Made by a program: the position numbers and the translations under genes
Source of the DNA: Raillietiella orientalis
Taxonomy: Eukaryota
Length of the DNA: 64,000 nt
Direction: 5' to 3'
Assembly: GCA_036172245.1 (NCBI GenBank)
Contig: JAYWIR010000076.1
Location: 124,001 to 188,000, forward strand
Shown here: positions 1 through 64,000 of the stretch, piece after piece
Numbering within the stretch: position 1 is the first letter of the stretch
How the letters are laid out: each line of letters begins with the position of its first letter
The notes under the pieces: generated by a model
The model's database searches: none
Told to the model about the DNA's origin: nothing
The model's input: the letters and a program-made list of their open reading frames with translations, nothing else

Positions 1-264
1 TCGGCAGACCAGGGAAACTTTCGTCAACGCTATCGGACCACTTGCGGTTGATAATAGAGATTATGCCACGCGACAAAGGACCACCATCCAGGGCGTGGCG
101 TATACCAGGGGACTGGACGCGCATCTCCGGTGCAGCGGAACATCTCCGTCAGTTCCTCTGAAGTGTCATACTCCGAAACCTCGAAGACTGGGACCGCATG
201 AAGATCTCGGTATGCGAGTTCTGCGAGAATTTCCCTTTGCACCGCCTGCCCCAGGAATTTGGTG
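1..264 (+). mobile_element. Element Z: ORF2 fragment (end of APE endonuclease plus linker) of an L1/Tx1-type retrotransposon; host of element A
   Basis: Reads LSDHLRLIIEIMPRDKGPP..WRIPGDW..WDRMKISVCEFCENFPLHRLPQEFG, matching the same region of the other copies. Stops abruptly at the 3' terminus of A. Confidence 0.85.
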
Positions 265-3200
265 TTACAACCCGGGTACGCCCAGGACGATTATTAAAAA
301 AAACTCTACAATTGCGGTACCAGGCCCCGCTCACGGCCTTATGCACACGATCTACCGGTACGCCGGGACGCAGCCCGGCGTGGCACTCCCCGGCAGCGAC
401 AGGGGATGGGGAAAAAACAGAAGTGAAATAAAAAAACCACAAACAAACAAAAGAGGTTGGAGGGCAGGGAAGGGATCATCGTTCGCTGAGAGGAGGGCCC
501 ATCCGTTGAAGGAAGCCCTCGAAGTCCATCCGTATCTTCCTTAGTTGGGGCCATCGAGCAGCTCTCCGCAAGAAGCGTTGGGCATATGGGATGACATCCC
601 TCGCGTGTTGACCCACTTCTTCCTTGTTAGTGTCGCTATATGCCGCCACGATGCCACGGACGCAGCACCAGGCTGCAAGGGCTGCGGCTGGATGCAGGGC
701 GTCCTTCACGAAGAGGGGCCGAAGAACGTCTATAGGGAACTGCCCGTAGGGAGACCGAGGATCGTACCAAATCGTTCCCAAAGGGGACGAAGGGCAGCAC
801 AGTCCACAATAAGGTTGGAGAGCGATTCCCGCTCTCCGCACCTGACACACGCAGGATCCACAACTCCTCTTGTCCAGTGAGAGCATAGTGCGTTGCAGGG
901 TAAACCCCAATGCAACAACAGCAACGCCGACTCTTTCCAATTAAGGAGTAGGATCCTGGATTCCTGAAGAAGCGGGGGCCACTTCAGCACATCCATAGGG
1001 ATGACCAGCAGCTCGCCCCATCTTCTCAGTCCTCGCAACTGGACGCTCGGTGTTGTGGCGTCGGCCAGTTCTCCTGTTGTCCAGCCGCTGATCAACTTCT
1101 CGCGTCCCTTGATGCAGCAGGAGACATGCCACCTTGTCGTCCGGCTGCTGTGAAGTGCCCTCCTCAGGAAGGGCAGCGCCGTAGCTAGGCAGGTCGTCTC
1201 TGCCCACGTGCATCTTACTGGAATCTCCAGGAGATTCCGCAGCGTGCGGCGGGCGAAGGGGCTGCATCGGAGACGATTCCACGTTTCGTGGCTCCTCTGG
1301 TTAACCGCTACCCACGTTCCAATATTCACCTCCAGCCAGGCGGGGGAGTTGGCGGGGCAGCAAACCATCCAGCTGTTCTCCTTGGCCAATATAGCCATGC
1401 GCCCGAGCAGTAGGCCGCATCTTCGCATCTTCCGGCCACGGCTCAGAAGAAAAGACGCGAGTCCATCGCACTGGGACACACGGCTGGCCAGGAGGCGGGC
1501 TGGAGTGCACCAAGGAGTGCTCAACATCTTCGCTGCGATGGCGAGGGTTCGCCACTGCAGCTGATTCTCCACGCGCTCCAGCGTCAGGAGGCGAAAACCG
1601 CCGTCGCGACGCGGAGCGCACAAGTCCTTCAGAGGGACTCGGGGCCTCCCCTTGCCCCAAAGGGCGATACGGAGGAGGTCCTTCGTCCTGTTCTTGGATT
1701 CCACGGTGAGGGGCATACAAAAAGCAAGGGGCGGAGGATAAAGGCCGCAAAGGCGTTTCAAACCGCGGCCCGTTCCGGCAAGTGAAACTTGCCTTCCAGG
1801 AACGGGCCGATCGCCGGCTCGTCTTTTTGGAGGCAGCTGGACCACGCTTCCGCAGGGGAGGAGTCCCCCAACGGCACACCGAGGTACTTGAAGCACCTCG
1901 CCGTAGGGATCCCCAAACAGATTCAGTCCTGCTGCCCTGCCCACGCCGCACCTATCGGCACAACCGACGACTTCGCCACTGTTAACCTGCTGTCCGGTCC
2001 CGCGACTGAGCAGATCGAAGAAGTTTCCGTCCGCCTTTGCCGGGGTAGACATTGGCAACAAATGCAGAAGATCGTCGGCGTACGCTGCTACGGCGGGAGT
2101 GCCGGGGCACGAGCTCGGCAAGGGGGCCAAAGTCTCCCTGTAAGCTCTCAGCACCATCTCAAAGTAGGTGCTGAAGAGAAGGGGGCTGAATCTATCGCCC
2201 TGTCTTATGCCCCGCCGCAACGGCACGCCATACACCTTCTGTCCACTGAAAGACACGGTAATCATCGCATTCCGCCAGCAAGAGCGCAAATAGGAAATCA
2301 GGGAGGGTGGGAAGCCCATGCGACCCAGGAGCTCCAAGAGGAGTTCCTGGTCTACACAGTCGAACGCCTTGTGGAGATCGACTGCGAGCGCTAGGGCCCC
2401 CTTCCCCGCCCGGGGATCCCTTTCCAGCCCGTCTGGCGGCCCCAATGTGGGGTTGCCGACTTTCCCTATCCCTTTCTTTTCTCTTCTCTGCAGGTGCACC
2501 CATGTGCTTTCGAAGAAGAGGTTGGCATCCATACTTCGCCCGGGAACAGCATAAGTCTTCTCCGGGCTAATTACCGATTCTGCCACCTGCCCCAGACGCG
2601 AAGCCCATAGCCCTACTATCAACTTGGCGTCCGTATTCACGATCGTGATCGGACGCCAGTTCTTTAAATTCCTGAGGTCTCCCCCTTTCGGAAGGAGCCT
2701 CACTCTGGCTGACCGAAACGAGACGGGAACATCGCCTTCGTCTCGGATCAGCCCGATCAACTTGAGCAGCAGGGGTGCCAGCTCTTCCGTGAAGCTCTGA
2801 AAGAACTTCGCTGGCAAGCCGTCTTCCCCTGGAGCTTTACGCCTCTTGAGCCTTTTGATACCGGCGAGAATTTTGCCGGTGGTAAAAGGCTCGTCGAGGC
2901 TTTCCATCTCCTCGTCCCCTATTGCCGGGGCGCCATCGGGAAGCAAGAGCCGAGAGGCGTTTCGATTCGGGGGCTCCCTGGCGTAAAGGGAGGAATAAAA
3001 ACTCCGCACGACATGCCGTACCGACGCCGGGGACGAACATTCCCGGCCCTGGTCGTCCAGCAAGCTGGCCGACCCGGAGTGCCAGGCTTGGCGTTCGGCC
3101 CCGCCGCGGCACTCGGCCAGGCGACGGACATTAGGGGTTCTTTCGTACCTACGAGCCTGTAGATAGGCTTGATGGTTGCGAGCACCGTCGTTGAATCCGG

Positions 3201-3282
3201 GGGGCAGGCGATTAAGGGGGAACTGCTCACAGAACTCGCGGACCGATTCCTTAAAAAGGTCCCAGTCCTGGAGATTCCGGAG
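265..3282 (-). mobile_element. Element A, 3' part (linker, RT, C-terminus, 3' UTR); continues at 31765-32103
   Basis: RT motifs WRPITIVN, DLHKAFD, GIRQGD, AYADD and C-terminal CVRCGERE. Terminal hairpin motif at 265-295. Interrupted at agattccggag (3272-3282). Confidence 0.9.
476..3282 (-). pseudogene. Element A ORF2 (reverse transcriptase), frameshifted
   Basis: ORF 730..3063 (777 aa) plus a shifted C-terminus ending at 476. Confidence 0.88.
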
Positions 3283-3367
3283 CGTCGAGCGGACGTGTCT
3301 TTTCGTTGCTCCTGAGTTTCATTTCCGTTGGTGCTTGTGCGTGGTGTTGGTGGAGGATTAGGCGGAA

Positions 3368-5016
3368 ATGCCTGATACCACCACCGGTGAGGTTCCGGGG
3401 GCGATGATCTCATTGACTTCACAGCAAATGGAGGTGGGGGCTCCCGCATCAGTGGAGACTTCCGCCAGCACGGATGCGCCCCGGCCCTACCCAAGGCTTG
3501 GAACGCCGTGGCAGCGGCACCTACGCCAGCGGCTATGGCGGAAATGCGCGCTTACCTGAAGGAGTGGTATCACCCACCCCTTCTATATAAGGTAGGCGGT
3601 CTATATCCTCCTGTGAACGCGCGCGCCTTCTCACAGGCGATGCGCGTTCTCGGCGTACAGAAAAAGGAGCTTCTGGCTATGTCCGTCAGAAGCGGGGGTC
3701 AATTTGTGGTAGTTATCTGCAAGGAGGCAACTCTTGCGCACAGACTTCTGCGAACCCCCGTAATTATGGGCAGCCGAAGGCTTCTACCAATTACTGAAGA
3801 CCGGTCGGTGATCATTCACCTGACCGGTATCACGTTCCGGATGACGAAGGAGGCCGTCCGGAACGAATTGGAAAAATTCGCAACTGTCCACGCGCTGTGG
3901 GGAAAGTCTACTCCTTTTGTCGATTACGACGGGGTGCTTGGCGGCCTGGGTGCATCGCGAGTGACGGTTCGCGAGGGATGTGAGGTTCCCCACAAACTCA
4001 CCGTCAACGGTGAATCCGTTGACGTGTGGTACGTGGGGAAACCCAAGTTTTGCGGCTGCTGCAGCAGCTTTGGTCACCTTAAAATGAGGTGTCCGAGCGT
4101 GCAGTGCCAGCAATGCAACCAAGCGGGGCACACCCGTCTTGTGTGCCCCCGAAACACAGTCCGCGTAGTGTCCTCGAAAAACGCGAGAAAGCGCGCTGCT
4201 AAGAAGAGTAAAAAGCTGGCAGCTCGTGTTGCTGCTAAGGAGGTCACTTCCGCCACCAAGGCGAAGGCCAGCCTCGACACCCCGGCGAAAAACGCTGAAA
4301 AGGTCGAGGGTGAGGGTCAAGAGCCAGGGTGGCAGAAGGTCGATCCCAAGAAAAACTCCCATAAGAAGGGAAAGAACGTGGCGAAACGGAGCGAAACCGC
4401 TCTGCGCCGCGAAAAAATTAAAAGCTGCTGCGTCGTTGTAGAGCGGATTCCCGCCATCGACGGATGCGGCGCTAAAGAACTCGCTGCCGCCCCTGCTCAA
4501 CCCTCCGTTGACAAAGTCAACAAGGAGGGGAGCGAGGCGGCGGCGTCCGTCAGCGGAAGGGGAAGCCGGACGCCATACGTCGCCTTCGAGCGCGCCGCGG
4601 AGGAGCTGGCTGCCTCGCTGCAGCCGGTTGCCCCCGAGGCTGGCAAGAAGGCCGTAAGGCGTCCGGCTTCCCCTCAGGAGTCGGCCACTTCCGACCCCGA
4701 GGTGAAGGCCGGAAAGACAGCATCCATCTCCGCGGCACCCCGCAAAAAGGCAGGACGAAAGTCCACAATGCCCCGGAAGATCGTTTCCCCCGACGAAGGG
4801 GAAGAGATGGCTTCCGGTAGCGAGGGTGCCATGAGCGTGGGAAACTCCCGGGACCCGTCGCCCGAGAGAATTCCACGCTCGGACACGGAGGGGATGGTGA
4901 GGATGGAGGCCGAACAGGTACCCCAGGCGCCTGAAGAGGCCTCCGTCCTCGTACCGATGGACCTTTCCTACACCTGCCCCGCGGCAGGTGTCGCGACGCC
5001 ACTTTCCCAGCCATAA
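3368..5016 (+). pseudogene. Element E ORF1, gag-like protein with two CCHC zinc knuckles (one frameshift near 3490)
   Basis: CGCCSSFGHLKMRC and CQQCNQAGHTRLVC knuckles and a basic low-complexity tail. The stop overlaps the ORF2 start (TAATG, 5014-5018). Confidence 0.85.
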
Positions 5017-5167
5017 TGCCGGAAATCGCCTCTCGCCGTCGTCTTCTGATCGCCTGTTGGAACGTGAACGGGCTAAGCGACGACGGCAAGAGGCGCGACG
5101 TGGCCGCCACCCTGGCATCCTTCGACCTGGTGCTGCTGCAGGAGATCCACGTGATCTCCGCAGATCA

Positions 5168-5179
5168 AGCCCGGGAGAT
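5168..5179 (+). repeat. Target-site duplication of B1/B2: agcccgggagat (copies agcgcgggagat 11109-11120 and agcgcaggagat 17070-17081)
   Basis: Three near-identical 12-mers flank and separate B1 and B2. Removing the insert restores the E ORF2 frame A-R-E-I-E-R-I. Confidence 0.9.
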
Positions 5180-5532
5180 TTCTCACCCGGTCACGCCGGG
5201 GCGTTTATTCCATATAACATAACGAAAAAAAGCAATTATACAAAATAAACCAGTTGGGAACCAAACTCCCAACCGACGACTGAACAAGAATGAAGAGAAT
5301 ATTGCTGGCACGCAGGCAAGAGTAACAGTTTTGTGAACGGTGTGGGGGGGCGGGAAACACAAAGAAACCAAAATAAAATAAAAACAATGAATAAGGAGGA
5401 CGGGATAAGGGTCTTTGGGATCGCTCTGGAAGACACGGGGATAAAAGCATGGGCACCGGAACTTTTACCGAGCAAACAAGGACGGGGTATGGGTGGGCAA
5501 GAGGTCGCAGGGGTCACCGGATTACGCCGTTC

Positions 5533-8500
5533 TCAAAGGTGTGTAAACCGGCGATGTATGCCGGTGATGTCCCCATTCACCTTGTCACGAAGATGAGACC
5601 ACCTTGAAGCCTTCTCCATGAATTGTGCTGCAAGCAGGTGAGCCTCCCTTCGCTGCGAAGACAACTCCAGGGCGTAGCGGGCCTTCACGATGGCGCGAAC
5701 GCAACACATGTTTGCGACAATCGCGCCAACCGAAAGTCCATTTCTGCTAAAGAAGCGCCGCAGCACATGAATGGCAGTGCCTCCTTGTGGCATGATGGCC
5801 GAAGTGAGCCTTCGCCACAGTTCCCGGAGGTCACCGCAGTCCAGCAAAAGGTGCGGACAAGACTCGATCTCTCCGCACCTTAAACAGTTTGGCAAAGCAG
5901 CTCCCCCGGAAACGATGCTTCGCTGCCTATTACAGTGAAATGCACAATGTAAAAAGAGCAGCACATCTTGTTTCCACTTAAGGGGGAACACGGAGCTGTC
6001 CAAACAAACGGGAGGAACCACTATCTCTCCGAGGGGCACACTTAAATGTTCGCTCCACCGAAGCAGTCCCTTCGCCCGATTCCGAGGTGTGGCGGCTTGC
6101 ACCAGCTCCTTTGTCGTCCAGCTGCCGAGGAGCTTACTGACTCAACCTATTTTGCAGGAGAACTCCCATTCCGCCGGTAGGCAACCGTCGTTGCTTGCCC
6201 TGAGTGCAGACAGCGCTTCGGCGAGTGATGTGGCGGCCAGACGATCCGCCAACTTCTTGTCCTGCATGACTTCGTCCATTTGATGACTGAGGAGAAGTCG
6301 CAGGCGTCGAAGATCTTCCGGCCGCGTTCCTTCGGAAGCCGCCCACAATGAAAAAGATTCCTGCCGCCATTCATTAATGTTCATGGGGCGGCAGGAGATC
6401 CAGCTTTGGGCTTCCAGCAGTGAGGACAGCTGCCTGAGCGGGAAGCCAAACCCTATTCTGGTGTGCCGAAAGTGGGGTAGCAACGAAAGCAGTCCCTCGC
6501 TTCCCGCGCAGCGCCTCAGTATAAGGCGTGCGTGTAAGCACCACGGCGTACACCACAGCTTGGCACAGAGCCGCAGCATGCGAAACTGCACCTGCAGTTC
6601 GATGCTGTTTAAGTCGAGGATGCCCAAGCCTGAATCCTGACGCGGCGCCACCAAGTCTTTAAGTCTAACACGGGATCTTGCAGCGCCCCACAACGCTTTG
6701 CGTAAGAGGCGCTGCGCCCAGACTTTGACTTCCTGGGGGGGTGGACAAACAAAAAACAGGGGGCGGAGGAGGGGGGCAACGAAGGTGTTCCAGATGCAGG
6801 CCCGTTCCGGCAAGACGAACTCGCCTCCTGAAAACGGGCCAAGTGCACGCTCTGCCTACCGAAGGCAGCCCGACCACGCTTCTGAGATGCAGAAGTCGCC
6901 CAACGGCACGCCAAGGTACCTGAGGTACCTGCCCGTGGGGATCCCCAGGTCGATCCAGTCGGACTGCCCCTCCCACGTCGCACCCACCGGAACAACCATA
7001 AACTTACTCCTGTTAACGCTCACGCCCGCACCGCGACGAATCAACTCAAAGAAGTCTTCAAGCGATGTCGCCGGGGTGGACATGGGCAACAGAAGAAGCA
7101 GGTCGTCGGCATAGGCTGCCACGGCAGGCGTACCTGGACAATGGCTCGGCAGGTTGGCTAGCGTCAGCCTGTAAGCCTCCAGCACCAATTCAAAATAGAT
7201 GCTGAAGAGCAGCGGGCTTAAGCTGTCACATTGCCTAATTCCTCGTCGTACCGGCACGCCGTACACGCGACAGCCACTGAAAACAATGGATGTAATCTTG
7301 TGACGCCAGCAGGAGCGCAAGTACGCCAACAGGGATGCCGGAAGACCCATACGTTCCAAAAGCTCAAGAAGAAGCTTTTGGTTCACGCAATCGAAAGCTT
7401 TGTGCAGATCGACTGCAACTGCACAGGCTACTGGGGTTTCGCTTTGCGACCCGTGCCTCCGTTAGTGAGAGATCGAAGGCGTCGCTACCGCATGACGATC
7501 CATTGCCACGCGATGATTCAATGGTAGCCATGTGCGGATGAACAAGAGGTTCGCGTCCATGGACCGCCCAGGAACAGCATAGGTCTGCTCCGGAATCACC
7601 AAAGACTTCGCGATCCTCCCCATCCGCGCCACCCAAAGTTCCGAGAACAACTTGACGTCCGGGTTCACTAATGTGATCGGACGCCAGTTTTTCAGTTGGC
7701 GCAAATCTCCGCCTTTCGGCAGTAGACGCACCTTCGCTGAGCGAAACGAGGCGGGGACATCGACCGAGTCTCGCATCAGTGACGAGAGTTGGAGCATCAG
7801 GGGGATGAGCTCCGCCGCAAAACACTGAAAGAATTCCGCGGGGAGCCCATCTTCGCCTGGCGCTTTTCGTCTCTTGAGCCCCGAGATGGCCGAGGAAATT
7901 TCCTCTGCCGTGAAGGGCTCATCAAGATGCGCGCTTTTCTCCTCGTCTACAACAGGTGCATCAATCGGCAGAAGCAGCAGGGAGAAGCTGCGTTCCGTCG
8001 GTGCCTCTGCATACAGAGAAGAGTAATAGCGCCTGACTATCCGTCGCACGTCGGCTGGAGCCGAGCATTCCCGGTGCTGGTCGTCGAGCAGAACTGTCGC
8101 CCCTGACTGCCAGACCTGGCGCTCGGCCTTGGCCTTGTACTCGGATAATCGACCAACGTCCGCGTGCCTGGAAAAGGAGCGGGCCTGCAGAAAATCTCTG
8201 CTGTTGGCTACGCCCTCTCCGAAGCCGCGCGGAAGCTGGTGCAAGGGAAACCGGCAGCAGAACTCGCGGACCGATCTTTTCAGATCGTCATAGTCCTCGA
8301 GCTCACTTATGGCAAAGCCGAGGAGGTACTGGCGAAGCTGCTCAGCCGCCTACGGGTGCCTTAGCCAGTCTGCCGGCATCCTCCAAAAACAGTTTGGAGG
8401 CCCCTTGCCTGACGGGAGCAATTCAAACTCGAGCCTGTTGTGGTCTCAAAGCACGGACGGCGCGGGACCTCTCCGACCCACTCGACACAGCAAGTGTTCA

Positions 8501-9087
8501 TCAAGGTATACGTGGTCCGGCGTTGCTGCCATAACAGGATCGCTAGCAAACAAGTTCCACGCGTGCACGGACGCGCACATCTCTTCCGCTAGCAACTTTT
8601 CCCTTTTGTGGGATCTATTCTCGGAGGGAAGGTGGACGTTAAAGTATCCCGCAATCAGATGGGCCACAGTAGGGTGAGATCGAGTGAGCCACTGGCTTTG
8701 AAGGGTACCGAAGAACTCAATCCTTTCGGCCCATCGTCCAGCACCGCTCGGCGCGTATACGTTGGTTATGACAAGGTCGATCGAGTCGGACAACTTGAGT
8801 ACAAGCTGTCCCACTCGGCCTTCCGTGTCGAAACGAACGCTGCGCACCGCTGTTGCCAAAGTTCCTCGCACGAGGAAAGCGACGCCGCACCTATAAAGTA
8901 GCGTTCCGCCCGCGCGCCGCTGGATTTCGGCAGCCTGCTCACCGGAGATGCTGTGAATCTCCTGCAGGAGCGTCAAGTCGAAGGCGCTCCGAGCGTCAGC
9001 CACTAGTCGCCTCTTCTCCTCGTGTTGGAGCCCGTTGACGTTCCAAGACGTTACGGCAACACGACGAGCAGACGCGATTGCTCTCAT
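5533..9087 (-). pseudogene. B1 ORF2 (APE + RT + Cys/His), broken by frameshifts and stops
   Basis: ORF pieces 8446..9090 (WNVNG, LQE, NVYAP), 7462..8244, 6856..7386 (YADD), 6142..6813 and 5533..6102. Confidence 0.9.
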
Positions 9088-10991
9088 CACGGCTGGGAAA
9101 GCGAGGCCGTGGTACTCGCCTCACCCGGCGAGCGGGCAGTAAGCAGCACAAAGGGGGTGGTGGACTCGGTCGCCACCGGCCTCAACTGTGCTGCACGTAA
9201 TCGGGTGCTCCTCCCCGGTATAGAACCTGTGATTTCCGAGGTGAGCACTCGCCGTTCCGCGGCGAGTGTGTCACGCCTCAGGGCTTCAGTCCTGCGGGCG
9301 CTCGCTCCCGCGCGAGATACGCGTCCTTCAGCTGCGTTATCGGACTCCTTAGCGGAGTCTGATGCTCGCACGATCGACGTGCGTTTGTATCCGTCCGATT
9401 GCACCGGAATGGTCTTCTCGGCGGTCACAGAAGCGGACTTGCACGCGTTGAAGGCGCTGGCTTTTTCCTTGGAAGAGTCACAAGCCGCGCGTGTTTTCGT
9501 ATTCCCGCGACTGCTTTTTCCTTTGGAAGAGCTCAGGGATGGAGGTTGCGGAGCTTTTTTTGGGGATTTTTCTTTCCTCCTCTTCACAACCTTCCATTCG
9601 CCTTCGCGATTTTCGGAGGCTTCCGCGACAGTAGTTGCGGAAACCTTCGGGATTTTCGCTGCGTTCTCTGGGGGCGTTGCTTTCGCTACGCCTTTAAAAA
9701 ACGGCAACGGAGTCACCTTCTCGACAGTCGGGAGATTGCTCCTCTCGTGCCGAGTCGGCGATGGGGCGACTGCATGCAGCGTGCTTTTGCTCGTCGCGAC
9801 GCTGCTTTTTACGGTTTTCGTAGCCTTTGCAGTGGGGCCTGCGCTGCAGTGGGGCTGTCCGGAACTCCGGAGGGACAACGGAACGGGGCAAGAAGTCTTC
9901 GCACTGTTGCGATCTTCCTGTTTTCCTACCTTTTCCTCCAGTGTGTTACGGAGATTTCCTGGTTCCAGGCTCGGAAAGGTGCCTGCGAGTTCGGCAGAGA
10001 GGGAAGGCACGGCACGCGTCAAACCCTCGCGCCCCTTTTTAATTGGCTTCCCCGCCGTTACTTTCCCCTTTCGGGGCGTTGCGGGCGGGGATGCTTTCTT
10101 TTTATCCGCGGATCGCTCGTGGTTTTTTTCGAGTTTTAGCGGACGAGGTTCTTTATTTGCCGCTGCGGCTTTTCGTGCAGTGGTCTCTTGAACCCGACGA
10201 ATTTCCGCTGCGGCTCTTTTTCTTGCAAGTACCGGGCACTTTTTGATTTCGTGCCCGGAATCTTTGCAATAGCGGCATCTTGGAGAGGGGCACTCTTTAA
10301 TTCGGTGCCCCTCCTTGCCGCACTGCTCGCACGCGCGACTCTGGCCTATGAACCACAGGTGAACGACCGTGCCGTTCACCTGCAGCTGCTCAGGCACAAC
10401 ACGCCTGTTCGCGACGGTGATCCGCGCGGAGGCTTGTCCAATGTGGACAGAGGGGAAATCCTTAAGAAGATTTCGCCTCCTCCACAGAGCGTGCACGGTG
10501 GCGAACTTCGCCTGCACACTTACGATATCGCGGTAGGAGATTTCCGGTTCGATGTCACACAATTGAACGACAAAAGAGTCGTCCATCGCGGTAGGTAGGA
10601 CTTCCTTGCCATTGAAGGTCAACGGCGTACGGAGAAGGCGCTGCACAAGTGCTGCGTTCTTGTACCGAATCTTCGTATTTTCCATCCTGCCAGGAGGCAT
10701 TATGGCAAGGACTTCCTCCTCGCGAACGCCGATCCGGACGAGCTCATCATTGAGCTCACGACCGATACTCCCGTTAAGGGGCCCACTGACCTTATAACGG
10801 AGTGCAGGCATGTATCCTGATGACACATATGCCTGGAACTCCGCATCGCAGGGTCCTGGTGTTTGGGAGGTAACGGCGGAGTAACTCCGCACCGGGGGCG
10901 AGGAAACCATTACGGAGGATGCGGCCACTTCAAGTGCAGCTGAAGTGCATCCAGTGGCTTGCTCCTCCACACTATCCTGTGTACTGGCCAT
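9087..10991 (-). CDS. B1 ORF1, uninterrupted 634-aa gag-like zinc-knuckle protein
   Basis: CEQCGKEGHRIKEC and CRYCKDSGHEIKKC. Ends in a TGATG overlap with ORF2 (9085-9089). Confidence 0.85.
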   Translation of the reverse strand: MASTQDSVEEQATGCTSAALEVAASSVMVSSPPVRSYSAVTSQTPGPCDAEFQAYVSSGYMPALRYKVSGPLNGSIGRELNDELVRIGVREEEVLAIMPPGRMENTKIRYKNAALVQRLLRTPLTFNGKEVLPTAMDDSFVVQLCDIEPEISYRDIVSVQAKFATVHALWRRRNLLKDFPSVHIGQASARITVANRRVVPEQLQVNGTVVHLWFIGQSRACEQCGKEGHRIKECPSPRCRYCKDSGHEIKKCPVLARKRAAAEIRRVQETTARKAAAANKEPRPLKLEKNHERSADKKKASPPATPRKGKVTAGKPIKKGREGLTRAVPSLSAELAGTFPSLEPGNLRNTLEEKVGKQEDRNSAKTSCPVPLSLRSSGQPHCSAGPTAKATKTVKSSVATSKSTLHAVAPSPTRHERSNLPTVEKVTPLPFFKGVAKATPPENAAKIPKVSATTVAEASENREGEWKVVKRRKEKSPKKAPQPPSLSSSKGKSSRGNTKTRAACDSSKEKASAFNACKSASVTAEKTIPVQSDGYKRTSIVRASDSAKESDNAAEGRVSRAGASARRTEALRRDTLAAERRVLTSEITGSIPGRSTRLRAAQLRPVATESTTPFVLLTARSPGEASTTASLSQP

Positions 10992-11476
10992 GTTGCACTA
11001 TGCTACTTGGCAGATTGCACAGGAACACACAAGTGCGAGCAAAAACGCAGGCACAAAGTTGCCCGATCGTTGGCGCGGAAAGACGCGGAAACACGTCTGC
11101 ACTGTACGAGCGCGGGAGATTTCTCACCCGGTCACGCCGGGGCGTTTATTCCATATAACATAACCAAAAAAAAAAGCAATTATACAAAATAAACCAGTTG
11201 GGAACCAAACTCCCAACCGACGACTGAACAAGAATGAAGAGAATATTGCTGGCACGCAGGCCAGAGTAACAGTTTTGTGAACGGTGTGGGGGGGCGGGAA
11301 ACACAAAGAAACCAAAATAAAATAAAAACAATAAATAAGGAGGACGGGATAAGGGTCTTTGGGATCGCTCTGGAAGACACGGGGATAAAAGCATGGGCAC
11401 CCGAAATTTTACCGAGCGAACGGGGACGGGGTATGGGTGGGCGAGAGGTCGCAGGGGTCACCGGATTACGCCGTTC

Positions 11477-14400
11477 TCAAAGGTGTGTAAACCGGCGATG
11501 TATGCCGGTGATGTCCTCATTCACCTTGTCACGAAGATGAGACCACCTTGAAGCCTTCTCCATGAATTGAGCTGCAAGCAGGTGAGCCTCCTTTCGCTGC
11601 GCTGACAACTCCAGGGCGTAGCGGGCCTTCACGATGGCGCGAACGCAACACATGGTTGCGACAATCGCGCCAACCGAAAGTCCATTTCTGCTGAAGAAGC
11701 GCCGCAGCACATCAATGGCAGTGCCTCCTTGTGGCATGATGGCCGAAGTGAGCCTTCGCCACAGTTCCCGGAGGTCACCGCAGTCCAACAAAAGGTGCGG
11801 AAAAGACTCGATCTCTCCGCACCTTAAACAGTTTGGCAAACTAGCTCCCCCGGAAACGATGCTTCGCTGCCTATTACAGTGAAATGCACAATGTAAAAAG
11901 AGGAGCACATCTTGTTTCCACTTAAGGGGGAACACGGAGCTGTCCAAACAAACGGGGGGACCCACTATCTCTCCGGGGGGCACACTTAAATGTTCGCTCC
12001 ACCGAAGCAGTCCCTTCGCCCGATTCCGAGGTGTGGCGGCTTGCACCCGCTCCTTTGTCGTCCAGCTGCCGAGGAGCTTACTGACTCCCGCTATTTTGCA
12101 GGAGAACTCCCATTCCGCCGGTAGGCAACCGTCGTTGCTTGCCCTGAGGGCAGACAGCGCTACGGCGAGTGGTGTGGCGGCCAGACGATCCGACAACTTC
12201 TTGTCCTGCATGACTTCGTCCATTTGATGACTGAGGAGAAGTCGCAGGCGTCGAAAATCTTCCGGGCGCGTTCCTTCGGAAGCTGCCCACGATGAAAAAG
12301 ATTCCTGCCGCCATGCATTAATGTTCATGGGGCGGCAGGAGATCCAGCTTTGGGCTTCCAGCAGTGAGGACAGCTGCCTCAGCGGGAAGCCAAACCCTAT
12401 TCTGGTGTGCCGAAAGTGGGGTAGCAACGAAAGCAGTCCCTCGCTTCCCGTGCAGCGCCTCAGTATAAGGCGTGCGAATAAGCACCACGGCGTACATCAC
12501 AGCTTGGCACAGAGCCGCAGCATGCGAAACTGCACCTGCAGTTCGATGCTGTTCAAGTCGAGGATGCCCAAGCCTGCATCCTGACGCGGCGCCACCAAGT
12601 CTTTAAGTCTAACACGGGATCTTGCAGCGCCCCACAACGCTTTGCGTAGAAGGCGCTGCGCCCAGACTTTGACTTCCTGGGGGGGTGGACAAACAAAAAA
12701 CGGGGGGCGGAGGAGGGGGGCAACGAAGGTGTTCCAGATGCGAGCCCGTTCCGGCAAGACGAACTCGCCTCCTGAAAACGGGCTAAGTGCACGCTCTGCC
12801 TTCCGAAGGCAGTCCGACCACGCTTCTGAGACGCAGAAGTCGCCCAACGGCACGCCAAGGTACCTGAGGTACCTGCCCGTGGGGATCTGCAGGTCGATCC
12901 AGTCGGACTGCCCCTCCCACGTCGCACCAACCGGAACAACCATACACTTACTCCTGTTAACGCTCACGCCCGCACCACGACGGATCAACTCAAAGAAATC
13001 TTCAAGCGACGCTGTCGGGGTGGACATGGGCAACAGGAGAAGCAGGTCGTCGGCATAGGCTGCCACGGCAGGCGTACCTGGACAGGAGCTCGGCAGGTTG
13101 GCTAGCGTCAGCCTGTAAGCCTTCAGCACCAATTCAAAATAGATGCTGAAGAGCAGCGGGCTTAAGCTGTCACCCTGCCTAATTCCTCGTCGTACCGGCA
13201 CGCCGTACACGCGACACCCACTGAAAACAATGGATGTAATCGCGTGGCGCCAGCAGGAGCGCAAGTACGCCAACAGGGATGCGGGAAGACCCACACGTTT
13301 CAAAAGCTCAAGAAGAAGATTTTGGTTCACGCAATCGAAAGCTTTGTGCAGATCGACTGCAACCGCCAAGGCTCCCGGTGTCTCCCTTTGCGTCCCGCGC
13401 CTCTGTCGGTGAGAGATCGAAGGCGTCGCTTCCGCACGACGATCCACCTCCACACGAAGCTGCAATTGCAGCCATGTGCGGATGAACAAGAGATTCGCAT
13501 CCATGGACCGTCCTGGAACAGCGTACGTCTGCTCCGGACTTACCAAGGATTCCGCGATCCTACCCATCCGCGCCACCAAAAGTTTCGAAAACAACTTGAC
13601 GTGCGAATTCACTAATGTGATCGGACGCCAGTTTTTCAGTTGGCGCAAATCTTCGCCTTTCGGCATTAGACGCACCTTCGCTGAGCAAAACGAGGCGGGC
13701 ACATCGCCCGAGTATCGCTTCAACCACGAGAGTTGGAGAACCAGGGGGATGAGCTCCGCCGCAAAACACTGGAAGAATTCCGCGGGGAGCCCATCTTCGC
13801 CTGGCACTTTTCGACTCTTGAGCCCCGAGATGGCCGAGGAAATTTCCTCTGCCGTGAAGGGCTCATCAAGACGCGCGCGTTCCTCCTCGTCTACAACAGG
13901 TGCATCAATCGGCAGAAGCAGCCGGGAGAGGCTGCGTTCCGTCGGTGCCTCTGCATACAGAGAAGAGTAATAGCGCCTGACTATCCGTCGCACGTCGGCA
14001 GGAGCCGAGCATTGCCGGTCCTGGTCGTCGAGCAGAACTGTCGCCCCTGACTGCCAGACCTGGCGCTCGGCCTTGGCCTTGTACTCGGATAATCGACCAA
14101 CGTCCGCGCGCCTGGAAAAGGAGCGGGCCTGCAGAAAATCTCTGCTGTTGGCTACGCCCTCTCCGAAGCCGCGCGGAAGCTGGTGCAAGGGAAACCGGCA
14201 GCAGAACTCGCGGCCCGATCTTTTCAGATCGTCCCAGTCCTCGAGCTCACTTATGGCAAAGCCGAGGAGGTACTGGCGAAGATGCTCAGCCGCCTCCGGG
14301 TGGCTTAGCTAATCTGCCGGCATCCTCCAAAAACAGTTTGGAGGCCCCTTGCCTGGCGGGAGCAACTCGAACTCGAGCCTGTTGTGGTCTGAAAGCACGG

Positions 14401-15049
14401 ACGGCACGGGACCTCTCCGACCCACTCGACAGAGCAAGTGTTCATCAAGGTATACGTGATCCGGCGTTGCTGCCATAACAGGGTCGCTAGCGAACAAGTT
14501 GCACGCGTGCACGGACGCGCACATCTCTTCCGCTAGCAACTTTTCCCTTTTGTGGGATCTATTCTCGGAAAGCAATTGGACGTTAAAGTCCCCCGCAATG
14601 AGATGGGCCACAGTAGGGTGAGATCGAGTGAGCCACTGGCCTTGAAGGGTACCGAAGAACTCAATCCTTTCGGCCCATCGTCCAGCACCGCTCGGCGCGT
14701 ACACGTTGGTTACGACAAGGTCGATCGAGTCGGACCACTTGAGTAAAAGCTGTCCCACTCGGCCTTCCGTGTCGAAACGAACGCTGCGCACCGCTCCCGC
14801 CAAAGTTCCTCTCACGAGGAAAGCGACGCCGCACGTACGTGCAACGCCGCACCTATAAAGTAGCGTTCCGCCCGCGCGCCGTTCGATTTCGGCAGCCTGC
14901 TCTCTGGAGATGCTGTGAATCTCCTGCAGGAGCGTCAAGTCGAAGGCGCGCAGAGCGTCAGCCACTAGTCGCCTCTTCTCCTCGTGTTGGAGCCCGTTGA
15001 CGTTCCAAGACGTTACGGCAACACGACGAGAAGACGCGATTGCCCTCAG
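11477..15049 (-). pseudogene. B2 ORF2 (APE + RT), interrupted by in-frame stops
   Basis: ORFs 14309..15052 (GDFN, SDH), 12497..14188 (YADD) and 11477..12427 lie in the same frame. Confidence 0.9.
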
Positions 15050-16952
15050 CACGGCTGGGAAAGCGAGGCCGTGGTGCTCGCCTCACCCGGCGAGCGGGCA
15101 GTAAGCAGCACGACGGGCTGGAGGGCGCGGTCGCCACCGGCCTCAACTGTGCTGCACGTAATCGGGTGCTCCTCCCCGGGGGCAGAACCTGTGGGTTCCG
15201 GGGTGAGCACTCGCCGTTCCGCGGCGAGTGTGTCACGCCTCAGGGCTTCAGCCCTGCGGGCGCTCGCTCCCGCGCGAGTTACGCGTCGTTCAGCTGCGTT
15301 ATCGGACTCCTTTGCGAATTCTGATGCTCGCACGATCGACGTGCGCTTGCATCCGTCCGATTGCACCGGAATGGTCTTCTCGGCGGTCACAGAAGCGGAC
15401 TTGCACGCGTTGAAGGCGTTGGCTTTTCCTTGGAAGAGTCACAAGCCGCGCGTGTTTTCGTATTCGCGCGACTGCTTTTTCCTTTGGAAGAGCTCAGGGA
15501 TGGAGGTTGCGGAGCTTTCTTTGGAGATTTTTCTTTCCTCCTCTCCACAACCTTCCATTCGCCTTCGCGATGTTCGGAAGCTTCCGCGACAGTAGTTGCG
15601 GAAACCTCCGGGATTTTCGCTGCGTTCTCTGGGGGCGTTGCTTTCGCTACGCCTTTAAAAGGCGGCAACGGAGTCACCTTCTTGACAGTCGGGAGATTCC
15701 TCCTCTCCTGCCGAGTCGGCGATGGGGCGACTGCATGCAGCGTGCTTTTGCTCGTTGCGACGCTGCTTTTTACGGCTTTCGTAGCCTTTGCAGTGGGGCC
15801 TGCGCTGCAGTGGGGCTGTCCGGAACTCGGAAGGGACAACGGAACGGGGCAAGAAGTCTTCGCACTGTTGCGATCTTCCTGTTTTCCTACCTTTCCCTCC
15901 AAGGTGTTACGGAGATTTCCTGGTTCCAGGTTCGGAAAGGTGCCTGCGAGTTCGGCAGAGAGGGAAGGCACGGCACGCGTCAAACCCTCGCGCCCCTTTT
16001 TAATTGGCTTCCCCGCCGTGACTTTCCCCTTTCGGGGCGTTGCGGGCGGGGATGCTTTCTTTTCATCCGCAGATCGCTCGTGGTTTTTTTCGAGTTTTTG
16101 CGGACGACGTTTTTTATTTGCCGCTGCGGCTTTTCGTGCAGTGGTCTCTTGAACCCGACGAATTTCCGCTGCGGCTCTTTTACTTGCAAGTACCGGGCAC
16201 TTCTTGATTTCGTGCCCGGAATCTTTGCAATAGCGGCATCTTGGAGAGGGGCACTCTTTAATTCGGTGCCCATCCTTGCCGCACTGCTCGCACGCGCGAG
16301 TCTGGCCTATGAACCACAGGTGAACGACCGTGCCGTTCACCTGCAGCTGCTCAGGCACAACACGCCTGTTCGCGACGGTGATCCGCGCGGAGGCTTGTCC
16401 AATGTGGACAGAGGGGAAATCCTTTAGAAAATTTGGCGTCCTCCACAGAGCATGCACGGTGGCGAACTTCGCCAGCACACTTACGACATCGCGGTCGGAG
16501 ATTTCCGGTTCGATGTCGCACAATTGAACGACAAAAGAGTCGTCCATCGCGGTAGTTAGGACTTCCTTGCCATTGATGGTCAACGGCGTACGGAGAAGGC
16601 GCTGCACAAGTGCTGCGTTCTTGCACCGAATCTTCGTATATTCCATCCTGCCAGCAGGCATTATGGCAAGGAGTTCCTCCTCGCGAACGCCTATCCGGAC
16701 GAGCTCATCATTGAGCTCACGACCGAATCTCCCGTTAAGTGGCCCACTGACCTTATAACGGAGTGCAGGCATGTATCCTGATGACACATATGCCTGGAAC
16801 TCCGCATCGCAGGGTCCTGGTCTTTGGAAGGTAACGACGGCGTAACTCCTCACCGGGGGCGAGGAAACCATTACGGAGGATGCGGCCACTTCAAGTGCAG
16901 CTGAAGTGCATCCAGTGCCTTGCTCCTCCACACTATCCTGTGTACTGGCCAT
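15049..16952 (-). pseudogene. B2 ORF1, frameshifted near 15425
   Basis: ORFs 15387..16952 and 15046..15390 together match B1 ORF1. Confidence 0.87.
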
Positions 16953-17081
16953 GTTGCACTATGCTACTTGGCAGATTGCACAGGAACACACAAGTGCGAG
17001 CAAAAACGCAGGCACAAAGGTGCCCGATCGTTGGCGCGGAAAGACGCGGAAACACGTCTGCACTGTACGAGCGCAGGAGAT

Positions 17082-17805
17082 CGAACGGATCTCGGGTGGG
17101 CGGCTGTTGTGGCGTTGCGGCACCGCGAAATCAAGCGGTGTCGCCTTCCTGCTTCGGCCAGCCATCGAGACCGCAATAAAGGACGTTCGGTTCGATGACG
17201 CAGGTCGCGTCGGTCAGCTGACTCTCAGCTGGTCCGACTCTATCGACCTGGTCGTCACCAACCTATACGCTCCTAGCGGTAACAACGCGCTGAGAGCGAA
17301 GGCAAGAAGGGAATTCTACCTTGCCCTGAGACGCGATTGGCTGACCGATGCAGGAGTTCGCAAAGCGCACCTGATCGCAGGTGATTTCAACCTGCGCCTG
17401 CTTTCAGGTGCGCCGGATACACTGAACGACCGCGTCAACGAGTTGTGCGCAGAAATGAACACGCGCAACTTGTTGGCCGGGGACACGGCCATGGAAAGCA
17501 GCACCGATCACGTGTACCTTGATCTGCACCTATGCTCTCGGGTGGGCAGGCGCGGCAAGGTACCATCCGAGCTGTCGGACCATGGTCGGATCATGTTCGA
17601 AATGCGTCCGCGCGACAAGGGCTCCCCCTCGTCAGCGTGACGTCTGCCAGGGGACTAGCTGAAGTTTCCCGACGCTGCGGAGCACCTTTGCGCGTTCATT
17701 CGGAGCTTCAGGATGCAGACACTTCAGGACTGGGACCGCTTCAAGCGGTCGGTCCAGGAGTTCTGCGACCAGTTCCCCTGCATCGCCTACCTGCGGGGTT
17801 TGGGG
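17082..17805 (+). mobile_element. Element E segment 2 (APE endonuclease core and linker)
   Basis: SGVAFLL, NLYAP, AGDFN, DHVYL, LSDH, then PLHRLPAGFG where F is inserted. Confidence 0.9.
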
Positions 17806-18022
17806 TTCTCACCCGGGTACGCCCGGGGCGTTTATTGAAAAAAGTCTACATAAACGTGGTACAAGGCCCCTCTAACGGCCACACAACACCGGACCTGCCG
17901 GGACGCCGGGACGCAGCCCGGCGTGACGCTCCTCGGCAGTGGAGGGGGATAGGGATCAAAACAAAAAGAAAAATAAAGATATCAAAAGAAAAACAAAAAG
18001 AGTTTGGAGGGAGGGGAAGGGA

Positions 18023-21000
18023 TCACAATCCACTGGGAGGAGGGCCCATGCATCGTAGGATGCCTTCCAGGTCCATCTTCATGCTTCCCAGATAGGGCCA
18101 TCTCGCAGCTCTCCGCATGAAGCAGACCGCATACGGGATGACATCCCTCGCGTTGGCATCCACTCCTTCGTCGCGAATGTCGCTCCAGGCCGCCACGATG
18201 CTTCGGATGCAGCAGAGGGCTGCGAGGGCTGCGGCGGGCTGCAAGGCGTCCCGCACGAAGAGGGGCCAAAGAACGTCTCTGGGCGCGCTGCCCATTGGGA
18301 GCCCGAGGGTCGTCCCGAACCGTTCCCACAGTCAACAAGTAAGTGGAGGAGCAATTCCCGCTCCTTACACCTGGCACACTCAGGCCTTACACTTCCCCTC
18401 GTCCAGTGGAAGCGGCGCGCGTTGCAGGGTAGACCCCAGTGCAACAGTAGCAGCGCCAACTCTTGCCACTTAAGGGGGAGAAGCCTGGATTTGATTAATA
18501 TTGGCGGCCACTTCAGGTCATCCGTCGGGATGCCGAGAAGCTCTCCCCATCTACGAAGTCCACGCGGGAGGGCAATCGGGGTTGTGGCATCTGCCAGTTC
18601 TCCCATGGTCCAACCGCTCTTCCTCTTTTCCTTGCCTGCGATTCGGCAGGAGACTTGCCACTTTGGCTTGCGGCCGGTCGTTAAAGCCCTTCGTAGGAAG
18701 GGCAGGGTCGAAGCTAGGGGGGTATTCTCGGCCCACGTGCTCCTGGCGGGACACTCCAGAGTAGTCCGCAGTGTGTAGCAGGCGTTGGGGCGGTTCCAGT
18801 CCGGGGAAGTCTGGAGGTTCAGCTTGGCCCAAGTCGCAACGGATTCCTCCAGCCAGGCGGAGGAGTTGGCGGGGCTGCATACCATCCAGCCGTTGTCTCT
18901 CACCAGGGCTTCCATGCGCCCAAGGAGAAGGTTGCATCTTCTGACCTTCCTGCCAGAGCACAGAAGGTACGACGCGAGTCCTTGCGTCCTGGACACACGG
19001 CTGGCGAGGATGCGGGCCTGAGCGCACCAAGGGGTCCTCCATGACATTGCTGCGATGGCGAGGGTGCGCCATCGCAGCTGTATTTCCAGGCGCTCCAGCG
19101 TCAGGAGGCCGAGACCGCCGTCCCGACGAGGAGTGCATAAGTCATCTAGAGGCACACGTGGCCTTTCGCTGCCCCAGAGGGCGATGCGGAGTACGTCCTT
19201 GGTCCTCTTTTTAATGTCACGGGGGACGGGGCAAACAAAAAGCAGTTGGCGGAGGATGGGAGCCGCGAACGCGTTCCACACCGCGGCCCGTTCCGGCAGA
19301 AGGAACTTGCCTTCCAGGAACACGCCGATTGCCAACTCTACCTTTTGGAGACGACCTGACGAGGCTTCTGCGAGGCAGAAGTCCCCCAACGAAACACCCA
19401 GGTACTTCAGGTACCTGGCCGCGGGGATCCCCAAGCGGATCAAGTCAGGCCGTGCGACCTACGTCGCACCCACCGGTACGACCGACGACTTCGCCTTGTT
19501 TACCCGAAGTCCAGTCCCACGACTTAGCAGGTCGAAGAAATCCTCGACTGCGGCTGCCGGGGCGGACATGGGCAACATGAGCAGAATGTCGTCGGGGTAT
19601 GCTGCTACCCCGGGCGTGCCGGGGCACGAGCTGGGCAGGGCAGCCAAAGTCACCCTGTACGCTCTCAGCACCAACTCAAAGTAGGTGCTAAAGAGCAGGG
19701 GACTGAGGCTATCGCCCTGCCGTATGCCCCGTAGCACCGACACGCCGTACACCTGTTGGCTGGAGAAGCAGATGTTAAGGATGGCGTTGCGCCAGCAGGA
19801 GCGCAGGAAGGAGAGAAGGGAGGGTGGGAAGCCCATGCGACCCAGGAGCTCCAACAGTAGCTCCTGGTCAACGCACTCGAACGCCTTATGGAGATCGACC
19901 GCGATCGCTAGGGCCCCCTTTTCAGCCCGGGTGTCTATTTCCAGCCCAGCTGGCGGTTCCAAAGTGGGGTTGCCAATCTTACCGCCAGTTTCATTCAGGC
20001 AGCGCTGCACATGGAACCATTTGCTCGCGAAGAACAGGTTGGCATCCATACTTCGCCCGGGAACAGCGTATGTCTGCTCCGGGCTAATTATGGAGTCTGC
20101 CACCTGTCCTAGACGCGAAGCCCACAGTCCAGCGACCAGCTTGGCGTCCGTATTCACAATTGTGATCGGCCGCCAGTTGTCTAGGGATCTCAGGTATGCT
20201 CCCTTCGGGAGGAGCCTCACACGGGCTGACCGAAACGAGGCGGGACCGTCGCCTTCATCTCGGATCAGCCCGGTCAACTGGAGCACCAGAGGAGCCAGCT
20301 CTGTCGCGAAGCATTGAAAGAATTCCGCAGGCATGCCGTCCTCCCCTGGCGCCTTACGCCTCTTGAGCCTTTTAATACCGGCGAGAATTTCACCGGTAGA
20401 AAAAGGCTCGTCGAGGCTGATCCTCTCCTCCTCCCCTATTGCCTGGACTCCGTCGGGAAGCAGGAGCCGCGAGGCGTCCCGCTCTGGGGGTGCCCTAGCG
20501 TAGAGGGAGGAATAGTACTGCCGCACGAGGTGCCTGATCGCGGGTGGGGCCGATCGCTCCCGGCCCTGGTCGTCCCGCAAGCTGGCCGACCCGGATTGCC
20601 AGGCTTGGCGCTCGGCCCCGGCTGGAAATTCGGCCAGGCGACGGACATTGGAGGACCTCCCTTACCGGCGGGCCTGTAAATAGGCCCTATGGTTCCGAGC
20701 CCCCTCCCCAAATCCGGAAGGCAGGCGGTGCAGGGGAAACTCCTCGCAGAACTCGCGGACCGAGGCCTTGAAGAGGTCCCAATCTTTGAGACTGCGGAGG
20801 GTGACGCCTCTCAGGAATTCGTCAAGGTGTTCCTTCGCACCTTAGAGCCGCGTCCAGTCCCCAGGCAACCGCCACGCCCTGGCCGGGGGTCCTTCATCGC
20901 GCGGGCATACCTCGGCGATTAACCTGGAATGGTCCGACAGCGTCCACGCAACTTTTCCCCGTTTGCCGACCCGCGAGCACAGGTCGACATCCAGGAAGAA

Positions 21001-21584
21001 GTGGTCGATGCTGCGGTCCATTCCCTCCGCGTCCACCAAGTTGCGCGTGCGCATAGCAGCGCACAACTCGTTTGCCGTGCGTTCTTGTGCTTCGGGCTCA
21101 CCTGACAGCATACGGAGATTAAAGTCCCCAGCTATCAGGTGTGCTTCCGCACGTTCGTATCGGCCAGCCAGTCGCGCTTCAGGGTTTCCACCAACCTGGT
21201 ACGGTCGCTGTGTCCCCCTTTCCCGGTTGGTTCGTACACGTTCGTGACGATCAATTCGATCGAGTCGGACCAGCTGAGAATCAGCTGACCGACCCGACCG
21301 TCGTCATCGAAGCGTACGCCCTTGACGGCAGCGTCGATGGCCGGCTTCACGAAAAACGCGACCCCACAGATGTTACGTGCGCCGCATCGCCAATACAGTC
21401 GACCATCCGCGATTTTCTCGATCTCCTGGACGTCTGCCGAGGTGATCACGTGGATCTCCTGCAGCAGAGCCAGGTCGAACTCACGCATGGTGTAGGCCGT
21501 ATCTCGTCTGTTGCCGTCGTCGCGCAGCCCGTTGACGTTCCAACTGGCCACGCGGATTCGACGGCGACAGGCGAGCCCAGGTGT
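18023..21584 (-). pseudogene. F ORF2 (APE + RT), frameshifted
   Basis: WNVNG/LQE (21135..21551), RT 19459..20580 (AYPDD), C-terminus 18079..19443. Confidence 0.88.
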
Positions 21585-23335
21585 TATTCCTGGGAAATCG
21601 GCTCTGCGGCGTCCGCCACCTGTTGGGGCGGGACGCTAGTTGGGGCAGGAGGGACAGGTGCCTCGAGCACCTGGTCCCCCTCCTCCATCGGTAACGGCGC
21701 GTCGAGAGGGTCACCCTCCGGTGGGGTCGCGCCTACCAGTTGGCCCTCCTCCATACGGGTGGGCTGTACAGGTTCCGCGCCAGCAAGGAGCACTTCGCCC
21801 CCCTGCTCACCCTCCTCCATGGGAGTGGCCTGCTCGACGACTTCCGCGCGTGGGATTTCCCCCTCCGGGATTCCCACGCTGCCTTCGGCTTCCTGCTTCT
21901 CCAGCTCGCTCGTGGAGGGGAGGCGCCTCCTCGGCTTTTGGGACTTGCGTCCCGTCTTCCGGGGGGTGCCTCCGACGAGGAGGATGCACTTCCGGCCCCC
22001 AGGTCGCACTCACCTGCGGGGGCCTTCTTCGGCGGAGCCGGCCTTCGCACGGCCTTGCGTGAGGGGTTCTCACGCTCGGCCAGCGTGGTCGCGAGCTCCT
22101 CCGCCGCCTGCGCGAAAGTGGCGTCCTCGCTTTCGGCGCGCGCTTCCCGCGGCTCACCCTCTGTGCAAACAGGGTTCGTCGTCGCGAACCTCGGGCGCGG
22201 CGGAAACGGCAAGGGGAGGCTCGTCGCCCCGGGTGGCAGCCTCGGGGACGGCAATCCGTTCGAGTGCCACCGTGCACTCGCGAAGAGCTTTCGAGCGCGG
22301 ACCGGGTTCATTCGGTTTCGCGCTCTTTTCTCTCTTCGCTCTCGCGGGTTCCACGGGGGGAACTTATTTTTCTTTTCTGGCCTTTACCAGCTTCCATGCT
22401 TCTTCCTCTCCCGCGTCTTCAGCGGGTTTTCCCTCCGACGCTTGGGTGGGAGGAACAGGAGATGGCGGCTGGGGCCGGCCAGTTTCGCGATAAGGTCTTT
22501 CAACTTTTTTTCCTTTTTTGGCCTGCGCCTTTTTGGCAGCAGGTGACACCGGTGTGGGGCGTTTGGGGCACACACGACGAACGTGTCCCTTAACCCCGCA
22601 CAAGTGGCATTCGATATTCGGGCACCGCTTGCGCAAGTGCCCTACTGCATCGCAGTATCCACAATAGCGGGGTTTCCCCACGTACCAGAGGTCGACGGAT
22701 TCCTTTGCGACCTCCAGTTTGTGGGGCAAGCCACTGCCCTCATTAACTGTTACACGCGCTGCGGCCAAGCCTTCGAAATGGCTATTAAAGCCTTCGAAAA
22801 TGGTAGGCTTTGGCCACAACGCGTGTATCTCACCGTACTTACTTAGTGCATTACTCACCGCAGATCGCGTCATGCGTTTCGTAATGCCGGTTAGATGGAC
22901 CACTACGGAGCAGTCCATGCTAACCGGAAGGATCTTCCGGCCATCCACATTCAGCGGGGTGTTAATGAGGCGCTGTGCTAAGGCTACGTCTTTGCAGACG
23001 ACCTCCACGCGCTGCCTCCCGCTGAGTACGGAGAGGCCGTCAAGATCCTCCTCGCGTACAGGGAAATCCTGCAGGGCCCTACTAAAAGCCCGGGCGGTGC
23101 GACCATCAAACAGGGGTCCTACCTTATAAACCAGAGATGGTTTATATCCGGAAGCCCTGTAGGCCGCTTGCTCTGCCAAGGTTTCCGCGCTCGGCGCGGA
23201 AACCATGGCGCTCCACGTCCTCGGCGTTGCCGGGGATGATTCCGGGGCGGACGCCCCTGATTCTGCAGGCTGTTGGGGTGGGCAAGCCTCTTCCACACTT
23301 ACCTCCATCGTGGTGTTCTCAGGCATCGCTGCCAT
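21584..23335 (-). pseudogene. F ORF1 (frameshifted)
   Basis: ORFs 22364..23368, 22154..22354, 21733..22311 and 21584..22009 are successive pieces. Confidence 0.82.
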
Positions 23336-23380
23336 CGGACACCAACGATGTTCCACACGAACACACACAAAGAAAAAACA

Positions 23381-25611
23381 GCTTCCTGTCCGACGTTACG
23401 CGAGAACCCCCGACATGCGCAGGTTAGCAGAGTATCGAGCGGAAGCCGAGAGGCAAGCCTGGCAATCCGGGTCGGCCAGCTTGCTGGACGACCAGGGCCG
23501 GGAGCACTCGGTTCCCACTCAGAAACGCGGGATAGTGAGGAAATTTTACTCCTCCCTGTACGTCAGGGCGCCTCCGGAGCAGGCTGTCTCACGACTCCTG
23601 CTTCCGGAAGGTGCTCCAGCAATGGGGGAGGAGGAGAAAAGGAAACTCGACGAACCTTTCACGATGGGCGAGATCATCTCGGCCATCGGAAAGCACAAGA
23701 GGCGAAAGGCTCAGGGGAGGACGGCCTGCCTGCGGAGTTTTATCAAACTTTCGCGGCAGAGCTTACTCCCCTGGTACATCAGCTCACCTTGCTGATCCGC
23801 GAAACAGGTGACGTTCCCACCTCGTTTCGTTCAGCAAAGGTGCGGCTCCTCCCTAAGGGAGGAGACCTTAGGAGCATGAACAACTGGCGTCCCATCACAA
23901 TAGTGAATGCGGACGCCAAGTTGCTAGCCAAGCTGTGGGCAGAGCGCCTGGGACGGGTCGCCAACATCTTCATCAGCTCGGAACAGACGTATGCTGTTCC
24001 CGGGCAAAGTATGTAGGCGAACCTGTTCCACGCTTCTACATGGTTAGAGCTCCAACAAGGAAGGAGCATAATAAGCAACCGGAATTCCGGTGCGTCCGTC
24101 GGTGGGGGACGGGGTGGTCGGGAGGGGAGAGGAGCCCTCGCGGTCGCAGTCGATTTGCATAAAGCATTCGATTGCGTCGACCAGAATCTTTTTTTTGAGC
24201 TTCTGGAACGCATGGGATTCCCGGCCTCTTTGCTGGACTATCTGCGCTCCAGCTGGCGCGACGCGCTTATTAATGTTTTTTTTAGTGAATCCACCGTGTA
24301 CGGCGTACCGGTGCGACGCGGCGTACGGCAGGGAGACAGCCTCAGCCCCTTGCTCTTCAGCGCCTATTTCGAATTGGTGCTGAGAGCGTACTGGGAGATT
24401 CTGGCGCACCTGCCGTGCGATTGTGCCGGTACGCCTGCGGTTTCGGCGTACGCGGACGAACTTCTGCTGCTGCTGCCTATGTCCACCACGGCTGCGGCGG
24501 TCGAGGAGTTCTTCGACCTGCTGAGTCGGGGAACAGGACTGACGGTGAACAGGGTTAAGTCGTCCGTAATGCCAGTCGGAGCGGCGTGGGCAGGGCAGCA
24601 GGACTGGGTCCGTTTCAGGATTCCCATGGTGAGGTACCTCAAGTACCTTGGTGTGCCGTTGGGGGACTACTTCCCTGCGGAAGCGTGGTCCGGCTGCCTT
24701 CATAAGTCTCAGGCGGCGATCGGCCCGTTCCAGGACGGCAGGTTCTACCTGCAGGAACGGGCCGCGGCGTGGAACGCGTTTGCGGCCCCCCTCCTTCGCC
24801 CCTACCTTTTTGTTTGCCCCCCCTCGGCGGAGTCAAAGAAGAGGACCAAGGACCTCCTGAGGATCGCCCTTTGGGGCAGAGTGAGGCCCCGAGACCCTCT
24901 TTCGGACTTGTGCGCTCCTCGTCGGGATGGTGGTCTGGGCCTCCTGACGTTGGAGCGGCTGGAGCTACAGCTCCAGTTCCGAGTTGTTGCCTTTATGGCA
25001 GGAAATTGGTGCACCCCTTGGTGCCTCCCTGCACGTCTCCTCGTCAAGCAGGCCATTGGCAATGCGGGAATCTAGTCCTACTTTGCACTCCGAAGCCCCA
25101 TCTGCCACTGCGGACTTCAACTTCGGAGGGCGGCCAAGCTCGTAGAGAACAACTCGGCGGGGATCCTCGTACGCCCCGCGAACGGTCCTGCCTGGTTGCA
25201 GGAAACCGTCCGCACGTGGGCGATGAATCAGGAGCAGAGCCCGCAACACGAGCGAATAGCCCTGTTCGGGCCGCATGTCCACCGCACGCTCCGAGAAATC
25301 ATCGAGAATCCCCGCAGGCGAGCGTGGGCACAAAGAACCTCCCTTGCTGCGGTACTGCCTACCCTATGGGAACATCTGGGCAGCGACGTCGCGGCACAAT
25401 GGGAGGTTACTGTCAAGATCGCCAGCAGGGCAAAGAAGATCGGGGATTGGAGAACGGGTCAGCTCACCAACGCTGCGACCCCGAGGACCACCCCAAATGG
25501 ACTGTTGCGCTGGGGAGAGCTACTGGATGTTCCAGAGGAACTTCTCGTGTTGCCCCCGGTGCGCATGGACTCGCGCACCCTCCTCATGAAGTGGCAACAG
25601 TCGGCACTGCT
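23381..25611 (+). mobile_element. Element E segment 3 (RT domain)
   Basis: AERQAWQSG, WRPITIVN, HKAFD, GVRQGD, AYADE. Ends at KWQQSALL where D is inserted. Confidence 0.88.
25600..25611 (+). repeat. Target-site duplication of D: gtcggcactgct (second copy 31101-31112)
   Basis: Exact 12-bp direct repeat. Removing D restores KWQQSALL-VLHWGLPCNAR. Confidence 0.93.
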
Positions 25612-25837
25612 TTTACACCCGGGTGCGCCGGGGCGTTTATTTCTTTAATAAAAAAAAATAAACAAGCAAGTGTAGGGCTATCGCCCCTACAGTGTTCAGA
25701 ACATGTTCTTCTGAACTCGCCGAGTGGGCAGTACGCAGGCTCTCAAGGTCGATTCGGCAGCGGAGGGGGAAGGGACAAATAGAAAAAAGCAAAAAGAAAA
25801 CACTATTTACAAAAGCAGGGAGGGGTTGGGGAAGGGA

Positions 25838-28800
25838 TCACGTTCCGCTGGAGACGTCCTCTACATCCTTTGCAGGATGCCGACAAGTTCAAACTGCATG
25901 TGTCCCAGTTGGGTCCATCTGGCTGCCGTCCTCAGGAAGCGCAGGGCGTAGCACAAGATGTCCCTATTGTTCGGTTTACCAGTGGCGGTGCTCCAAGCCG
26001 CTACAATCCCTCGTAGGCAGCAGAGGGCTGCAAGGGCTGCGGCAGGCGAAAGGGCGTCGCGCACGAAGAGGCGCTTTAAAAGGTCTCTGGGAGCGTGCAA
26101 GAGTGCACCAACGGCTGTTGCAAAGCGCAACCACAAGGGCCGGAGGGCAACACAGTCAACGAGCAGGTGCGGGAGAGTTTCTCGTTCCCCGCACCTGACA
26201 CAGTTTGGGTCCACAACCCCCCTCGACCAATGAGAGCGGCGGGCGTTGCTGGGGAGTCCCCAGTGCAACACCAGGAACGCCGACTCCTGCCACTTTAGGG
26301 GGAGGGCCCGAGTATTCCTCAGCACTGGGGGCCACTCGAGTGCATCCCGCAAGATGCACAGCAGCTCGCCCCAGCGCAACAGTCCTCTCGGTGGGGAACT
26401 TGGGATCGCGGCATCAGCAAGCTGACCCGTGTTCCAACCACCTTGTTCTTTCTCAGTGTCCCTGATCGTACACCGGGCCTCCCACATGGCCGGCTGGCTA
26501 CTGCCCAGATGTTCCTTGAGGTGAGACAGAGCTGTGGCAAGGGAGGTCCTCTCAGCCCACGCACTCAAGGCGGGCTGCACGATGATGTCCGGCAGCGAGC
26601 GGCTCTTATGATAGGAGTGCAGCATTTGCTGCCGCAACTCCGGGCTCGCTTCCTCGATCTGGGCCTACGTGCGAAGGCTTTCCTGCAACCAGGAAGTGCC
26701 GTTCGCGGGCCGGCAGGAGATCCAGGTGTTCTTCCTGGTCAGCTTCGCCACTCGCCGAAGAGCCAGTCCGCAGTGGAACAGGTACCGGCGTTTGCGGCGC
26801 GCTAGGAAGGTAGACAGTCCCGCGCAGCCGCCGACTCGCTGAACCAGGCATCGTGCAGGCTCGCACCAGCTGCCGCTCCACAACTTCGCCACTAGGGCGA
26901 TTGTTCGGAACTGCAGCTGCAGTTCGAGGCGCTCCAGCGTGAGGAGGCCAAGGCCCCTATCGCGACGAGGGGCGCACAAGTCCTTCCAACGCGCGCGGGG
27001 CCTTCCTCTGCCCCAGATGGCGATTCTGAGAAGGTCCTTTGTACGTGTTCTCACACCACGGGGTGGGGGACAAACAAAAAGCAAGGAGCGAAACAGGGGG
27101 GCCACGAAAGTGTTCCACAGCACGGCCCGTTCCGGCAAGAAGAACTTGCCATCCAGGAACGGGCCGATCGCTCTCTCGGCCTTTTGGAGGCAGCAAGACC
27201 ATTGTTCCGCTGGGGAGTAGTCCCCCAACGGCACACCGAGGTACTTAAGGTGCCGTACCGTTGGGATCACCAAGCGAGACCAGTCTAGCTGCCCTGCCCA
27301 CGAGGAACCGACTGCAACAACGGACGACTTTGCTCTGTTCACCTCTAGTCCTGTCCCGCGACGCAGCAGCTCGAAAAAGTTTTCGACCGCCGACGCCGGG
27401 GTGGACATGGGGAGCAGCAGCAGAAGATCGTCCGCATACGCCGCCAAGGCCGGTGTACCTGGGCACACGCGCGGCAGGCGACCAAGAGTCTCCCTGAATG
27501 CCCTCAGCACCAACTCGAAGTAGGTGCTGAAGAGCAAGGGGCTCAAGCAATCACCATGCCGTATCCCGCGGCGCACCGGCACACCGAACAGGTTTCTTCC
27601 CCTGAAAGAAATGTTGGTCAGCGCGTCGTGCCAGCAAGAGCGCAGAAAGGCCAATAAGGTGGCCGGGAAGCCCAAGCGCTCCAGAAGCTCCAGCAGGAGC
27701 TCCTGGTCGACACTGTCGAATGCTTTCCGCAAATCGACAGCGACTGCGAGGGCCCCTTCTCTCTCCCGACTATCCCGCGAACCACCAGCGGACGTCCCGC
27801 AAATCGGGCTGCCGACCTTGTTCCCTCCATTCATTCTGGTTCTTTGAAGTTCGAACCAGGTGTTCGCGAAGAGCAGGTTGGCGTCCATGCTTCGCACGGG
27901 AACAGCGTAGGTCTGCTCCGGGCTGATGAAGCTTTCCGCCACCCGCCCCATTCGCTCCGACCATAGCTTCGCAACCAGCTTGGCGTCCGCGTTCAGTATG
28001 GTAATCGGACGCCAATTGCTGAGGTTCCGTAAGTCTCCTCCTTACGGTAGGAGACGCATACGTGCCGATCGGAAGGAGGCGGGAACGTCTCCTGTCTCCC
28101 GGATCAGCAGCGTTAGCCGCTGCACCAGGGGAGCCAGCTCCGCCGCGAAGCACTGAAAAAACTCCGCGGGCAGGCCGTCTTCCCCCGGTGACTTCCGCCT
28201 TTTGAGCTTCCCGATTGCGGTGATGATTCCACCCATCGTGAAAGGCTCGTCCAGGCGTACTCTCTTTTCTTCCCCGATCGCCGGGGCACCGTCCGGAAGC
28301 AAAAATTGGGAAAATTCCCGGTCCGGAGGCACCCTGGTGTACAGGGAAGAATAATAGCCGTGCACTAGGCTACTCACCTCTGCCGGGGCCGAGTGCCCTT
28401 GGCCTTCGTCGTCCAGCAGGCTGGGCGACCCCGATTGCCAGGCCTGCCGCTCGGCCCCGGCTTTAAATTCCGCCAGTCTTCGGACGTCTGGTGTTCGGGA
28501 GTAACGACGGGCCTACAGGTAAGCCCTATCGTTCCGAACACCTTCTCCAAATCCTTTCGGGAGACGGTCCATGGGGAACTGTTGGCAGAACTCTCGCACC
28601 GAGACTTTCAAATCGTCCCAGTCGTCGAGCGTCTGCAGGCTACAACCTCGCAAGAACGCGCGGAGGTGTTCCGCTGCGCCTGGCTTGGTCAGCCAGTCCC
28701 CCGGTAGACGCCATGCCTGCGCGGGGGGCCTTCTGTCGCGCGGGCGAATGACGAGTTCCACACGAGAGTGGTCGGAGATTGCGGACTGTATCTTACCTCG

Positions 28801-29427
28801 CCTGCCCACGCGACAGCGCAGGTGATCGTCGAGGAAGACGTGGTCCACGCTCCGTTCCATCCCGGTATCCCCGGCTAACAAGTTGGATGCGTGCACCGCA
28901 GCGCACATCTCGTTAACCGGGGTGGCCTCTGTCCTCGCCGCACCTGATAGCAGGCGAATATTAAAATCGCCGGCTATCAGGTGCGCCGTGCGCGCGCCTG
29001 CCTCCGACAGCCAGTCGCGCTTGAACGCACGGAAAAACGCCGTCCGTGCCACGCGCGCGTGGCCGCCGCTCGGCGCGTACACGTTCGTGACGACGAGATT
29101 GATGGAGTCGGACCACCTGAAGGTGATTTGCCCGACCCGACCTGCCTCATCGAAACGAACTTTCCGCACCGCGCGTTGTAAGGCAAACTTCAGAAGGAAA
29201 GCGACCCCGCGCGTACGGCGGTGGCCGCATCGCCACATAAGCTGACCACCTGCTATCCGTTCGATCTCCCGCGCATGTTCTGCGGAAATCTCATGAATCT
29301 TCTGCAGCAGCACGAGGTCGAAGGCTTGCAAGGTGGCAGCTATGTCTCGTCTCCTGCCGTCATCGCAAAGCCCGTTGACGTTCCAGCTGGCGATGCGTAT
29401 TTGACGGCAGGTGGCGAGTCCCGGCAT
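25838..29427 (-). pseudogene. D ORF2 (APE + RT + Cys/His), interrupted by in-frame stops
   Basis: ORFs 28513..29427, 28042..28377, 26665..27951 (YADD) and 25861..26637. Confidence 0.9.
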
Positions 29428-31025
29428 TACTGCTGGGAAAGTGATGCTGCGTCTCCCGCCTCACCTAGGGGCGGGACGCCGGCTTTCTCCTGTGCGGTGG
29501 GGGGCGGCTTGACGACCCCTCTGTCTCCATCGGCTTCGTCTCGACCGATCGTGGGAGTTCAGGACTCGTGTCCATCTCTTCCACGCTCGCCGCACCCTCG
29601 TTTCCGGAGGATTCCCCTTCCTCGGAGGAAACGATCCTCCTTGGGTTACGGATTTTCCTTCCGGTCTTCCTCGGGGGTGCAGATGCGGATGGTGCGTGTC
29701 CGGTCTCCGGGTCCGAGTCCGAGGTCCCGGTCCCCCTCCTCTCGGCCGGACGTCGAACGGCCTTCTTCCCGACCTTTGCGGGAGGCTGCTGACTGGCGGC
29801 GAGCTCGGCGGCGGCTTTTGCAAAGCCAGCGTCATCGCGGCTCCCCCTCGCCGCAGCCCTCGGACGCTGTTTGCACAGCGACGGGGCTGTCAGCGTTGTT
29901 GCACACGGCAACGTCCTGTTCGCACGGCACTTCGGCGTCTGCAAGGCGCTCCAGTGCGACCGTGCATTTTTTCAGTCCCTGCTTTTTCGCGGGTTTCGCG
30001 GTTTTTGCAGGGACTTTATTTTTATTATTTACGTCCTTTTTTTCTTTCTTTTTCTTTAGACTGACCTTTTGCCAGCCAGGCTCTTCTCCTTCCACCTCGG
30101 TTGCCTGCGTTTCTGCAGACGGGGTGGTCGGGATGCCCTTTTTGGCTGGCTCCGGGTCAACCGTATTTTCAGACGGCGGCCTGGTCTTGCCAGGCTTCTT
30201 GCTGGCGTTCGTGCCGCTCACGGCAGCAGCCGGCGCGCGCGAAGTATTTTTGGGGAACACTTCTTCCGTGTGCCCGATTGCCTCGCACTTGCGGCAGGTG
30301 ATGTTGGGGCAGCGTTTCTTCACGTGCCCCGTACCATCACAAAACGCACAGTATTTGGGTTTCCCCAGATACCAGATGTCGACAGAATCTCCGTCGACTA
30401 CTAGTTTATGGGGAACCCCAATGTCCTTATTCACAGTCACACGTGCCGCGGCGAGTCCGCTCAGGAGTCCGTCATAAGAACGGAACCTGTTGGGCTTTAG
30501 CCACAGCGCGTGTATGGTGCCGAATTGGCTGAGTTCAGCCCTAACGGCGCTCGGTGACATCCGCACGGTGATTCGACGGAGGTGGACAACTACTGAGTTG
30601 TCCACCGGGACAGGGAAGATCTGGCGGCCCTCGACCCCGACGGGGGTTCGCAGCAGTCTTTGCGCCAACCCTGCTTCTTTGCAGGTCAACTCGACATGCT
30701 GTCCCCCGCTGCGGATGGAGAGACCTAGCAGATCCTCCTTGTTAACGTTCAAACGGTGGAGCTCCTTCTGGAAGGAGCGCGCCACACGGTCATCAAACAG
30801 CCGGCCTACCTTATACAGCAGACTCGGGTTGTAGTTGTAGGCCTTGTAGGCCTGGGCCTCGGCGATGGCCGCTGCAGATGGCGCGGCGACCGCGGCGCTG
30901 TAGTCCCTCGCCGGCGCGGGGTACGAAGCTTTCGGGGCAGGTGCCCCTATCTCCATGGGTACGGGGGACGTTCGCCCGGCCACCACCCCACATTCACTAG
31001 TGGCGGGATCAGGCATTTCTGCCAT
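29427..31025 (-). pseudogene. D ORF1 (zinc knuckles, frameshifted tail)
   Basis: CAFCDGTGHVKKRC. ORFs 29832..31175 and 29465..29944. Confidence 0.84.
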
Positions 31026-31112
31026 CCCCCGACCACTGATGCACCGCACTACACCAATAAAGTCGAGCGAGTCAAGAGCGCGCAGAGAACACGTCTGACC
31101 GTCGGCACTGCT

Positions 31113-31764
31113 GGTGTTGCATTGGGGACTTCCTTGCAACGCCCGCCCACACCACTGGACGCGGGGGGGTGTCAACCCTAATTGTGTTAGGTGCGGGGAT
31201 AGGGAATACCTCCATCACCTGTTAGTGGATTGTGTTGCCCTCCGTCACTTGTGGGAACGCTTTGCCGCAGCCCTGGGGATCCCCGGAGGCAACCCCTGAG
31301 ACGCATTGCGCCCCCTCTACGTCTGTAACGCCCTGCCTCCTGCGGCCTCGCTTGAAGCCCTGTGCTGCCTACGCGGGAACGTCGTGGCATGGAGCAAAGC
31401 GACGGGAGGATCCAGCGACAGGGATGCCAACGTGTATGCCGCCCGTTTCCTCAGGATGGCGACGCGATGGCCCCATCTGGAACCACACACGCAGAAACAG
31501 CTTGCCGGCATCCTCCAGAGGATGACGGACCCTCCCAGCAGAATGTGATCCCTTCCCGCTCCCTCCCTGATTTTTGTTTATTTTTTGTTTTCTTTTTGTT
31601 TCGTTCCCCCTCCCCTCTGTTGCCGAGGTCGACCGCGCCGGTCTGCGCACCGGTAGCCCGGCAGGCTATATCTTTCCAGGGCGTGGCTGGACTACTGGTG
31701 CAGTCACAGATTTTATAGGTTTATTCGTGAGAATAAACGTCCCGGCGCACCCGGGTTTCAATCA
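31113..31764 (+). mobile_element. Element E segment 4 (ORF2 C-terminus, 3' UTR, terminal hairpin)
   Basis: CVRCGDREYLHHLLVDC, stop at 31546-31548, AATAAA at 31732-31737 plus CCCGGcgcacCCGGG, then TSD agattccggag at 31765-31775. Confidence 0.9.
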
Positions 31765-32103
31765 AGATTCCGGAGAGTGACCCCTCTCAGCTTTTCGCGA
31801 AGGTGTTCCTTCGCACCTGAGAGTCGCGTTTAGTCCCCCGGCAGACGGCAATCCCTGGATGGCGGTCCTTTGTCGCGAGGCTGCATCTCGAAAATTAACC
31901 AGGAATGGTCCGACAGCGTTGACGCAACCCTCCCCCGTTTGCCGACCCGCAACACAGGTCAGCGTCGAGGAAGACGTGGTCGATGCTGCGCACCATTCCC
32001 CTCTCACCCGCGAACAAGTTGCGCGCACGCATGGCGACGCACAACTCGTTCATCGCGTTCACTTGGGTTTCCGGCTCACCTGTTAGCAGACGGAGATTGA
32101 AAT
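31765..32103 (-). mobile_element. Element A, second segment (APE C-terminal half); starts with the 11-bp TSD shared with 3272-3282
   Basis: Reads FNLRLLTGEPETQVNAMNELC..IDHVFLD..LSDH..EHLREKLRGVTLRNL and joins to QDWDLFKESVREFC at 3271. Confidence 0.87.
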
Positions 32104-35100
32104 TTATCACCCGGTCACGCCGGGGCGTTTATTAAAAATAATAAACTGGTCAGAGACAATGTCCGAACCAACAGAACGACAGAGAACATAAGCTCCAACG
32201 CCTTGTGGAGATCGACCGCGACCGCCAAGGCACCTGGCGTTCTTTCCTGCCGTCGGCCCCTGTTATTTTTACCTGCGGCAGTGACTTTCGCAGCAGCCTG
32301 AGTTTGGTGCGCCACAACTTCCTGCAGCTGCATCCATGTACGCGCGAAAAGGATGTTCGCCTCCATGGATTGTCCCGGAACCGCGTAGGTTTGTTCCGGG
32401 CTCACCACAGATTCCGCGATACTTCCTAACCGCGCGACCCACAGCTTGGAAAACAACTTGACGTCCGAGTTCACCAAGGTGAACGGACGCCAGTTGTTAA
32501 GTTGACGCAAGTCTCCGCCTTTCGGCAGGAGACGCACCTTCGCTGAGCGGAAGGAATCCGGGACATTCCCGGATTCACTCATCAGCGTCGCGAGTTTCAG
32601 CATCAATGGAATGAGCTCCACTGCAAAGCACTGATAAAACTCTGCAGGGAGCCCATCCTCGCCTGGCGCCTTTCATCTCTTCAGCCCAGCGATTGCAAAC
32701 GAAAATTCATCCGCCGTGAAGGGCTCGTCGAGACGTTCGCGTTCCTCCTCGCCGACAACACGAGCACCCTAAGACAGGAGTATCTCAGAAAGAATATCCT
32801 CCGTCGGGAATTCCGCGTAGAGCGAAAAGTAGTACTGTCTCACAATGCGGCGTACTTCGGCTGGGGCCGAACATTCCTGGCCCTTATCGTCCAACAGGCA
32901 TGCTGCTACGGACTGCCAGACCTGGCGCTCGGCCCTCTCCTTGAAATCTGCGAGACGACCGAGACCCGGGCGTCTCGAAAACGTGCAGCCCTGTAGAAGG
33001 TCTCTACTGTTGGCCACGCCCTCTCCGAAACCTCGTGGAAGCCGGTGCAAGGGGAATTGGCAGCAGAACTCGCGGACAGATCTTTTGAGATCGTCCCAGT
33101 CCGCAAGTTCTTGAATGGCAAAGCCTCGGAGGTATCCACGTAGATGCTCCGCAGCCTCCGGTTGGCTAAGCCAATCCGCCTGCATCCTCCAGTTTTGCAA
33201 CGGAGGCCTCCTGCCTGGCGGAAGAGTCTCAAACTCCAACCTGTGGTGGTCAGAAAGCCTAGTCAACAATCTTCCTCTCCTACCCACACGCGTATGCAGG
33301 TTTTCATCGAGGAAAACGTGATCGAGCGATCTTTCCATTCCAGGTTCGCTGACCATCAAGTTGGCGGCGTGCACGGACGCGCACATCTCGATGGGCAGCG
33401 CGCGTTCCCTCGGGCGGCTCCAATCGTCGGAGAGCAGGCGGACGTTGAAGTCCCCAGCGACGAATTGCGTCACTTGGAAACCGGAGTTGTTGAGTCAGTG
33501 TCTCTGCACCTCACCAAAGAAAGCTACTCTTTCTTCGAGGTAGCGAGAGCCACTTGGCGAGTAGACGTTCGTAACGACGAGATCGATGGACTCGGACCAC
33601 TTGATGACAAGCTGGCCTATCCGTGCGTCGTCATCGAAACGAACACTACGCACCGCTTCCGCCATTTTTCCTCTTACGAGGAACGCGACGCCGCACGTGT
33701 GTGCGCCGCCGCACCGCCAATGTAGCGTTCCGCCTGTGCGCTCCTCGATTTCGGCTGCCTGCTCGTCGGAGATTACGTGAATCTCCTGCAGGAGCGCGAG
33801 GTCGAAGGGGCGCAGGGCGTTGGCTACTAATCGCCTTTTCTCGTCGTTCTGTAGTCCGTTCACGTTCCAACACGTTACGGACAGACGACGAGAAGACGCG
33901 ATTCCCCGCATTACTGCTGGGAAGGTGGCGGCTTTTTGCTCGCTTTATCCGGCGAGCAGCACGACTGGCTGGAAGGGACGGTCGCCACAGTCCTCCGTCG
34001 CGCTGCATGCATGTAATGGCTCCACGCCAGACTTAATCCCGTTGGGTTTCGTGGAGACTTTGCGTGGCTTCGCGGCTAGCGTTGCCTGGCTGCCTACTTT
34101 TGATCGGCGCGCACACGCTTTCGAACGAGTTGTCCTCGTCTTGGTGATCGGAACGGCATCCATTTCGCAGTCCGACCGGCGCATGTTCGATCGGGTTTCG
34201 GCCTTCCGCGAAGTAGTGACAGGTTCTGCTTTATTGACAGCTGTCCTGGTGTCTTTTTCCGTCTCCAGAGCATCGCTTTTGGTGACGGCTGCTTTCCCGG
34301 CGCGCGTGTTTTCAGCGTGCTCACGCGCAGTTCCACGAGGGAGCTTTGCTGAAGTCTTCTTTACTTCATTACGGTTCCTCACTTCGCGTGGCGCCATAAA
34401 TGGAGATTGTGCTCCATTGCCATCTTTGAAACCATCCGCGTCTTTGGACGGGAGCACTTTTGGTGGCTTCGACACGCTCGTCATGGACGCTGCCTTCGGA
34501 AGGGCTTTTAATCCCTTCGTTGGCATGGCTTCCGCGCCAGTCGAGAGCTTGCTCTCCGACTGCGACATCGTGAGATTTTTCTCCGCTTTCGCGGTGTTGG
34601 ATCGCGACGCGGATTTTTTTTTGCCGACTTTCGAAGTCGACACGGCACAACCCTTCTTACCCGAGCTGGGCTTCTCAGCCACTGCAGGAGGTGAAGGAAT
34701 GGATCTGACGGTACTGGAAGTGTCCTTACCGCTGTTGTCCATTGGCGTCCCCGCAAGTTGCTCGAACTCCGAGAGAGCCGGGCGTGCTTGGGAAGGACAG
34801 CTATTGCGCCTAGGGGGACTTACCATTGCCCCGGATTCCCCGAACCCTTTCTTTTGCGGCTCCTCTGCCGCAAGAGGGGGCGCGCAAGGCTTCGCGTGCG
34901 AGGTTTCCTGCTGCTTTGGGGCGACATTTCGCCTCGCGTTTTTTCGGAATTTCTGCCGTGGGGTCTCCAGGTTTTTCGCAGATTTTTTCTTTTTATCCGC
35001 GCTTTCTTTTTCAAGATGGAGCTTCGCGGCTGCCTTTTTTCGCAAAAGATCCGGGCAATTTTTCAATTGGTGCCCGGATAGTTTGCAATAACGGCATTTT

Positions 35101-35900
35101 CCAGAGGGGCATTTATCCAAACAATGCCCCTCCTTTCCGCATTGCTCGCACGTTCTTACTTTGCCCACGAACCACAGGTGAACGACCGTGTCTTTCCCTT
35201 GTAGTTTGGTGGGCAGCAGACGGCGGTCCGGCATTGTAAGCCGGACTCCAGCGACTCCGCTGTGTATGGACGGGAAGTCCTTGAGGTTGCTACGCACCCT
35301 CCACAGCGCATGGACCGTGGCGAATTTCGCCAACGCGTTCCGAATATCAGTATCGGAGATTTCCGACTCGATGTCGAAAATCTCCGCCACAAATGAGTCG
35401 TCCATGGCGGCCGGGAAGACCTTCTGGCCACGGATCGACAACGGGGTGCGCAGCAAGCGTTGCACAAGTGCAGCGTCTTTGCAACGCACCTTGAAATAGC
35501 CCATGTCTTTTACGGGCATAATGGCGAGTTGGTCCTCCTCCCGCACGCCAACACGGGTCAGTTGATCGTTGAACTGATTTCCGTCGCGCGCAGAAAGAAA
35601 ACCACTCACCTTATATCGGAGAGCAGGTCTATAGCCTTGGGCTACGTATGCCCGCAACTCCGACTCGTCGAGTGGTTTCCCTTTGACGGCTGCTGTGGCA
35701 GCAACGTCAGCAAAACTCCTCTCTATTGGCGAGAAAGACGAAGTGGAGGCGGCCGTCGGTTCCGCGATTGCAGATCCGGATGCTGTTCCTCCAACTTCAG
35801 TAGCTTCGGGTTGGGTCGACATCGTCGTCAAAATGTACGACGCCAAGATGCAGCGGATGAAAGCACGGGGACGAGAGCGAAGAAAAACACGTCCGCACTC
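32104..35900 (-). mobile_element. Element C1, both termini present but ~2.1 kb internally deleted
   Basis: 3' motif 32104-32133 and 5' motif GTGCGGACGTGTT. Flanked by gattgaaat at 32095-32103 and 35901-35909. The 3' UTR is fused directly to RT (DLHKAL) near 32190. Confidence 0.9.
33945..35846 (-). CDS. C1 ORF1, 633-aa zinc-knuckle protein (natural end probably the TAATG at 33909-33913)
   Basis: CEQCGKEGHCLDKC and CRYCKLSGHQLKNC; homologous to B ORF1. Confidence 0.8.
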   Translation of the reverse strand: MASYILTTMSTQPEATEVGGTASGSAIAEPTAASTSSFSPIERSFADVAATAAVKGKPLDESELRAYVAQGYRPALRYKVSGFLSARDGNQFNDQLTRVGVREEDQLAIMPVKDMGYFKVRCKDAALVQRLLRTPLSIRGQKVFPAAMDDSFVAEIFDIESEISDTDIRNALAKFATVHALWRVRSNLKDFPSIHSGVAGVRLTMPDRRLLPTKLQGKDTVVHLWFVGKVRTCEQCGKEGHCLDKCPSGKCRYCKLSGHQLKNCPDLLRKKAAAKLHLEKESADKKKKSAKNLETPRQKFRKNARRNVAPKQQETSHAKPCAPPLAAEEPQKKGFGESGAMVSPPRRNSCPSQARPALSEFEQLAGTPMDNSGKDTSSTVRSIPSPPAVAEKPSSGKKGCAVSTSKVGKKKSASRSNTAKAEKNLTMSQSESKLSTGAEAMPTKGLKALPKAASMTSVSKPPKVLPSKDADGFKDGNGAQSPFMAPREVRNRNEVKKTSAKLPRGTAREHAENTRAGKAAVTKSDALETEKDTRTAVNKAEPVTTSRKAETRSNMRRSDCEMDAVPITKTRTTRSKACARRSKVGSQATLAAKPRKVSTKPNGIKSGVEPLHACSATEDCGDRPFQPVVLLAG

Positions 35901-35909
35901 GATTGAAAT

Positions 35910-38900
35910 TTGTCACCCGGTCACGCCGGGGCGTTTATTAATAATAATAAACTGGTCAGGGACAATGTCCCCAACCAACAGAATGACAGAGAACATATAA
36001 AAATTACCGGCACGCAGGCCTGGTAAACAAATCGCTCGCAGCGTCGGGGGAATGAGAGGAAACAAACAAAAATCAAAAACTGGAGGGAAGAGTAACGGGT
36101 TTTTGGTTAGGCTCCCTACTCACGGGGATTTGAACGATGAGCACCTAAGATGTTCCGGAATCTATGGAGACGCGGGTGTAAAAAGAAAATACAAAATTAG
36201 TTTATGGAGGGCAGGACAATGATCACCGGGTTGGCCGTTGCTGAGGGTGTGTAAACCGGCGGTGTATTGCGGCGAGATTCCTTTTTGTCTTCTCTGTCAA
36301 ATGAGGCCATCTAGCGGATGCTTTCATGTAAAAGGATGCTTTGCTGATTACCTCTTGGTGCTGTCCGTTGATTTCTAGCGCCTGGCGGACGGAAACTATC
36401 GCGCGTATGCAACCGAAGGTTGCAATCCTGGCGCTTAGTTACAGCCCGCTCGGCGTGAAGAATCGTCGCAGCAAGTCTCTTGCAGTGTCCACGGGAAGCA
36501 TTAGTGCTGTTGTCAGCCTACGCCACAGTCCCTGTAGGACACCGCAGTCCAGAAGTAGGTGCGGAATCGATTCCGTCGATCCGCACCGAACGCAGTTCGC
36601 AGACGCCAGTCCCCCGGTTTCACGATGCCAACGCTCGTTGCTCTGAAAACCCCAGTGAACGAAAAGCAGCACGGTTTGCTTCCAAGCAAGAGGAAGCAGA
36701 GAACTGTCCATAAACTGTGAAGGGACTACAAGTTCTTCGGGGGTGACAGCAAGTTCTTCTGCCCACCTTAGGAGTCCCTTTGCAGTAACACGTGGAGTGG
36801 CGGCTTCCGCCAACTCACTTGTCTTCCAGGCGCCAACGAGTTTGGTTTTTCTCGCTATCGTGCAGGATTCCTCGCACCTCGCCGGTTAGTAACTGTCGTC
36901 ACTTGCCCTGAGGGCAGACAGCGCTGCCGCAAGAAACGTGGCAGCCAGGGTAGAAAACTTAGCCTCGTCCTGCAGTACTTCTTCCAAGGATCGTGGAAAA
37001 AATTGGTGCAGGGTGCGAAGATCCTCAGAGCGTATTCCTTGGAACGCAGTCCAGGATTCTACAGACTCCTGCCGCCAAGCTTTAAAGTTCATTGGGCGGC
37101 AGAAGATCCACGAGTGAGGTTCCGGAAGTGCGGTCAACTGCCGCAATGGAAACAAGAAACCCCGCTTCCTGTATTAAATGCCCGGGAAAAGCGAGAGAAA
37201 TCCTCCACTGCCGGCGCATCTCTGCAGGAGAATGCGGGCTGGCACACACAGGGGGGATATCCATAGCTGGGCACACAGTGCCAGCAGTCGGAACTGCACC
37301 TGCAGTCCGATTCGCTCCATTGTCAAGATACTTAAACCAGCATCCCGACGCAGAGCTAACAAATCTTTAAGGCGGATCCTGGATCTCGCCGGACCCTAGA
37401 GAGCGTTCCTGAGCAGGCGTTTAGCCCGCTGTTTTGCCGCATAGGGGGGGTCCAAAACAGAATACGGGAGACGGAGGAGGGGAGCCACAAAGGTGTTCCA
37501 AATAGTCGCCCGTTCCTGCAAGGTAAGCTTGCCGTTAAGGAACGGGCTGATGGCCAACTCTGCTTTCTGAAGACAGTCCGCCCAGGCTACGGCTGCGCCG
37601 AAAGCGCCCAACGGAACGCCAAGGTTCTTAAAGAACCCGCCCGTGGGGATCCCTAGGCGGATCCACTCGGACTGCCCTTCGCACGACGTACCCACAGGAA
37701 TGACCACGCTCTTCTCTCTGTTTACGCTCACGCCCGCTCCCCGACGAATCAGGTCGAAGAAATCCTCGACACTGGACGCCGGGGTGGACATGGGGAGCAG
37801 AAGAAGCAGGTCATCAGCGTAGGCGGCCACGGCGGGAGTTCCCGGGCAGGAGCTTGGAAAGTGAGACAGCGTCAGCCTGTATGCTCTTAGCACCAACTCA
37901 AAGAAGATGCTGAAGAGCAACGGGCTCAAGCTGTCGCCCTGTCGGATGCCCCTACGAAAGGGAATACCATACACGCGGCAGCCGCTGAAAGTGATGCAGG
38001 TTAGCGCGTGGCGCGAGCATTCGCGCAAATACAGCAGGAGTTGCGCCGGGAACCCAAGGCGTTCCATAAGCTCCAAAAGCAGCTTCTGGTTTACGCAGTC
38101 CAACGCCTTGTGGAGATCAACCGCGACCGCCAAGGCACCTGTTGTTGCCTCCTGCCGTCGGCGCCTGTTCTTCTTCCCTGCGGCAGTGAATATCGCAGCA
38201 GCCTGGCTTTGGTGCGCCACAACTTCCTGCAGCTGCATCCATGTACGCGCGAAAAGGATGTTCGCCTCCATGGATCGTCCCGGAACCGCGTAGGTTTGTT
38301 CCGGGCTCACCACAGATTCCGCGATACTTCCTAACCGCGCGACCCACAGCTTGGAAAACAAGTTGACGTCCGAGTTCACCAAGGTGAACGGACGCCAGTT
38401 GTTAAGTTGACGCAAGTCTCCGCCTTTCGGCAGGAGACGCACCTTCGCTGAGCGGAAGGAATCCGGGACATTCCCAGATTCACTCATCAGCGTCGCGAGT
38501 TTCAGCATCAATGGAATGAGCTCCACTGCAAAGCACTGATAAAACTCTGCAGGGAGCCCATCCTCGCCTGGCGCCTTTCATCTCTTCAGCCCAGCGATTG
38601 CAAACGAAAATTCATCCGCCGTGAAGGGCTCGTCGAGACGTTCGCGTTCCTCCTCGCCGTCAACACGAGCATCCTGAGACAGGAGTATCTCAGAAAGAAT
38701 ATCCTCCGTCGGGGATTCCGCGTACAGAGAGGAGTAGTAGCGTCTCACAATGCGGCGTACTTCGGCTGGGGCCGAACATTCCTGGCCCTTGTCGTCCAAC
38801 AGGCATGCTGCTCCGGACTGCCAGACCTGTCGCTCGGCCCTCTCCTTGAACTCTGCGAGACGCCTGAGATCCGCGCGTCTCGAAAACGTGCGGCCCTGCA

Positions 38901-40240
38901 GAAAGTCTCTACTGTTGGCCACGCCCTCTCCGAAACCGCGTGGAAGCCGGTGCAAGGGGAATTGGCAGCAGAACTCGCGGACAGATCTTTTGAGATCGTC
39001 CCAGTCCGCAAGTTCTTGAATGGCAAAGCCTCGGAGGTATCCACGTAGATGCTCCGCAGCCTCCGGTTGGCTAAGCCAATCCGTCTGCATCCTCCAGCTT
39101 TGCAACGGAGGCCCCTGCCTGGCGGAAGGATCTCAAACTCCAACCTGTGGTGGTCAGAAAGCTTATTCAACAATCTTCCTCTCCTACCCACACGCGAATG
39201 CAGGTTTTCATCGAGGAAAACGTGATCAAGCGATCTTTTCATTCCAGGTTCGCTGACCATCAAGTTGGCGGCGTGCACGGACGCGCACATCTCGATGGGC
39301 AGCGCGCGCTCCCTCCGGCGGCTCCAATCGTCGGAGAGCAGGCGGACTTTGAAGTCCCCATCGACGAGGTGCGCCACTTGGAAACCGGAGTTGTTGAACC
39401 AGTGGCTCTGCACCTCACCAAAGAAAGCTATTCTTTCTTCGAGGTAGCGAGAGCCACTTGGCGCGTAGACGTTCGTAATGACGAGATCGATGGACTCGGA
39501 CCACTTGATTACAAGCTGGCCTATCCGTCCGTCGTCATCGAAACGAACACTACGCACCGCTTCCGCCATTTTTCCTTTTACGAGGAACGCGACGCCGCAC
39601 GTGTGTGCGCCGCCGCACCGCCAATGTAGCGTTCCGCCTGCGCGCTCCTCGATTTCGGCTGCCTGCTCGTCGGAGATTACGTGAATCTCCTGCAGGAGCG
39701 CGAGGTGGAAGAGGCGCAGGGCGTTGGCTACTAATCGCCTCTTCTCGTCGTTCTGTAGTCTGTTCACGTTGCAACACGTTACGGACAGACGACGAGAAGA
39801 CGCGATTCCCTGAATTACTGCTGGCATGTTGGCGGCTTTTTGCTTCCTTTGATTGGCTAGCGGATGGTAAGCAGCACTGCTGGCTGGAGATCACGGTCGC
39901 GACCGTCCGCCCTGGTGCTGCACGAATTCGAGTGCTCGTCTCCGGGTAGAGTCTTTTGACGGTTAAAAAAGCGGACGAAGGACCTCTACCGTATCGCACT
40001 TCGGGCAACGGGAGGGCTCGGGTCCGCTTGTGAGATTTTTGCGCTCCACGTGGTGACGTTGATCTCGGTCATCGGACATTGGAGCGGCTGGAGCTTCAGA
40101 TCGAGTTCCCAATGTTGTCACTTGTGCCGGAGTAGTGGTGCACCTGCTGGTGCGTCCCTGCATGTCTCCTCGTCAAGAAAGCCACTGGAAAGACAATACT
40201 AACGTCGTTTCTTTCACTCTGTGGATCCTGCATCAACCGA
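35910..40240 (-). mobile_element. Element C2, tandem to C1; full-length but broken ORF2, 5' truncated within ORF1 (right boundary approximate)
   Basis: 3' motif 35910-35939, RT 37396..38526 (YADD), APE 38745..39827. Confidence 0.87.
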
Positions 40241-40244
40241 TGTG

Positions 40245-41390
40245 GGCTCCAGATGCGGAGGGTGTCCGCCTTGGTTCGGAAAAATCAAGGATTGATCACC
40301 TGTCGCCCCTCGAACAGTGGTATCTGGTTGCTGGAAACTGTTTGCACGTGGGGACAGTTCGGCATGCAACGCTCCCAACAGGAACGACGGTTTCTGTTTG
40401 GGGGTTATAGAAGTTGCACGCTCCGAGAGGTCCTGAAGGATCCGAAGAAACGAGCGTGGTCAGTAAGAACCCCCATCGCTGCTGAGCTGGACTCCCTAGT
40501 GGAAGATCAGGACAGCGATGTTGCGGCGAAGTGGGTGGTTTCAGTTACAATCTGCGGAAAGGAGGAGAAGCTAGGAGAGTGGAAGACGGGTCAGCTGACT
40601 GCCTCCCCAAGTACGCCTCCCCATGGACTTCTGCGCTGGGGCGCGTTGCTCGACATTTCCATTGAACATCTGAAGTGGCCCCCGGTACTAATGAAAACCT
40701 CCACCCTCCCCTTGAAATGGCAGGTGTCGGCTCTCCTGTTGCAGCACTGGGAACTCCCCTGCAACGCCCGCCGACACCACTGGACCTGGGGAGCGGAATA
40801 TCCCAATTGTGTTAGATGTGGGGAACGGGAGTGCCCCTCCACCTGCTTGTGGATTGTGTTGCCCTTAGGCCCCTTTGGTTTCGCTTTAACGCGGACATCG
40901 GAATCCCCTGCGGCAACCCCAGGGACGCACTGAAAGCCCTCTTCGTTGCCGACGCCCTTCGGCCAGCGGCCTCGTTAGCAGCTTTGTGCTGCCTACGCGG
41001 GATCGTCACCGCTTGGAGCAAGGCTACGGGAGGACAACGCGACCAGGGTGCCATCCAGCCAGCCTCCCAGTTCCTGAGGAGGGCGTCCCGATGGCCCCAC
41101 CTGGATCCAGGAATACAGAAGGAGCTTGCCGGCATCCTGCAAAGGATGCAACGGCCCCACCAGCAACTGTGATCCCTTCCCTTACCCTCCCAACTTTTCT
41201 TTTCTTTTTTGTTTTGTTTTTTGTTTTTCCCCCTTCCCCCTGCTGCCGTGGTGGACCGTACCGGTCTGCGAACCGGTGACCCGGCAGGCTCTGTGTTTCT
41301 TCGTGCGTGGCTGGAACCATGGTGCAGCCACTGCACGTCTTTGTAGAAGTTTATTTTACAATAAACGCCCCGGCGAAATCCGGGTGAAAA
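40245..41390 (+). mobile_element. Element G, 3' fragment (left boundary approximate)
   Basis: ORFs 40253..40933 and 40816..41172 (CVRCGERE, HLLVDC). AATAAA at 41360-41365 plus CCCGGcgaaatCCGGG-TGAAAA. Confidence 0.87.
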
Positions 41391-42186
41391 TCGAACGCCT
41401 TATGGAGATCGACTGGGATCGCTGCGAGCCCCTTCCCCGCCCGGGGGTCCCTTCCCAGCCCGGCTGGCAGCCCCAATGTGGGGTTGCCAACTTTCCCTAT
41501 CCCTTTCTCTTCTCTTCTCTGCAGGTGCACCCATGTGCTTGCGAAGAAGAGGTTGGCATCCATACTTCGCCCGGGAACAGCATAAGTCTGCTCCGGGCTA
41601 AATACGGATTCTGCCTCCTGCCCCAGACGCGAAGCCCATAACCCTGCTATCAACTTGGCATCCGTATTCACGATCGTGATCGGACGCCAGTTCTTTAAAT
41701 TCCTGAGGTCTCCCCCTTTCGGTAGGAGCCTCACTCTGGCTGACGTAAACCAGGCGGGAACATCGCCTTCGTCTCGGATCAGCCTGATCAACTCGAGAAC
41801 CAGGAGGGCCAGCTCTTCCGCGAAACTCTGAAAGAACTCCGCGGGCAAGCCGTCCTACCCTGGCGCCTTACGCCTCTTGAGCCTTTTGATACCGGCGAGA
41901 ATTTCACCGGTCGTGAAAGGCTCATCGAGGCTTTCTCTCTCCTCCTACCCTATCGCCACGGAACCACTAATGAGCAATCTCCGCAAGGCGTCTCGTTCGG
42001 GTGGTGTTTTTTGGCGTAAAGGGAATAATAAAAACTCTGCACGAGATTCCGTACCGCAACCGGGGACGAGCGTTCGCGTCCCAGGTCGTCCAGCATGCTG
42101 GCCGACCCGGATTATCAGGCTTGCCTCTTGGCCTCGGCGCGGTATTCAGCCAGGCGACGAACATTGGTGGTCCTCTCAAAAGGATG
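41391..42186 (-). mobile_element. Element H, A-like ORF2 fragment (linker and RT N-terminal half); host of G
   Basis: Closely matches A 2360-3140 (VHLQRREEKGIGKVGNPTLG..DLHKAF). Confidence 0.87.
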
Positions 42187-42189
42187 GGT

Positions 42190-43003
42190 CCATTTTTTGG
42201 ACAGACACCTGATTGACAAGCTTCCTTTAGATCATCTGGAATATCCACTCCAGACATATGCTTCATTACATGGACATAACTTCATATGCACATGACTTTT
42301 TGTTTCACCGTCCAGCAGAGAACCTTGCGAACTGTCTATCCAAGGAAAACGTACATAACGCATCAATTGACCTCCGTAACTTGCAACAGACTTACTCAAA
42401 TACGCTCGCGAATACACACGGATACCACGCACGCCAAAATAACGAGCAAAGCAGACAGATGTTTCGCCATGGCCAGCAATCACGTCCTCCAATTTACTGT
42501 ACGGCAAACCCTCCAAACCTTCAAAATAATCTCCTTGCTTCGATGATTGGTACAACATCATGTTTCGATATGACACCTCCATACCGCACTCATCACCCAT
42601 GTTACCAATAGTGACATAGGCTCCACCTTCATCGCGCAACTCTTCACGCGGACATATCTATAATACCTTGCAAATTGTATCAAATCTAAACTTCTGAATG
42701 CATTTTCCACGGAAATTTCTGTCTCCTGATACGTGAACATCCAAGAACAATTCAAGTGGTCACCATCTGCTGTTCTTAAAGAACTGTAATGCGTAGCTCC
42801 ATCTGTTACATCACGAGACACTACTCGAGTTACACGAGCTAATCGTAAAAGAGGGACCTTACACGTCTTCGGAAGTTCCAACGATGACCACGCTTAAATG
42901 TACTATATCCAGGTGCTCGTCTACTCAACCTACGCCTTTTTACTACTTCATAACCAACAACCTGCTTTCTCTTGCGAGAGCGAGCAGAACGAGGTGATGC
43001 CAT
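42190..43003 (-). pseudogene. cap: CRESS virus capsid (frameshifted)
   Basis: N-terminus MASPRSARSRKRKQVVGYEVVKRRRLSRRAPG..HRWNFRRRVRS, then QFARYYRYVRVKSCAMKVEP. Divergent from Rep across the origin. Confidence 0.75.
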
Positions 43004-43247
43004 TCCGCTGCTTGACAGCGTACTTGCGACCTAAGTCAACCCCACGCCCTCTTTTAGTCTAGCTGGTGGGCACGCCCACCCGACTTTATGAGCCTTTCGC
43101 GAGGTTGGGTTACGCCACGCACTTCCCACGTGGACAGCAACAGCTTGTTCCGCATTCCTAAGTCTTCCACGATTGCGGACATAAACCAGCCACTAAAAAT
43201 ATCTACTTGCAACATATCGGAATTTCCCAAGGATTTGCGTTGTCAGA

Positions 43248-43289
43248 GAAATGCAATCTGTGTAATACTATTTACCAGATTGCAATTTC
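43248..43289 (-). promoter_or_regulatory. Rolling-circle origin: stem-loop with the nonanucleotide TAGTATTAC
   Basis: Arms gaaatgcaatctg and cagattgcaatttc enclose gtaatacta (43262-43270), the reverse complement of TAGTATTAC. Confidence 0.92.
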
Positions 43290-43371
43290 TGCAGAGTTAC
43301 TCAGTATATATACCACTCCACAGACAACGAAATCCAAGTCTTACTTACAGTAAATTTCAGACAGCACCATT

Positions 43372-44385
43372 ATGGTGCCTTACGCATTATTTTTTAACTG
43401 GTGTCTCACTCTATGTAACTTCACCGATGATGAACTGAAGGACATCAAAGACTGGTGCCGATCGAACTGCTTGTTTGCATGCATCGGGAAAGAAACGTCA
43501 AGCACCGGCACACCACATCTCCAAGGTTACATGCAACTCAAAGAGCCTCGCACCATGCCTGGATTAAAGCGAAAACCATTTCATAAGTGCCATCTAAAAA
43601 AGGCACGCGGATCTCCTCAGAGCAACTTACGGTACTGCACTAAAGAAGACAAAAATGCCTGGACTTACGGAGCAATTCCACGACACAAACGAACCTACAA
43701 CTTACGAAGACTAGGTAAGCCACAAAAGTCGTTAACAACATGATCAAAAACCTCTCCACTAGGTACTCCAACTTATTAAAGATGGCACTGACAAGAAATT
43801 TATATTAAAGAAACACAAAATTTTACTCCAGGAACATAAACTTCGTAAAAGAGTGCTTCCGCCTTACACGCAGCAGAGCACATCCTAATCCATTAGACAA
43901 ACTATAACTCTAATCATGGCAAATGGACGTCCTAAAAATTATTCGCCAAAAACCCGAACTTCGCAAAATCTATTGGTACTATGATCCTGTCGGTGGCAGG
44001 CAAGACAACCATGGCGAAATTCCTCTATCTGAAAAAGGGTGCCATATACATGCACTCCTATAAAAAAGCAGATGCCGCTCACATCTACAACGGCGATCGC
44101 ATCATTGTAGTGGACTCCACCCGAGACACACAAGAAACATTTCAATATAGATTCATCGAAACGCTCAAAAATGAAATTATTTCCGACTCAAAGTATCAGG
44201 GATCCATCAAGTACTTTCAACCACCTCACATTCTTGTGTTCTCTAACTGGGAACCAAATTACGATAAAATGAGCATTGACAGGTGGACAGTTCGAGACAT
44301 ATCCAAATCTGATGCTTATCGTTTAACTTCTTGGATGATGGATGAAGAAGGTGCCATTCTCCCTTGGGCTTGCACTTTAAGCTAG
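43372..44385 (+). pseudogene. rep: CRESS virus replication-associated protein (HUH endonuclease + SF3 helicase), frameshifted
   Basis: Motif I WCLTLCN, II PHLQG, III YCTKE. Walker A split by a frameshift (YYDPVG / AGKT), Walker B IIVVD, motif C LVFSN. Confidence 0.92.
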
Positions 44386-44501
44386 GGCTTGAAGTACAGC
44401 GCAAGCCCGCGACTCGACTGACTCCTACTCCTCCACATTGTCACCCACTCCACCTTTTTTGATGAAATATAACATTCACTCGTTACTTTGCTCTTTCTTT
44501 A

Positions 44502-44790
44502 TTAGTATAAGCCTACATCTTTAAGATGCTTGAACACCACATAGTATTTACGAGTTACCCTGTATATCGGATATCCCTTAGTCAATCGCCCATTTTTCGG
44601 ACAAACACCTGATTGACAAGCTTCCTTTAATTCGTCTGGAATATCCACGCCAGACATGTGCTTCATTATATGTATACGGTTGAAATGAACAAAACTTTTT
44701 GTTTCCACATCGTTCAGGTAGCTTCGCTCAGCTGGCCGTTCAGCCAAGAACGTGTACGAAATGTCCGAACCTGCGCTTCCTCTCGTACTA
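44502..44790 (-). pseudogene. cap: Capsid C-terminal segment, diverged from the overlapping part of the first copy
   Basis: MKHMSGVDIPDELKEACQSGVCPKNG matches MKHMSGVDIPDDLKEACQSGVCPKNG at 42190-42266 and continues to YYVVFK and a stop. Confidence 0.78.
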
Positions 44791-47009
44791 AGCAGGATTG
44801 CTATCGCAAGGACCATTCGTCAGTGGGACACAACTAACCTATCTCGTGACGGTCCCAACCCAGCTCACGTTCCCCGTTGGTGGGTGAACACTTCAACGCA
44901 TGGCGAATTCTGCTTCGCATTGATAGGGAAGAGCCGACATCGAAGCATCAAGAAGCGACATCTTTATGAACTAAGTATGATGCTGAGGTGGCCCCTGAAG
45001 TTGCTTCTGGAGTTACTAAGGCTTGCGTGGATACTCCCACCCCAGATTCTCTGTGATGGCTCAGGCCACTGTGGTAGTTATAAGCTTCTTGAAGACCTTG
45101 GAGAACAAATAGAGGTCTTGCGAGATGCTTGTACTGAGACCTTTACAGAGTTGCGATCTATAGCTTCTCAGGCACCTGAGCCTAAAGAAGACTATTGTCA
45201 AGGCAGTGAAGGCCGGGGTCCGAGAATTCAGGGGAGAGGCTTTTGTGAATCATGCTCCCACAGTTGTACACAACCAGGGAAACTTGGTAGGTGAACTCCA
45301 GAAGGAGTCCATGTTATCAGGGAATGTTGCCAAAGGCCAGCTTTCAGGGTTGCAGGCAAATTGCGACCGATTATCATCGGAATTAGCCTCCCTGGAAAAA
45401 ATGATCGCGTCTGGGAAATCTTATCCGAGCCAGCGAAAGAGCAAAGCGTTTGCCTACGACAAGGTCGTGGGAGGAAGAATAACAATTCCTTAACAGCTTG
45501 CCATTTCCATTATGCTCCACCTAATAAAATGAGGAACTCCATTTCAGCTACTAAGTTACTAGTGAACGAACCTTTTTTCTTTCATGTACAATATCAAGGT
45601 AGTAATAATGTCTCCATCGCATGTCTTGTTCGAAAGGTTTGAGGTAAGCAAATATTTCATGAATCTCCTTTTTTGCTTTTATATAATGATTTTCTTCCTT
45701 AATTCCATCGCACTCAAACACCCTGCAGAGTTACATGGAGAGCATCTCGAGATACATAAACTGACATTTTGAGTAAGGATTCCGCTTACCTGCCCTTGAA
45801 ACTGAGACTCTCTTCTTCCTTTCCGCAAAGGACCAATGGCTACCTGATCATCCTGAGTGGGGTTTGCTTTTTGATGCTTTTCCATTGCCCCAGCACTGCA
45901 TCAGCTATTTATCAGTAATGCATAGATACTCGAGATTGATTTTCAATCTCTGTACCACCTTAGCGGAAACATTAACGCTGAAAGAGAAAGAAAAAAATGC
46001 ATTTGCAGCCTGACAACGTGGCCAACGTGAAACTAAGAATTGAGTGACACGCTGCATTTTCTTTTATGAATTTTGTGCTTTTTCATGGCTACCTTGCAGG
46101 GTTTAGCAGCATTACATGAAATTGGAATTCATGAAAATTCACTGTGTCCTCTTAAGTACACACAATTTACTTGACTTTCAAGTTTTTTGCATTAAAATGC
46201 ATATCGCTTGCTCCAAGGTATGATTTCATCTACTTATGTATCCCAATCTCCTTTTATTTTTGAGGAATGTGCTCCCAGCCACAGAATCTCTAAAGATGCA
46301 GCCTCATCATTGGTCTTTAGGTACATATACAAATACAATTGTCAATTTAAAATGAAAAAAAAAAAAACATCCTTGAGTTGAAATGGCACTCGGCAACAGC
46401 GCCTTTTCACCGTGAATTGCGTGGAGCGTAGTTGCAACGGTTGCCATCAGATTGTCTTTATGGAAAGTTTTCACATACTGCCGCCATATTTGAGGTTAAC
46501 TCTCTCACACACACCTTACTCAGTTTTCTCACACACGAACCTAAGGAGATCTGAACGTTCAGCCGAGCAGTTGGAGATTAGATGATATGCTTGCAGTCAA
46601 AGTGCCAAGAGCTGTTTCGGCATCAGACTGCCTTTTTTCCAGGAGATTCTCCTTGCGACAGGTAGGTCCGATTCCTCCAGACGCCTTTACTGTGTGTATT
46701 TAACCGTAATTAAAGAACGGAAGACCAAATCATGCTGAATATTTTAAAACATTGAACGCCTGGAAAGATGAAGAACTTACCCAAGGTACCACGATTAAAC
46801 CGAAATGCCAAAAGTAAAACCAGGAATAGTTTAATTAACGTTCCCAGCGCTACGGGAGCAAAATCACGACCGCCATCCAATCTAATGGCGGGTCAATAAG
46901 CTCACTGGAAGGTTTTTTTTTCCACTAATAATCCCAGAAATTCGTATGCTGCCCAGCAATAAGCTAGGCGTCTTATAATATGAAAGGATAATTTCTAACT
47001 TGGAACTTT

Positions 47010-48194
47010 ATGAAACGGACCTTCTCCCCTGATCAAATACTGCTGTGCCGACCTCGAGACAAGGGCAGGACCGGGATGAAATCCCTCGAGCGATCCGCGG
47101 ATCTCCTGGACGCGCGACAAATCCTGGATCTTGCCACCCAACGGGACGAGTGGCCTCATGCGGCGCACAGAGCCTACTTGCAGTTGCTCAGCGATTCAAG
47201 AGGCCCGATGTCTGCCCTAATAGGCAAACAAGGACCGATCCCACTTGGAAGCGCAAGCAGGCACTGGTGAACGCCCACCATCTCACAATAGTGCCTAGAA
47301 GTAAGGAAATTTGGAAAGACGAACTGGTGAAGATTATCTTAGGCTTCCTGTGAGTTTCTTGGGACATCAGAAAGTGGATGTTCCACAGGCCAAGGATGAC
47401 CATTAAGGACTGAGAGCCGTTCGCAATCTGCGGCGACCTTCAGAAAATGCGACTGTTCCATCTCACCCAGAAGATGATGGGAAGATTTACCAACAAATAT
47501 CGAGAGCTCTGAACAAATCAAGAATCCAACTGCTGGTGCCTGACCACCAGAGCCAATTTCCGGCAAGCTACGACGAAGAATCCCGACGAGGAACACGAGT
47601 TAATCCTGGAGGCATGCGTAGCCAGCCGCTACGGATGCCTCCAGGTGAACCTGCTGGCGGTTGGAACCACGGTCTGGACGAGCGATTTACCACCGGACAC
47701 TCAAGATGACCTACTTCTGTTTTATCACGGAGGCACCCTGAGCGGCACGAGGACGAGGAACTCGTCACTCGGCCATGGTGAAGGAGGTGACAGGCCTGCA
47801 GAGGATGTACAAGATGGAGATCCTGGCAGGGATGTTTGAAGAAACAACAAAGTTCCTCGATACAACCCATTGGTCCGCACCACCATCGCCTTCTTTATCA
47901 CGAGCATCGTGATGAGAAGGGCAAAAATGCGACCAGAATAAACAGTATGCTGGCAGTACAAATCCTGAAAGGTTTAGTGAAAAGGGAAATAGGAATCAGA
48001 AGCTGTGGACGTATTCCCACTTGGACTTACTGTTACATCCTGCGAAGGATTCAGGACCCTTGTCGAGTGACTGCATTCCCCACACAAACTCAGTGACTCG
48101 ATGCACGAAGAGTAATCCTCAAAGTGAAAAACAGTGGCATTGACTAACGCATGCATGAAAATAAATTCTCCCACCGCAAGTCGGACTGGGGAAA
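47010..48194 (+). mobile_element. Decayed 3' fragment of a different L1/Tx1-like element
   Basis: LCRPRDKGRTGMKSL resembles the post-RT LCAPRRDGGLGLLTL motif seen in the cluster. Many stops follow. AATAAA at 48160. Confidence 0.5.
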
Positions 48195-51100
48195 GCCTGA
48201 TCAGATACCCTTATAATCGTCTGGTTCTTGGTATTTTTCCTGCAGCTAATTTTCACTTAATCAGAAAACAGATCAAAGGTATTTGAGAGAAACATATTGC
48301 TTCATCGCTGGATGTTTCCGCTACATATCCGGGAAGCAGTTGGTTTTGTCTTAGAGCTCTTCGATGCCCAACACGAATTATGAGCGCCGGACTACAAGGC
48401 CCAATGGTCATGCCATCACGTATTACCTGATTAGCAACCACATCCCGTTTACCTCAAAACAGCTGCGGTGCATGGTTTTGCCACTAAGACTGGAGAGAGA
48501 CGACGACGAAATTCAGTGTTGTGGCTCTTCTGAAACCTCGACACGCGTGTAGATAGGGATGGCGGTCGGTCCTGCGGGAATCCCGCAGGACCGACCAGCT
48601 ATTGAGCGCCCAAGGAGTTGCATTACGGTTTTGTGCTCCTTTGGCATACGTCCGTTGCAGGAGATGTGGGTAGAAGAGACTGCTGCACATGTATGGGATT
48701 GGTTAAAACGAGGGCATATATACATACATGTCGGGGTTACATTGCTGGGACCTGGTTCGAGTGTATGATGGGATCTGTGCTTGAGGAAAGCGAATGTACA
48801 GTGGTTGTGCACGATTTGTCCTATTCTGTACGTGGTGATGAGTGCAATGGCTATTACGGTTCAACGTAAGGTACCTTCACATTTTTTTTTTTCTACCGGA
48901 AGCCGATAATTAGGCTTTTGGATGCCTCCGCTGATTGAGGCTTTGCGTTTGCCGAGATCCATATCCGCCAGAAGTATCTGTTGAATCTTTAGTGAAGCAT
49001 TCGTATTTTACGCTGACTTGTAAGCAACTGTACAGTAATCTCTCCATATCTTTGCAAATTTAAAAATTTTGACCGTTCTCAATGGTTGTGTGTACAAATA
49101 TCGTAATGTTCCGTTACATGAAGGTTATGAACGCTGTCACACCTCAGAGAAATACTAAAAAATTTGTCAACAATTTTGATAATTGTATGTTATAATTTAA
49201 TGTCATATAACATACAATGTTATTGTCATAAATTACATGACAATATTGTTAAAGTATAGAGCTTTACAAATAGGCCCAATAGGCACCTCGTGGTTCTTCG
49301 ACACAGTTCCACGCCGCCCGAGGGTGGGTTCATTCAAGATAGGGGGTACCCCGGGAGGGGTCCACCCTATGAATCCAGGAAGGATTCTGAGTCCGTTCCT
49401 CTTACGCTTGGGGAGGAATCTCCGGAAATAGGGATCACCTTCACCCTGGTTGTCTCCGAAGGGGAATCCAGAAGGGAATCCCCTTCCTTATTCTCTCCGG
49501 AGGGACCCTCCGGGGGTTCCGCTCTATTCTTCCTTCTCTGAAGGGAACCCGGAAAGGATCCTCGCCTGGAATGTCTTCTCCGGAGGGATCCCCCGCAAGG
49601 GATCCGATCCTGTTTTTATTCCCCTGAAGAGAACCCAGAAGGGACTCTTCCGAAATTCAGGACGCAGCTTACCCGAAGCGATCAGCTCGCTTCTCTGCAC
49701 TCTCTGAAGAGGTGGTGACGACACACCTACTCCATCCGTCTGACGCGGAAAGGTCCAGCCCGGAAGGGGGGTCCGCTCCTTCACAACCGATTGATTCCTG
49801 AAAGGATCCGGAGGTCGACTCCCGTTTGTCCCGGCCCTCATCGTCGATTCCTTCGCAGTATTCGAACCCACGCCGCATGGTGCCACGCGCGGAGACCACC
49901 GTAACACACGGCCTCCGGCGAAAGCACCCTGCGAGATAGCCCAAACCGAGCCGGTACTGGCGAGACTCATCAGGACCGACCGGGTCGGTTGTTAGTGAGT
50001 GGCGACCGCAAGCATGAGCGGTAGACAGTGTCAAGAAAGCTGACGGCTTGTGCTGCATTCACTCTCGTGATGATCTGCAATGCAGGAGAATCCGCTGGAG
50101 TCATTAGTAACAGAACTAGGAGACAAAGAGTTCCGAGTTCACAGCGGTCACAATTGGATCATAAATGCTGGTCGAGGAGAAGATACCTTTTGGTGGTGGT
50201 AACTTTCTTGGTGACCATTGTACTCGAAAGAGTCAGTACGATGCGAAGTTTTATGTACTGCTTTGGTTTGTGGTCGGAGTGATGGTTTCACTAATGATGA
50301 CGAGAGAAGCATAGGAAACAGGTTTATTCGCTACACTGCCATTTCCTGTAGGAGTCAGGCTGAGCGATGCATCCGCCGCAAACATCTGTTTCATCAGAAC
50401 GGTTAACAGCCCTGTATTTGCATTCCCATGTTCAAAACGCCGAAATGAAACCACTGCTTTCAAGGTTCAGGAAGGCCTCAGGAAGCTCTGGGGTGTCAGG
50501 TTGGTTTGCTGATGGCTACGAATCGCAGCAGGCAGACCCCTGAAATTGACAAGCGGTGTGACAACCTTGTCGGCGTGGAGTGTGATGACAGTGCACAACA
50601 CGCTTGAAGAAGGCGGCCAGAGTGGAGAAAATCTGTCAAGTCTGAAAACCACTTTCTCGCAGCTTAGCAGCGAGGACTGGTTTTCTCCTCCGTTTTTTCC
50701 TGAACGAAACACATTATGAAAGGTGGAGAGTGAAAAAAACAACAAAAGCATGAGGCAGCTGGATTGAATAAGAAGCAAACGGGCTGCTCTTCGTCGTAAA
50801 ATTATCTGTTACTTACCAGACGGGTTGACATACAGCTGCAATGCATCACCAGGTAATTGCTTGCCCAGATCTTCATTTGAAAATAAGTCCTAGAAATACA
50901 AGAATCTTCAGATTCCGACAACTTTGAAGTGTCTTTGAAGATTTTTACGTTAATAGAACTGAGGACTTGAACAAATGACCGACTACGCTACAAAACATTC
51001 ACGGTTTCTCGGATCAAATTACAAGAGTTTCGTGAATAGGAACTTCTATTCAACTCGTGCAATTTGACCTAATCGAATGGGAAATTTAGAACTTTTGACG

Positions 51101-51443
51101 CTTCGCGGCCGCATGGTGCATGTGGCAACACATTCCACGGCGGTTTCTGGGTGACTTCTGCTGCTCGCAAAGTGTGTGCGGAAGGTCTCGCTACGATGCA
51201 GGAGAGAGAAGGCTCCACGAAGTGTTTTCTATCAGAGAGAAAGATGCAAGATGTCTTTTAAGCCGCTGATACTCGAGTTTTCCGAAATCCGAAAAATTCT
51301 CTCTAGCTATCATTCCTTTTTCAATCTTCCGGTTCCGTTTACCACCATGTCGCGATCTGCGATGGCTTCACGCCGGAGGTCGAAAGAGTGGTACGGCCAC
51401 GGAAACCGCAAGCGCGACTGTCAAGTGGAACTTCGTTTCAACA

Positions 51444-51490
51444 GGAACGAAGTGTAGGGGGTAGGTAACGCACCCCCTACACTTCGTTCC
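51444..51490. repeat. Perfect 19-bp inverted repeat with a 9-nt loop
   Basis: ggaacgaagtgtagggggt-aggtaacgc-accccctacacttcgttcc. Confidence 0.95.
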
Positions 51491-52205
51491 GAACCACTCC
51501 CTGAACATGTTCCAGCGCCTGTCCTGCTTCGCCGCTACGAGAAAGTTTTCCAAAACGTTGTGCATTTCCTCCTCTTCCCCACGAGTCACTGGCCAGTGGG
51601 AATGCATCGCCAACGCGTACTGAGCTGGACGATCCCTTTGATCTCTATTTGATCAATCATCATGGGGGAAAATAGCACCAGCCCTGCTGCGACGTCCACT
51701 CGGGTGCTTGCATGCATCGGACAGTTTCGCAAATTGCACTGTTCCCGGCAAGGGAGAGCTCGTTCTTGGAGGTTCTGAATGTCGAACGAATTGGTCAAGG
51801 GATCACGAGAACGCCACGTCATGAAGGAAGGAACGACGGGAACGTGGTTGCTACAAGCAAGCATTTCGCGAAAAAAAAACAGAAGTACATGAAGAAGTGC
51901 AAGGGACCTTCCTTACGCGGGAGAGAGCAATTGGAAAACTTGGAAGCATCTTCCCCCTCCCCCCCGGGCACTCTTGCAATGTAATGCGGGAAAAACCACG
52001 TATCCAGCGTTTCACTCAATTATTTCACACTTTGCTTTGGGTGGCCTACAGATGGGAAGGTAGCGCAGGAAACATCACCACCGTTGTCAGGGAAACGGTT
52101 TGTTTCCAGACGAAGAAGCACCTGTTTGATCTCTTCCAAATTTCTGAAGTTTCTCTACTGTTGCCTTTCTTTTCTCTTCCAAATTGGTTCCTTCTTCCGC
52201 AAACC

Positions 52206-52667
52206 ATGTCGCTAAGTGATTTCCGCGAAGAATGCCTCCAGGCTCACAACAAGCACAGGCAGGCGCATGGATGTTCCAAGATGCAGCTGAAGGATGACTT
52301 GAACGCCGTGGCGCAGAAGTGGGCAGAGAAATTGGCGAACTCAGAGCGCCTCGAGCACCAGAAAGACAACAAATACGGAGAGAACCTCTTTTACAAGGAA
52401 TCTACGGAGCCGCTGGGTGAGTTCCGAGGAGGCGAAGCCGTCGAGAGCTGGTACAACGAAATAAAGGATCACAACTTCGGGGAAGAGCCCAGAACGAGGA
52501 ACCTTGCCTCTGGTCACTTCTCGCAGCTCATCTGGAAGAGCTCCAAGTATCTCGGAGTGGGGATGGCAAAGTCAAAGAACGGGAAGAAGGCCTACGTAGT
52601 GGCGGAATACTCTCCCAGTGGGAACGTCATGGGGTCCTTTAAAGAGAATGTCCCTCCCCAAAAGTAA
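52206..52667 (+). CDS. CAP/SCP-domain protein, GAPR-1 (GLIPR2)-like, 153 aa, intronless CDS
   Basis: AHNKHRQAHG, AQKWAEKL, YGENL, AVESWYNE, GHFSQLIWK, VVAEYSPSGNV. Confidence 0.92.
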   Translation: MSLSDFREECLQAHNKHRQAHGCSKMQLKDDLNAVAQKWAEKLANSERLEHQKDNKYGENLFYKESTEPLGEFRGGEAVESWYNEIKDHNFGEEPRTRNLASGHFSQLIWKSSKYLGVGMAKSKNGKKAYVVAEYSPSGNVMGSFKENVPPQK

Positions 52668-54518
52668 ATGCTGGTATTTGATGTTCATTCCTGAATTCCG
52701 GCCACAGCCGCGCGCGTGCCGTCCTGAATTCAACACGAATTTTGAATCCATGCACGGGTCAGCCGATATGGCACGGATGGCACCTTGCGATACAGCTTCC
52801 TTGTCATTCTGGAAGGAACGACGACGAAGATTCCGGCAGCGCCTCTTCACCGACTGCCTGTGCAAAGCGAAATGGGTTTGGGCTTTTTTCTTTTTGTCCG
52901 AATCATCCAAGTCTTCCTAGTCCTGCTTTCTCATGCAGCGAAGCAGAGAATCTTTCTACTACGACTACGGACAGACGGATGCTCCCAACGGGAATCCTGC
53001 CAGCTGTCGCAGGGGTCATCGCCACACTTGCACAAGGCCACCGCTTAAGAAAAGTAAACAGAATGGCCGTCCTAGCGCTCTACACCACGGTTCTGACAGG
53101 AATTTCACAATATGCACGTAAGCGAACGTTATCGAATCTCTGGCTAGGCCAGAAATCTGCAGATTTCGTTCGGGTCCTGCCTTCCGCACTCGTCGGTCCT
53201 CCTAAGCGTTCTCAACAACTGGGTTCTTACCCTTTCAAATGGATAGAGTCTCTGTTGATCTCTGAACGCTGGCCTTAATTCGCCAAGACGTTGGCATCCT
53301 TTCCTGATTCTCCTCCATTCGTTTGCAAATAATCTCCGATGTCATCGGTGTCTTCATGAGAGGAACGACCGGCCACACGATCGTAGACATGTTAGTCGCA
53401 TTTAGCAGCGTAATGTAAATCGGTCTATGACCTAACGGTTGCAGATGCTCTCACCTTCCCGTTTGTGCACCACGATCCTTTACACACGCCGTGTGATGGT
53501 TTTTTGGCACGTCCTTCAGAGCTAACATCACATCACAAGTAAACCAATTATCCTCTTTCCCAAGGCCTGCGCTTTTGAAACAACAACACCTGATGCAGTG
53601 ACGCAGATTGTAACACCCAATGTGCTGAACACCTTTCCTTCTTCTCCTCACGTTCAGGAGGATCCCTGCGTTGAGTGTTGTTGCTGTTGCGAATTCGCTC
53701 GATTTCACCATACTGCTTGCGTCCCAAATGCAAACGTGTCTTGTCCCCTAAGGGGTTCCAGAGTCCTCGCGAAACGAAGGAATTTCCGTTCTAAATGCGA
53801 TCGGACGAACGTGTCTGATGAATAGCATCCTGTAGTGAGGGATTCTAAAAACTGTCTATCGTTCTAAGAAACATCCGCGAACAGCAAAGCAAACGCCTCT
53901 TTCGCTCACTGTCAGCTATACATCTTAGGCACCCGGAAACAAAAAACTTCCACACAAACACGGATAACGGTTTCCTCCTTTGGGATGGAGATTTATTTTG
54001 TTCTCGACAAAAAAAAGGAAAACAGCATGCTAGAAGAGCGGTCTACTTGTCTCGCTTGTTTTCTGGAAATCCAGAAGGAGAACTTGAAAGTTCTCAGAAT
54101 CTCTAAAGTATAGTTGAGCCTTTGAATAGCATAGAAACAGAGCTGGGGAGCGCTGTTTTGTTATTCGATCATTCTACTGAGGCATCTCGCCATGAAATTA
54201 CATCCACAGGATTGGGGGGAGGAGGGGGAACTAGCCAGTAAGATGGTTTTCAAGAACCAGCAAGAAATTCCCTTTACAACACATTACAATTGTTTTCAAA
54301 GTGCGGCAGAATACCAATGATTCCCGCAAAGACTTTGAGCTTAAGGCAGTGCAAACCAATCGTTATGGAAGCTTTACCGTACACCAGGGCGGCCTGCGAT
54401 TTAAATTCAAAAGCTCATATGAGCACACTGGGAGGAAATCACAGGCTGTTCCGTCTCAACCACACTATGACCGTCGTCATCTTACCTCTTTGTACTTTCA
54501 ATAGTGACAACGACTAAC

Positions 54519-57500
54519 CTCAACGGCATATCCCAACTGATGGTTTAATCCTAACAGCTGAAGTGTCGTGGTTATTCGAAAAGGAGTACCATCATCTCTC
54601 CGATTAACAAATGCAATTGCATACGAATACTTGTTCTTCGTGATAGGATTGATGGGACGAGCCCAGATCTCAATCGCAGATTCCTTTGGAAATACGAATT
54701 CATTACTTAGGTGTTTCTTTGATTTTTACATGCAAGTTTCGATCAGTGCAATGTACACGGTGCGTCGAGAAGGGGACTGACGCACAGTACCCATTTACTC
54801 ATAAATGACGAACCAAACAGAAACATTCAGGCAACTCTTTTTCTCGACTACACAAACACTCTTGAAGAAAAGGTGTTTACGTTAAAATCAAAATTCTGTA
54901 CCGTAAATCAAATGAACAATGAAAGTAGTTAAAATGAATGCTTTGAATCCTTTGTACCTTGTAAATCCTTCTACCCTGAATTCCGAGAGAATCTTGATTC
55001 ACGGCGATAACCTTTTTATTTTGAAGTATTTCTTTGTACTCTTTTCTGATCGTTCGGAGGTCAACCGACATTAGCAAAGGTGCCGCCAGTACAGCCCAAA
55101 TAGCCATCTGCACTTTGCACTGGTCGTAGCTCAGACCGAAATTTCCAATTATTAGCTGAAAAACAACTGAAGAATAATACACTTAAAACATAAATTGCAA
55201 TCAACGATTATCTGAATTGTAAACCAATGGCTTAAGGAATCAGGAAATCAGCAGAAAACAGAGGCAGAAAATTATTGACCCCCAAACCACTGGAAAGCTT
55301 TCAAATGATATCTTCCCTCTTACTAGGGTGAAAAGGCTTTCCGGATCAAAATAATCATTTCTCTGTACCTGCATGTAACCAAGACCTCGAAACAGTACGT
55401 TTTCTTTTCAAACGTCACTATTCGCCCATTTCGTTACGAACATACTTCAAGACAGACTTGTTGCTTCTAAATAAACACTCACCCAGTACCCAGTAGCGTA
55501 CACATACTGCTAAGGTCTCAAAGTTAGGTAACACTATCAATACATTTCCACTTCTCAGCCTTCATACCTGAACCGTTCTTAATCTAACGGAATGGATCTA
55601 ACCCTATACTATTCTGTCCGGTGCCTTTAAACAACTACTACTGGACTGGAAAACTGCGAATTTCCCAAAATGAAAATTTCCTTTCAAGATTCAGTTTCCA
55701 TTCAGGGTTCCTACTGGAATGGATTTCTTATCAGAAATTTAAACTAGGAATTCTTCTCCTTCAAAAGAATCGGCATTCACCGAGAAAAGATGCCTTCCAT
55801 GGTTCATTATATACTTTACAGTACTGAGCTAATCTCTGGGTGTAAAGGCAGCTTACTCCATATCTCAGTCTATGATTCTGACATGGAACGCATGAATAAC
55901 GAGTACAGAAATGCTCCTTTGTAGGATTTATTCCTTATGTGAACTCATCATACTTGTCTCCTATGACAAATTAATATTTTCCCTACCGGAAAAGTTTTCA
56001 AAAAACGTGACAGAAAACGAAGACCATTGCATGAATATGATCAGCACAGATTTATTATTATTACCGTAACCTTCTATAATTATACACGTAATGTCTGGAT
56101 ATTCTCGATATCTCCCAACAATACTAGGAAGATATCCAGACATGACTTGTATGATTACCTGAAGCAGAAGAACTGAAAAATAAAGAAAACCAATATCAAG
56201 GAGAGAAATTAATAGCCATAACAAGATGGCACACACATGTGAAACTAGAAAACACAAAATCCAGGGAGGCAAAAGTTTCCTCGAACCTGGGAAAGTCTTA
56301 TTAAAATCTCTCATCAATTTCGTTGAAAATGTTCCTAATCAAACCTTGTCAGTATCTGTAATAGTTTACACCCCCCAAATACGTCCCCAAACACTTACAT
56401 TTTGAGCAAATGCAACAAATGCACCACGTACACAATCGAGAAACATTTTTTTTATCACACACATGTTCATTACAGGGTTGTCTTATCAAGCATTTTTACA
56501 TGTCCACCTCCTCCCTAACAAAATTTCGCAATCTTTAATTAATGAATTCTCAATGTTAAATTGCTCAAAAAACTGAATGATATGGGCCATAGAAGATCCA
56601 TTTTTTTCTGCGCGTCAAGTCAATGTTGAATGAAAAGCAATTTAATGACACACATTTTACATGCAAACTGAAAGAATAAGTCCCTTTAATCACTTCACTG
56701 TTTATGCTCTTTATGCACACCTTTTTGGAAAAAATGATCGAAAACGAATATTCACTCTGCTTATTTGGAGCTTGTTACAAATATGAAATGTGTACATTGG
56801 AAAAAATGGAAAAAAAACATTCTGGAAAATTCACCATATCGGGATCATTCCAGTGACCTGGTCCTGCAGCTGGTATGAGAATATTTTGATTGTCTCCATA
56901 ATAATCTATGATTCTCTGCAGACTTATCCAGGAATCCTGTATGTCATATGAATTTCTCCATAAGTTACAATATTGACTGATACGTCCATAATTCGGCTAA
57001 AAAATAACAAAGGTCGTTAAAGTATGATGGTTTTTGATATGGATATTCAAGAATGAACAAAAGAAACAAATAAAAAACATATCTACTGATCAGGAATTAT
57101 TGATTTAACAGATGAATTAAAGAAGCTTACAGAGATCACACACTCGATGATAAACTAATCGCATGAATTGCATGTTTCGGAATTATTTAGTACAGCTTCA
57201 TGTATCAACATTATTAAAGTTTGTTACTACCTCATCAACTATTTATTTATTTACCATATCATCACATATAGAACGATTTTGTCAGATGTAACAGAAATTG
57301 TACAGATAATGTGCAATTATCTATCACAAGATACTCTATACAGACTTCTGCAGGTTTTCATAATGGATACACAAAAATGATAATCCAATCTTTTATTAGA
57401 ATTCTAAGGAATTTTTTGTTCGTTATCGCCATGCAACAACATGCATTCATATCACAAAGTAGAACTGACATGCACAGAATTTCCTACCAAACTAATTTCC

Positions 57501-60500
57501 CATAACACTTATTAATCACTTTGAAAATAATGATGCAACTGAAAAGATACATTATCTTCTCAATCTGAATACGTTCTTTCATTTACTGAACGTATATGCA
57601 TGTTCTAATATATCAGTTACTGATATACATTACACCTAAAACTGAATCTTCTATCTTTATTATGAATACCTTACGTTTTAAAAGGGAAAATTTATTGAGA
57701 TTAACATCTAGATCTACGTAAACTAAATAAAAAGCCAAGAAAACTCTACCCCAAAATGAATAAAACAGAACTCTGCAATAGACAGATAAATGTTTGAAAC
57801 AATCTTAAGATACAAGGCTGGATTTCCAGAAATTGCAATCGCAAAGTTCTGGGCTTAAATATCTCGCCTTTCGGAGAGTAAGAATTTTTCAACCCATTTG
57901 AATCAGATTAAAATGTCTTGATCTTCGATACAATCAAAATTATCAAAACTTTCAAATAATAACAGATATAAATTGCCTTAAATATTTTGTTCTGAAGACG
58001 ACCGAGTTTTTAATTATGGTTTCATACTCTAAGGTATGTTTTGGTTCTCAACTAACCTCAATGTGTTTACTTCCATGTTTACTAGTACGAAATAAGGATT
58101 AAATGCATATGCGAGTAAAAATGAAAAACTTTTATTACCTTTTACAAAAGATCAAAAATTAAAACATTTAAATATATGCTGATGCGCAATTGTTGGGGCA
58201 TTGTATTACGTGTATGATGATCAATCTTAAAGCTACATTATCATTTGTTCCATCACTGCTTCATTTTTATTTATTTTTTGTAGAAGCAAATAAAAAAATT
58301 GGATCAAAAATGAATTTTTTATTTTACAAAATCAAAAATGTATCCATTTACAGATTAATTACTGTGCAAATTTGGCTATTGGAGAAAAATTAAATGAGGA
58401 AGTCCTTGACATCAGAATATCAAAGTTGGTAAACAGATGTTTTACAGATTGAAAACAAAAACGAATGCGCAAGGAATAATACAGTTTTATATACTTCTAC
58501 AAATCAGATTATTTAAAAGTGGATGAATATCAAATTGCATCAAATGCCTGTAAATGCGCCATTACTTCAACTGAAACCACCTCAGATTCCTGAATCTGTT
58601 AGAAATGCCAAAATGAAACCTATAAGTTTCAAGGTTCATTATCCCCATTTGCAATACAAAGATTTCACATTTTTTTTTACACATACATACTAATAGACAA
58701 TTTACCTGCTTACCATACACAGACAGATAAAATGGCCATGAACATGAGTAAATCATTGGTTTCTTTGTTTGGTTCAAAAAGTGACCAAACTGGGGATATC
58801 CTATGCAAAGAAACATATCAGTAAAATTTACTTAGATCACAGTAAAATACACAATTAAATATACCCCACACATCTATTATCACTAGATAATAGATTAACA
58901 GTATCAATTATATTAATAACTAAGTAACACTGCAAGGTGATGTTACTGAATTATTAGAAACAATTAAGGTGTGGTTCATAGTTGGGCACAACTTTAAATG
59001 ATGGATATTCAACACTTCTTTATTCAGTTATCACTTTACATGGTTTTGATTATTCATTAATCATTAACAAGTGCCTGATATCATGAACATAAGCTCATTT
59101 GAAATAGAGATTATTTTACAAACTAAATGAAAGCATACATGCTTTTACACTTTTTACAATCTACAAATGCTTTCCATACATTACAATGTACTAAATACTG
59201 AATTCAAACTAGGTAGAATCAGAAATTATATGGAAAAAGGCAAAAAAAAAAAAAAAAAAGATTTCAATTTCCACAGAAACTATTTACAACATGAAGCTAA
59301 CGTATCTTTGAATTTTTTTTCAGATGCAGAAACACACATGAAACGGCCATGGAAAACAAAATTTCTATGTTTCAAAGGTGAAAACCAAACTAATAATCAA
59401 ACAAAACTAATAAAAAATTGTCAATACAAATCAAAGGTCAAAAACAAAAAATTAATCATGATGCACAAGCAATTGTCACAAGAAATTTATACCTTTTACA
59501 TCATATTGTAATCAGATTAATTGATCCTTAATTAATCTGATCCACTGAAGCATTTTTATGCTATGTTACCATCCTATGAAGACATACATATGAAAAGTGA
59601 CCACATGCTCACAAAACTTAACTAAATGAACCAAAACTTTTCGTTTTTACCAGAGATATTGAAAACAAGAATTGCACAAATAAAAGTTCATAATTCTTTG
59701 GAAATTCTCAAACAAACGTACAGATGCTATTCTAAAAAACAGCATCTACCCTGAAGACTAGGGCATTTGCAAAGAACAAAGTCAAACAGCTAAGCAGACT
59801 AACTTTTAATTTTCTCACCCTTCTCAGGATTCATAAGCATATAGGGCATTTACCTTCATCCATAGAGTCTATATCACAGTGGCATCCATCCAGCTTCACA
59901 TAGTCTACATCCCAATCAGCAAATGTACGAGAGTCGATTTCAAAATAATCTTCACTTGGACTTCGCTTGTTTGAAACCATCAATCCTGGCTGACCAGTGC
60001 AAGTGTACATTCCATGATTTTGGTACACACCAAAAAGCAAGTTTTTCGAATGAATCTACAAAAATCAAATCTAATCATTCCGGTATAATCACATATTTAC
60101 ATAAATAATTCATAGTGTTCAATAACGATGACTATAGGAGTCCAAATCACTGAGAGTTCTGTTTGCACCATCGATTTTTAGTAATGTAATAATTTTGAAA
60201 GCTTATATTTTCTTTATCTTTATATTTTCATTACAACTGTATTTCATTTTCAAATTGATACTTTCAAAATTAAAAAAATGTGAAGAATGCAGAGAAAGTG
60301 CTTTGATTTGTAATGATGAGTTATGCTTCCCACAGTAGAACAAATCATAGCAAATATTTATAAATAACAATCAATTTTTTATGTTTTCAAAAATTCCTAG
60401 CAACTCTGATGCACTGATGAAATTATTGATTACTACACAAACTGACTGTTAACGATAAGCACACAAAGTAACATAGCAAATAAGTACAAATATTATATTC

Positions 60501-61142
60501 TAATGTATCCTTAGGAACATTTCAAGAAATCAAAAAATGGACAAAAACAATACTGAGAACTCTAATTACATAGCTACTTAATCCTTTTATTCCACTTGGA
60601 AATCTTTTTGGATCTGCTTCCAGAACCTTATCCTTATTTCTCTCACTGGCCATCCAGCAGTCATCAAGAGATATGATTTTATATCCAACTTCAGCATAGC
60701 CCTCCTCTACAATTATATCAGCCATCGTTTTAAACAGCTTTTCGCTAAATAGGAAACCAAATGTTATTTATTCTCAGAATGCATTTGTACATAAATCTGT
60801 AATTTCCCCACAATTTTTATAACTGCACATAAACAATGACACGCTTTTCACATTAGAATCTAAGTTTTTCATGTTACCCGTATCCTTCAGGCTACATGTA
60901 TTAAGGAAAAGTGAGGATGCCATTTCAGTGTTTTCACTTGTCAAGAAATCTTTATTTACCGAATTGTAAACCTGAGCTTCACTTTACCTGATACAATTAT
61001 CTGGATCATTGTCACAATCAGTATTGCAGCGGAATCTTTGCCAAGCTAGCCAGCCCATTGGTGGAGTTCGAGCAAGTCCATTTTCCAAACCAAAGACTGC
61101 TTGGAAGAAGCATAATAGAATAAGACTTCTTGATGGAATCAT
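54519..61142 (-). CDS. GH27 alpha-N-acetylgalactosaminidase / alpha-galactosidase; exons 61142-60988, 60744-60570, 60055-59854, 58800-58706, 56996-56835, 55155-54958, 54683-54519; terminal exon not located
   Basis: Signal peptide plus [80 protein letters not shown] boundaries at all listed exons. Confidence 0.93.
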
Positions 61143-63275
61143 TACATCTTAACAGGGGGAAACTAAAAATCAGGCAATTAAGATCTACTCTATGGAGATT
61201 CAAACTCTTGAATGAACCTGATTTCAAATACATTCATTGCACTGGACGGATGCTTTAACCGATAAAAGTTTTTAACTTGTGCTTCAACATCGTCAATATG
61301 CTTACTATAATGAAAATTTTTCGACAAAACTGAAGAATAAAGATGTACATACTCAAACTACAGCATTGGCAAATTATACCCCAAATCACAAACAGTACGT
61401 TACTTTACAAAACTTGCTAAAATCGATCAAGTGATCGAGAAAACCCACGTGTCAACAAATCAGACTTTGCACTTCATTGCTACGTCAAATTTTGCAAACA
61501 GACATCAGACATTCTTTACCGAGAATGGATCACTAAAACTTGCACATCGATTATACATGAAAAGGATGAGCAAATTTTACCAGGATGCTGAGCACCACAT
61601 TTCATTCGAAACAACGGCGCACAGTTATGAAAACAAACTCATGTTTCTGCAAATATACCTTTTGACAGATACTTCGGTTTCCTTGCGTATGTCCCTTAAC
61701 ACTTTCCTTTGTGAAACAAGCGGCAAATTCTAGATTACCTTATCATAGGCAAAAGTACGAAAACGAAAACCTAAAAGAATGTGAAGCACACCCACGAAAT
61801 TACTCGAAGAGTGACTTTGGAAGTAACCGACAGACATTTTCTTCGCCAACTGCGGCGGCCGCCATAAACGATCGCACCCCATGGAAAGATATTCGGCAGG
61901 CAGTCGACGCTGCAGATGAATCTTTCTTGCAATTTTCACCATCCGTTGCAAAAAAAAAAAAAAGACGAAGGACACCCAAAACGGCACACACACTAAATTT
62001 CTAAATATTATGTAAATAACAGTCCACAAACTTCCCTGCATTTACAGCCTTTGCCGACCGTAACAAAAACCACCTTTATGGACGAGGAACGGCGGTTCAG
62101 CCACTTTTTCGATTTTCTTGGGACCGAATTTCATCCCAAAGTTCATGAAATTCATGAAGTTGCATGCTCTTGATTTGCTTTTTTTGTTTTTGTTTTCACT
62201 TTAGCTTTGATCTTCACTAAACAACAAAAGGGCTTTACACGTAAGTCATTCAGCTAGAAGAACGAATCGAAAAAAAAATGTGTTCAAAATGATTTAAAAG
62301 ATAAACATCTTTTAAATCATTCATACAGGATGAAGAAATAAATGTGGCTTCTCTGAAGAGTTCACTCTTATTTCTTATTTCTTTGATAGACTACACAGCA
62401 CATACGAAAAAGGTGGTGTCGATTGAAAATGGCAAAATCATTCGTAAAGAGCGACTTATTTTTTAAAAGTTGATAATATTACGTTACTTATTACTGAAAG
62501 TCGACCAATAAAATGAATAGATAATAGGAAATTAACCTATATAATATTTCGATTCAGTGAAGGCAAGAATCGTTGAAAATTTTCCACCTCTTCGAAAACA
62601 AAGGTTCATCTCTTTGTTATTCAAATCCGATGCACATTCTCCATTATTATGTTATGATATCAGCGTATTATTCGTTAAACACTGTTTTTGTACATATTAT
62701 TTTTTGGTGTCATCCTCAATACTAATCTGATCATCTGAATGGGCAACTTCTTCAATTGAAATGTAACCCAAGCTGAAACCAATATAAGGATCTCGTATTC
62801 ATATGTGAACTCCAAGGGGATTTATGTAAATAAAATGAAATATTCGATAAACTAGTAAATAGCCTTTAAAATCCCGTTAAAATCTTGAAACTCAAAAAAA
62901 AGAATTAGGTTCTCCAGCTGACACATTTTAAAATTCGCTGCTTGGAAGTTGCGGATTATGCATAGTATGAATACATGGTGGCAGTGTACAATTATTGGAA
63001 CTATCGGTATTAGGAAACAGTCCGTATTCATGGAGTCTTCCCCGAATTGGCTTTCCAATGTTGTCCCTCTTGTCCATTTTACAATAAGGTGTCCTGGACT
63101 CCCACCCCTCCCCATAACTGCAAAACCTTCCAATTCACTTCTGTTCTTCCCCTTCCTATTGATTCCCTAAACCACAAATGTTCAGAATGTTTAGTAAGTT
63201 TCGACAGAATACATCTATTAAAGACACATAAAGACATGATGCATTCTGGATCCACAAAAAAATCTATTCTTCTAG

Positions 63276-64000
63276 TACATCTTGATGAGTGTCATGATGA
63301 ACAATCCCCTAAAACAATCCCAGAAGTTTCTGATTTTAATACTGTATCACCCGAAATCTCCTTACAAATTCATGAAAAGCACAATACATCCCCGGAATTC
63401 CTTGAGGCTATTGCAAATTTTGAACGTAACAAGGAGGCCTCCCAACCTCTTCCAGACGAAATTAGTCGGTTGCCTCCGCAAGCTGACGTTGGTGAAATCC
63501 CTGTCGGAGTCCTCCCTTCCCCTGCAAGTTGTCCTTTTTCGTCTAGCGCTCCTTCCCCTTCGGTGGCTGTCTCATATGCAGACATTTTAAAGAAAATTCC
63601 TGTGGTGAAGATCAGCAAGCTTCCCGCTTCTCCTTCCTTGTTTCGTTCCCTCGATGTCCGCCGCAATGGCTCCCCCATCAAGCCTTTGCTGTCCATCACT
63701 CGCAAGGTCTCATCTAGCGTAGACCTGTCCTGCGCCATGAAAAAGACCTTCTTGTCTTTCCCCAAAAAGGTCTCCCCGACTTCCTCCAGCTCCTCGTCAT
63801 TCTTACCGATGCCTGTCCAAGAAAACTTTGTTTCTCCGCCCACTAGTTCTGCAATCCCTGTAGTATCTCTGTCGCCTTCGGGGAAGCCATCTCACCATGT
63901 TGTGTCGCGTCCTCAAATCATTCAACAGCCTCTCTTGCACTCTCCTAAATTAAACCCATTTTACGTACCTAAACCCACAAGTTTGAATGCTCCTTTAGTA
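63276..64000 (+). CDS. Probable large coding exon, Ser/Pro-rich, product unknown; runs off the window
   Basis: About 240 codons without a stop after an acceptor-like ttcttctag (HLDECHDEQSPKTIPE...VSYADILKK...KLNPFYVPKPTSLNAPF). GC content is higher than the flank. Confidence 0.5.

Follow-up and report, generated by a model that had tools for sequence, protein, structure and literature searches.

The pile and its elements

The first 42,186 nt of the window, by which I mean the whole 64,000-nt stretch of Raillietiella orientalis DNA analyzed here, consist of LINEs nested within LINEs (Table 1). Eleven elements can be counted (Z, A, E, B1, B2, F, D, C1, C2, G, and H), and since the pile continues past the left edge of the window, 42 kb is its minimum size. 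Related LINEs, as judged by self-BLAST and by tblastn with ORF1 and ORF2 of one element as queries, cover all of it but 12 stretches totalling 3,446 nt, and every one of these falls within element boundaries, in UTRs and the tails of ORF1. An earlier note on this DNA had described 42 kb without unique sequence and with no other class of transposable element, and both descriptions hold: only this group of LINEs was found in the pile. By the same searches, no copy of the group lies in the 21.8-kb flank past position 42186, where the sole match is one unrelated 117-bp repeat pair. The GC content of the pile is about 58% (0.54-0.63 in 2-kb bins throughout positions 1-42000), as against 30-49% in the adjoining flank within the window (0.30-0.49 by bin).

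Table 1. Elements of the pile, and the pieces into which some are divided, by position in the window. Amino acid (aa) coordinates of ORF2 refer to B2, the reference element; TSD, target site duplication.
Feature	Positions	Strand	Description
Z	1..264	+	ORF2 fragment to ~aa 307 (tblastn: aa 221-307 at 3-263); cut by window start; hosts A, junction at 264/265
A piece 1	265..3282	-	degenerate 3' motif followed by ORF2 from aa 1198 to 276; 862-aa open frame, 730-3318; terminates in left E TSD copy (3272-3282)
E piece 1	3283..5179	+	5' end with GACGTGT motif, ORF1 (open 3391-5016), ORF2 aa 1-66; terminates in 11-mer target copy of B pair (5169-5179)
B1	5180..11109	-	full length, with 5' and 3' motifs, ORF1, and an ORF2 that has in-frame stops
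B2/B1 spacer	11110..11120	-	ATCTCCCGCGC on element strand; copy of target 11-mer
B2	11121..17070	-	full length, 5,950 bp; ORF1 16958..15387; ORF2 15082..11477, 2 in-frame stops
E piece 2	17071..17805	+	third 11-mer copy (17071-17081), then ORF2 aa 62-307
F	17806..23379	-	near full length, without 5' motif; sits in E
E piece 3	23380..25611	+	ORF2 ~aa 317-1062; terminates in left D TSD copy (25600-25611)
D	25612..31100	-	full length; 12-bp TSD, GTCGGCACTGCT on + strand
E piece 4	31101..31764	+	right D TSD copy, ORF2 C-terminus (aa 1058-end), 3' UTR, 3' motif (1 mismatch)
A piece 2	31765..32103	-	right E TSD copy (31765-31775), ORF2 aa 281 down to 165, to GDFN codons
C1	32104..35900	-	5' end and ORF1 present; ORF2 to ~aa 583, then ~88 last nt of 3' UTR (internal deletion)
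C2/C1 spacer	35901..35909	-	ATTTCAATC on element strand; A's DFN codons
C2	35910..39946	-	3' motif, ORF2 aa 1200 down to 8; without ORF1 and 5' end
G	39961..41390	+	5'-truncated; ORF2 ~aa 805 to end and 3' motif; antisense in H at KAFD codon
H	41391..42186	-	ORF2 aa 583 down to 322; 86.5% identity with A; 5'-truncated end adjoins non-LINE DNA

The elements begin with a sequence that includes GACGTGT, kept in five of the 11 (E, B1, B2, D, and C1), and end in AATAAA, a short GC hairpin, and GTGANAA. There is no poly(A) or A run at any of the nine visible 3' ends, which finish instead with the hairpin followed by GT(G/T)NNAA or a close variant. All seven 3' ends that were folded gave a predicted hairpin (z from -0.4 to -1.8). 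The 3' motif AATAAACGCCCCGG-N4-6-CCGGGT occurs seven times in the window and not once in 100 shuffles, and degenerate copies, with 1 and 3 mismatches, mark where E and A, respectively, have their 3' ends.

In ORF1 there are CCHC knuckles, and ORF2 encodes an endonuclease of the AP type, a reverse transcriptase, and a putative Cys motif. With its stops read as X, ORF2 of B2 matches Exo_endo_phos (E 8e-11, aa 25-233) and RVT_1 (E 1e-19, aa 477-744); of 18 long ORFs that were scanned, seven contained RVT_1. The ORF2 translation shows GDFN and SDH motifs, as well as a C..C...H....C-like string near the C-terminus, for which no Pfam zf-RVT match was reported. Among solved structures, which were all that the comparison of reverse transcriptases covered, the best match is human L1 ORF2p (E 3e-46), with R2 proteins at E 2e-13 or weaker. 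By that comparison the group is classed as L1-like, and the label L1/Tx1-type given to it earlier stands as far as L1-like and no further. Outside the group, identity to the closest relatives does not exceed 37%; these are unnamed or "hypothetical" proteins, including some of arachnids and fish. The window elements together with P0001 form a clade of their own (support 100/99). The single lineage of the earlier note is indeed one related group, but one made up of three subclades with DNA identities of 54-76%.

The block is a genuine nest of no fewer than 11 copies, which belong to three sister subclades of a single isolated L1-like group of non-LTR retrotransposons. TSDs and rejoined ORF2 frames agree on the proposed order of nesting, in which A entered Z, E entered A, and the B pair, F, and D entered E; the insertion of G into H is likewise borne out. 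Element E was said to lie in four pieces within an 11-bp TSD, and so it does: both copies of the TSD, AGATTCCGGAG, are exact, and the pieces rejoin in ORF2 order. The insertion of C1 and C2 into A is supported on the 3' side only, for on the other side the 5' end of C2 adjoins G head-to-head and a TSD is absent. It follows from this junction that the 5' part of A, the right part of Z, and the 3' part of H are missing. The region has thus also been rearranged by events other than insertion, and such events could in principle produce tandem copies as well.

Sites of insertion

All seven insertion sites fall, as had been claimed, within ORF2 of a relative, at about aa 64, 165, 279, 307, 307, 583, and 1060. 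ORF2 makes up 61% of an element, so the probability that all seven would land there by chance is 0.61^7, or 0.03. The TSDs are 11 bp for E, 12 bp for D, and 11 bp, in three copies, for the B pair; that of C is at least 9 bp and is found at two of the three expected places. For F there is none, and its insertion site lacks about 20 bp of E. No consensus emerges across the seven target sequences. D, E, and G, all of one subclade (G as placed by DNA similarity), use different sites, at aa 1060, 279, and 583.

Two of the insertions coincide. With the same orientation, the 3' ends of A and F join Z and E, respectively, at one homologous nucleotide. Seven events make 21 pairs, and with about 11,900 slots of position and orientation the chance of such a coincidence is about 0.002. 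Nor can one junction be a copy of the other, since a copied composite would diverge equally in its two parts, whereas Z and E are 62.7% identical across the 261 nt before the junction and A and F 76-78%. The recurrence counts toward sequence-directed insertion. Counting against it are homologous sites that are empty in other copies: the site used by A and F is present in nine copies within the window and is filled in two, and D carries the exact 11-mer of the B spacer, yet unoccupied.

Then there are the tandem pairs, B1 with B2 (95.1% identical over 5,975 aligned columns) and C1 with C2 (94%). The two members of each are separated by a copy of the target duplication at that place. The B spacer matches each flanking copy of the 11-mer at 10 of 11 positions, the three 11-mers differing from one another at one or two, while the C spacer is identical (9/9) to the 9 nt of A right after C1. 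Tandem insertions around a TSD are reported for SINEU-3, mobilized by Tx1 elements, and are attributed there to sequential insertion (PMC4494074). Spacers of this kind are an established mark of site-specific insertion that occurs sequentially.

The divergence within the pairs is uneven (index of dispersion: B1/B2, p = 1.6e-8; C1/C2, p = 1.3e-7), and the peak consists of true substitutions, misalignment having been ruled out. In ORF2 of B1/B2, dN/dS is 0.49 and differences are distributed 58/48/76 by codon position (p = 0.036); those of C1/C2, at 24/28/22, have no bias. Uneven divergence, together with the dN/dS and codon bias of B1/B2, argues against a single insertion that was duplicated in place and then decayed neutrally.

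Another source of evidence is X1, one public run of short contigs in which 10% of sampled words were found. Most of the 329 X1 contigs aligned to the window are 90-95% alike to it, and are therefore paralogues. One joins position 25599 to 31101, representing an E-like copy without D; 10 nt fit both sides, and since the joint fits the 12-bp TSD, D is a true insertion. Another joins 17768 to 23392, an E-like copy without F, though the joint is weak, with 22 nt on one side. A third, of 3,755 nt, is about 97% alike to the region of C1 (32197-35909).

A model for the growth of the pile

I lean, if only somewhat, toward the view that these lineages target specific sites in sister elements. The pile grew by target-primed reverse transcription into ORF2 of resident copies. 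Insertion, I propose, would be guided by sequence, each lineage nicking the ORF2 DNA of its relatives at defined nucleotides. The lineage of A and F would nick after the GFG codons, near aa 307, and that of B at the 11-mer at aa 62-66, both inserting antisense; the lineage of C would nick at the GDFN codons, inserting in the sense orientation. If so, a multicopy LINE family would itself offer a safe place to land, and every landing would also disable a competing copy. I infer that the specificity of the endonuclease is the cause and that it would operate genome-wide. The clusters may be self-perpetuating, as the earlier note suggested.

Its central idea, that sister elements are the target, fares unevenly. 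For it are the entry of A and F at the same nucleotide and the two pairs with TSD spacers, so that the window favors targeting more strongly than the note had recognized; against it are the use of three sites by D, E, and G, the lack of a consensus among targets, the empty homologous sites, the even codon positions of C1/C2, the missing TSD of F, and the rearrangement at the C2/G junction. The distribution also counts in its favor, with seven of seven sites in ORF2 of relatives, no copies in the flank, and no other class of element in the pile. The recurrences that support targeting number three, all within this one window, and at least one copy is not in a relative, since H borders non-LINE DNA. 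A bolder version of the idea has a guild of sister lineages, each with an endonuclease that evolved its own fixed point of cutting within ORF2 of its relatives, a hyperparasitism of LINE upon LINE. This I put forward tentatively, as a plausible but doubtful extension.

A different account supposes that insertions are essentially undirected and accumulate passively in an island or in heterochromatin that tolerates them, while selection purges them elsewhere. The tandem pairs would come from unequal exchange between the short TSDs, and the coincidence of A and F from a structural nick hot spot or chance. Much agrees with this: the lack of consensus among targets, the scatter of D, E, and G, the many homologous sites left empty, the absence of codon-position bias in C1/C2, and a C2/G junction that speaks of regional rearrangement. 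But a graveyard should gather several classes of transposable element, and here there are none. It is also unlikely that exchange took place between repeats of 9-11 bp lying 6 kb apart, twice in 42 kb, and the overdispersed divergence of the pairs speaks against duplication in place. With the low odds of an exact-nucleotide recurrence added, I judge passive accumulation unlikely, though a rival to be taken seriously.

Still less probable is targeting that is regional or compositional, without sequence specificity. The elements would prefer a chromatin state, such as the centromeric one proposed for Zepp/ZeppL, or GC-rich DNA, which in an AT-rich genome would be mostly their own copies. The contrast in GC between pile and flank and the diversity of the target sequences fit this idea, and the clusters of Zepp, nested and one per chromosome, are reported also to be GC peaks (PMC3446292). 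It leaves unexplained the recurrence at an identical nucleotide and, in both pairs, the spacers equal to TSDs, and the C target, ATTTCAATC, is AT-rich.

Finally, an assembly artefact, by chimeric collapse or mis-joining of dispersed copies, might be suspected from how short, sparse, and largely paralogous the X1 contigs are, but it is scarcely credible: mis-joins follow homology and would not yield matched TSDs of 11 and 12 bp or frames that rejoin across inserts of 5.5-12 kb, X1 contigs occur in all 30 bins of positions 17000-36999, and the empty-site contigs match the predicted boundaries.

Comparison with known systems

LINEs with a fixed target site are already known from host multicopy genes, microsatellites, and transposons of other classes. 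In the rDNA-specific LINEs of the R1/R2 type, lineages hold different fixed sites in one multicopy target, and the endonuclease sets the site. The safe-haven logic of targeting sister elements would be the same, except that the R1/R2 target is a gene array maintained by the host and the target here is the parasite family itself.

Tx1-clade LINEs, as described in PMC4494074, resemble the present elements in their AP endonuclease, their membership in the L1 group, and their tandem copies around a TSD, and would, under the model, share with them insertion at one set point of a mobile element present in many copies and a difference in target between related families. Tx1L targets the piggyBac-type Tx1D, crocodilian Tx1-Mar targets Mariner-N4_AMi, Tx1-8_Crp and Tx1-4_AMi target LTR retrotransposons, and Tx1-9_AMi targets Harbinger (PMC4494074). 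The target proposed here differs in being the coding sequence of a sister LINE from the same group, and not a DNA transposon, an LTR element, an snRNA gene, or a microsatellite, and specificity is read from three recurrences rather than from hundreds of copies.

In self-nesting, the likeness is to Zepp of Chlorella and Coccomyxa and ZeppL of Chlamydomonas, L1-type LINEs reported to occur nearly only in nested clusters of themselves (PMC8226300, PMC3446292). The window likewise holds a nested cluster of one group, whose copies are absent from the 21.8-kb flank, although in an animal and not a green alga. Zepp arrays are described as consisting mostly of 3' ends left by 5' truncation, with each chromosome having one cluster, at a putative centromere, whereas here the 5' motif often survives and F is near full length. 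Lineage-specific fixed sites in ORF2 are not among the features reported for Zepp in those accounts (PMC8226300, PMC3446292). Animal non-LTR elements do occupy dedicated chromosomal niches, as in the HeT-A/TART/TAHRE arrays and G2/Jockey-3 islands of Drosophila (PMC5537684, PMC6581046, PMC6516634). These belong to the Jockey clade, accumulate head-to-tail or as islands, are not known to form nested antisense insertions with TSDs, and target chromosome ends or centromeric chromatin, not ORF2 of relatives.

A full-text search of the literature, with subscription journals and Repbase Reports outside its coverage, returned no LINEs that target sister LINEs at fixed sites in ORF2. What is new here is the entry of A and F at the same nucleotide, the TSD-copy spacers in both pairs, and the uneven divergence of the pairs. 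If the model is true, fixed-site insertion of LINE upon LINE would link site-specific LINEs with self-nesting clusters and explain simply how LINE-only islands arise. Such insertion would be a natural example of competing transposon lineages, and would offer related AP endonucleases with different, readily assayed specificities through which the evolution of target specificity might be studied. Should the hyperparasitism also be true, the family would be a self-renewing landing pad on which each landing destroys the reverse transcriptase of a rival, giving rise to self-seeding, GC-rich, LINE-only islands, possibly chromosomal landmarks like the Zepp islands of algae.

Extent of the pile

The earlier note described the first 42 kb as a pile of nested LINE copies belonging to one group, and within the window that description is borne out. 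LINE homology, as judged by self-BLAST and by tblastn with B2 proteins, covers 1-42186 save for 3,446 nt in 12 stretches, all of them UTRs or ORF1 tails within element boundaries. The same comparison found no LINE homology in the rest of the window past 42186. GC content is 0.54-0.63 in each 2-kb bin of 1-42000 versus 0.30-0.49 in the remainder, with a break at about 42.2 kb. Self-BLAST of the window gives numerous paralogous stretches at 64-95% identity; RVT_1 was found in 7 of the 18 scanned ORFs of the pile and zf-CCHC in one.

Elements of the pile and features of the right flank
Feature	Position	Strand	Remarks
Z	1-264	+	right part absent
A	265-3282, 31765-32103	-	5' part absent
E	3283-5179, 17071-17805, 23380-25611, 31101-31764	+	in four pieces
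B1	5180-11109	-
B2	11121-17070	-	complete; reference element
F	17806-23379	-
D	25612-31100	-
C1	32104-35900	-	internal deletion at 32195
C2	35910-39946	-	ORF1 and 5' part absent
G	39961-41390	+	5'-truncated, from aa ~805
H	41391-42186	-	3' part absent
CRESS Rep remnant	42190-44705	+	circular-ssDNA-virus-like
Direct repeats, 117 bp	42190-42306, 44590-44705		84% identical, 2,400 bp spacing; enclose both Rep-remnant ORFs
Viral_Rep ORF	43354-43743	+	E 8e-14
RNA_helicase-like ORF	43936-44385	+	weak match, E 1e-3, under Pfam's cut-off
CAP-domain ORF	52206-52667	+	intronless, 153 aa, GAPR-1/GLIPR2-like, CAP E 6.5e-23
329-aa open frame	63014-64000	+	open at window end; C2H2-like string (C..C...H...H), long Ser/Pro-rich tail; no Pfam match

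Element structure and relationships

The ORF1 and ORF2 proteins of B2, the reference, served as tblastn queries to place every piece. Its ORF1 encodes 523 aa with two CCHC knuckles and its ORF2 encodes 1,201 aa, matching Exo_endo_phos (E 8e-11) and RVT_1 (E 1e-19) when its two in-frame stops are read as X. The nearest solved structure to this ORF2 is human LINE-1 ORF2p (E 3e-46), while R2 proteins match at E 2e-13 or weaker. Disruption of ORF2 frames throughout is mainly by in-frame stops rather than frameshifts, B1 having several stop-to-stop ORFs in one frame. A, an outer and older element, retains an open frame of 862 aa.

The ends are distinctive. The 3' motif proposed in the earlier note, AATAAACGYCCYGG-N4-6-CCGGGT, has seven exact occurrences in the window and none in 100 shuffles, and the 3' ends of E and A are marked by copies with one and three mismatches, respectively. 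All nine visible 3' ends carry AATAAA, a short GC hairpin, and then GT(G/T)NNAA or a close variant; poly(A) is absent. E has a few additional bases there, TTTCAATCA, and the idea that they are the remnant of a GDFN site is rejected, for they fit the 3'-end variants of the family (CCGGGT, a few bases, ending AA). The hairpin is predicted in each of the seven ends folded, but its thermodynamic support is weak, the stability being not unusual (z -0.4 to -1.8), and its stem is too nearly invariant for covariation to bear on it (in A, one G-U replaces G-C). A 5' end containing GACGTGT is common to E, B1, B2, D, and C1; the regular expression for it also hit two unrelated places.

In an RT tree, all elements of the window that could be included form one clade with P0001, a metagenome protein of 619 aa that is 73% identical to D and 56% to A. 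The clade has support 100/99 and sits on a long branch off four outside relatives. Within it are three subclades: (D, E, P0001), (F, (A, H)), and ((B1, B2), (C1, C2)). G and Z, too short for the tree, were placed by DNA similarity, G with E and Z with F and A. An exhaustive profile-free protein search gave 34,324 matches at E <= 0.001, of which no more than 114 reach E <= 1e-30. Among the 150 matches listed, identity exceeds 40% only for P0001 and a 132-aa fragment (67%), full-length proteins otherwise reaching at most 37%. The annotations of 20 of the best relatives are blank or "hypothetical", and the Atlas gave generic RVT clusters only. The group is therefore placed, on protein similarity, only as L1-like, without a choice between L1 and Tx1.

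Turtle protein P0039 (E 4.6e-117) is rejected as a close relative, its RT being tandemly repeated and 28-39% identical. Four metagenome loci with the 3' motif had no ORF1 or ORF2 homology and are dismissed as chance matches. Pattern matches in viral contigs numbered 21, none confirmed. A search of genome contigs with the RT alignment found 13 loci in MAGs (L005-L017), none from this group; these contigs, filed as bacterial, encode LINE-like RTs 22-35% identical to the query and are probably eukaryotic contamination of the MAG bins.

Order of insertion

Junction sequences and ORF2 coordinates together give the layout. They agree with the nesting proposed earlier, in which A entered Z, E entered A, the B pair, F, and D entered E, and G entered H. 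E is cut into four, its pieces rejoin in ORF2 order, and it is bounded exactly as claimed by an 11-bp TSD, AGATTCCGGAG, at 3272-3282 and 31765-31775. D is flanked by a 12-bp TSD. F has none, and about 20 bp of E are lost at its site. G lies antisense inside H. The proposed entry of the C pair into A holds on the 3' side only, where A, interrupted by E, meets the 3' end of C1 at A's GDFN codons. On the other side, C2 abuts G head-to-head at 39946-39961, at most ~15 nt apart, with no TSD. This junction and the parts absent from A, Z, and H mean that at least one deletion or rearrangement took place.

All seven insertion sites lie in ORF2, as had been claimed; ORF2 makes up 61% of an element, and the chance of such a result is 0.03. 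Six of the seven insertions are antisense. The internal deletion in C1 begins at the KAFD codon (ORF2 aa ~583), within 1 nt of the nucleotide at which G is inserted in H (41391), a second positional coincidence that might mark a nick hot spot.

The only public DNA run found, X1 (Logan contigs, 0.10 of sampled words; no RNA run is listed), bears on these joints. Over 17000-36999 it supplies 329 contigs that cover all 30 bins; most are 90-95% alike and are therefore paralogues. One, in which 10 nt fit either side, links 25599 to 31101 and represents an E-like copy lacking D. Another links 17768 to 23392 and represents an E-like copy lacking F, but one of its sides spans just 22 nt. A third, 3,755 nt long, matches C1 at ~97% between the 5' end and the deletion point. 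These contigs support real insertions and multiple copies of the family; the joints listed, 212 loose ends and 353 pieces aside, verify bridging at a minority of the junctions at most, and the contigs are too short for flanks to be classified. The contig with the highest depth among the joints listed (21.6) links the 3' UTR of D (25659) to the region of the ORF1 tail (30036), skipping 4,376 nt, and may represent an internally deleted, non-autonomous derivative like the form of C1.

One site, used twice

A joins Z and F joins E at the same homologous nucleotide, one base past the GFG codons at aa ~307, antisense in both cases. A and F are 76% identical over 3.1 kb. With 21 event pairs and ~11,900 slots of position and orientation, the chance of such a coincidence is about 0.002. 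It might be supposed that both junctions descend from a single ancestral composite, but Z and E are 62.7% identical over the 261 nt preceding the junction while A and F are 76-78% identical, and because these identities differ that idea is rejected. Furthermore, E, the host of F, in turn inserted into A and is flanked there by a TSD.

Tandem pairs

A copy of the local target sits between the members of both tandem pairs. Three variants of an 11-mer border B1 and B2, one at each outer edge of the pair and one in between (on the element strand, ATCTCCTGCGC, ATCTCCCGCGC, and ATCTCCCGGGC). In the C pair, ATTTCAATC is the spacer and also the first 9 nt of A beyond C1, A's own DFN codons. Two explanations of the pairs are left: sequential insertion, the second element using the site that the first regenerated, or unequal exchange at the TSDs of 9-11 bp. 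The former is the published explanation for Tx1-driven SINEU-3, whose tandem copies around a TSD have the same structure (PMC4494074). Template jumping by an RT without site specificity is rejected, because such dimers would not carry the local target and the spacers match the local TSD at 10 of 11 and 9 of 9 positions.

Divergence is spread very unevenly within each pair (p = 1.6e-8 for B1/B2, p = 1.3e-7 for C1/C2), and its peak consists of real substitutions. B1 and B2 differ at 10 sites in the UTRs (a few hundred aligned nt) versus 182 in the 3.6-kb ORF2, where dN/dS is 0.49 and differences by codon position (58/48/76) show a mild third-position excess (p = 0.036). C1 and C2 show no such bias (24/28/22). 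This pattern fits two insertions from diverged sources better than the in-place duplication of a single insertion; gene conversion offers another explanation. The B1/B2 differences comprise 98 transitions, 30 of them CpG transitions, and 84 transversions.

Beyond the pile

The CRESS Rep remnant begins about 4 bp from the truncated 5' end of H. An integrated circle of more than unit length would give its repeat-ORF-repeat layout. Farther right, the GAPR-1-like ORF, best matched by crinoid (46%) and fish (42-44%) proteins, could be a retrogene.

Do the elements target their relatives?

Against the claim that relatives are the target stand several facts. D, E, and G each use a different site, no motif unites the seven targets, homologous sites are unoccupied in most copies in the window, H adjoins non-LINE DNA, and all of the evidence comes from one window. 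In its favor are the site common to A and F, the spacers that copy the target, the uneven divergence within the tandem pairs, and the confinement of insertions to ORF2. Full-text literature searches found no report of LINEs hitting sister LINEs at fixed ORF2 positions. There are published parallels: LINEs of the Tx1 clade have fixed insertion positions within DNA transposons, LTR elements, snRNA genes, and microsatellites (PMC4494074), and in green algae the L1-type Zepp/ZeppL LINEs build nested, GC-rich clusters "that target existing copies", marking putative centromeres (PMC8226300, PMC3446292). The host here, in contrast, is an animal. I conclude that the targeting interpretation is supported in part, and in a sharper form: that the sites are specific to lineages within the group.

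Follow-up and report, generated by a model that had tools for sequence, protein, structure and literature searches.

None of the nine LINE 3' ends in the window, by which we mean the whole 64-kb stretch of DNA analysed here, carries a poly(A) tail, and all nine finish in the same module of about 30 nt with the consensus AATAA(A/T)CG-CC(C/T)GG-loop-CCGGG-T(G/T)NNAA. On balance, this 30-nt end is probably the core of a stringent-type 3' recognition module by which an L1-like LINE lineage would fix the start of reverse transcription, a reading that we hold with moderate confidence. All evidence on the 3' ends comes from these nine ends in one 42-kb nest, and they represent about seven independent lineages, as B1/B2 and C1/C2 are near-duplicates.

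How a LINE reverse transcriptase chooses its template and its starting point is understood in detail for few elements, namely L1 (via poly(A)), R2 and elements with L2-type hairpins. If true, the proposed recognition mode would provide a compact substrate of about 45-70 nt for studying how an L1-type ORF2 protein reads structure instead of poly(A), as well as an entry to the question of how stringent recognition was relaxed during L1 evolution.

Organization of the retrotransposon nest

The first 42 kb of the window form a GC-rich nest (about 55-63% GC) of non-LTR retrotransposons, whose outline and B dimer are as follows:

1-42180, strand not assigned: L1-like LINE nest; ORF1 with CCHC knuckles, ORF2 with APE, RT and a C-terminal Cys-His motif
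5180-17081, minus strand: tandem dimer B2-B1; copies of 5,953 and 5,933 bp that are 95% identical, located inside the endonuclease coding region of H

The other 22 kb of the window consist of host-like sequence with a GC content of 30-49%. The only host exon that could be assigned, at 54877-55182, belongs to an alpha-N-acetylgalactosaminidase gene and shares 80-85% identity with arthropod proteins; a CAP-domain ORF gave no indication of the host.

Mapping of the individual pieces onto ORF1 and ORF2 yielded the nesting order. Element A (minus strand) lies in J, and H (plus strand) lies in A; the B2-B1 dimer, F and D are found inside H, the C2-C1 dimer is found inside A, and G sits in a second A-like copy. 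H extends from 3283 to 31764 on the plus strand, its 3' end being the one that was initially labelled “E,” and D extends from 25612 to 31100. All seven insertion events took place inside other copies (7/7). Most insertions are full length or nearly so, with B1, B2, D and H representing full-length copies.

The ORF2 proteins, with a length of about 1,200 amino acids, contain an APE endonuclease domain (PF03372, 4.4e-12) and a reverse transcriptase domain (PF00078, with values as low as 2.7e-20), while their C-terminal Cys-His motif gave only a weak match to zf-RVT (PF13966, 8.4e-5), which is below the cutoff. CCHC zinc knuckles are present in ORF1. Comparison of the RT region with solved structures identified human L1 ORF2p as the best match (1.8e-39), with R2 proteins at 2e-14. 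The closest database protein is 55% identical, the next best reach 33-34% and others at most 37%, several of them with plant-L1-type domains. Among named database matches, plant L1-like proteins (4e-24) ranked before ingi-like (1e-9) and Tad-like (3e-5) proteins. A search of the ESM Atlas returned generic RT clusters only. Judged indirectly from these protein similarities, the lineage would be classified as L1-like and is possibly Tx1-like.

The ORF2 proteins of the different subfamilies are about 50-67% identical to each other. Every copy in the window is decayed, with in-frame stops, and no active copy was seen. An alternative genetic code was considered for these stops and rejected: TGA, TAG and TAA are all present, which indicates mutation and not another code.

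The 3' terminal module

In the initial annotation, the module had been placed at nine positions with defined strands. It is present at all nine (9/9), and the pattern AATAAWCGYCCYGG-N4-7-CCGGGT has nine matches in the 64 kb, all of which are these LINE ends, so that it matches nowhere else; the mean expectation for the degenerate module pattern is 0 in 100 dinucleotide shuffles. Likewise, a covariance model built from the nine ends and run with filters off recovered only those nine in the window, at 39-50 bits, with the next match at 11.6 bits (E 1.8). A tblastn search located eight ORF2 C-termini in the window, and the module follows each of them at a distance of about 205-330 nt. C1, the ninth copy, is internally deleted and still carries the module. 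The terminal domains are listed below; in B1, the segment initially described as the module corresponds to 5180-5209.

265-313, minus strand: 3' terminal domain of A; CCUGGG-CGUA-CCCGGG, 6 bp with one U-G wobble; AAUAAU; tail UUGUAA
5180-5251, minus strand: 3' terminal domain of B1; AU hairpin GUUUAUUUU/GGAAUAAAC with a 30-nt loop; GC hairpin CCCGG-CGUGA-CCGGG; tail UGAGAA
11121-11195, minus strand: 3' terminal domain of B2; twin hairpin as in B1; the end adjoins the target-site duplication (TSD) copy that precedes the 5' end of B1
17806-17857, minus strand: 3' terminal domain of F; AU hairpin CGUUUAU/AUAAACG; CCCGGG-CGUA-CCCGGG; tail UGAGAA
25612-25664, minus strand: 3' terminal domain of D; AU hairpin of 10 bp; CCCGG-CGCAC-CCGGG; tail UGUAAA
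31718-31764, plus strand: E, the 3' end of H; AU hairpin GUUUAUUC/GAAUAAAC; CCCGG-CGCAC-CCGGG; longer tail UUUCAAUCA
32104-32147, minus strand: 3' terminal domain of C1; AU hairpin GUUUAUUA/UAAUAAAC; CCCGG-CGUGA-CCGGG; tail UGAUAA
35910-35953, minus strand: 3' terminal domain of C2; like C1; tail UGACAA
41348-41390, plus strand: 3' terminal domain of G; GUUUAUU/AAUAAAC arms; CCCGG-CGAAAU-CCGGG; tail UGAAAA

Across the seven lineages, the terminal 30 nt have a mean pairwise identity of 0.80, compared to 0.455 for the upstream UTR and 0.30 for the flank. When the last 1,380 nt of six subfamilies were compared, the terminal window was the most conserved of all 30-nt windows (0.786), ahead of the best coding window (0.718) and of the overall value of 0.45.

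Searches of the window and of public contig collections returned no relatives beyond the nine ends. The covariance-model search of the 64-kb window yields only the nine LINE ends and hence no partner SINE with the same tail. An Rfam scan of positions 5150-5560 with E values up to 10 gave one unrelated match on the opposite strand, below its gathering score, and identity with the histone-type 3' stem-loop was rejected, as there was no match to the Rfam consensus. At the protein level, 154 pattern matches in metagenome contigs produced 0 confirmed relatives. The DNA pattern was matched at five loci in metagenome contigs, at seven in prokaryote genome contigs and at none in viral contigs. The five metagenome loci were rejected as relatives, since no LINE context surrounds the motif, and the seven genome-contig loci were rejected as single matches in bacterial-titled records; both sets are taken as chance matches.

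Predicted secondary structure of the 3' UTR

The GC stem, CCCGG/CCGGG, is paired in all nine copies and comprises 5 bp, or 6 bp in A and F. Four of its pairs are invariant and one shows a C-to-U wobble; as no compensatory change occurs in the stem, conservation of its sequence is indistinguishable from conservation of its structure. Four types of loop were found, CGUGA in four copies, CGCAC and CGUA in two copies each and CGAAAU in one, in agreement with the initial description of a fixed stem with a variable loop. The GC hairpin is contained in the minimum free energy (MFE) fold of all seven sequences that were folded.

A second hairpin, rich in A and U, is formed in eight of the nine copies by pairing of AAUAAAC with an upstream GUUUAUU (CGUUUAU in F), with loops of 4-33 nt. 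Counted copy by copy, as the MAFFT alignment left the 5' arms of this hairpin out of register, at least seven contiguous pairs are present in 8/9 copies. The 7-bp core is invariant, and the eighth pair, above the core, covaries, being A-U in C, C-G in E, U-G in B and U-A in D. Stems of equal length arise from shuffled upstream sequence in 7-18% of trials, with D (0/1000) and A (73%) as the extremes, and the AU stem in single sequences is weak evidence. In copy A, the AU hairpin is absent or weak.

Seven lineages were folded. In four of them, F, B1, E and A, the MFE and centroid structures both correspond to the twin hairpin, reduced to its GC hairpin in the case of A; in two more, C1 and D, the centroid structure does. 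Fold z-scores of the seven lineages range from -1.3 to -3.1. In B1, where MFE and centroid agree, the fold has -21.2 kcal/mol and a z-score of -1.85; the MFE twin hairpin of F has a z-score of -1.93, and D reaches -3.07, with equally good folds in 0/200 shuffles. For G, an alternative AU fold represents the MFE structure, in which the GC hairpin forms and the AAUAAAC arm is unpaired.

The remainder of the UTR, initially described as differing between subfamilies, does so in sequence (0.455 versus 0.80 for the terminal module) but not in structure, as three further hairpins recur upstream of the terminal GC hairpin. Two upstream helices covary, namely a hairpin with the loop CUGCGN (helix 1, HP1) and a second, variable hairpin:

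360-381, minus strand: HP1 of A, upstream UTR hairpin; 8-bp stem, loop CUGCGU
17903-17924 (F), 11249-11264 (B2), 31637-31654 (E) and 41259-41278 (G): HP1 homologues, approximate positions

Pairs changed on both sides make up 4/6 in helix 1 and 2/5 in the second upstream helix, and the loop-closing pair of helix 1 is CG in three cases, GC in two and UA in two. For the whole structure, which was derived from the same nine sequences and only about seven lineages on which it was tested, 86.8% of cells are paired, a value that was reached by 0/500 shuffles and that compares with 29-55% in slid controls; 12 cells are changed on both sides, again matched by 0/500 shuffles. The 3' UTR is probably a structured RNA whose last two predicted hairpins are frozen in sequence. 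Compensatory changes are found in the two upstream helices but not in the terminal stem.

Precise and tail-less 3' ends

The termini of the elements are defined by target-site duplications of 8-12 bp, which place the ends 6 nt past the GC stem, or 9 nt in the case of H/E:

3272-3282 (5' copy) and 31765-31775 (3' copy), plus strand: TSD of H, 11 bp, AGATTCCGGAG; sets the H/E terminus at 31764
25600-25611 (beside the D 3' end) and 31101-31112, plus strand: TSD of D, 12 bp, GTCGGCACTGCT
5172-5179 (beside the B1 3' end) and again 11113-11120 (between B2 and B1), plus strand: B-dimer target, 8 bp, CGGGAGAT
17074-17081: third copy of the B-dimer target, which reads CAGGAGAT
32095-32103 (beside the C1 3' end) and again 35901-35909 (between C2 and C1), plus strand: C-dimer target, 9 bp, GATTGAAAT

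The C-dimer target at 32095-32103 encodes the (D)FN of the GDFN endonuclease motif in the host element A. An extra 8-mer at the H/E end is identical to this C-dimer target-site sequence.

With termini set in this manner, the terminal A run measures 1-4 nt in 9/9 copies, plus one ambiguous A where the flank begins with A, which bears out the original observation that poly(A) is missing. The initial proposal of a start a few nucleotides beyond the hairpin is supported to this extent, as the ends are precise, tail-less and situated 6-9 nt past the conserved GC stem, and they are equally precise in nine different flanks.

Excision of 5180-17081 restores the reading frame of the host element H. Read contigs were compared with positions 1-20000 of the window, and a contig of a related DNA run contains an empty-site joint, 5176->17079, at which three letters fit both sides; with a side of 33 and a depth of 5, this support is weak. 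A further read-contig joint, 5209->5538 (side 22), may represent a copy without most of the UTR or a diverged copy and was left out of the analysis. Among the 18 loose-end rows listed, none provided a usable loose contig end at four 3' junctions.

Proposed positioning of reverse transcription

We infer that the terminal hairpins form in the RNA and that a protein reads them and thereby positions initiation. In the proposed mechanism, two adjacent hairpins would form at the 3' terminus of the RNA, the AU hairpin, with AAUAAAC as its 3' arm, and the GC hairpin of 5-6 bp, followed by a single-stranded tail of 6 nt, U(G/U)NNAA. A protein of the element, most likely ORF2p, would hold this terminal structure and bring the nicked target DNA to the final few nucleotides of the element RNA. 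First-strand synthesis would then begin 6-9 nt past the stem, and a poly(A) tail would stay uncopied whether or not the RNA has one. Since AAUAAA is located 24 nt before the terminus, it may also determine, through ordinary cleavage, where the RNA ends.

Initiation of target-primed reverse transcription at a position given by a hairpin (the “stringent” mode) predicts a fixed distance between hairpin and end and the absence of a tail, as found in nine different flanks. It also predicts a module whose conservation exceeds that of every coding stretch within the last 1.4 kb, as is the case. The combination of a fixed stem and a subfamily-specific loop parallels the model for L2 elements as far as that source describes it, where recognition is general for the stem and specific for the loop (PMC4176376). 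Several features call for caution with respect to a recognition module: the GC stem lacks covariation, and CCCGGG is a palindrome in DNA, which makes conservation at the DNA level possible; the core of the AU hairpin is likewise invariant, copy A lacks this hairpin, all copies are decayed, and the window contains no partner SINE.

A further caveat, that AAUAAA at its canonical distance fits plain 3'-end processing equally well, leads to a possible but less probable account, according to which the module is a signal for 3'-end formation only. AAUAAA and the U-rich sequence upstream would place the cleavage site about 24 nt further on, just beyond the GC hairpin; the transcript would be polyadenylated, and reverse transcription would be primed on the first As by a 1-nt microhomology with a target T, leaving the hairpin unread. 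AAUAAA is the standard polyadenylation signal in arthropods, and the host is arthropod-like by exon similarity. The hexamer is intact in eight of the nine copies (the exception, A, has AAUAAU), is preceded by U runs and starts 30 nt before the end, so that 24 nt separate it from the terminus, which is the usual metazoan distance. All nine ends finish in A and the flank also begins with A in 6/9 copies, as would fit a primer ending in T. The polyadenylation-like signal noted initially exists as AATAAA in 8/9 copies, but in 8/9 it is at the same time the 3' arm of the second hairpin, and a hexamer that lies inside a predicted stem in most copies speaks against its use as a signal alone. Moreover, priming on poly(A) should produce variable and in some cases long A runs, whereas all nine runs measure 1-4 nt in old and younger insertions alike. 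A downstream element could not travel with the retrotransposon, yet the ends do not differ in precision between nine flanks, and the GC hairpin is conserved beyond the need of a spacer between signal and cleavage site.

It is doubtful that the conserved end serves a different step instead, be it as an ORF1 packaging site, as a primer or landing site for the second strand, or as a signal at the DNA level, such as a terminator, an insulator or a promoter for the neighbour, which would be relevant in head-to-tail arrays and nests. Retroviral knuckle proteins bind hairpin loops that contain G, and the CCHC zinc knuckles of ORF1 and the G in the GC loops would be compatible with packaging. The stem is a perfect and invariant palindrome at the DNA level, and in the two tandem dimers a 5' end follows immediately after a 3' end. 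Against these functions, no sequence feature points specifically to any of them, most copies are not followed by a 5' end (7/9 ends abut coding sequence of the host element), and initiation offers the best explanation for the terminal position and the constant spacing to the end.

A more elaborate scenario, which we consider rather unlikely, interprets the two-hairpin terminus as a switch in a Tx1/L1-like lineage of an arthropod-like genome, a lineage that would target fixed positions within its own relatives. In the open state, the AU hairpin would be unpaired and AAUAAA would be read, resulting in a polyadenylated mRNA for translation. In the closed state, the hexamer would be hidden and the GC hairpin would pass tail-less or read-through RNA to the reverse transcriptase with a fixed internal start; the extra 8-mer of H/E might then be a trace of such read-through.

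Finally, it is very improbable that the module is functionless and was conserved by gene conversion within the nest or by descent from a recent single master, as the location of all nine copies within 42 kb might suggest, because the sharp identity boundary between the module (0.80) and the adjacent upstream sequence (0.455) cannot be explained by either process, the ORF2 proteins differ by 33-50%, the nesting order implies different ages, and nine conversion tracts that end at the same 30-nt boundary are implausible.

Comparison with known retrotransposons

L1-clade LINEs with conserved 3' hairpins have been described before, including LINE1-1_ZM of maize and L1-1_CR/ZeppL-1_cRei of Chlamydomonas (Ohshima, 2012; PMC3472496). 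Fifteen green-algal L1 families were shown to comprise two that end in (A)n, eight that end in other repeats and five that end in none (PMC3472496, Table 1). The combination of an L1-like protein, a terminal hairpin and a missing tail is therefore already of a known kind, as both stringent and tail-less L1-clade families are published (PMC3472496). For the same reason, the initial division into L1 elements with poly(A) on one side and L2/CR1 elements with hairpins on the other proved too simple.

The elements of the window resemble the stringent L1s in their L1-like ORF2, in a conserved 3'-terminal region of 45-80 nt with a hairpin, predicted in the case of the window, and in last nucleotides that have diverged much less than the remainder of the element (PMC3472496). 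They differ from LINE1-1_ZM and L1-1_CR in that the latter end in poly(A) (PMC3472496). In the maize lineage, a conserved loop is combined with a stem that changes in a compensatory manner, the reverse of the fixed stem and variable loop in the window (PMC3472496). Compared by description only, the arthropod-like host and the lack of a partner SINE in the window also set these elements apart from stringent L1-clade LINEs (PMC3472496). Traits of their own are the absence of a terminal repeat and a hexamer that is built into the neighbouring stem.

A terminal stem-loop, predicted in the case of the window, is shared with the L2-clade elements UnaL2, ZfL2-1 and ZfL2-2, for which, in the parts of the study considered here, the stem-loop is described as necessary for retrotransposition and initiation as poly(A)-independent and located just 3' of the hairpin (Hayashi, 2014; PMC4176376). 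According to the same description, the hairpin of these elements is followed by terminal short tandem repeats, in contrast to the single, repeat-free 6-nt tail in the window (PMC4176376). L2 is a different clade, and the best solved relative of the ORF2 proteins studied here is human L1 ORF2p. R2 also lacks poly(A), and its protein recognizes a structured 3' UTR by binding and begins synthesis precisely at the 3' end. R2 elements have only one ORF, use a restriction-like endonuclease and insert at a fixed rDNA target, whereas the window elements possess an APE endonuclease and two ORFs.

As described in the portion of the source relied on here, Zepp/ZeppL elements, green-algal L1s, also insert into their own copies and form local clusters (PMC8226300). 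Zepp arrays are there said to be made up largely of 3' ends that are 5'-truncated and carry poly(A), while the copies in the window are mostly full length or nearly so and tail-less (PMC8226300). The hosts of Zepp are green algae, and that of the window is arthropod-like. The Tx1 clade likewise has animal hosts and is close to L1, and the account consulted states that many of its families insert at fixed sequences, including sequences inside other transposons (Kojima, 2015; PMC4494074). Unlike in these Tx1 families, the targets of the window elements are their own relatives. The crocodilian partner SINEs of Tx1-Mar (SINEU) are all reported, within that account, to end in poly(A), whereas the LINE ends in the window are tail-less (PMC4494074).

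Dimers and shared insertion sites

In R1 arrays, double insertions give rise to dimers with 33-nt duplications of rDNA, as far as the relevant part of that report goes (McGurk and Barbash; doi 10.1101/158386). The B2-B1 and C2-C1 junctions similarly hold a copy of the target-site duplication (doi 10.1101/158386). B2-B1 and C2-C1 are tandem dimers that resulted from double insertion, the TSD copy at the junction being the signature published there (doi 10.1101/158386). Double insertion explains the dimers and does not explain the 3' module.

Self-nesting and insertion at the same site are of interest for the origin of transposon nests and tandem arrays. The insertions of A into J and of F into H occupy the same homologous position, residue 307 of ORF2, in antisense orientation, while the other insertions are found at different sites. 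The hosts J and H at this site are 64% identical and the inserts A and F are 77-78% identical. A segmental duplication of the composite was rejected as the origin of the shared site on the basis of this difference, which argues for two independent insertions at what may be a preferred site.

Insertion Sites of the Nested Elements

Two of the LINE copies in the nest interrupt the ORF2 of another element, at these junctions:
264/265, insertion of element A into host J, antisense to the host
17805/17806, insertion of element F into host H, antisense to the host

Both junctions fall, within 1 nt, at the homologous position of the host protein, ORF2 residue 307. A single duplicated composite as the source of A-in-J and F-in-H would account for this shared position; however, it is disfavoured, as the inserts are 77–78% identical whereas the hosts share only 64%. 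The shared homologous position together with the low identity of the hosts therefore points to independent insertions of A and F at a preferred target.

Two further insertions within the nest consist of head-to-tail pairs:
5172-17081, B2-B1 dimer, with an 8-bp copy of the host target-site duplication in the junction
32095-35909, C2-C1 dimer, with a 9-bp copy of the host target-site duplication in the junction

With a target-duplication copy inside the junction, each dimer bears the hallmark of two insertions into one site; in both, the partners diverge by ~5%. In contigs of X1, a related DNA sequencing run, 5176-5179 is joined to 17079-17082, leaving host element H uninterrupted across the B-dimer site. 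Many other contigs are 85–99% like the LINE copies of the window, so that sample contains additional copies of the family.

Element Ends and Coding Capacity

The tail that follows the hairpin stem at the 3' end of H (end E), UUUCAAUCA, is unusually long and includes the 8-mer TTTCAATC (31757-31764). The same 8-mer recurs as the target duplication of the C dimer (32095-32103), which is host-coded and belongs to the GDFN endonuclease motif. A master copy located at the same kind of site may have passed the 8-mer on to the tail by short 3' transduction.

At their full-length 5' ends, H, B, D and C have in common the motif G(C/T)(A/G)GACGTGT, 4–13 nt from the terminus and preceded by variable bases:
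3283-3300, H
11090-11112, B
31078-31100, D
35880-35900, C

Four ORF2 frames are open for more than 1 kb save for single in-frame stops:
5533-9120
11477-15082
18079-20661
25861-28041

These stops are of all three kinds and frameshifts are few; ORF2 decay is mainly by substitution.

Sequence Outside the Nest

The remaining features lie beyond the LINE copies:
43354-43743 and 43936-44385, +, neighbouring ORFs in different frames (PF02407 and PF00910 matches)
44711-44945, -, two short eukaryotic LSU rRNA pieces (model match)
51825-52667, +, host-like ORF with a CAP/GLIPR-type domain (PF00188, 6.5e-23)
54877-55182, -, host-like alpha-N-acetylgalactosaminidase exon (PF16499, 6.1e-23)

Just beyond the nest, the ORF pair matches a circovirus-type replication protein (PF02407, 8.1e-14), with the helicase part of the same Rep below cutoff (PF00910, 1.1e-3), and appears to be an endogenous Rep fragment of a CRESS-DNA virus. 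One of the rRNA pieces spans model positions 2876-2984 (102.9 bits) and the other 3022-3108 (45.8 bits, under the gathering score), and no remainder of an rDNA unit was found near them; they are an rRNA pseudogene fragment or a captured piece. Named best matches of the alpha-N-acetylgalactosaminidase exon are mostly arthropod proteins, at 80–85% identity. At 56–62 kb the GC content falls to 30%, and this stretch looks like introns or intergenic DNA.

Follow-up and report, generated by a model that had tools for sequence, protein, structure and literature searches.

Two copies of one lineage of non-LTR retrotransposon, A and F, lie antisense inside two other LINE copies, Z and E, and interrupt them at the same homologous base of ORF2, in the linker between the endonuclease and reverse-transcriptase domains. 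Both host–insert pairs are part of a nest of related elements that fills the left 42 kb of the window, by which we mean the whole 64,000-nucleotide stretch of DNA analysed. We assign a probability of about 0.55 to the reading that Z–A and E–F arose in separate TPRT events by an A/F lineage that prefers a single linker site of its sibling LINEs. This reading is drawn from sequence comparison, and the evidence for it, together with three competing accounts, is set out below.

The nest is marked off by base composition, with a GC content of 55–63% over positions 1–42,180 and of 30–49% in the remaining 22 kb of the window. It consists of copies and fragments of one non-LTR retrotransposon family, inserted into one another within an AT-rich animal locus. 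Pieces of ORF1 and ORF2 were placed by tblastn on the most intact sister copy, and each junction was read directly. ORF2 comprises ca. 1200 residues, with an APE-like endonuclease (residues 24–233), a reverse transcriptase (RT; residues 477–744) and a weak zf-RVT-like C terminus, and ORF1 bears CCHC knuckles. In the domain profile search, Exo_endo_phos (E=8e-11 to 1.7e-11) and RVT_1 (E~1e-19 to 6e-20) both passed their curated cut-offs; zf-RVT in ORF2 scored 20.9 and 12.7 bits, under the cut-off of 27.5, zf-CCHC in ORF1 scored 21.4, 19.3 and 17 bits at a cut-off of 20.8, and no RRM above cut-off was found in the LINE proteins. The best solved-structure matches to the endonuclease were human L1 endonuclease chains (E=6e-6 to 1.7e-5), with low scores that bacterial ExoIII about equalled, and neither TRAS1 nor R1Bm endonuclease chains were among the 15 solved-structure matches. 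On sequence grounds, the family likely belongs to the L1/Tx1 group. Its N-terminal endonuclease, central RT and TPRT insertion signature identify it as an APE-type LINE family. The signature comprises 11-bp duplications for B, E and D as well as 5′-cut fragments (C2, G and an A-like fragment), and the duplications at these three insertions, other than the focal ones, indicate orderly TPRT. Every visible 3′ end carries AATAAACG / AATAA(A/T)CG, a GC hairpin and a tail of 6–9 nt that ends in A, without poly(A).

The LINE copies are decayed. Their in-frame stops are mixed (TAG, TGA and TAA) and their frameshifts few, so that we regard them as pseudogenes, with no sign of a variant genetic code. 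Among private substitutions in the copies, G>A and C>T predominate (48 + 40 of 216 in A; 50 + 43 of 249 in F, for example), and this excess, together with the many in-frame stops and few indels, would fit decay through deamination of methylated CpG. The protein collection contains almost nothing of the family: there is a single close relative of 55% identity, located on a 2.9-kb contig, and the next entries are 25–32% identical. The closest named proteins, from Rhizopus and Gossypium, show 25–30% identity, and some of them have zf-RVT.

At its left end the nest begins with Z, a plus-strand host fragment at positions 1–264 that extends past the window edge and covers ORF2 residues ca. 221–307 plus 1 nt by tblastn. 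The 3′ part of A follows on the minus strand (265–3282), with the tail TTGTAA at 265–270, the hairpin at 271–286, a 3′ UTR reaching to ca. 478, and ORF2 residues 278–1198. An upstream piece of A (31776–32103, minus strand, ORF2 ca. 165–281), which is 78% identical to F at 20789–21123, is split from the 3′ part by the insertion of E. This full-length, plus-strand element (3283–31764) lies antisense in A at LRNL, is flanked by the 11-bp duplication agattccggag (3272–3282 and 31765–31775) and in turn contains the insertions B1, B2, F and D. B1 (5180–11109) and B2 (11121–17070) are the two minus-strand units of a tandem dimer at AREI in E; they are 95% identical, and their 11-bp duplication gcSCRggagat is present in three copies, at 5169–5179, between the units at 11110–11120, and at 17071–17081. 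The next piece of E (17082–17805, plus strand, ORF2 ca. 66–307) ends at the second focal junction, 17805/17806, where the near full-length, A/F-type element F begins on the minus strand (17806 to ca. 23378; tail TGAGAA at 17806–17811, hairpin at 17812–17827, ORF2 at 18053–21596 and ORF1 at 22565–23176, both on the minus strand). Past F, E continues on the plus strand from 23379 to 25610 (ORF2 ca. 316–1062), up to the full-length minus-strand element D, which is inserted at SALL (25611–31100; duplication gtcggcactgc at 25600–25610 and 31101–31111) and whose own linker site, GGATTTGGAG, is unoccupied.

The right part of the nest holds a second dimer. C1 (32104–35900, minus strand), which has an internal deletion, sits at DFN in A in the orientation of A, and the second unit, C2 (35910 to ca. 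39845, minus strand), is cut at its 5′ end near the start of ORF2. Copies of gattgaaat flank C1 at 32095–32103 and 35901–35909, the latter between C1 and C2, and the units are 96% identical over their common part. G, the 3′ part of a plus-strand LINE (ca. 39850–41390, ORF2 ca. 775 to the end), has its 3′ end at KAFD of the A-like fragment (41391–42180, minus strand, ORF2 322–583), which is 87% identical to A and whose 5′ side, where the nest ends on the right, adjoins non-LINE DNA. At 39845–39960, the 5′ end of C2 meets G (plus strand, ORF2 ca. 775), and the residues of A below 165 that would be expected there are missing, which indicates a deletion or rearrangement in the nest. The full-length starts of E (3283), B1 (11109), B2 (17070), D (31100) and C1 (35900) have a common motif on the sense strand; in these four lineages, it consists of ca. 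10–14 nt, then GACGTGT, then a T-run. The motif is missing from F, which may therefore be slightly 5′-truncated.

Beyond the nest, the flank holds several other features. Just past the right edge, two plus-strand ORFs at 43354–44382 match Viral_Rep (PF02407, E=8e-14) and the superfamily-3 RNA_helicase profile (E=1e-3) and represent a circovirus-like (CRESS-DNA) Rep remnant in two frames, which is bracketed by 117-nt direct repeats of 84% identity (42190–42306 and 44590–44705). Farther along, an apparently intronless plus-strand ORF of 153 residues (52206–52667) encodes a CAP/GAPR-1-like protein (CAP E=1e-23) with best named matches in a crinoid and in fish, at 44–46% identity, and a minus-strand exon at 54877–55182 matches the alpha-galactosidase A / NAGA family (Melibiase_2, E=6e-23). 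From the animal matches of the CAP protein we conclude that the DNA comes from an animal.

Direct reading of the two focal junctions confirmed that they fall at bases 264 and 17805, as the earlier note had claimed. At the first junction (264/265), Z reads cgcctgccccaggaatttggtg (..gaatttggtg) up to 264 and is followed by ttacaa-cccgggtacgcccagg of A; at the second (17805/17806), E reads cgcctacctgcggggtttgggg (..gggtttgggg) up to 17805 and is followed by ttctca-cccgggtacgcccggg of F. Both host ends map by tblastn to residue 307 of the reference ORF2, between the APE and RT domains, and the break point lies one base past the G of the conserved linker motif (R/Q)LPxGFG, that is, after the first base of the next codon. 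The hosts Z and E are on the plus strand and the inserts A and F on the minus strand, so the insertion is antisense both times; the proposed match in codon position and orientation holds exactly, at residue 307 plus one base. Compared with every sister copy, E lacks 1 nt at 17774; this deletion accounts for RLPAGFG lying one frame off the upstream ORF, and the nucleotide alignment keeps the same homologous base. An extra C at 17774 is present in at least two contigs of sequencing run X1 (13% of sampled words; 747 contigs placed on 11000–30999 at 80% likeness, 25 of them at a likeness of at least 99%). Among the 6 of 554 loose contig ends and 8 of 801 pieces that were listed for this run, none fell at 17805. 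At the 5′ junction of F, ca. 20 nt of E are lost and there is no target-site duplication; E resumes at ca. 23379 on the far side, which identifies F as a true insertion. An origin of Z–A by twin priming or inversion was ruled out, as the complete 3′ terminus of A meets an internal point of the host, and in the parallel E–F case, the host resumes beyond the insert.

The inserts also resemble each other at their 3′ ends. On the minus strand, A ends in AATAATCGT-CCTGGG-CGTA-CCCGGG-TTGTAA and F in AATAAACGC-CCCGGG-CGTA-CCCGGG-TGAGAA. Both hairpins fold with a 6-bp stem and a 4-nt loop, which bears out the hairpin variant that had been ascribed to A and F, and within the nest the combination of a 6-bp stem with a CGTA loop is confined to these two copies; E and D have CCCGG-CGCAC-CCGGG, and B and C have CCCGG-CGTGA-CCGGG. 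The 3′ UTRs of A and F are similar, as had been noted, but this likeness does not discriminate, since the UTR architecture is common to all lineages. Identity of the 3′ UTR was accordingly discarded as a subfamily marker: the UTRs are low in complexity, and global alignments give 73–83% for every pair.

We consider Z–A and E–F to be, with good support from the sequence, independent events of the A/F lineage that agree in base and orientation. The alternative is that one ancestral junction was copied later, by segmental duplication or by composite retrotransposition of host plus insert, and a single BLAST alignment that crosses both junctions (186–3282 versus 17728–20799, 76.8% identity) could be read in this way; such an alignment is, however, what any pair of homologous hosts would give if both were cut at one base. 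Had one junction been copied, divergence should be the same on either side of it. In the 264 nt of host that precede the junction, Z and E are 63% identical, whereas the inserts A and F are 78% identical across the matching stretch (76.8% over 3.1 kb by self-BLAST), which argues against a single junction. In a maximum-likelihood tree of that 264-nt stretch from nine copies, Z joins A and F with support of 98/98 and E falls outside; forcing a clade of Z and E costs 14.1 log-likelihood units and is rejected by the AU test (p=0.0069). The tree thus assigns Z to the A/F lineage, as one of its old members, and E to another lineage. Moreover, the nesting order is strict, with A in Z, E in A with its own ends and 11-bp duplication, and F in E, and the tails of the inserts are unlike, TTGTAA in A and TGAGAA in F. 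A single duplicated junction, which the earlier note had named as the scenario that would overturn its claim, therefore fails on nesting, on identity and on the tree, and we judge it very improbable. Two independent insertions into hosts of different lineages agree with all three lines of evidence.

Could independent insertions have met at one base by chance? Under a model of uniform insertion on both strands of a 3.6–6-kb element with seven independent sites, the probability that any two of the seven junctions coincide in base and orientation is 0.0018–0.0029. These odds change if the endonuclease reads a short motif such as TTTGGNG, in which case a weak preference plus luck would account for the shared site, and the nesting would be due to another cause, for example chromatin state or tolerance of insertions. 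Full-length elements hold 3–6 TTTGGNG on both strands taken together, so that the odds of a repeated site would be ca. 1 in 3 to 1 in 6. The nest contains TTTGGNG 35 times, and 11 TTTGGNGA sites carry no insert, including the homologous linker positions of F and D; the motif alone is thus not the determinant. The linker site is of the TTTGGNG type in Z, E, F and D but reads TTCGGAG in B and C and TTCAACG in A. Moreover, homology of the hosts by itself gives a shared motif, so TTTGGNG at both junctions is no independent sign that the endonuclease recognises it. A weak motif also requires a separate cause for the nesting and leaves unexplained the two tandem dimers with copies of the duplication between their units. 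Taken together, we find this explanation unlikely.

The family inserts preferentially into copies of its own kind, a self-nesting like that of Cnl1 and Zepp: all nine visible 3′ junctions lie inside sibling LINEs, in a window that had been flagged for its nest, which biases this sample. The A-like fragment at 41391–42180 borders non-LINE DNA on its 5′ side, a point against the preferred reading. Within the nest, the visible 3′ junctions of a lineage fall at one site in two of two cases for A/F, and likewise in two of two for B and for C, in these last as tandem dimers; E, D and G have one junction each, at LRNL, SALL and KAFD. All sites that had been named for the other subfamilies were found (AREI for B, DFN for C, SALL for D, LRNL for E and KAFD for G). 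The part of the original claim that gives A/F a specific linker site stands in so far as two independent hits fall on the same base, with a fixed site read from n=2. The wider part, that other subfamilies use other sites, finds some support in the B and C dimers, but E, D and G are related to a similar degree and occupy three sites with n=1 each. Indeed, the 3′ regions of E and G show 76% identity, compared with 77% for A and F, and E and D have one hairpin variant, yet sit at different sites. Site specificity of the A/F lineage for the linker base is thus plausible, on two events, and a fixed site for every subfamily appears partly supported.

A copy of the target-site duplication between tandem units is taken, in the account cited (PMC5932611), which gives R1 as an example, to show that two insertions struck one site, and tandem insertions are also noted for a U2-specific LINE (PMC4640811, in the part concerned with that element). 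By analogy, the B and C dimers may be signatures of double insertion at one site, an interpretation with some support. Private changes between dimer units number 90 versus 64 in B (p=0.044) and 47 versus 31 in C (p=0.089); these rates are only mildly unequal and do not separate double insertion from duplication at the DNA level.

Outside searches returned no further copies of the nest family. A metagenome scan with a degenerate 3′-end pattern gave 32 loci, none of which has protein or nucleotide similarity to the nest, and all 32 are thus taken as chance matches. A 26-mer pattern specific to A/F had no matches in genome contigs and none in viral contigs. Eight loci from a protein-profile scan of genome contigs, at 22–28% identity, were rejected as other LINEs in MAG contigs.

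On the reading we prefer, lineage-specific TPRT at the linker, the APE-type endonuclease of the element would nick the sense strand of the host ORF2 at 5′-TTTGGNG^A, after the first base of the codon that follows G-F-G. From the freed 3′ OH, reverse transcription would start directly at the 3′ terminus of the element's RNA, AAUAAACG-hairpin-UGAGAA or AAUAAACG-hairpin-UUGUAA, without poly(A). A nick in the sense strand, combined with priming on the RNA 3′ end, would leave the insert antisense to its host. The hairpin may serve as the recognition element, or handle, of the RT, and the endonuclease would set the site. The wider family would be target-specific with sibling LINEs as its targets, and insertion of this kind would build the 42-kb nest. 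That an endonuclease can set the site is shown, in the account cited, by TRAS1/SART1 domain swaps and by cleavage assays with Tx1L and R1Bm, and such endonucleases are described there as recognising ca. 10 bp around the cut (PMC1919474). The APE-type clades Tx1 and R1 include target-specific families, and transposons are among the known targets, as stated in another account (PMC4640811). Against a preference of this kind, a motif common to all seven nick sites was looked for and not found, and F has a target deletion of ca. 20 nt, whereas other lineages have an 11-bp duplication.

The site might instead be carried by the RNA. Transcripts of A/F that read through into the donor flank would end in antisense sequence of the sibling-LINE linker; this tail would anneal to the homologous region and fix the start of reverse transcription, so that the site would be inherited without a highly specific endonuclease. 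Homing of this kind would account both for different heritable sites in close lineages and for the tandem dimers. A precedent is R1Bm, for which the cited account, referring to Anzai 2005, states that the RNA must carry downstream target sequence if initiation is to be accurate (PMC7265360). The sequence of E offers a possible trace: its last 70 nt before the junction (17736–17805) are F-like at 11 of 13 informative sites, compared with 406 of 923 over the whole ORF2 of E, and of 350 sliding 70-nt windows, only 4 reach this level. A maximum chi-square scan locates a breakpoint at a distance of 70 columns from the junction (permutation p=0.012), and the self-BLAST alignment of A and F continues for 78 nt into both hosts. 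This signal is, however, post hoc, being one of eight comparisons with a window size picked after looking; the stretch is conserved across all lineages, and the patch shows no significant likeness to A or Z. Given the choice of window and the conservation, we treat the patch as unexplained and not as evidence; it could be a read-through flank, the mark of a recombinant host, or noise. We consider RNA-guided homing improbable, and it is similarly doubtful that the site passes through the RNA and not the endonuclease, with each lineage homing to the landing place of its founder. Were the site inherited in this way, sister LINEs would divide up one another's coding sequence, with a landing site reserved for each lineage, self-contained nests would grow away from host genes, and the F-like patch in E would be the footprint of the guiding tail.

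Target specificity and self-nesting are each known from other LINEs. Target-specific APE-type LINEs include Tx1L, which inserts into Tx1D, as well as R1, TRAS and SART. Like the nest family, Tx1L of Xenopus and the Tx1 clade are APE-type LINEs whose target is another repeat or mobile sequence and whose 3′ junction is precise, as far as the accounts cited describe them (PMC1919474, PMC4640811). The specificity of the Tx1 clade is attributed to the endonuclease in the first of these accounts (PMC1919474), and the nest endonuclease, whose family shows a weak zf-RVT match, is nearest to the L1 type among solved structures. The targets of the Tx1 clade are a DNA transposon, an RNA gene or a microsatellite, whereas that of the nest elements is the coding sequence of sibling LINEs; moreover, unlike in the Tx1 clade, several sister lineages of the nest appear to use different sites. 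With R1, TRAS and SART, the nest shares base-precise 3′ junctions and, in the case of R1 as described in the cited account (PMC5932611), tandem arrays whose units are separated by target sequence. In these elements, the cited accounts ascribe the site to the endonuclease (PMC1919474) and, for R1Bm, describe a need of the RNA for downstream target sequence (PMC7265360). By contrast, the nest endonuclease matched L1 and not R1Bm or TRAS1 chains, and its targets are neither rDNA nor telomeric repeats.

Nesting within the own family is described for Cnl1 of Cryptococcus, which inserts into itself and forms nested arrays (PMC9942834, in the part on this element), and for Zepp and ZeppL of green algae, of which ZeppL is nested at algal centromeres according to the account cited (bioRxiv 10.1101/2025.03.28.645958). 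In these accounts, Cnl1 has a tandem orientation near telomeres and ZeppL forms centromeric clusters, whereas A and F are antisense at one ORF2 nucleotide in an animal locus. A per-lineage site map for Cnl1 or ZeppL does not appear in the accounts cited, as far as they extend (PMC9942834; bioRxiv 10.1101/2025.03.28.645958), and no description of per-lineage site partitioning among sister LINEs was found in the parts of the open-access literature consulted. The use of a defined nucleotide of sibling-LINE coding sequence as a target, hit in antisense, looks new, and sister lineages also appear to hold different sites. By analogy with these systems, the nest family would behave both as target-specific APE-type LINEs do and as self-nesting ones do.

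Target-specific LINEs serve as models for how an APE-type endonuclease or an RNA 3′ end chooses a single site, and as tools for gene delivery to safe sites. With two cases in one window, the present finding remains a lead. If sister lineages do home to different nucleotides of one another's ORF2, they would provide a natural series in which endonuclease residues or RNA tails can be mapped to the site. If true, it would also show one means by which a LINE family can last in an animal genome and leave host genes intact, namely nests made of its own copies.

Follow-up and report, generated by a model that had tools for sequence, protein, structure and literature searches.

L1-group retrotransposons of Raillietiella orientalis whose endonucleases are predicted to lack the DNA-probing hairpin insert at exact, subfamily-specific sites

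The stretch of DNA analyzed here, which we call the window, comprises 64,000 nucleotides (positions 124001-188000 of the contig) of the 210-Mb Raillietiella orientalis assembly, and self-BLAST shows that a nest of non-LTR retrotransposons occupies it from position 1 to ~42,200. Each element of the nest has a gag-like ORF1 with CCHC knuckles and an ORF2 containing an endonuclease, a reverse transcriptase (RT) and a zinc finger. The displayed part holds the back part of the APE endonuclease domain of copy E (17083..17637, + strand; Pfam PF03372, E 1e-06), a dead copy with a stop at 17638. All 150 scored candidates in the genome matched it, and intact copies of its subfamily, at 96%, lie elsewhere. 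Within this back part are the GDFN motif (17380..17391, +; equivalent to D145 and N147, the D and N being invariant in a 54-row alignment) and, placed by the same alignment, DH (17506..17511, +; D205/H206, with the Asp codon at 17506-17508) and SDH (17575..17583, +; D229/H230). Directly before DH, gaps in the HMM and MAFFT alignments mark a stub of 10 codons (17476..17505, +) that replaces the alphaB3 helix, the connector, strand betaB6 and the hairpin; it includes a Thr codon at 17485, 7 residues ahead of the aspartate of DH. The front half of copy E, a gag-like ORF1 with two CCHC knuckles plus the endonuclease N-terminus, is found at 3391..5179 (+). An earlier, sequence-only reading had counted the catalytic motifs as present, and for this part of copy E this holds for GDFN, DH and SDH, but WNVNG (at 5058) and LQE (both within 5058-5150) lie 12 kb away in the front half. 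Among the other copies, the aspartate of GDFN is replaced by Y in B and its asparagine by K in H.

Relative to an intact E copy (L133), the two halves are 94% (front) and 97% (back) identical and occupy adjoining positions. They are split by B and C, two tandem elements of the C subfamily that lie antisense in the E endonuclease gene (5180..17069, -; defined by self-BLAST at 95% and by their junctions), with 12-bp duplications at 5168-5179, 11109-11120, and 17070-17081, and the point of insertion is the C-specific site. A D-like element that retains ORF2 and the 3' end (17806..21570, -) is inserted antisense in E just past the endonuclease. The elements share a 3' end, exemplified at 5180..5209 (-), that consists of AATAAA, a GC-rich stem-loop and a fixed 5-nt tail ending in AA, with no poly(A). 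PF03372 scored above its cut-off in three of the four window domains tested, the mutated G-type copy being missed, and in all four intact ORF2s. Just past the end of the nest is a large-subunit rRNA fragment (44836-44945, -; Rfam RF02543, 102.9 bits), and two copies of a 117-bp repeat (42190-42306 and 44590-44705, 84% alike) flank broken reading frames at 43370-44385 (+) that presumably resemble Rep, a protein of small circular ssDNA viruses. Also outside the nest are decayed pieces of an ORF2 like that of lineage X, described below (47033-48096, +), and two stretches that presumably are host-like coding sequence, a CAP/SCP-like frame (51825-52667, +) and an alpha-galactosidase-like exon (54877-55182, -).

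With their CCHC-containing ORF1, their ORF2 of endonuclease, RT and zinc finger, their target-site duplications and their 5' truncation, the elements are APE-type, L1-group non-LTR retrotransposons. In an RT tree (FastTree) a branch with SH 99 and a long-branch warning separates the eight nested subfamilies and X from the rest, and these nine rows fall in an unresolved fork outside a 48-row Tx1-like group, in a set that includes no named Tx1 reference. Dualen-type elements carry a second, restriction-like endonuclease in ORF2. In the four intact ORF2s, Pfam gives only the endonuclease, the RT and a weak zf-RVT as domains, and this profile search, taken up to an E-value of 1, showed no second (restriction-like) nuclease. 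The elements share the target preference of Tx1-like elements for repeats and snRNA genes, and according to the available text of PMC4494074 the Tx1 clade resembles them in its APE-RT ORF2, its CCHC ORF1 and its targets in other repeats and snRNA genes. It also has fixed targets, as here, with Tx1L in Tx1D, Keno in U2 snRNA, Tx1-Mar in Mariner-N4, and Tx1-8_Crp in LTR elements (PMC4494074).

The sequence-only reading had called attention to the short distance between the GDFN aspartate and the DH aspartate, and this was borne out. The spacing is 41 residues in E, 43 in copy C (14318..15025, -) and in copy B (8446..9063, -; GDFN aspartate mutated), 40 in the frameshifted endonuclease of the D-like element (20842-21570, -), 41 in copy F (28705..29409, -), and 43 in G and H, the endonucleases of copy G and of the second copy of the G subfamily, both with 43, lying at 33190..33890 (-) and 39087..39800 (-); the six window copies other than E thus range from 40 to 43. 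The yardstick used for human L1, 60 from D145 to D205, agrees with the numbering in PMC1950540 as far as that source is available. Every one of the 126 distinct segments from the fetched loci and the window is short: 39 in 21 of them, 40 in one, 41 in 69, and 43 in 35. The set includes intact ORF2s of ~1200 aa from at least eight subfamilies that are 52-74% identical to one another, and short spacing is also found in lineage X, which is only 26-29% (~27%) identical to the nested subfamilies and whose endonucleases have a spacing of 39 in all 13 that could be read from 16 fetched stretches. Of 1567 PF03372 candidates in the genome 150 were scored; these best matches span ≤630 nt, like the short type, and the 13 that were measured have a spacing of 39. 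The presence of the short form in 126/126 segments, among them intact ORF2s of many subfamilies and X, means that it is inherited and not due to chance or decay; it is a heritable, lineage-wide property in this genome.

Relatives in other genomes are different. The comparison set consisted of 364 proteins (150 + 99 + 115), rich in Tx1-like and plant L1 sequences and so no census of all clades, of which 119 were truncated or had no anchor motif and 245 could be measured. The spacing is 58-69 in 227 of the latter, ≥70 in six, 54-57 in eight, and 45-50 in three, and the single value below 44 results from mis-anchoring, so that none is truly below 45. The automatic short values of P0024, P0031, P0033, P0065, and P0294 are all false for this reason, and by eye these proteins have the full segment. 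Short spacing is hence not a common feature of ordinary L1 and Tx1 elements, at least among the proteins sampled, and the nearest database endonucleases, which by our reading of their motifs are Tx1-like, keep the full segment, unlike those here. A Thr/Ser anchor lies 11-22 residues before the aspartate in all of the 174 outside proteins measured first, values that are upper bounds as they use the most N-terminal candidate; if the nearest candidate is taken instead, the distance is ≤8 residues in 18/245 and there is no candidate in 22, both as raw counts. The connector begins with a D-x-aromatic-R/K motif in 126 of the 174 outside proteins, but in none of the 126 segments inside. No longer protein close to the C endonuclease was found among 8000 scored candidates, which is weak evidence. 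A profile search of 1.84 billion representatives gave only one close match, P0005, a 106-aa fragment that ends before the segment, and a search of the ESM Atlas gave only generic EEP clusters.

The structural models indicate what the short spacing means for the fold. Both the profile alignment to L1-EN variants, with a gap of 14-18 residues, and the 54-row MAFFT alignment place the missing part directly before the DH strand. The AlphaFold model of an intact E domain (97% identical to copy E) has a mean pLDDT of 90.4, and 76-82 in the segment, where the stub is predicted as coil plus a 3-residue helix, and the model of X has a mean of 93.5, and 93-96 in the segment. In both models a short strand is followed by 12 or 6 residues without strand and then by the DH strand, and neither has a strand pair beyond the core at the position of the protruding betaB6-betaB5 hairpin, where the alignments have their gap. 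L1-EN is nevertheless the best structural match of both (E: Z 26.2, rmsd 2.1, 210 aligned; X: Z 25.2, rmsd 2.8, 208 aligned), TRAS1-EN scores below it (Z 22.1), and Foldseek (E-value 2.6e-17 to 1VYB) likewise finds the EEP sandwich fold closest to L1-EN. The human LINE-1 endonuclease (PDB 1VYB, 7N8S) has the same catalytic set as the elements here. In its complex with DNA, as PMC8565326 describes it in the part available, the loop reaches into the minor groove 3' of the nick with Pro197 and His198, and in our models nothing protrudes at this place. The proposal that the betaB6-betaB5 loop is missing is thus supported by both models, but it accounts for only part of the shortening. The deficit of 19 (E) or 21 (X) residues divides into 10-11 in the alphaB3 connector, ~6 in the hairpin, and 3-4 in the loop after GDFN, a division counted from aligned L1 residues that assumes that the Thr 7 residues before the aspartate corresponds to T192; a Thr occupies this position in 17/21 segments of the X group and 46/105 of the nested group. 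As the connector and the loop after GDFN are also short, the deficit is not all hairpin: about half of the missing residues belong to the helix connector and the hairpin is reduced to a stub. A single origin of the loss would be the simplest reading of the RT tree.

The hairpin is called common to LINE endonucleases in PMC1919474, and the available texts of PMC1919474 and PMC1950540 describe it as needed for activity and target choice. The sources differ on APE1, which has no hairpin according to PMC1919474 and an equivalent loop of other length according to PMC8565326, both as far as available. T192 is 13 residues away from D205 in L1; the R1Bm graft shortens this distance to 11, and the L3G deletion, which retains 10% of the nicking and 0% of the retrotransposition, to 6 (PMC1950540, in part). 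By our proposed register the distance here is 7, making the stub one residue longer than that of L3G, and, in contrast to L1, the alphaB3 connector is gone as well. L3G does not retrotranspose, whereas the elements here have many near-identical intact copies and exact targets. The sequence-specific APE domains R1Bm-EN and TRAS1-EN, in which residues outside the hairpin matter and of which R1Bm-EN resembles the elements here in its short consensus of 5-6 nt (PMC1919474, in part), keep the hairpin (in R1Bm, Thr175 to Asp186 is 11 and the spacing 60), unlike the elements here, and Tx1L has a hairpin that is longer than that of L1 (spacing 62 in the LTx graft), again unlike the stub. Our literature search, in which subscription papers and Repbase reports were mostly not covered, found no description of a natural retrotransposon endonuclease without the hairpin; loop alignments in the supplements of the papers may bear on this negative result.

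By several measures of sequence the stub endonuclease looks functional, a compact enzyme that would still be active. The catalytic residues N14, E43, Y115, D145, N147, D205, D229, and H230 are invariant in nine of nine lineage representatives. The dN/dS of the endonuclease domain is 0.19-0.33 in 8/8 subfamily pairs, with 0.15-0.28 for the RT. Candidate duplications of 10-16 bp begin exactly at the first base past the tail in 19 of 22 cases, all in 5'-truncated copies in which this start is not forced. It is these three lines taken together, invariant residues, dN/dS and duplications, that make the enzyme look alive.

We now turn to where the elements insert. In a first set of 104 junctions, C elements had entered the endonuclease gene of E or H in 10/12 cases (the other 2 being tandem), E had entered D in 4/7 (3 tandem), G the GDFN codons of D in 4/7 (2 tandem, 1 stray), Q had entered D in 4/7, and F had entered E in 3/3. 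The G insertions (e.g. window 32100-32133) are in sense orientation and sit exactly on D-type GDFN codons, wrecking the active site. Genome-wide, 46 of the 48 C ends found by exact match lead into the same junction. The other two, which are copies of one another, lie at this site with a single base altered, and they show that junction counts overstate the number of independent events. X is found at nucleotide 23 of U1 snRNA in 5/6 of the ends located, and a 60%-identical relative lies antisense in C ORF1 in 3/4, the fourth being tandem. The K family is looser, with 15/33 junctions at one site. The subfamilies, at least ten related ones of which retain an intact ORF2 or endonuclease and differ in their exact target, insert at exact sites of their own, mostly antisense inside sister elements and with duplications of 10-16 bp. 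Nested antisense targeting of this type was not described in the literature searched. An L1-group element of Chlorella, Zepp, reportedly inserts into copies of itself; here it is different subfamilies that enter different sister elements, mostly antisense. Two further observations concern U1. Elements of X stand in tandem behind a complete U1 gene, each then followed by U1 from nucleotide 23 (L136:1611-1773, L137:1581-1743, L138:1607-1769), so that an intact U1 is kept in front, and at L225 and L226 the 3' end of an X relative abuts a diverged U1-like sequence, again in this register although several bases beside the junction differ.

With the hairpin lost and the subfamilies still inserting at exact sites, something else must pick the target, and the junctions limit what this may be. 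A total of 159 were parsed (the first 30 of the shared-core matches, 58 of the 70 that follow, and the junctions within the cluster stretches fetched), a sample that leans to families sharing the exact stem-loop; the shared 3'-end core itself has 330 exact matches in the genome and the reversed control has 0. In 152/159 the tail is exactly 5 nt, ends in AA, and lies 24-25 nt past AATAAA and the stem-loop. The first target base is C in 92, A in 47, T in 19, and G in one, and 112/159 primers have no terminal T. Pairing of a poly(A) tail with a T-rich primer, as in L1, therefore cannot explain priming, and in contrast to human L1 there is neither a poly(A) tail nor a T-tract. For a test of target motifs, 114 junctions were assigned by hand to nine families by 3' UTR likeness and collapsed to 63 non-homologous sites, leaving out 45 junctions that are tandem or belong to small or single-site families. 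The leave-one-out match to the family base at +1 to +5 is 0.97, 0.79, 0.53, 0.67, and 0.80, compared with 0.53, 0.38, 0.32, 0.30, and 0.56 when labels are shuffled (p 0.001-0.012). It is 0.41 at +6 (p 0.057) and at background from +7 to +10. On the far side of the nick, with 13 testable sites, p is 0.32-0.69 at -3 to -1, 0.048 at -4, and 0.013 at -11; C occupies -2 in 13/22 sites and C-like strays have TC at -3/-2. The 5-nt family motif is found inside the 5' copy of the duplication of truncated elements, which means that it belongs to the target. All that stray insertions retain is thus the 5-nt motif of their family on the primer side of the nick. The sequence-only reading was correct that the nick sites are not T-rich, but the lack of a shared consensus is not a lack of specificity as each subfamily has exact sites and a motif of its own. 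The bases at +1 to +5 form the end of the primer, and the L1 hairpin acts at -1 to -3; the asymmetry between the two sides fits with loss of the hairpin. As to mismatches between junctions and empty sites, we rejected read-through RNA as their source, given that the targets carry those bases in the 5' duplication copies; a donor-imposed base is possible in one of 22 duplications (L189).

Based on these data we put forward a hypothetical mechanism with two filters, to which we give about as much credence as doubt. As the first filter, the stub enzyme would nick DNA with a weak preference of its own. The element RNA would run a few bases past the fixed tail into the surrounding target and, as the second filter, this read-through would pair with the nicked primer, ~5 nt being enough for a stray insertion and longer pairing favoring insertion at the canonical site. 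A subfamily with a new target would then arise from a copy that landed elsewhere and turned into a master. Priming by L1 needs ~4 matched terminal bases (PMC3649969) and annealing of read-through raises insertion of R2Ol (PMC6530143), both of which, as far as these sources are available, we count in favor of pairing. Not everything agrees. Some canonical-site junctions of the E family depart from the family motif beside the nick, positions +11 and +13 also have p ~0.01, and a donor-imposed base is possible only in the single duplication noted above. Moreover, pairing cannot explain the weak preferences on the far side (C at -2, TC at -3/-2), a scaffold that reads the bases 5' of the nick, like that of L1-EN (PMC1950540, in part), would give rise to the same 5-nt asymmetry, and swaps of endonucleases move specificity in TRAS1 and SART1 (PMC1919474, in part).

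Of the substitutes for the hairpin named in the sequence-only reading, an extra domain has no Pfam hit in the four ORF2s, chromatin by our inference would not give base precision, and RNA-DNA pairing is a viable candidate; it overlooked a plain rival, namely that the target is read by other loops of the endonuclease itself. This rival, which is a serious one though we think it the less probable, states that the compact endonuclease reads its target with the alphaB1-betaB3 loop after YAP, the betaB4-alphaB2 loop after GDFN, the loop before GVA and the stub, and that the start of the RT is fixed by the stem-loop with no pairing. Variability is highest in the loops after YAP and GDFN (identity 0.29 and 0.31 versus 0.57 overall in ten subfamily representatives), but surface loops vary anyway and a helix not facing the DNA scored 0.43. 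The alphaB1-betaB3 loop holds Asn118 of L1 (PMC8565326), and in it R1Bm Tyr98 and TRAS1 Asp130 affect specificity (PMC1919474), in the parts of these sources available. The dN of the endonuclease exceeds that of the RT in 8/8 pairs, E and H differ far more in endonuclease than in RT, and the weak far-side preferences also speak for this view. On the other hand, reading by loops would need new protein contacts for each of at least ten unrelated targets, it is at odds with a motif that shrinks to 5 nt in strays, and by itself it leaves precise priming on non-T primers unexplained. We therefore favor the two-filter pairing mechanism over reading by loops.

Two other explanations fare much worse. 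Nicking could be near random, in which case clusters would reflect selection together with tethering to chromatin or host factors, and identical junctions would reflect the duplication of blocks that were already nested. Elements do pile up in clusters and the assembly does contain duplicated segments (L223 and L224 are 99.9% identical), so that counts overstate independent events. However, C elements sit at the homologous base of both E and H, subfamilies whose ORF2s are 74% identical, and C-like relatives do so in a D-like element as well, empty targets are common, and strays at unrelated loci have the motif of their family within the duplications that they themselves produced. Since this motif recurs at 63 non-homologous sites, we regard the explanation as largely refuted and quite improbable. 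That the stub enzyme is (nearly) inactive and nicks are made in trans by a host nuclease or by an element with a normal hairpin is the least probable of all, for although L1 L3G is almost inactive (PMC1950540, in part) and the T192-equivalent position is Thr in fewer than half of the nested-group segments, the catalytic set is invariant, purifying selection is like that on the RT, the sites are family-specific, and the best 150 of the 1567 PF03372 candidates are all of a length like that of the short type.

We offer only tentatively, and with rather more doubt than belief, the broader idea that this lineage dropped its DNA-probing hairpin and moved target choice to RNA, the read-through flank serving as the guide of a reprogrammable, RNA-directed LINE. 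If so, each new master copy could found a subfamily with a new base-precise target, be it a sister element or U1 snRNA. In their mode of action the elements are like target-specific Tx1 and R1 elements (PMC4494074, in part), and their interest lies in the pairing of hairpin loss, of a loop supposed to be needed, with exact and diverse targets in a recently active lineage whose insertions are more site-specific than those of L1. In the text available, PMC1919474 and PMC1950540 leave open how APE retrotransposons select and switch their targets. This genome provides a natural panel of related subfamilies with different exact targets, in which swaps of the enzyme can be tested against swaps of the RNA flank. 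Should the RNA flank decide, site-specific gene insertion would be retargetable without protein engineering, and should the loops decide, there would be a second way of building specificity on the EEP fold.

Some additional observations concern the exchange of domains and the 5' ends. Between the E and H subfamilies (L133, L130) dS is 0.73 in the endonuclease and 0.30 in the RT, a contrast that suggests recombination of the endonuclease region between subfamilies that differ in their targets. Where full-length C elements lie in E targets, the 5' copy of their duplication has an H-type base (window 11109-11120 and 17070-17081; L135, L140), which suggests that the RNA of C elements starts within target-derived sequence. 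The 5' ends of full-length elements (window 17040-17081, -; L133, L144, L145, L127) contain GGACGTG or AGACGTG, located 21-23 nt past the start of the duplication, or 16 in G. We take this motif to resemble a downstream promoter element, and the target flank may supply the initiator for full-length elements.

What the first reader, a model, noticed from the sequence alone, without database searches (positions are those of the whole stretch)
42190..44590. Near-complete endogenous CRESS-DNA virus with an intact origin, fused to the retrotransposon pile
Seen: Cap(-), origin, Rep(+), then the Cap C-terminus, giving a circle of about 2.4 kb opened within cap and joined directly to element H. TAGTATTAC lies on the Cap-coding strand. 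Known: that polarity is the cyclovirus-type arrangement. The helicase half (IYWYYD, ETLKN..DSKY, PPHILVFSN, MSIDRW) looks to me more like nanovirus/alphasatellite-type Reps than circovirid Reps. Inference: an unclassified CRESS lineage whose host this fossil would identify.
Basis: partly seen in the sequence, partly recalled or inferred. Interest (0 to 1): 0.72.

Follow-up and report, generated by a model that had tools for sequence, protein, structure and literature searches.

The report
Fossil CRESS virus between rRNA and LINE
A dead but full-length copy of a small circular DNA virus from an unclassified lineage sits in this chromosome between a scrap of ribosomal RNA sequence and a truncated jumping gene, which may show how the virus DNA got into the genome.

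Summary
Window 42190-44717 is one 2400-nt CRESS-DNA virus genome plus about 128 nt of terminal redundancy. It carries Rep (+ strand), a capsid-like gene (- strand), and a stem-loop with TAGTATTAC on the capsid strand.

Both genes are broken. The two redundant ends differ by 10-14%. It is therefore an old germline fossil, not a contaminant.

Rep is at most 45-46% identical to anything found. Its nearest named relative is Dragonfly larvae associated circular virus-10 (group CRESS4, 38% identity). The helicase carries the nanovirus/CRESSV4-5/smacovirus signature, not the circovirid one. The helicase tree does not resolve its place. The capsid-like gene matches nothing.

The right end abuts a roughly 245-nt 28S rRNA fragment, and the left end abuts a 5'-truncated LINE. 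All three point the same way. This matches known 28S/LINE chimeric retrocopies. My best reading, at about 0.45, is that the LINE's reverse transcriptase captured the virus by template switching, perhaps copying the circular virion DNA for more than one turn. End-joining capture is the main rival.

The decisive test, a target-site duplication around the whole composite or reads spanning the junctions, could not be run. Earlier notes from this scan report other LINE-associated virus captures elsewhere in this genome. I did not check them.

The parts
42190..44717 (-). Whole endogenous CRESS-virus copy: one 2400-nt genome unit plus about 128 nt of terminal redundancy. The virion-sense strand (the one carrying TAGTATTAC) is the window's - strand.
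   Evidence: Direct repeats spaced 2400 nt apart. Left/right alignments. Rep and origin evidence.
43372..44385 (+). Rep pseudogene. Pieces: nuclease domain 43372-43713; linker 43763-43888 in a second frame; the stretch up to Walker A, 43914-43997, in a third frame; helicase 43996-44385 back in the first frame. There are at least three frame changes and a premature stop at 43886-43888.
   Evidence: Pfam Viral_Rep at 8.1e-14. tblastn of 8 relatives shows the three frames. HMMER search gave 4181 hits. PDB hits to circovirus-type nuclease domains at E about 1e-13.
43715..43762 (+). Candidate 48-nt Rep intron with GT...AG ends. It is unresolved, because the flanking frames do not join in phase.
   Evidence: Read from the sequence and the frame map. 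Rep introns are described in cycloviruses (PMC8471302).
43249..43287 (-). Origin-like stem-loop. The nonanucleotide TAGTATTAC lies at 43262-43270 in the loop. It sits in the 368-nt region between the divergent capsid start (43003) and Rep start (43372).
   Evidence: Inverted repeat I4. Fold z = -4.54, 0 of 200 shuffles as good. Single occurrence in the 64 kb.
42190..43003 (-). Capsid-like gene, first roughly 270 codons. Of the first 50 residues, 19 are Arg or Lys. The frame changes near 42840-42890, 42560-42655 and 42232-42285.
   Evidence: ORF list and translations. The assignment rests on position, orientation and composition only. No homologue was found.
44502..44589 (-). End of the capsid-like gene (last 29 codons and the stop). 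An AATAAA signal overlaps the stop. It is separated from the Rep stop by 116 nt.
   Evidence: ORF 44502..44819 on the - strand. Sequence read.
44590..44717 (-). Terminal redundancy: a second copy of 42190-42318, 10-14% diverged with small indels.
   Evidence: 8 mismatches in 83 columns. 14 mismatches and 5 gap columns in 117 columns. K2P distance 0.105-0.15. Alignment A2.
44717..44959 (-). 28S (LSU) rRNA fragment, model positions about 2862-3103 of 3401. It is sense on the - strand and directly abuts the viral DNA, with about 1 nt of overlap. Weaker similarity may extend to about 45020.
   Evidence: Rfam RF02543 scored 102.9 bits, E 2.1e-23, at gathering threshold, and 138.2 bits, E 1.1e-34, with alignment.
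41390..42189 (-). LINE 'H', 5'-truncated. Only ORF2 residues about 58-320 of the reference copy are present, with no ORF1 or endonuclease domain. Bases 42178-42189 are of uncertain origin. At 41390 the copy is interrupted by another LINE's 3' end.
   Evidence: blastn and tblastn maps. Junction alignment A1. RVT_1 hit at E 1.6e-4, below the Pfam cut-off. Full copies carry zf-CCHC, Exo_endo_phos and RVT_1.

Best explanation
This is an old, inactive germline copy of an unclassified CRESS-DNA virus. The virus had a 2.4-kb circle, divergent Rep and capsid genes, and its origin nonamer on the capsid strand. It has no likely present function. That part is near certain.

How it got there is inferred. 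While LINE 'H' was being copied into the chromosome by target-primed reverse transcription, the reverse transcriptase left the LINE RNA inside ORF2 and switched to viral nucleic acid of virion/capsid sense. It copied 1.05 genome lengths, switched again to 28S rRNA for about 245 nt, and was then joined to the chromosome. The result reads, on the - strand, 28S fragment, then viral genome, then 5'-truncated LINE.

The viral template was most simply the circular single-stranded virion DNA. The enzyme can run past its starting point on a circle. The alternative is a capsid-sense read-through RNA of at least about 3.4 kb. Later LINEs then nested into H.
For: Shown:
- Rep, the origin and the 2400-nt unit are present.
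- Both genes are decayed. The two redundant ends have diverged 10-14%. They would have been identical when copied from one circle.
- The left junction is at 42189/42190 to a LINE that lacks ORF1, the endonuclease and the first part of ORF2.
- The right junction is at about 44717 to a 28S fragment.
- All three segments are sense on the - strand: 28S by Rfam strand, the LINE by its RT frame, and the virus by its nonamer.
- The viral ends (42190, 44717) are not at the origin nick site. They are also not at the capsid AATAAA signal (about 44495-44500). So neither Rep-catalysed joining nor a plain mRNA retrocopy fits.
- No rDNA context lies to the right. 38 ORFs of at least 70 aa between 44950 and 51981 have no Pfam hit.

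Precedent from papers:
- Primate 28S/LINE-1 chimeric insertions: n = 18, median 28S segment 269 nt (range 50-482), 83% sense to the LINE, attributed to template switching or RNA ligation (PMC11838501, passages read).
- Tripartite LINE chimeras attributed to double template jumps (PMC2104539, title and start of abstract seen in the listing).

Leads not checked by me: scan notes e1-7514593, e1-7592027 and e1-7590210 report other LINE-associated captures of virus pieces in this genome.
Against: - Co-orientation of three segments has a 1 in 4 chance under random joining.
- The junctions show only 1-3 nt of possible overlap, which fits end joining as well as template switching.
- The defining footprint, a target-site duplication around the whole composite, could not be sought. 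The 3' part of H is not traceable in the LINE nest and no genome is held.
- That a LINE reverse transcriptase would copy a DNA circle for 2.5 kb is my inference from recalled biochemistry, not from any call.
- Whole and tandem CRESS genome integrations are known without any LINE involvement (PMC10193959; PMC6372831).
Confidence: 0.45

Rival explanations
1. End-joining capture. A chromosome break was repaired by ligating loose DNA pieces: an rDNA or 28S cDNA scrap, a greater-than-unit-length double-stranded viral replication product, and a truncated LINE cDNA. Their shared orientation is coincidence.
For: The junctions have little or no overlap. Viral copies longer than one unit, including tandem copies, are known for circovirus fossils (PMC6372831, passages read). 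Rolling-circle replication naturally gives products longer than one unit (established knowledge).
Against: It needs three unrelated fragments in one repair, all in the same sense (1 in 4). The size and sense of the 28S fragment match what is reported for LINE chimeras. The LINE is truncated exactly at the junction.
Confidence: 0.27
2. Separate events. The virus (perhaps as a longer concatemer) integrated first next to an older 28S pseudogene scrap. LINE H later inserted into the capsid gene, splitting the insert. The remainder lies beyond the LINE nest.
For: LINEs in this region insert repeatedly and nest (scan notes). A fusion of circovirus fossils with LINE-1 is reported in carnivores (PMC6372831).
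Against: No further CRESS-like sequence lies in the 42 kb to the left (0 matches outside 42150-44850; blastn). The direct abutment of the only 28S fragment in 64 kb with the viral end would be unexplained. Co-orientation would be chance.
Confidence: 0.2
3. Contaminant or misassembly. An exogenous virus contig was wrongly joined to host repeats.
For: No sequencing run could be listed to check the junctions. This is not evidence either way.
Against: There are at least three frame changes and a premature stop in Rep, and three frame changes in the capsid-like gene. The two copies of the redundant end differ by 10-14% with indels, which an assembled circular genome would not show. Both junctions are to degraded host repeats.
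Confidence: 0.03

Closest known systems
Whole-genome endogenous krikovirus elements (Draupnirviridae, formerly CRESSV3) in snakes, lizards, turtles and insects (Kinsella and van der Hoek 2023, PMC10193959; sections 6 and 7 read)
   Same: Paired capsid and Rep fossils integrated as whole virus genomes, with many stops and a lower GC content than the surrounding DNA.
   Different: This Rep's helicase has Glu (by hand alignment) where CRESSV3 is reported to have Leu, and Asn at sensor 1. Its nearest named relative is filed under CRESS4, not CRESS3. Krikovirus type 1 capsids are circovirus-like by HHpred, whereas this capsid-like gene matches nothing. In the sections I read, no rRNA-LINE composite is described.
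Endogenous circovirus elements: tandem full genomes in cyprinid fish and LINE-1-fused copies in carnivores (Dennis et al. 2019, PMC6372831; passages read)
   Same: Integration of more than one genome length, and physical fusion of a CRESS fossil with a LINE.
   Different: Those are true Circovirus relatives. In carnivores the LINE fusion is read as later co-amplification. Here the virus lies between a 28S scrap and the truncated 5' end of one LINE, and Rep is not circovirid.
[quoted passage not shown]
   Same: A sense-oriented 28S segment of about 250 nt at the 5' side of a 5'-truncated LINE, with segments fused directly.
   Different: A 2.5-kb DNA-virus genome copy of more than one turn is the middle segment. 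The target-site duplication was not shown. The LINE family here is not mammalian L1.
CRESS4 group Reps, such as Dragonfly larvae associated circular virus-10 (Kazlauskas et al. 2018, PMC5923481; passages and Supplementary file 1 read)
   Same: The same Rep layout. 38% identity in both domains to the DflaCV-10 cluster. The same PDB pattern: the nuclease domain hits circovirus entries and the helicase hits none.
   Different: Identity is low and the helicase tree gives no supported clade. Membership is open.
Cyclovirus (Circoviridae)
   Same: Two divergent genes. The nonamer (C/T)AGTATTAC lies on the capsid-coding strand. Rep introns occur (PMC8471302).
   Different: The helicase is not circovirid. 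The capsid-like gene gives no Circo_capsid hit. The 2.4-kb unit is larger than the roughly 1.7-2.1 kb I recall for the family (recalled, not from a call).
Nanoviridae / Alphasatellitidae
   Same: Helicase signature: a single sensor-2 Arg and alpha-3 Glu. The '...S-x-D-R-W' tail is carried by Reps filed as 'AlphaNanoSmacolike' in Kazlauskas's table.
   Different: Rep and capsid lie on one 2.4-kb circle. Nanoviruses have multipartite circles of about 1 kb with one gene each (recalled). The nuclease domain is nearer circovirus entries (E about 1e-13) than the nanovirus entry (3e-5) in the PDB.

Membership tests
Cressdnaviricota (CRESS-DNA virus) | Rep with an HUH nuclease domain (motifs I-III) followed by a superfamily 3 helicase (Walker A, Walker B, motif C) | tested here: met
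   Pfam Viral_Rep at 8.1e-14. The motifs are visible in the alignments to relatives. The helicase piece has 4181 relatives. Motif I is altered and Walker A is split by a frame change.
Cressdnaviricota (CRESS-DNA virus) | Origin stem-loop with a nonanucleotide of the NANTATTAC type between the genes | tested here: met
   TAGTATTAC in the loop of a 13-14 bp stem, z = -4.54.
Cressdnaviricota (CRESS-DNA virus) | Capsid protein gene | tested here: inconclusive
   The position, orientation, size (about 300 codons) and basic N-terminus fit. There was no hit in Pfam, the PDB, the Atlas, 90 related genomes by tblastn, or 12 capsid-cluster HMMs. The fold model had pLDDT 31.
Circoviridae (genus Cyclovirus) | Nonamer on the capsid-coding strand, with two divergent genes | tested here: met
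   The definition comes from PMC8471302. The feature is shared by 51 of 90 non-circovirid relatives, so it is not diagnostic.
Circoviridae (genus Cyclovirus) | Circovirid helicase: two sensor-2 arginines, Leu at the conserved alpha-3 position (PMC8780604), and similarity to PCV2 Rep | tested here: not met
   There is one Arg only and Glu by hand alignment. No PDB hit at E<=1, although 7LAR is in the library.
Nanoviridae / Alphasatellitidae | Helicase signature (single sensor-2 Arg, alpha-3 Glu, Walker B Asp, sensor-1 Asn) | tested here: met
   Read from the alignment against the states listed in PMC8780604 section 10. The alpha-3 position was assigned by my own hand alignment to PCV2 recalled from memory. 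This is inference.
Nanoviridae / Alphasatellitidae | Multipartite circles of about 1 kb, each with a single gene | tested here: not met
   Rep and the capsid-like gene share one 2400-nt unit. The family feature is recalled, not from a call.
CRESS4 (CRESSV4) group of Kazlauskas et al. 2018 | Rep falls in the monophyletic CRESS4 clade | tested here: inconclusive
   The nearest named relative, DflaCV-10, is CRESS4, at 38% identity. In a 150-row helicase tree no supported clade holds the window's Rep. Reference sets for the other groups could not be loaded.
Draupnirviridae / Krikovirus (CRESSV3) | Rep within CRESSV3, with alpha-3 Leu reported for the group | tested here: not met
   Glu at that position by hand alignment. 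No phylogeny with CRESSV3 references could be built, so this rests on the signature alone.
LINE chimeric retrocopy made by template switching | Segments in the same sense, with the LINE 5'-truncated at the 3' side and the segments fused directly | tested here: met
LINE chimeric retrocopy made by template switching | One target-site duplication flanking the whole composite, with the LINE 3' end at the other side | not testable with these tools
   The 3' part of H could not be traced in the nest. No genome is held and no runs were listed.

The most novel reading that the evidence does not exclude
A LINE reverse transcriptase switched from its own RNA onto the circular single-stranded virion DNA of a CRESS virus. 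It ran round the circle for more than one turn, then jumped to 28S rRNA. On this reading, LINE target-primed reverse transcription is a direct route by which ssDNA viruses, and not only RNA viruses, enter animal germlines. It would also explain why virus fossils in this genome sit at LINE ends.
Probability: 0.27. Interest if true: 0.8.

Novelty: new variant of a known kind. Interest (0 to 1): 0.55.

Why it matters
Whole-genome CRESS virus fossils are already known, so the fossil itself is a new member of a known kind. It ties a Rep lineage otherwise seen only in metagenomes (at most 46% identity to anything found) to a eukaryotic host genome. Most CRESS viruses lack that link.

The more interesting part is the anatomy of the insertion. 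The order 28S scrap, 1.05 viral genomes, truncated LINE, all in one sense, is the footprint expected from template switching during LINE reverse transcription. That mechanism is accepted for RNA-virus fossils. I did not find it described for a complete ssDNA-virus genome in two full-text searches (only the listed titles and abstract starts were seen).

If confirmed, it would give a testable mechanism for the endogenisation of ssDNA viruses. It would also explain why virus fossils cluster with LINEs in this genome.

Tried and rejected
- **Whole genome.** None is held for this window. Other copies, the 3' end of LINE H and a target-site duplication could therefore not be sought.
- **Sequencing runs.** None was listed for 41900-45300, and no RNA holder was listed.
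- **Word-index protein searches.**
  - The nuclease piece found 1 protein among 8 candidates.
  - The helicase piece found none of 210 candidates.
- **Names of relatives.** Among the 30 clusters looked up:
  - Two carried virus names: DflaCV-10 and Skomarfal virus 46.
  - One was a 'Methylococcales MAG' hypothetical protein. I read it as a mis-binned CRESS contig.
  - One was simply 'hypothetical protein'.
  - The other 26 carried no name.
- **Protein Atlas.** The helicase piece reached the phylum only. The capsid piece gave no usable hit.
- **Capsid-like gene.** Nothing matched in any search:
  - Pfam at E<=1;
  - PDB phmmer at E<=10, apart from one chance hit at E = 1;
  - IMG/VR pattern scan;
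  - tblastn against 10 and then 90 related genomes;
  - 12 HMMs built from non-Rep ORF clusters of those genomes, best 3.2 bits on the basic N-terminus.
  - The single-sequence AlphaFold model had mean pLDDT 31.2, so no fold search was run.
- **Chimeric Rep idea: rejected as unnecessary.** P0022, P0063 and P0016 match both domains at 39-45%. The CRESS4 reference shows the same PDB pattern. However, nuclease and helicase scores are uncorrelated across 118 proteins (Spearman -0.03).
- **Helicase tree.** 150 rows and 112 columns, with no supported clade for the window's Rep.
- **Intron 43715-43762.** It has consensus ends, but the frames do not join and length comparisons with relatives are ambiguous. 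Left open.
- **GC-rich palindrome upstream of the capsid start.** The fold is no better than shuffles (z = -0.29).
- **Scan notes by sequence.** No look-alike was found.
- **Named reference Reps.** The sequences printed in Kazlauskas's supplement were read but not loaded into any tool. No tree with labelled families was made.
- **Host organism.** Not identified.
Full report
**What is there**

Between 42190 and about 44717 the window holds one complete unit of a small circular Rep-encoding ssDNA virus plus a short repeat of its first part.

Rep lies on the + strand, from an ATG at 43372 to a stop at 44383-44385.
- The N-terminal piece 43372-43713 matches Pfam Viral_Rep (PF02407) at E 8.1e-14.
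- It also matches solved circovirus-type nuclease domains at E 1.6e-13 to 3.3e-11. The nanovirus FBNYV domain matches only at 3e-5.
- The C-terminal piece 43996-44382 has 4181 relatives at E<=0.001 in the 1.84-billion-protein library. Of these, 710 are at <=1e-10 and 1 is at <=1e-30. That one is a tandemly assembled CRESS contig filed under a bacterial MAG name.

On the - strand a capsid-like gene starts at 43003.
- Of its first 50 residues, 19 are Arg or Lys.
- It runs to 42190. Its last 29 codons lie at 44589-44502, 116 nt from the Rep stop.

Between the two start codons lies a stem-loop at 43249-43287.
- TAGTATTAC sits in the loop, on the - strand. It occurs once in 64 kb, against 0.09 expected.
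- The DNA fold has z = -4.54, and 0 of 200 shuffles fold as well.

Direct repeats spaced 2400 nt apart give the unit length.

**It is a fossil**

tblastn with 8 related Reps shows the Rep reading path moving through three frames:
- frame 1 covers 43399-43734;
- frame 2 covers the linker 43763-43888;
- frame 3 covers 43914-43997;
- frame 1 resumes from 43996.

There is also a premature stop at 43886-43888. The capsid-like gene changes frame three times.

The viral DNA overshoots one unit. Bases 44590-44717 repeat 42190-42318, and the two copies differ:
- 8 mismatches in the first 83 columns;
- 14 mismatches and 5 gap columns in 117 columns;
- K2P distance of 0.105-0.15.

Copies taken from one circle would have been identical at integration. 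The insert has therefore aged by roughly 5-7% per copy. I cannot convert this to years without a host substitution rate.

CpG is not depleted (observed/expected 0.94 in the insert and 1.03 in the LINE pile). This, together with the frame changes, rules out an exogenous contaminant contig.

**Which virus**

The best identities to any protein found are 45-46%:
- helicase: P0093, P0006 and P0004;
- nuclease: P0022 and P0001, 45%.

Three proteins match both domains at 39-45%: P0022, P0063 and P0016. No special chimeric history is therefore needed, although nuclease and helicase scores are uncorrelated over 118 proteins.

Of the 30 clusters looked up, two carry virus names:
- Dragonfly larvae associated circular virus-10 (38% identity in each domain);
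- Skomarfal virus 46.

DflaCV-10 is filed as 'CRESS4' in Supplementary file 1 of Kazlauskas et al. 2018. The main text places CRESS4 and CRESS5 at the base of the nanovirus/alphasatellite clade.

Several results set the helicase apart from circovirids:
- It finds no PDB chain at E<=1, although full-length PCV2 Rep is in that library.
- The CRESS4 reference behaves the same way.
- Tarasova and Khayat's survey (PMC8780604, section 10 read) lists diagnostic states. Against those, this helicase has Walker B Asp, sensor-1 Asn, a single sensor-2 Arg and Glu at the conserved alpha-3 position. That combination is given for Nanoviridae and Smacoviridae, and largely for CRESSV4-5. It is not the combination for Circoviridae or CRESSV3.
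- The alpha-3 assignment rests on my own hand alignment.

A 150-row helicase tree (112 columns) puts the window's Rep on a long branch with no supported clade. Membership of CRESS4 is therefore open.

The 'cyclovirus-type' polarity is real (definition in PMC8471302) but it is not diagnostic. Among 90 IMG/VR genomes related through Rep, 51 have the nonamer stem-loop on the strand opposite Rep, 18 have it on the Rep strand, and 21 had none detected.

The capsid-like gene matched nothing in any search. A single-sequence fold was unusable, with pLDDT 31. 'Capsid' therefore rests on position, size and the basic N-terminus.

**The flanks**

Left of 42190 the sequence is a LINE ('H') on the - strand.
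- Only ORF2 residues about 58-320 of a reference copy are present.
- Other copies continue upstream of the junction, while H gives way to viral sequence (alignment A1).
- Bases 42178-42189 are of uncertain origin.
- Full copies in the window carry a zinc-knuckle ORF1, an Exo_endo_phos endonuclease and RVT_1. H is therefore 5'-truncated by several kb.
- At 41390 H is interrupted by the 3' end of an opposite-strand LINE. This is the same ORF2 position (residues about 320-328) at which a second copy is interrupted at 32169. That agrees with scan notes on site-specific nesting.

Right of about 44717 lies a 28S rRNA fragment.
- Rfam RF02543 scores 102.9 bits, E 2.1e-23, at gathering threshold. With alignment it scores 138.2 bits, E 1.1e-34, over model positions about 2862-3103.
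- It is sense on the - strand and overlaps the viral end by about 1 nt.
- It is the only rRNA match in the 64 kb.
- Beyond it, 38 ORFs of at least 70 aa up to 51981 have no Pfam hit. A CAP-domain gene follows at about 52.2-52.7 kb. This is not an rDNA unit.

**How it got there**

Read on the - strand, the order is 28S fragment, then 1.05 viral genomes in virion/capsid sense, then 5'-truncated LINE.

This is the layout of LINE chimeric retrocopies. In primates, 18 28S/LINE-1 chimeras have a median 28S segment of 269 nt, and 83% are sense to the LINE. They are attributed to template switching or RNA ligation (PMC11838501). Tripartite chimeras attributed to double template jumps are described in Magnaporthe (PMC2104539, listing only).

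The viral ends lie inside the capsid gene. They are not at the origin nick site and not at the capsid AATAAA signal (about 44495-44500). The insert also contains antisense Rep and both intergenic regions. Rep-catalysed joining and an ordinary mRNA retrocopy therefore do not fit.

A capsid-sense RNA template would have to be a read-through transcript of at least about 3.4 kb. That figure is my own arithmetic from a transcription start assumed near the origin.

The circular virion strand is the simpler template, because it has the right sense and lets a polymerase pass its own starting point. That a LINE enzyme would do this is inference from recalled biochemistry.

Against this reading:
- co-orientation has a 1 in 4 chance under random joining;
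- the junction overlaps are only 1-3 nt;
- the defining target-site duplication could not be sought.

Whole-genome and tandem CRESS fossils (PMC10193959; PMC6372831) show that other routes exist.

My estimates are:
- template-switch origin, about 0.45;
- multi-fragment end joining, about 0.27;
- virus first and LINE later, about 0.2;
- artefact, about 0.03.

**Relation to earlier scan notes**

All of these notes are unchecked. Notes on other pieces of this genome report:
- a 1.15-kb CRESS fragment beside a LINE end (e1-7590210);
- a 1.44-kb CRESS piece inside a LINE with a 10-bp duplication (e1-7592027);
- a LINE-built same-sense array with a spliceosomal RNA, RNA-virus copies and part of a DNA-virus Rep (e1-7514593);
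- co-oriented virus clusters (e1-7510163).

I stated the template-switch idea before seeing these notes. They are leads for the genome-wide survey, not support. No look-alike of this insert was found by sequence.

**Verdict**

- The fossil is a new member of a known kind: a whole-genome CRESS fossil from an unclassified, CRESS4-like lineage.
- The 28S-virus-LINE composite is a new variant of LINE chimeric retrocopies, and it deserves a direct test.
- I found no description of such a composite in two full-text searches. One search found 158 papers and listed 20. One search found 24 papers and listed 15. Only the listed titles and abstract starts were seen.
- bioRxiv supplements and the supplements of the EVE surveys were not read. 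They may hold relevant cases.

Noticed in passing
window 44717-44959 (possibly to about 45020), - strand: This is the only rRNA match in the 64 kb: a degraded internal 28S fragment (model positions about 2862-3103) with no other rDNA around it.
   Followed up: yes
window 41390 and 32169: Two - strand LINE copies are both cut at ORF2 residues about 320-328 by the 3' end of a + strand LINE (39966-40917 and 30961-31293). Their 3' remainders are not visible in the window. This agrees with scan notes on LINEs that target a fixed RT codon of other LINEs.
   Followed up: partly
window about 52238-52664, + strand: A single-ORF CAP / cysteine-rich secretory protein domain gene (PF00188, E 6.5e-23). It is the first recognisable host gene to the right of the LINE pile.
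   Followed up: no
window 1-42000 versus 42000-64000: There is a sharp composition step: about 52-63% GC in the LINE pile, about 44% in the viral insert, and 29-33% at 57-61 kb. CpG is not depleted anywhere (observed/expected 0.69-1.1).
   Followed up: partly
protein P0002 (NCBI MCK5919361.1, labelled Methylococcales MAG): The top helicase hit holds two tandem copies of a CRESS Rep helicase on a 3.9-kb contig. It looks like a circular virus assembled past one unit and binned into a bacterial MAG.
   Followed up: no
loci L001-L090 (IMG/VR): Among relatives of this Rep, the nonamer stem-loop is on the strand opposite Rep in 51, on the Rep strand in 18, and not detected in 21. The 'cyclovirus' polarity is therefore the common state in this part of CRESS diversity.
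   Followed up: yes
window 43030-43130: A GC-rich stretch with short palindromes, including a CACGTG core, lies between the origin and the capsid start. It contrasts with the AT-rich remainder of the insert. Its fold is no better than shuffles (z = -0.29).
   Followed up: partly
window 43306-43313, + strand: A TATATATA run lies about 60 nt upstream of the Rep ATG. It may be the former Rep promoter.
   Followed up: no
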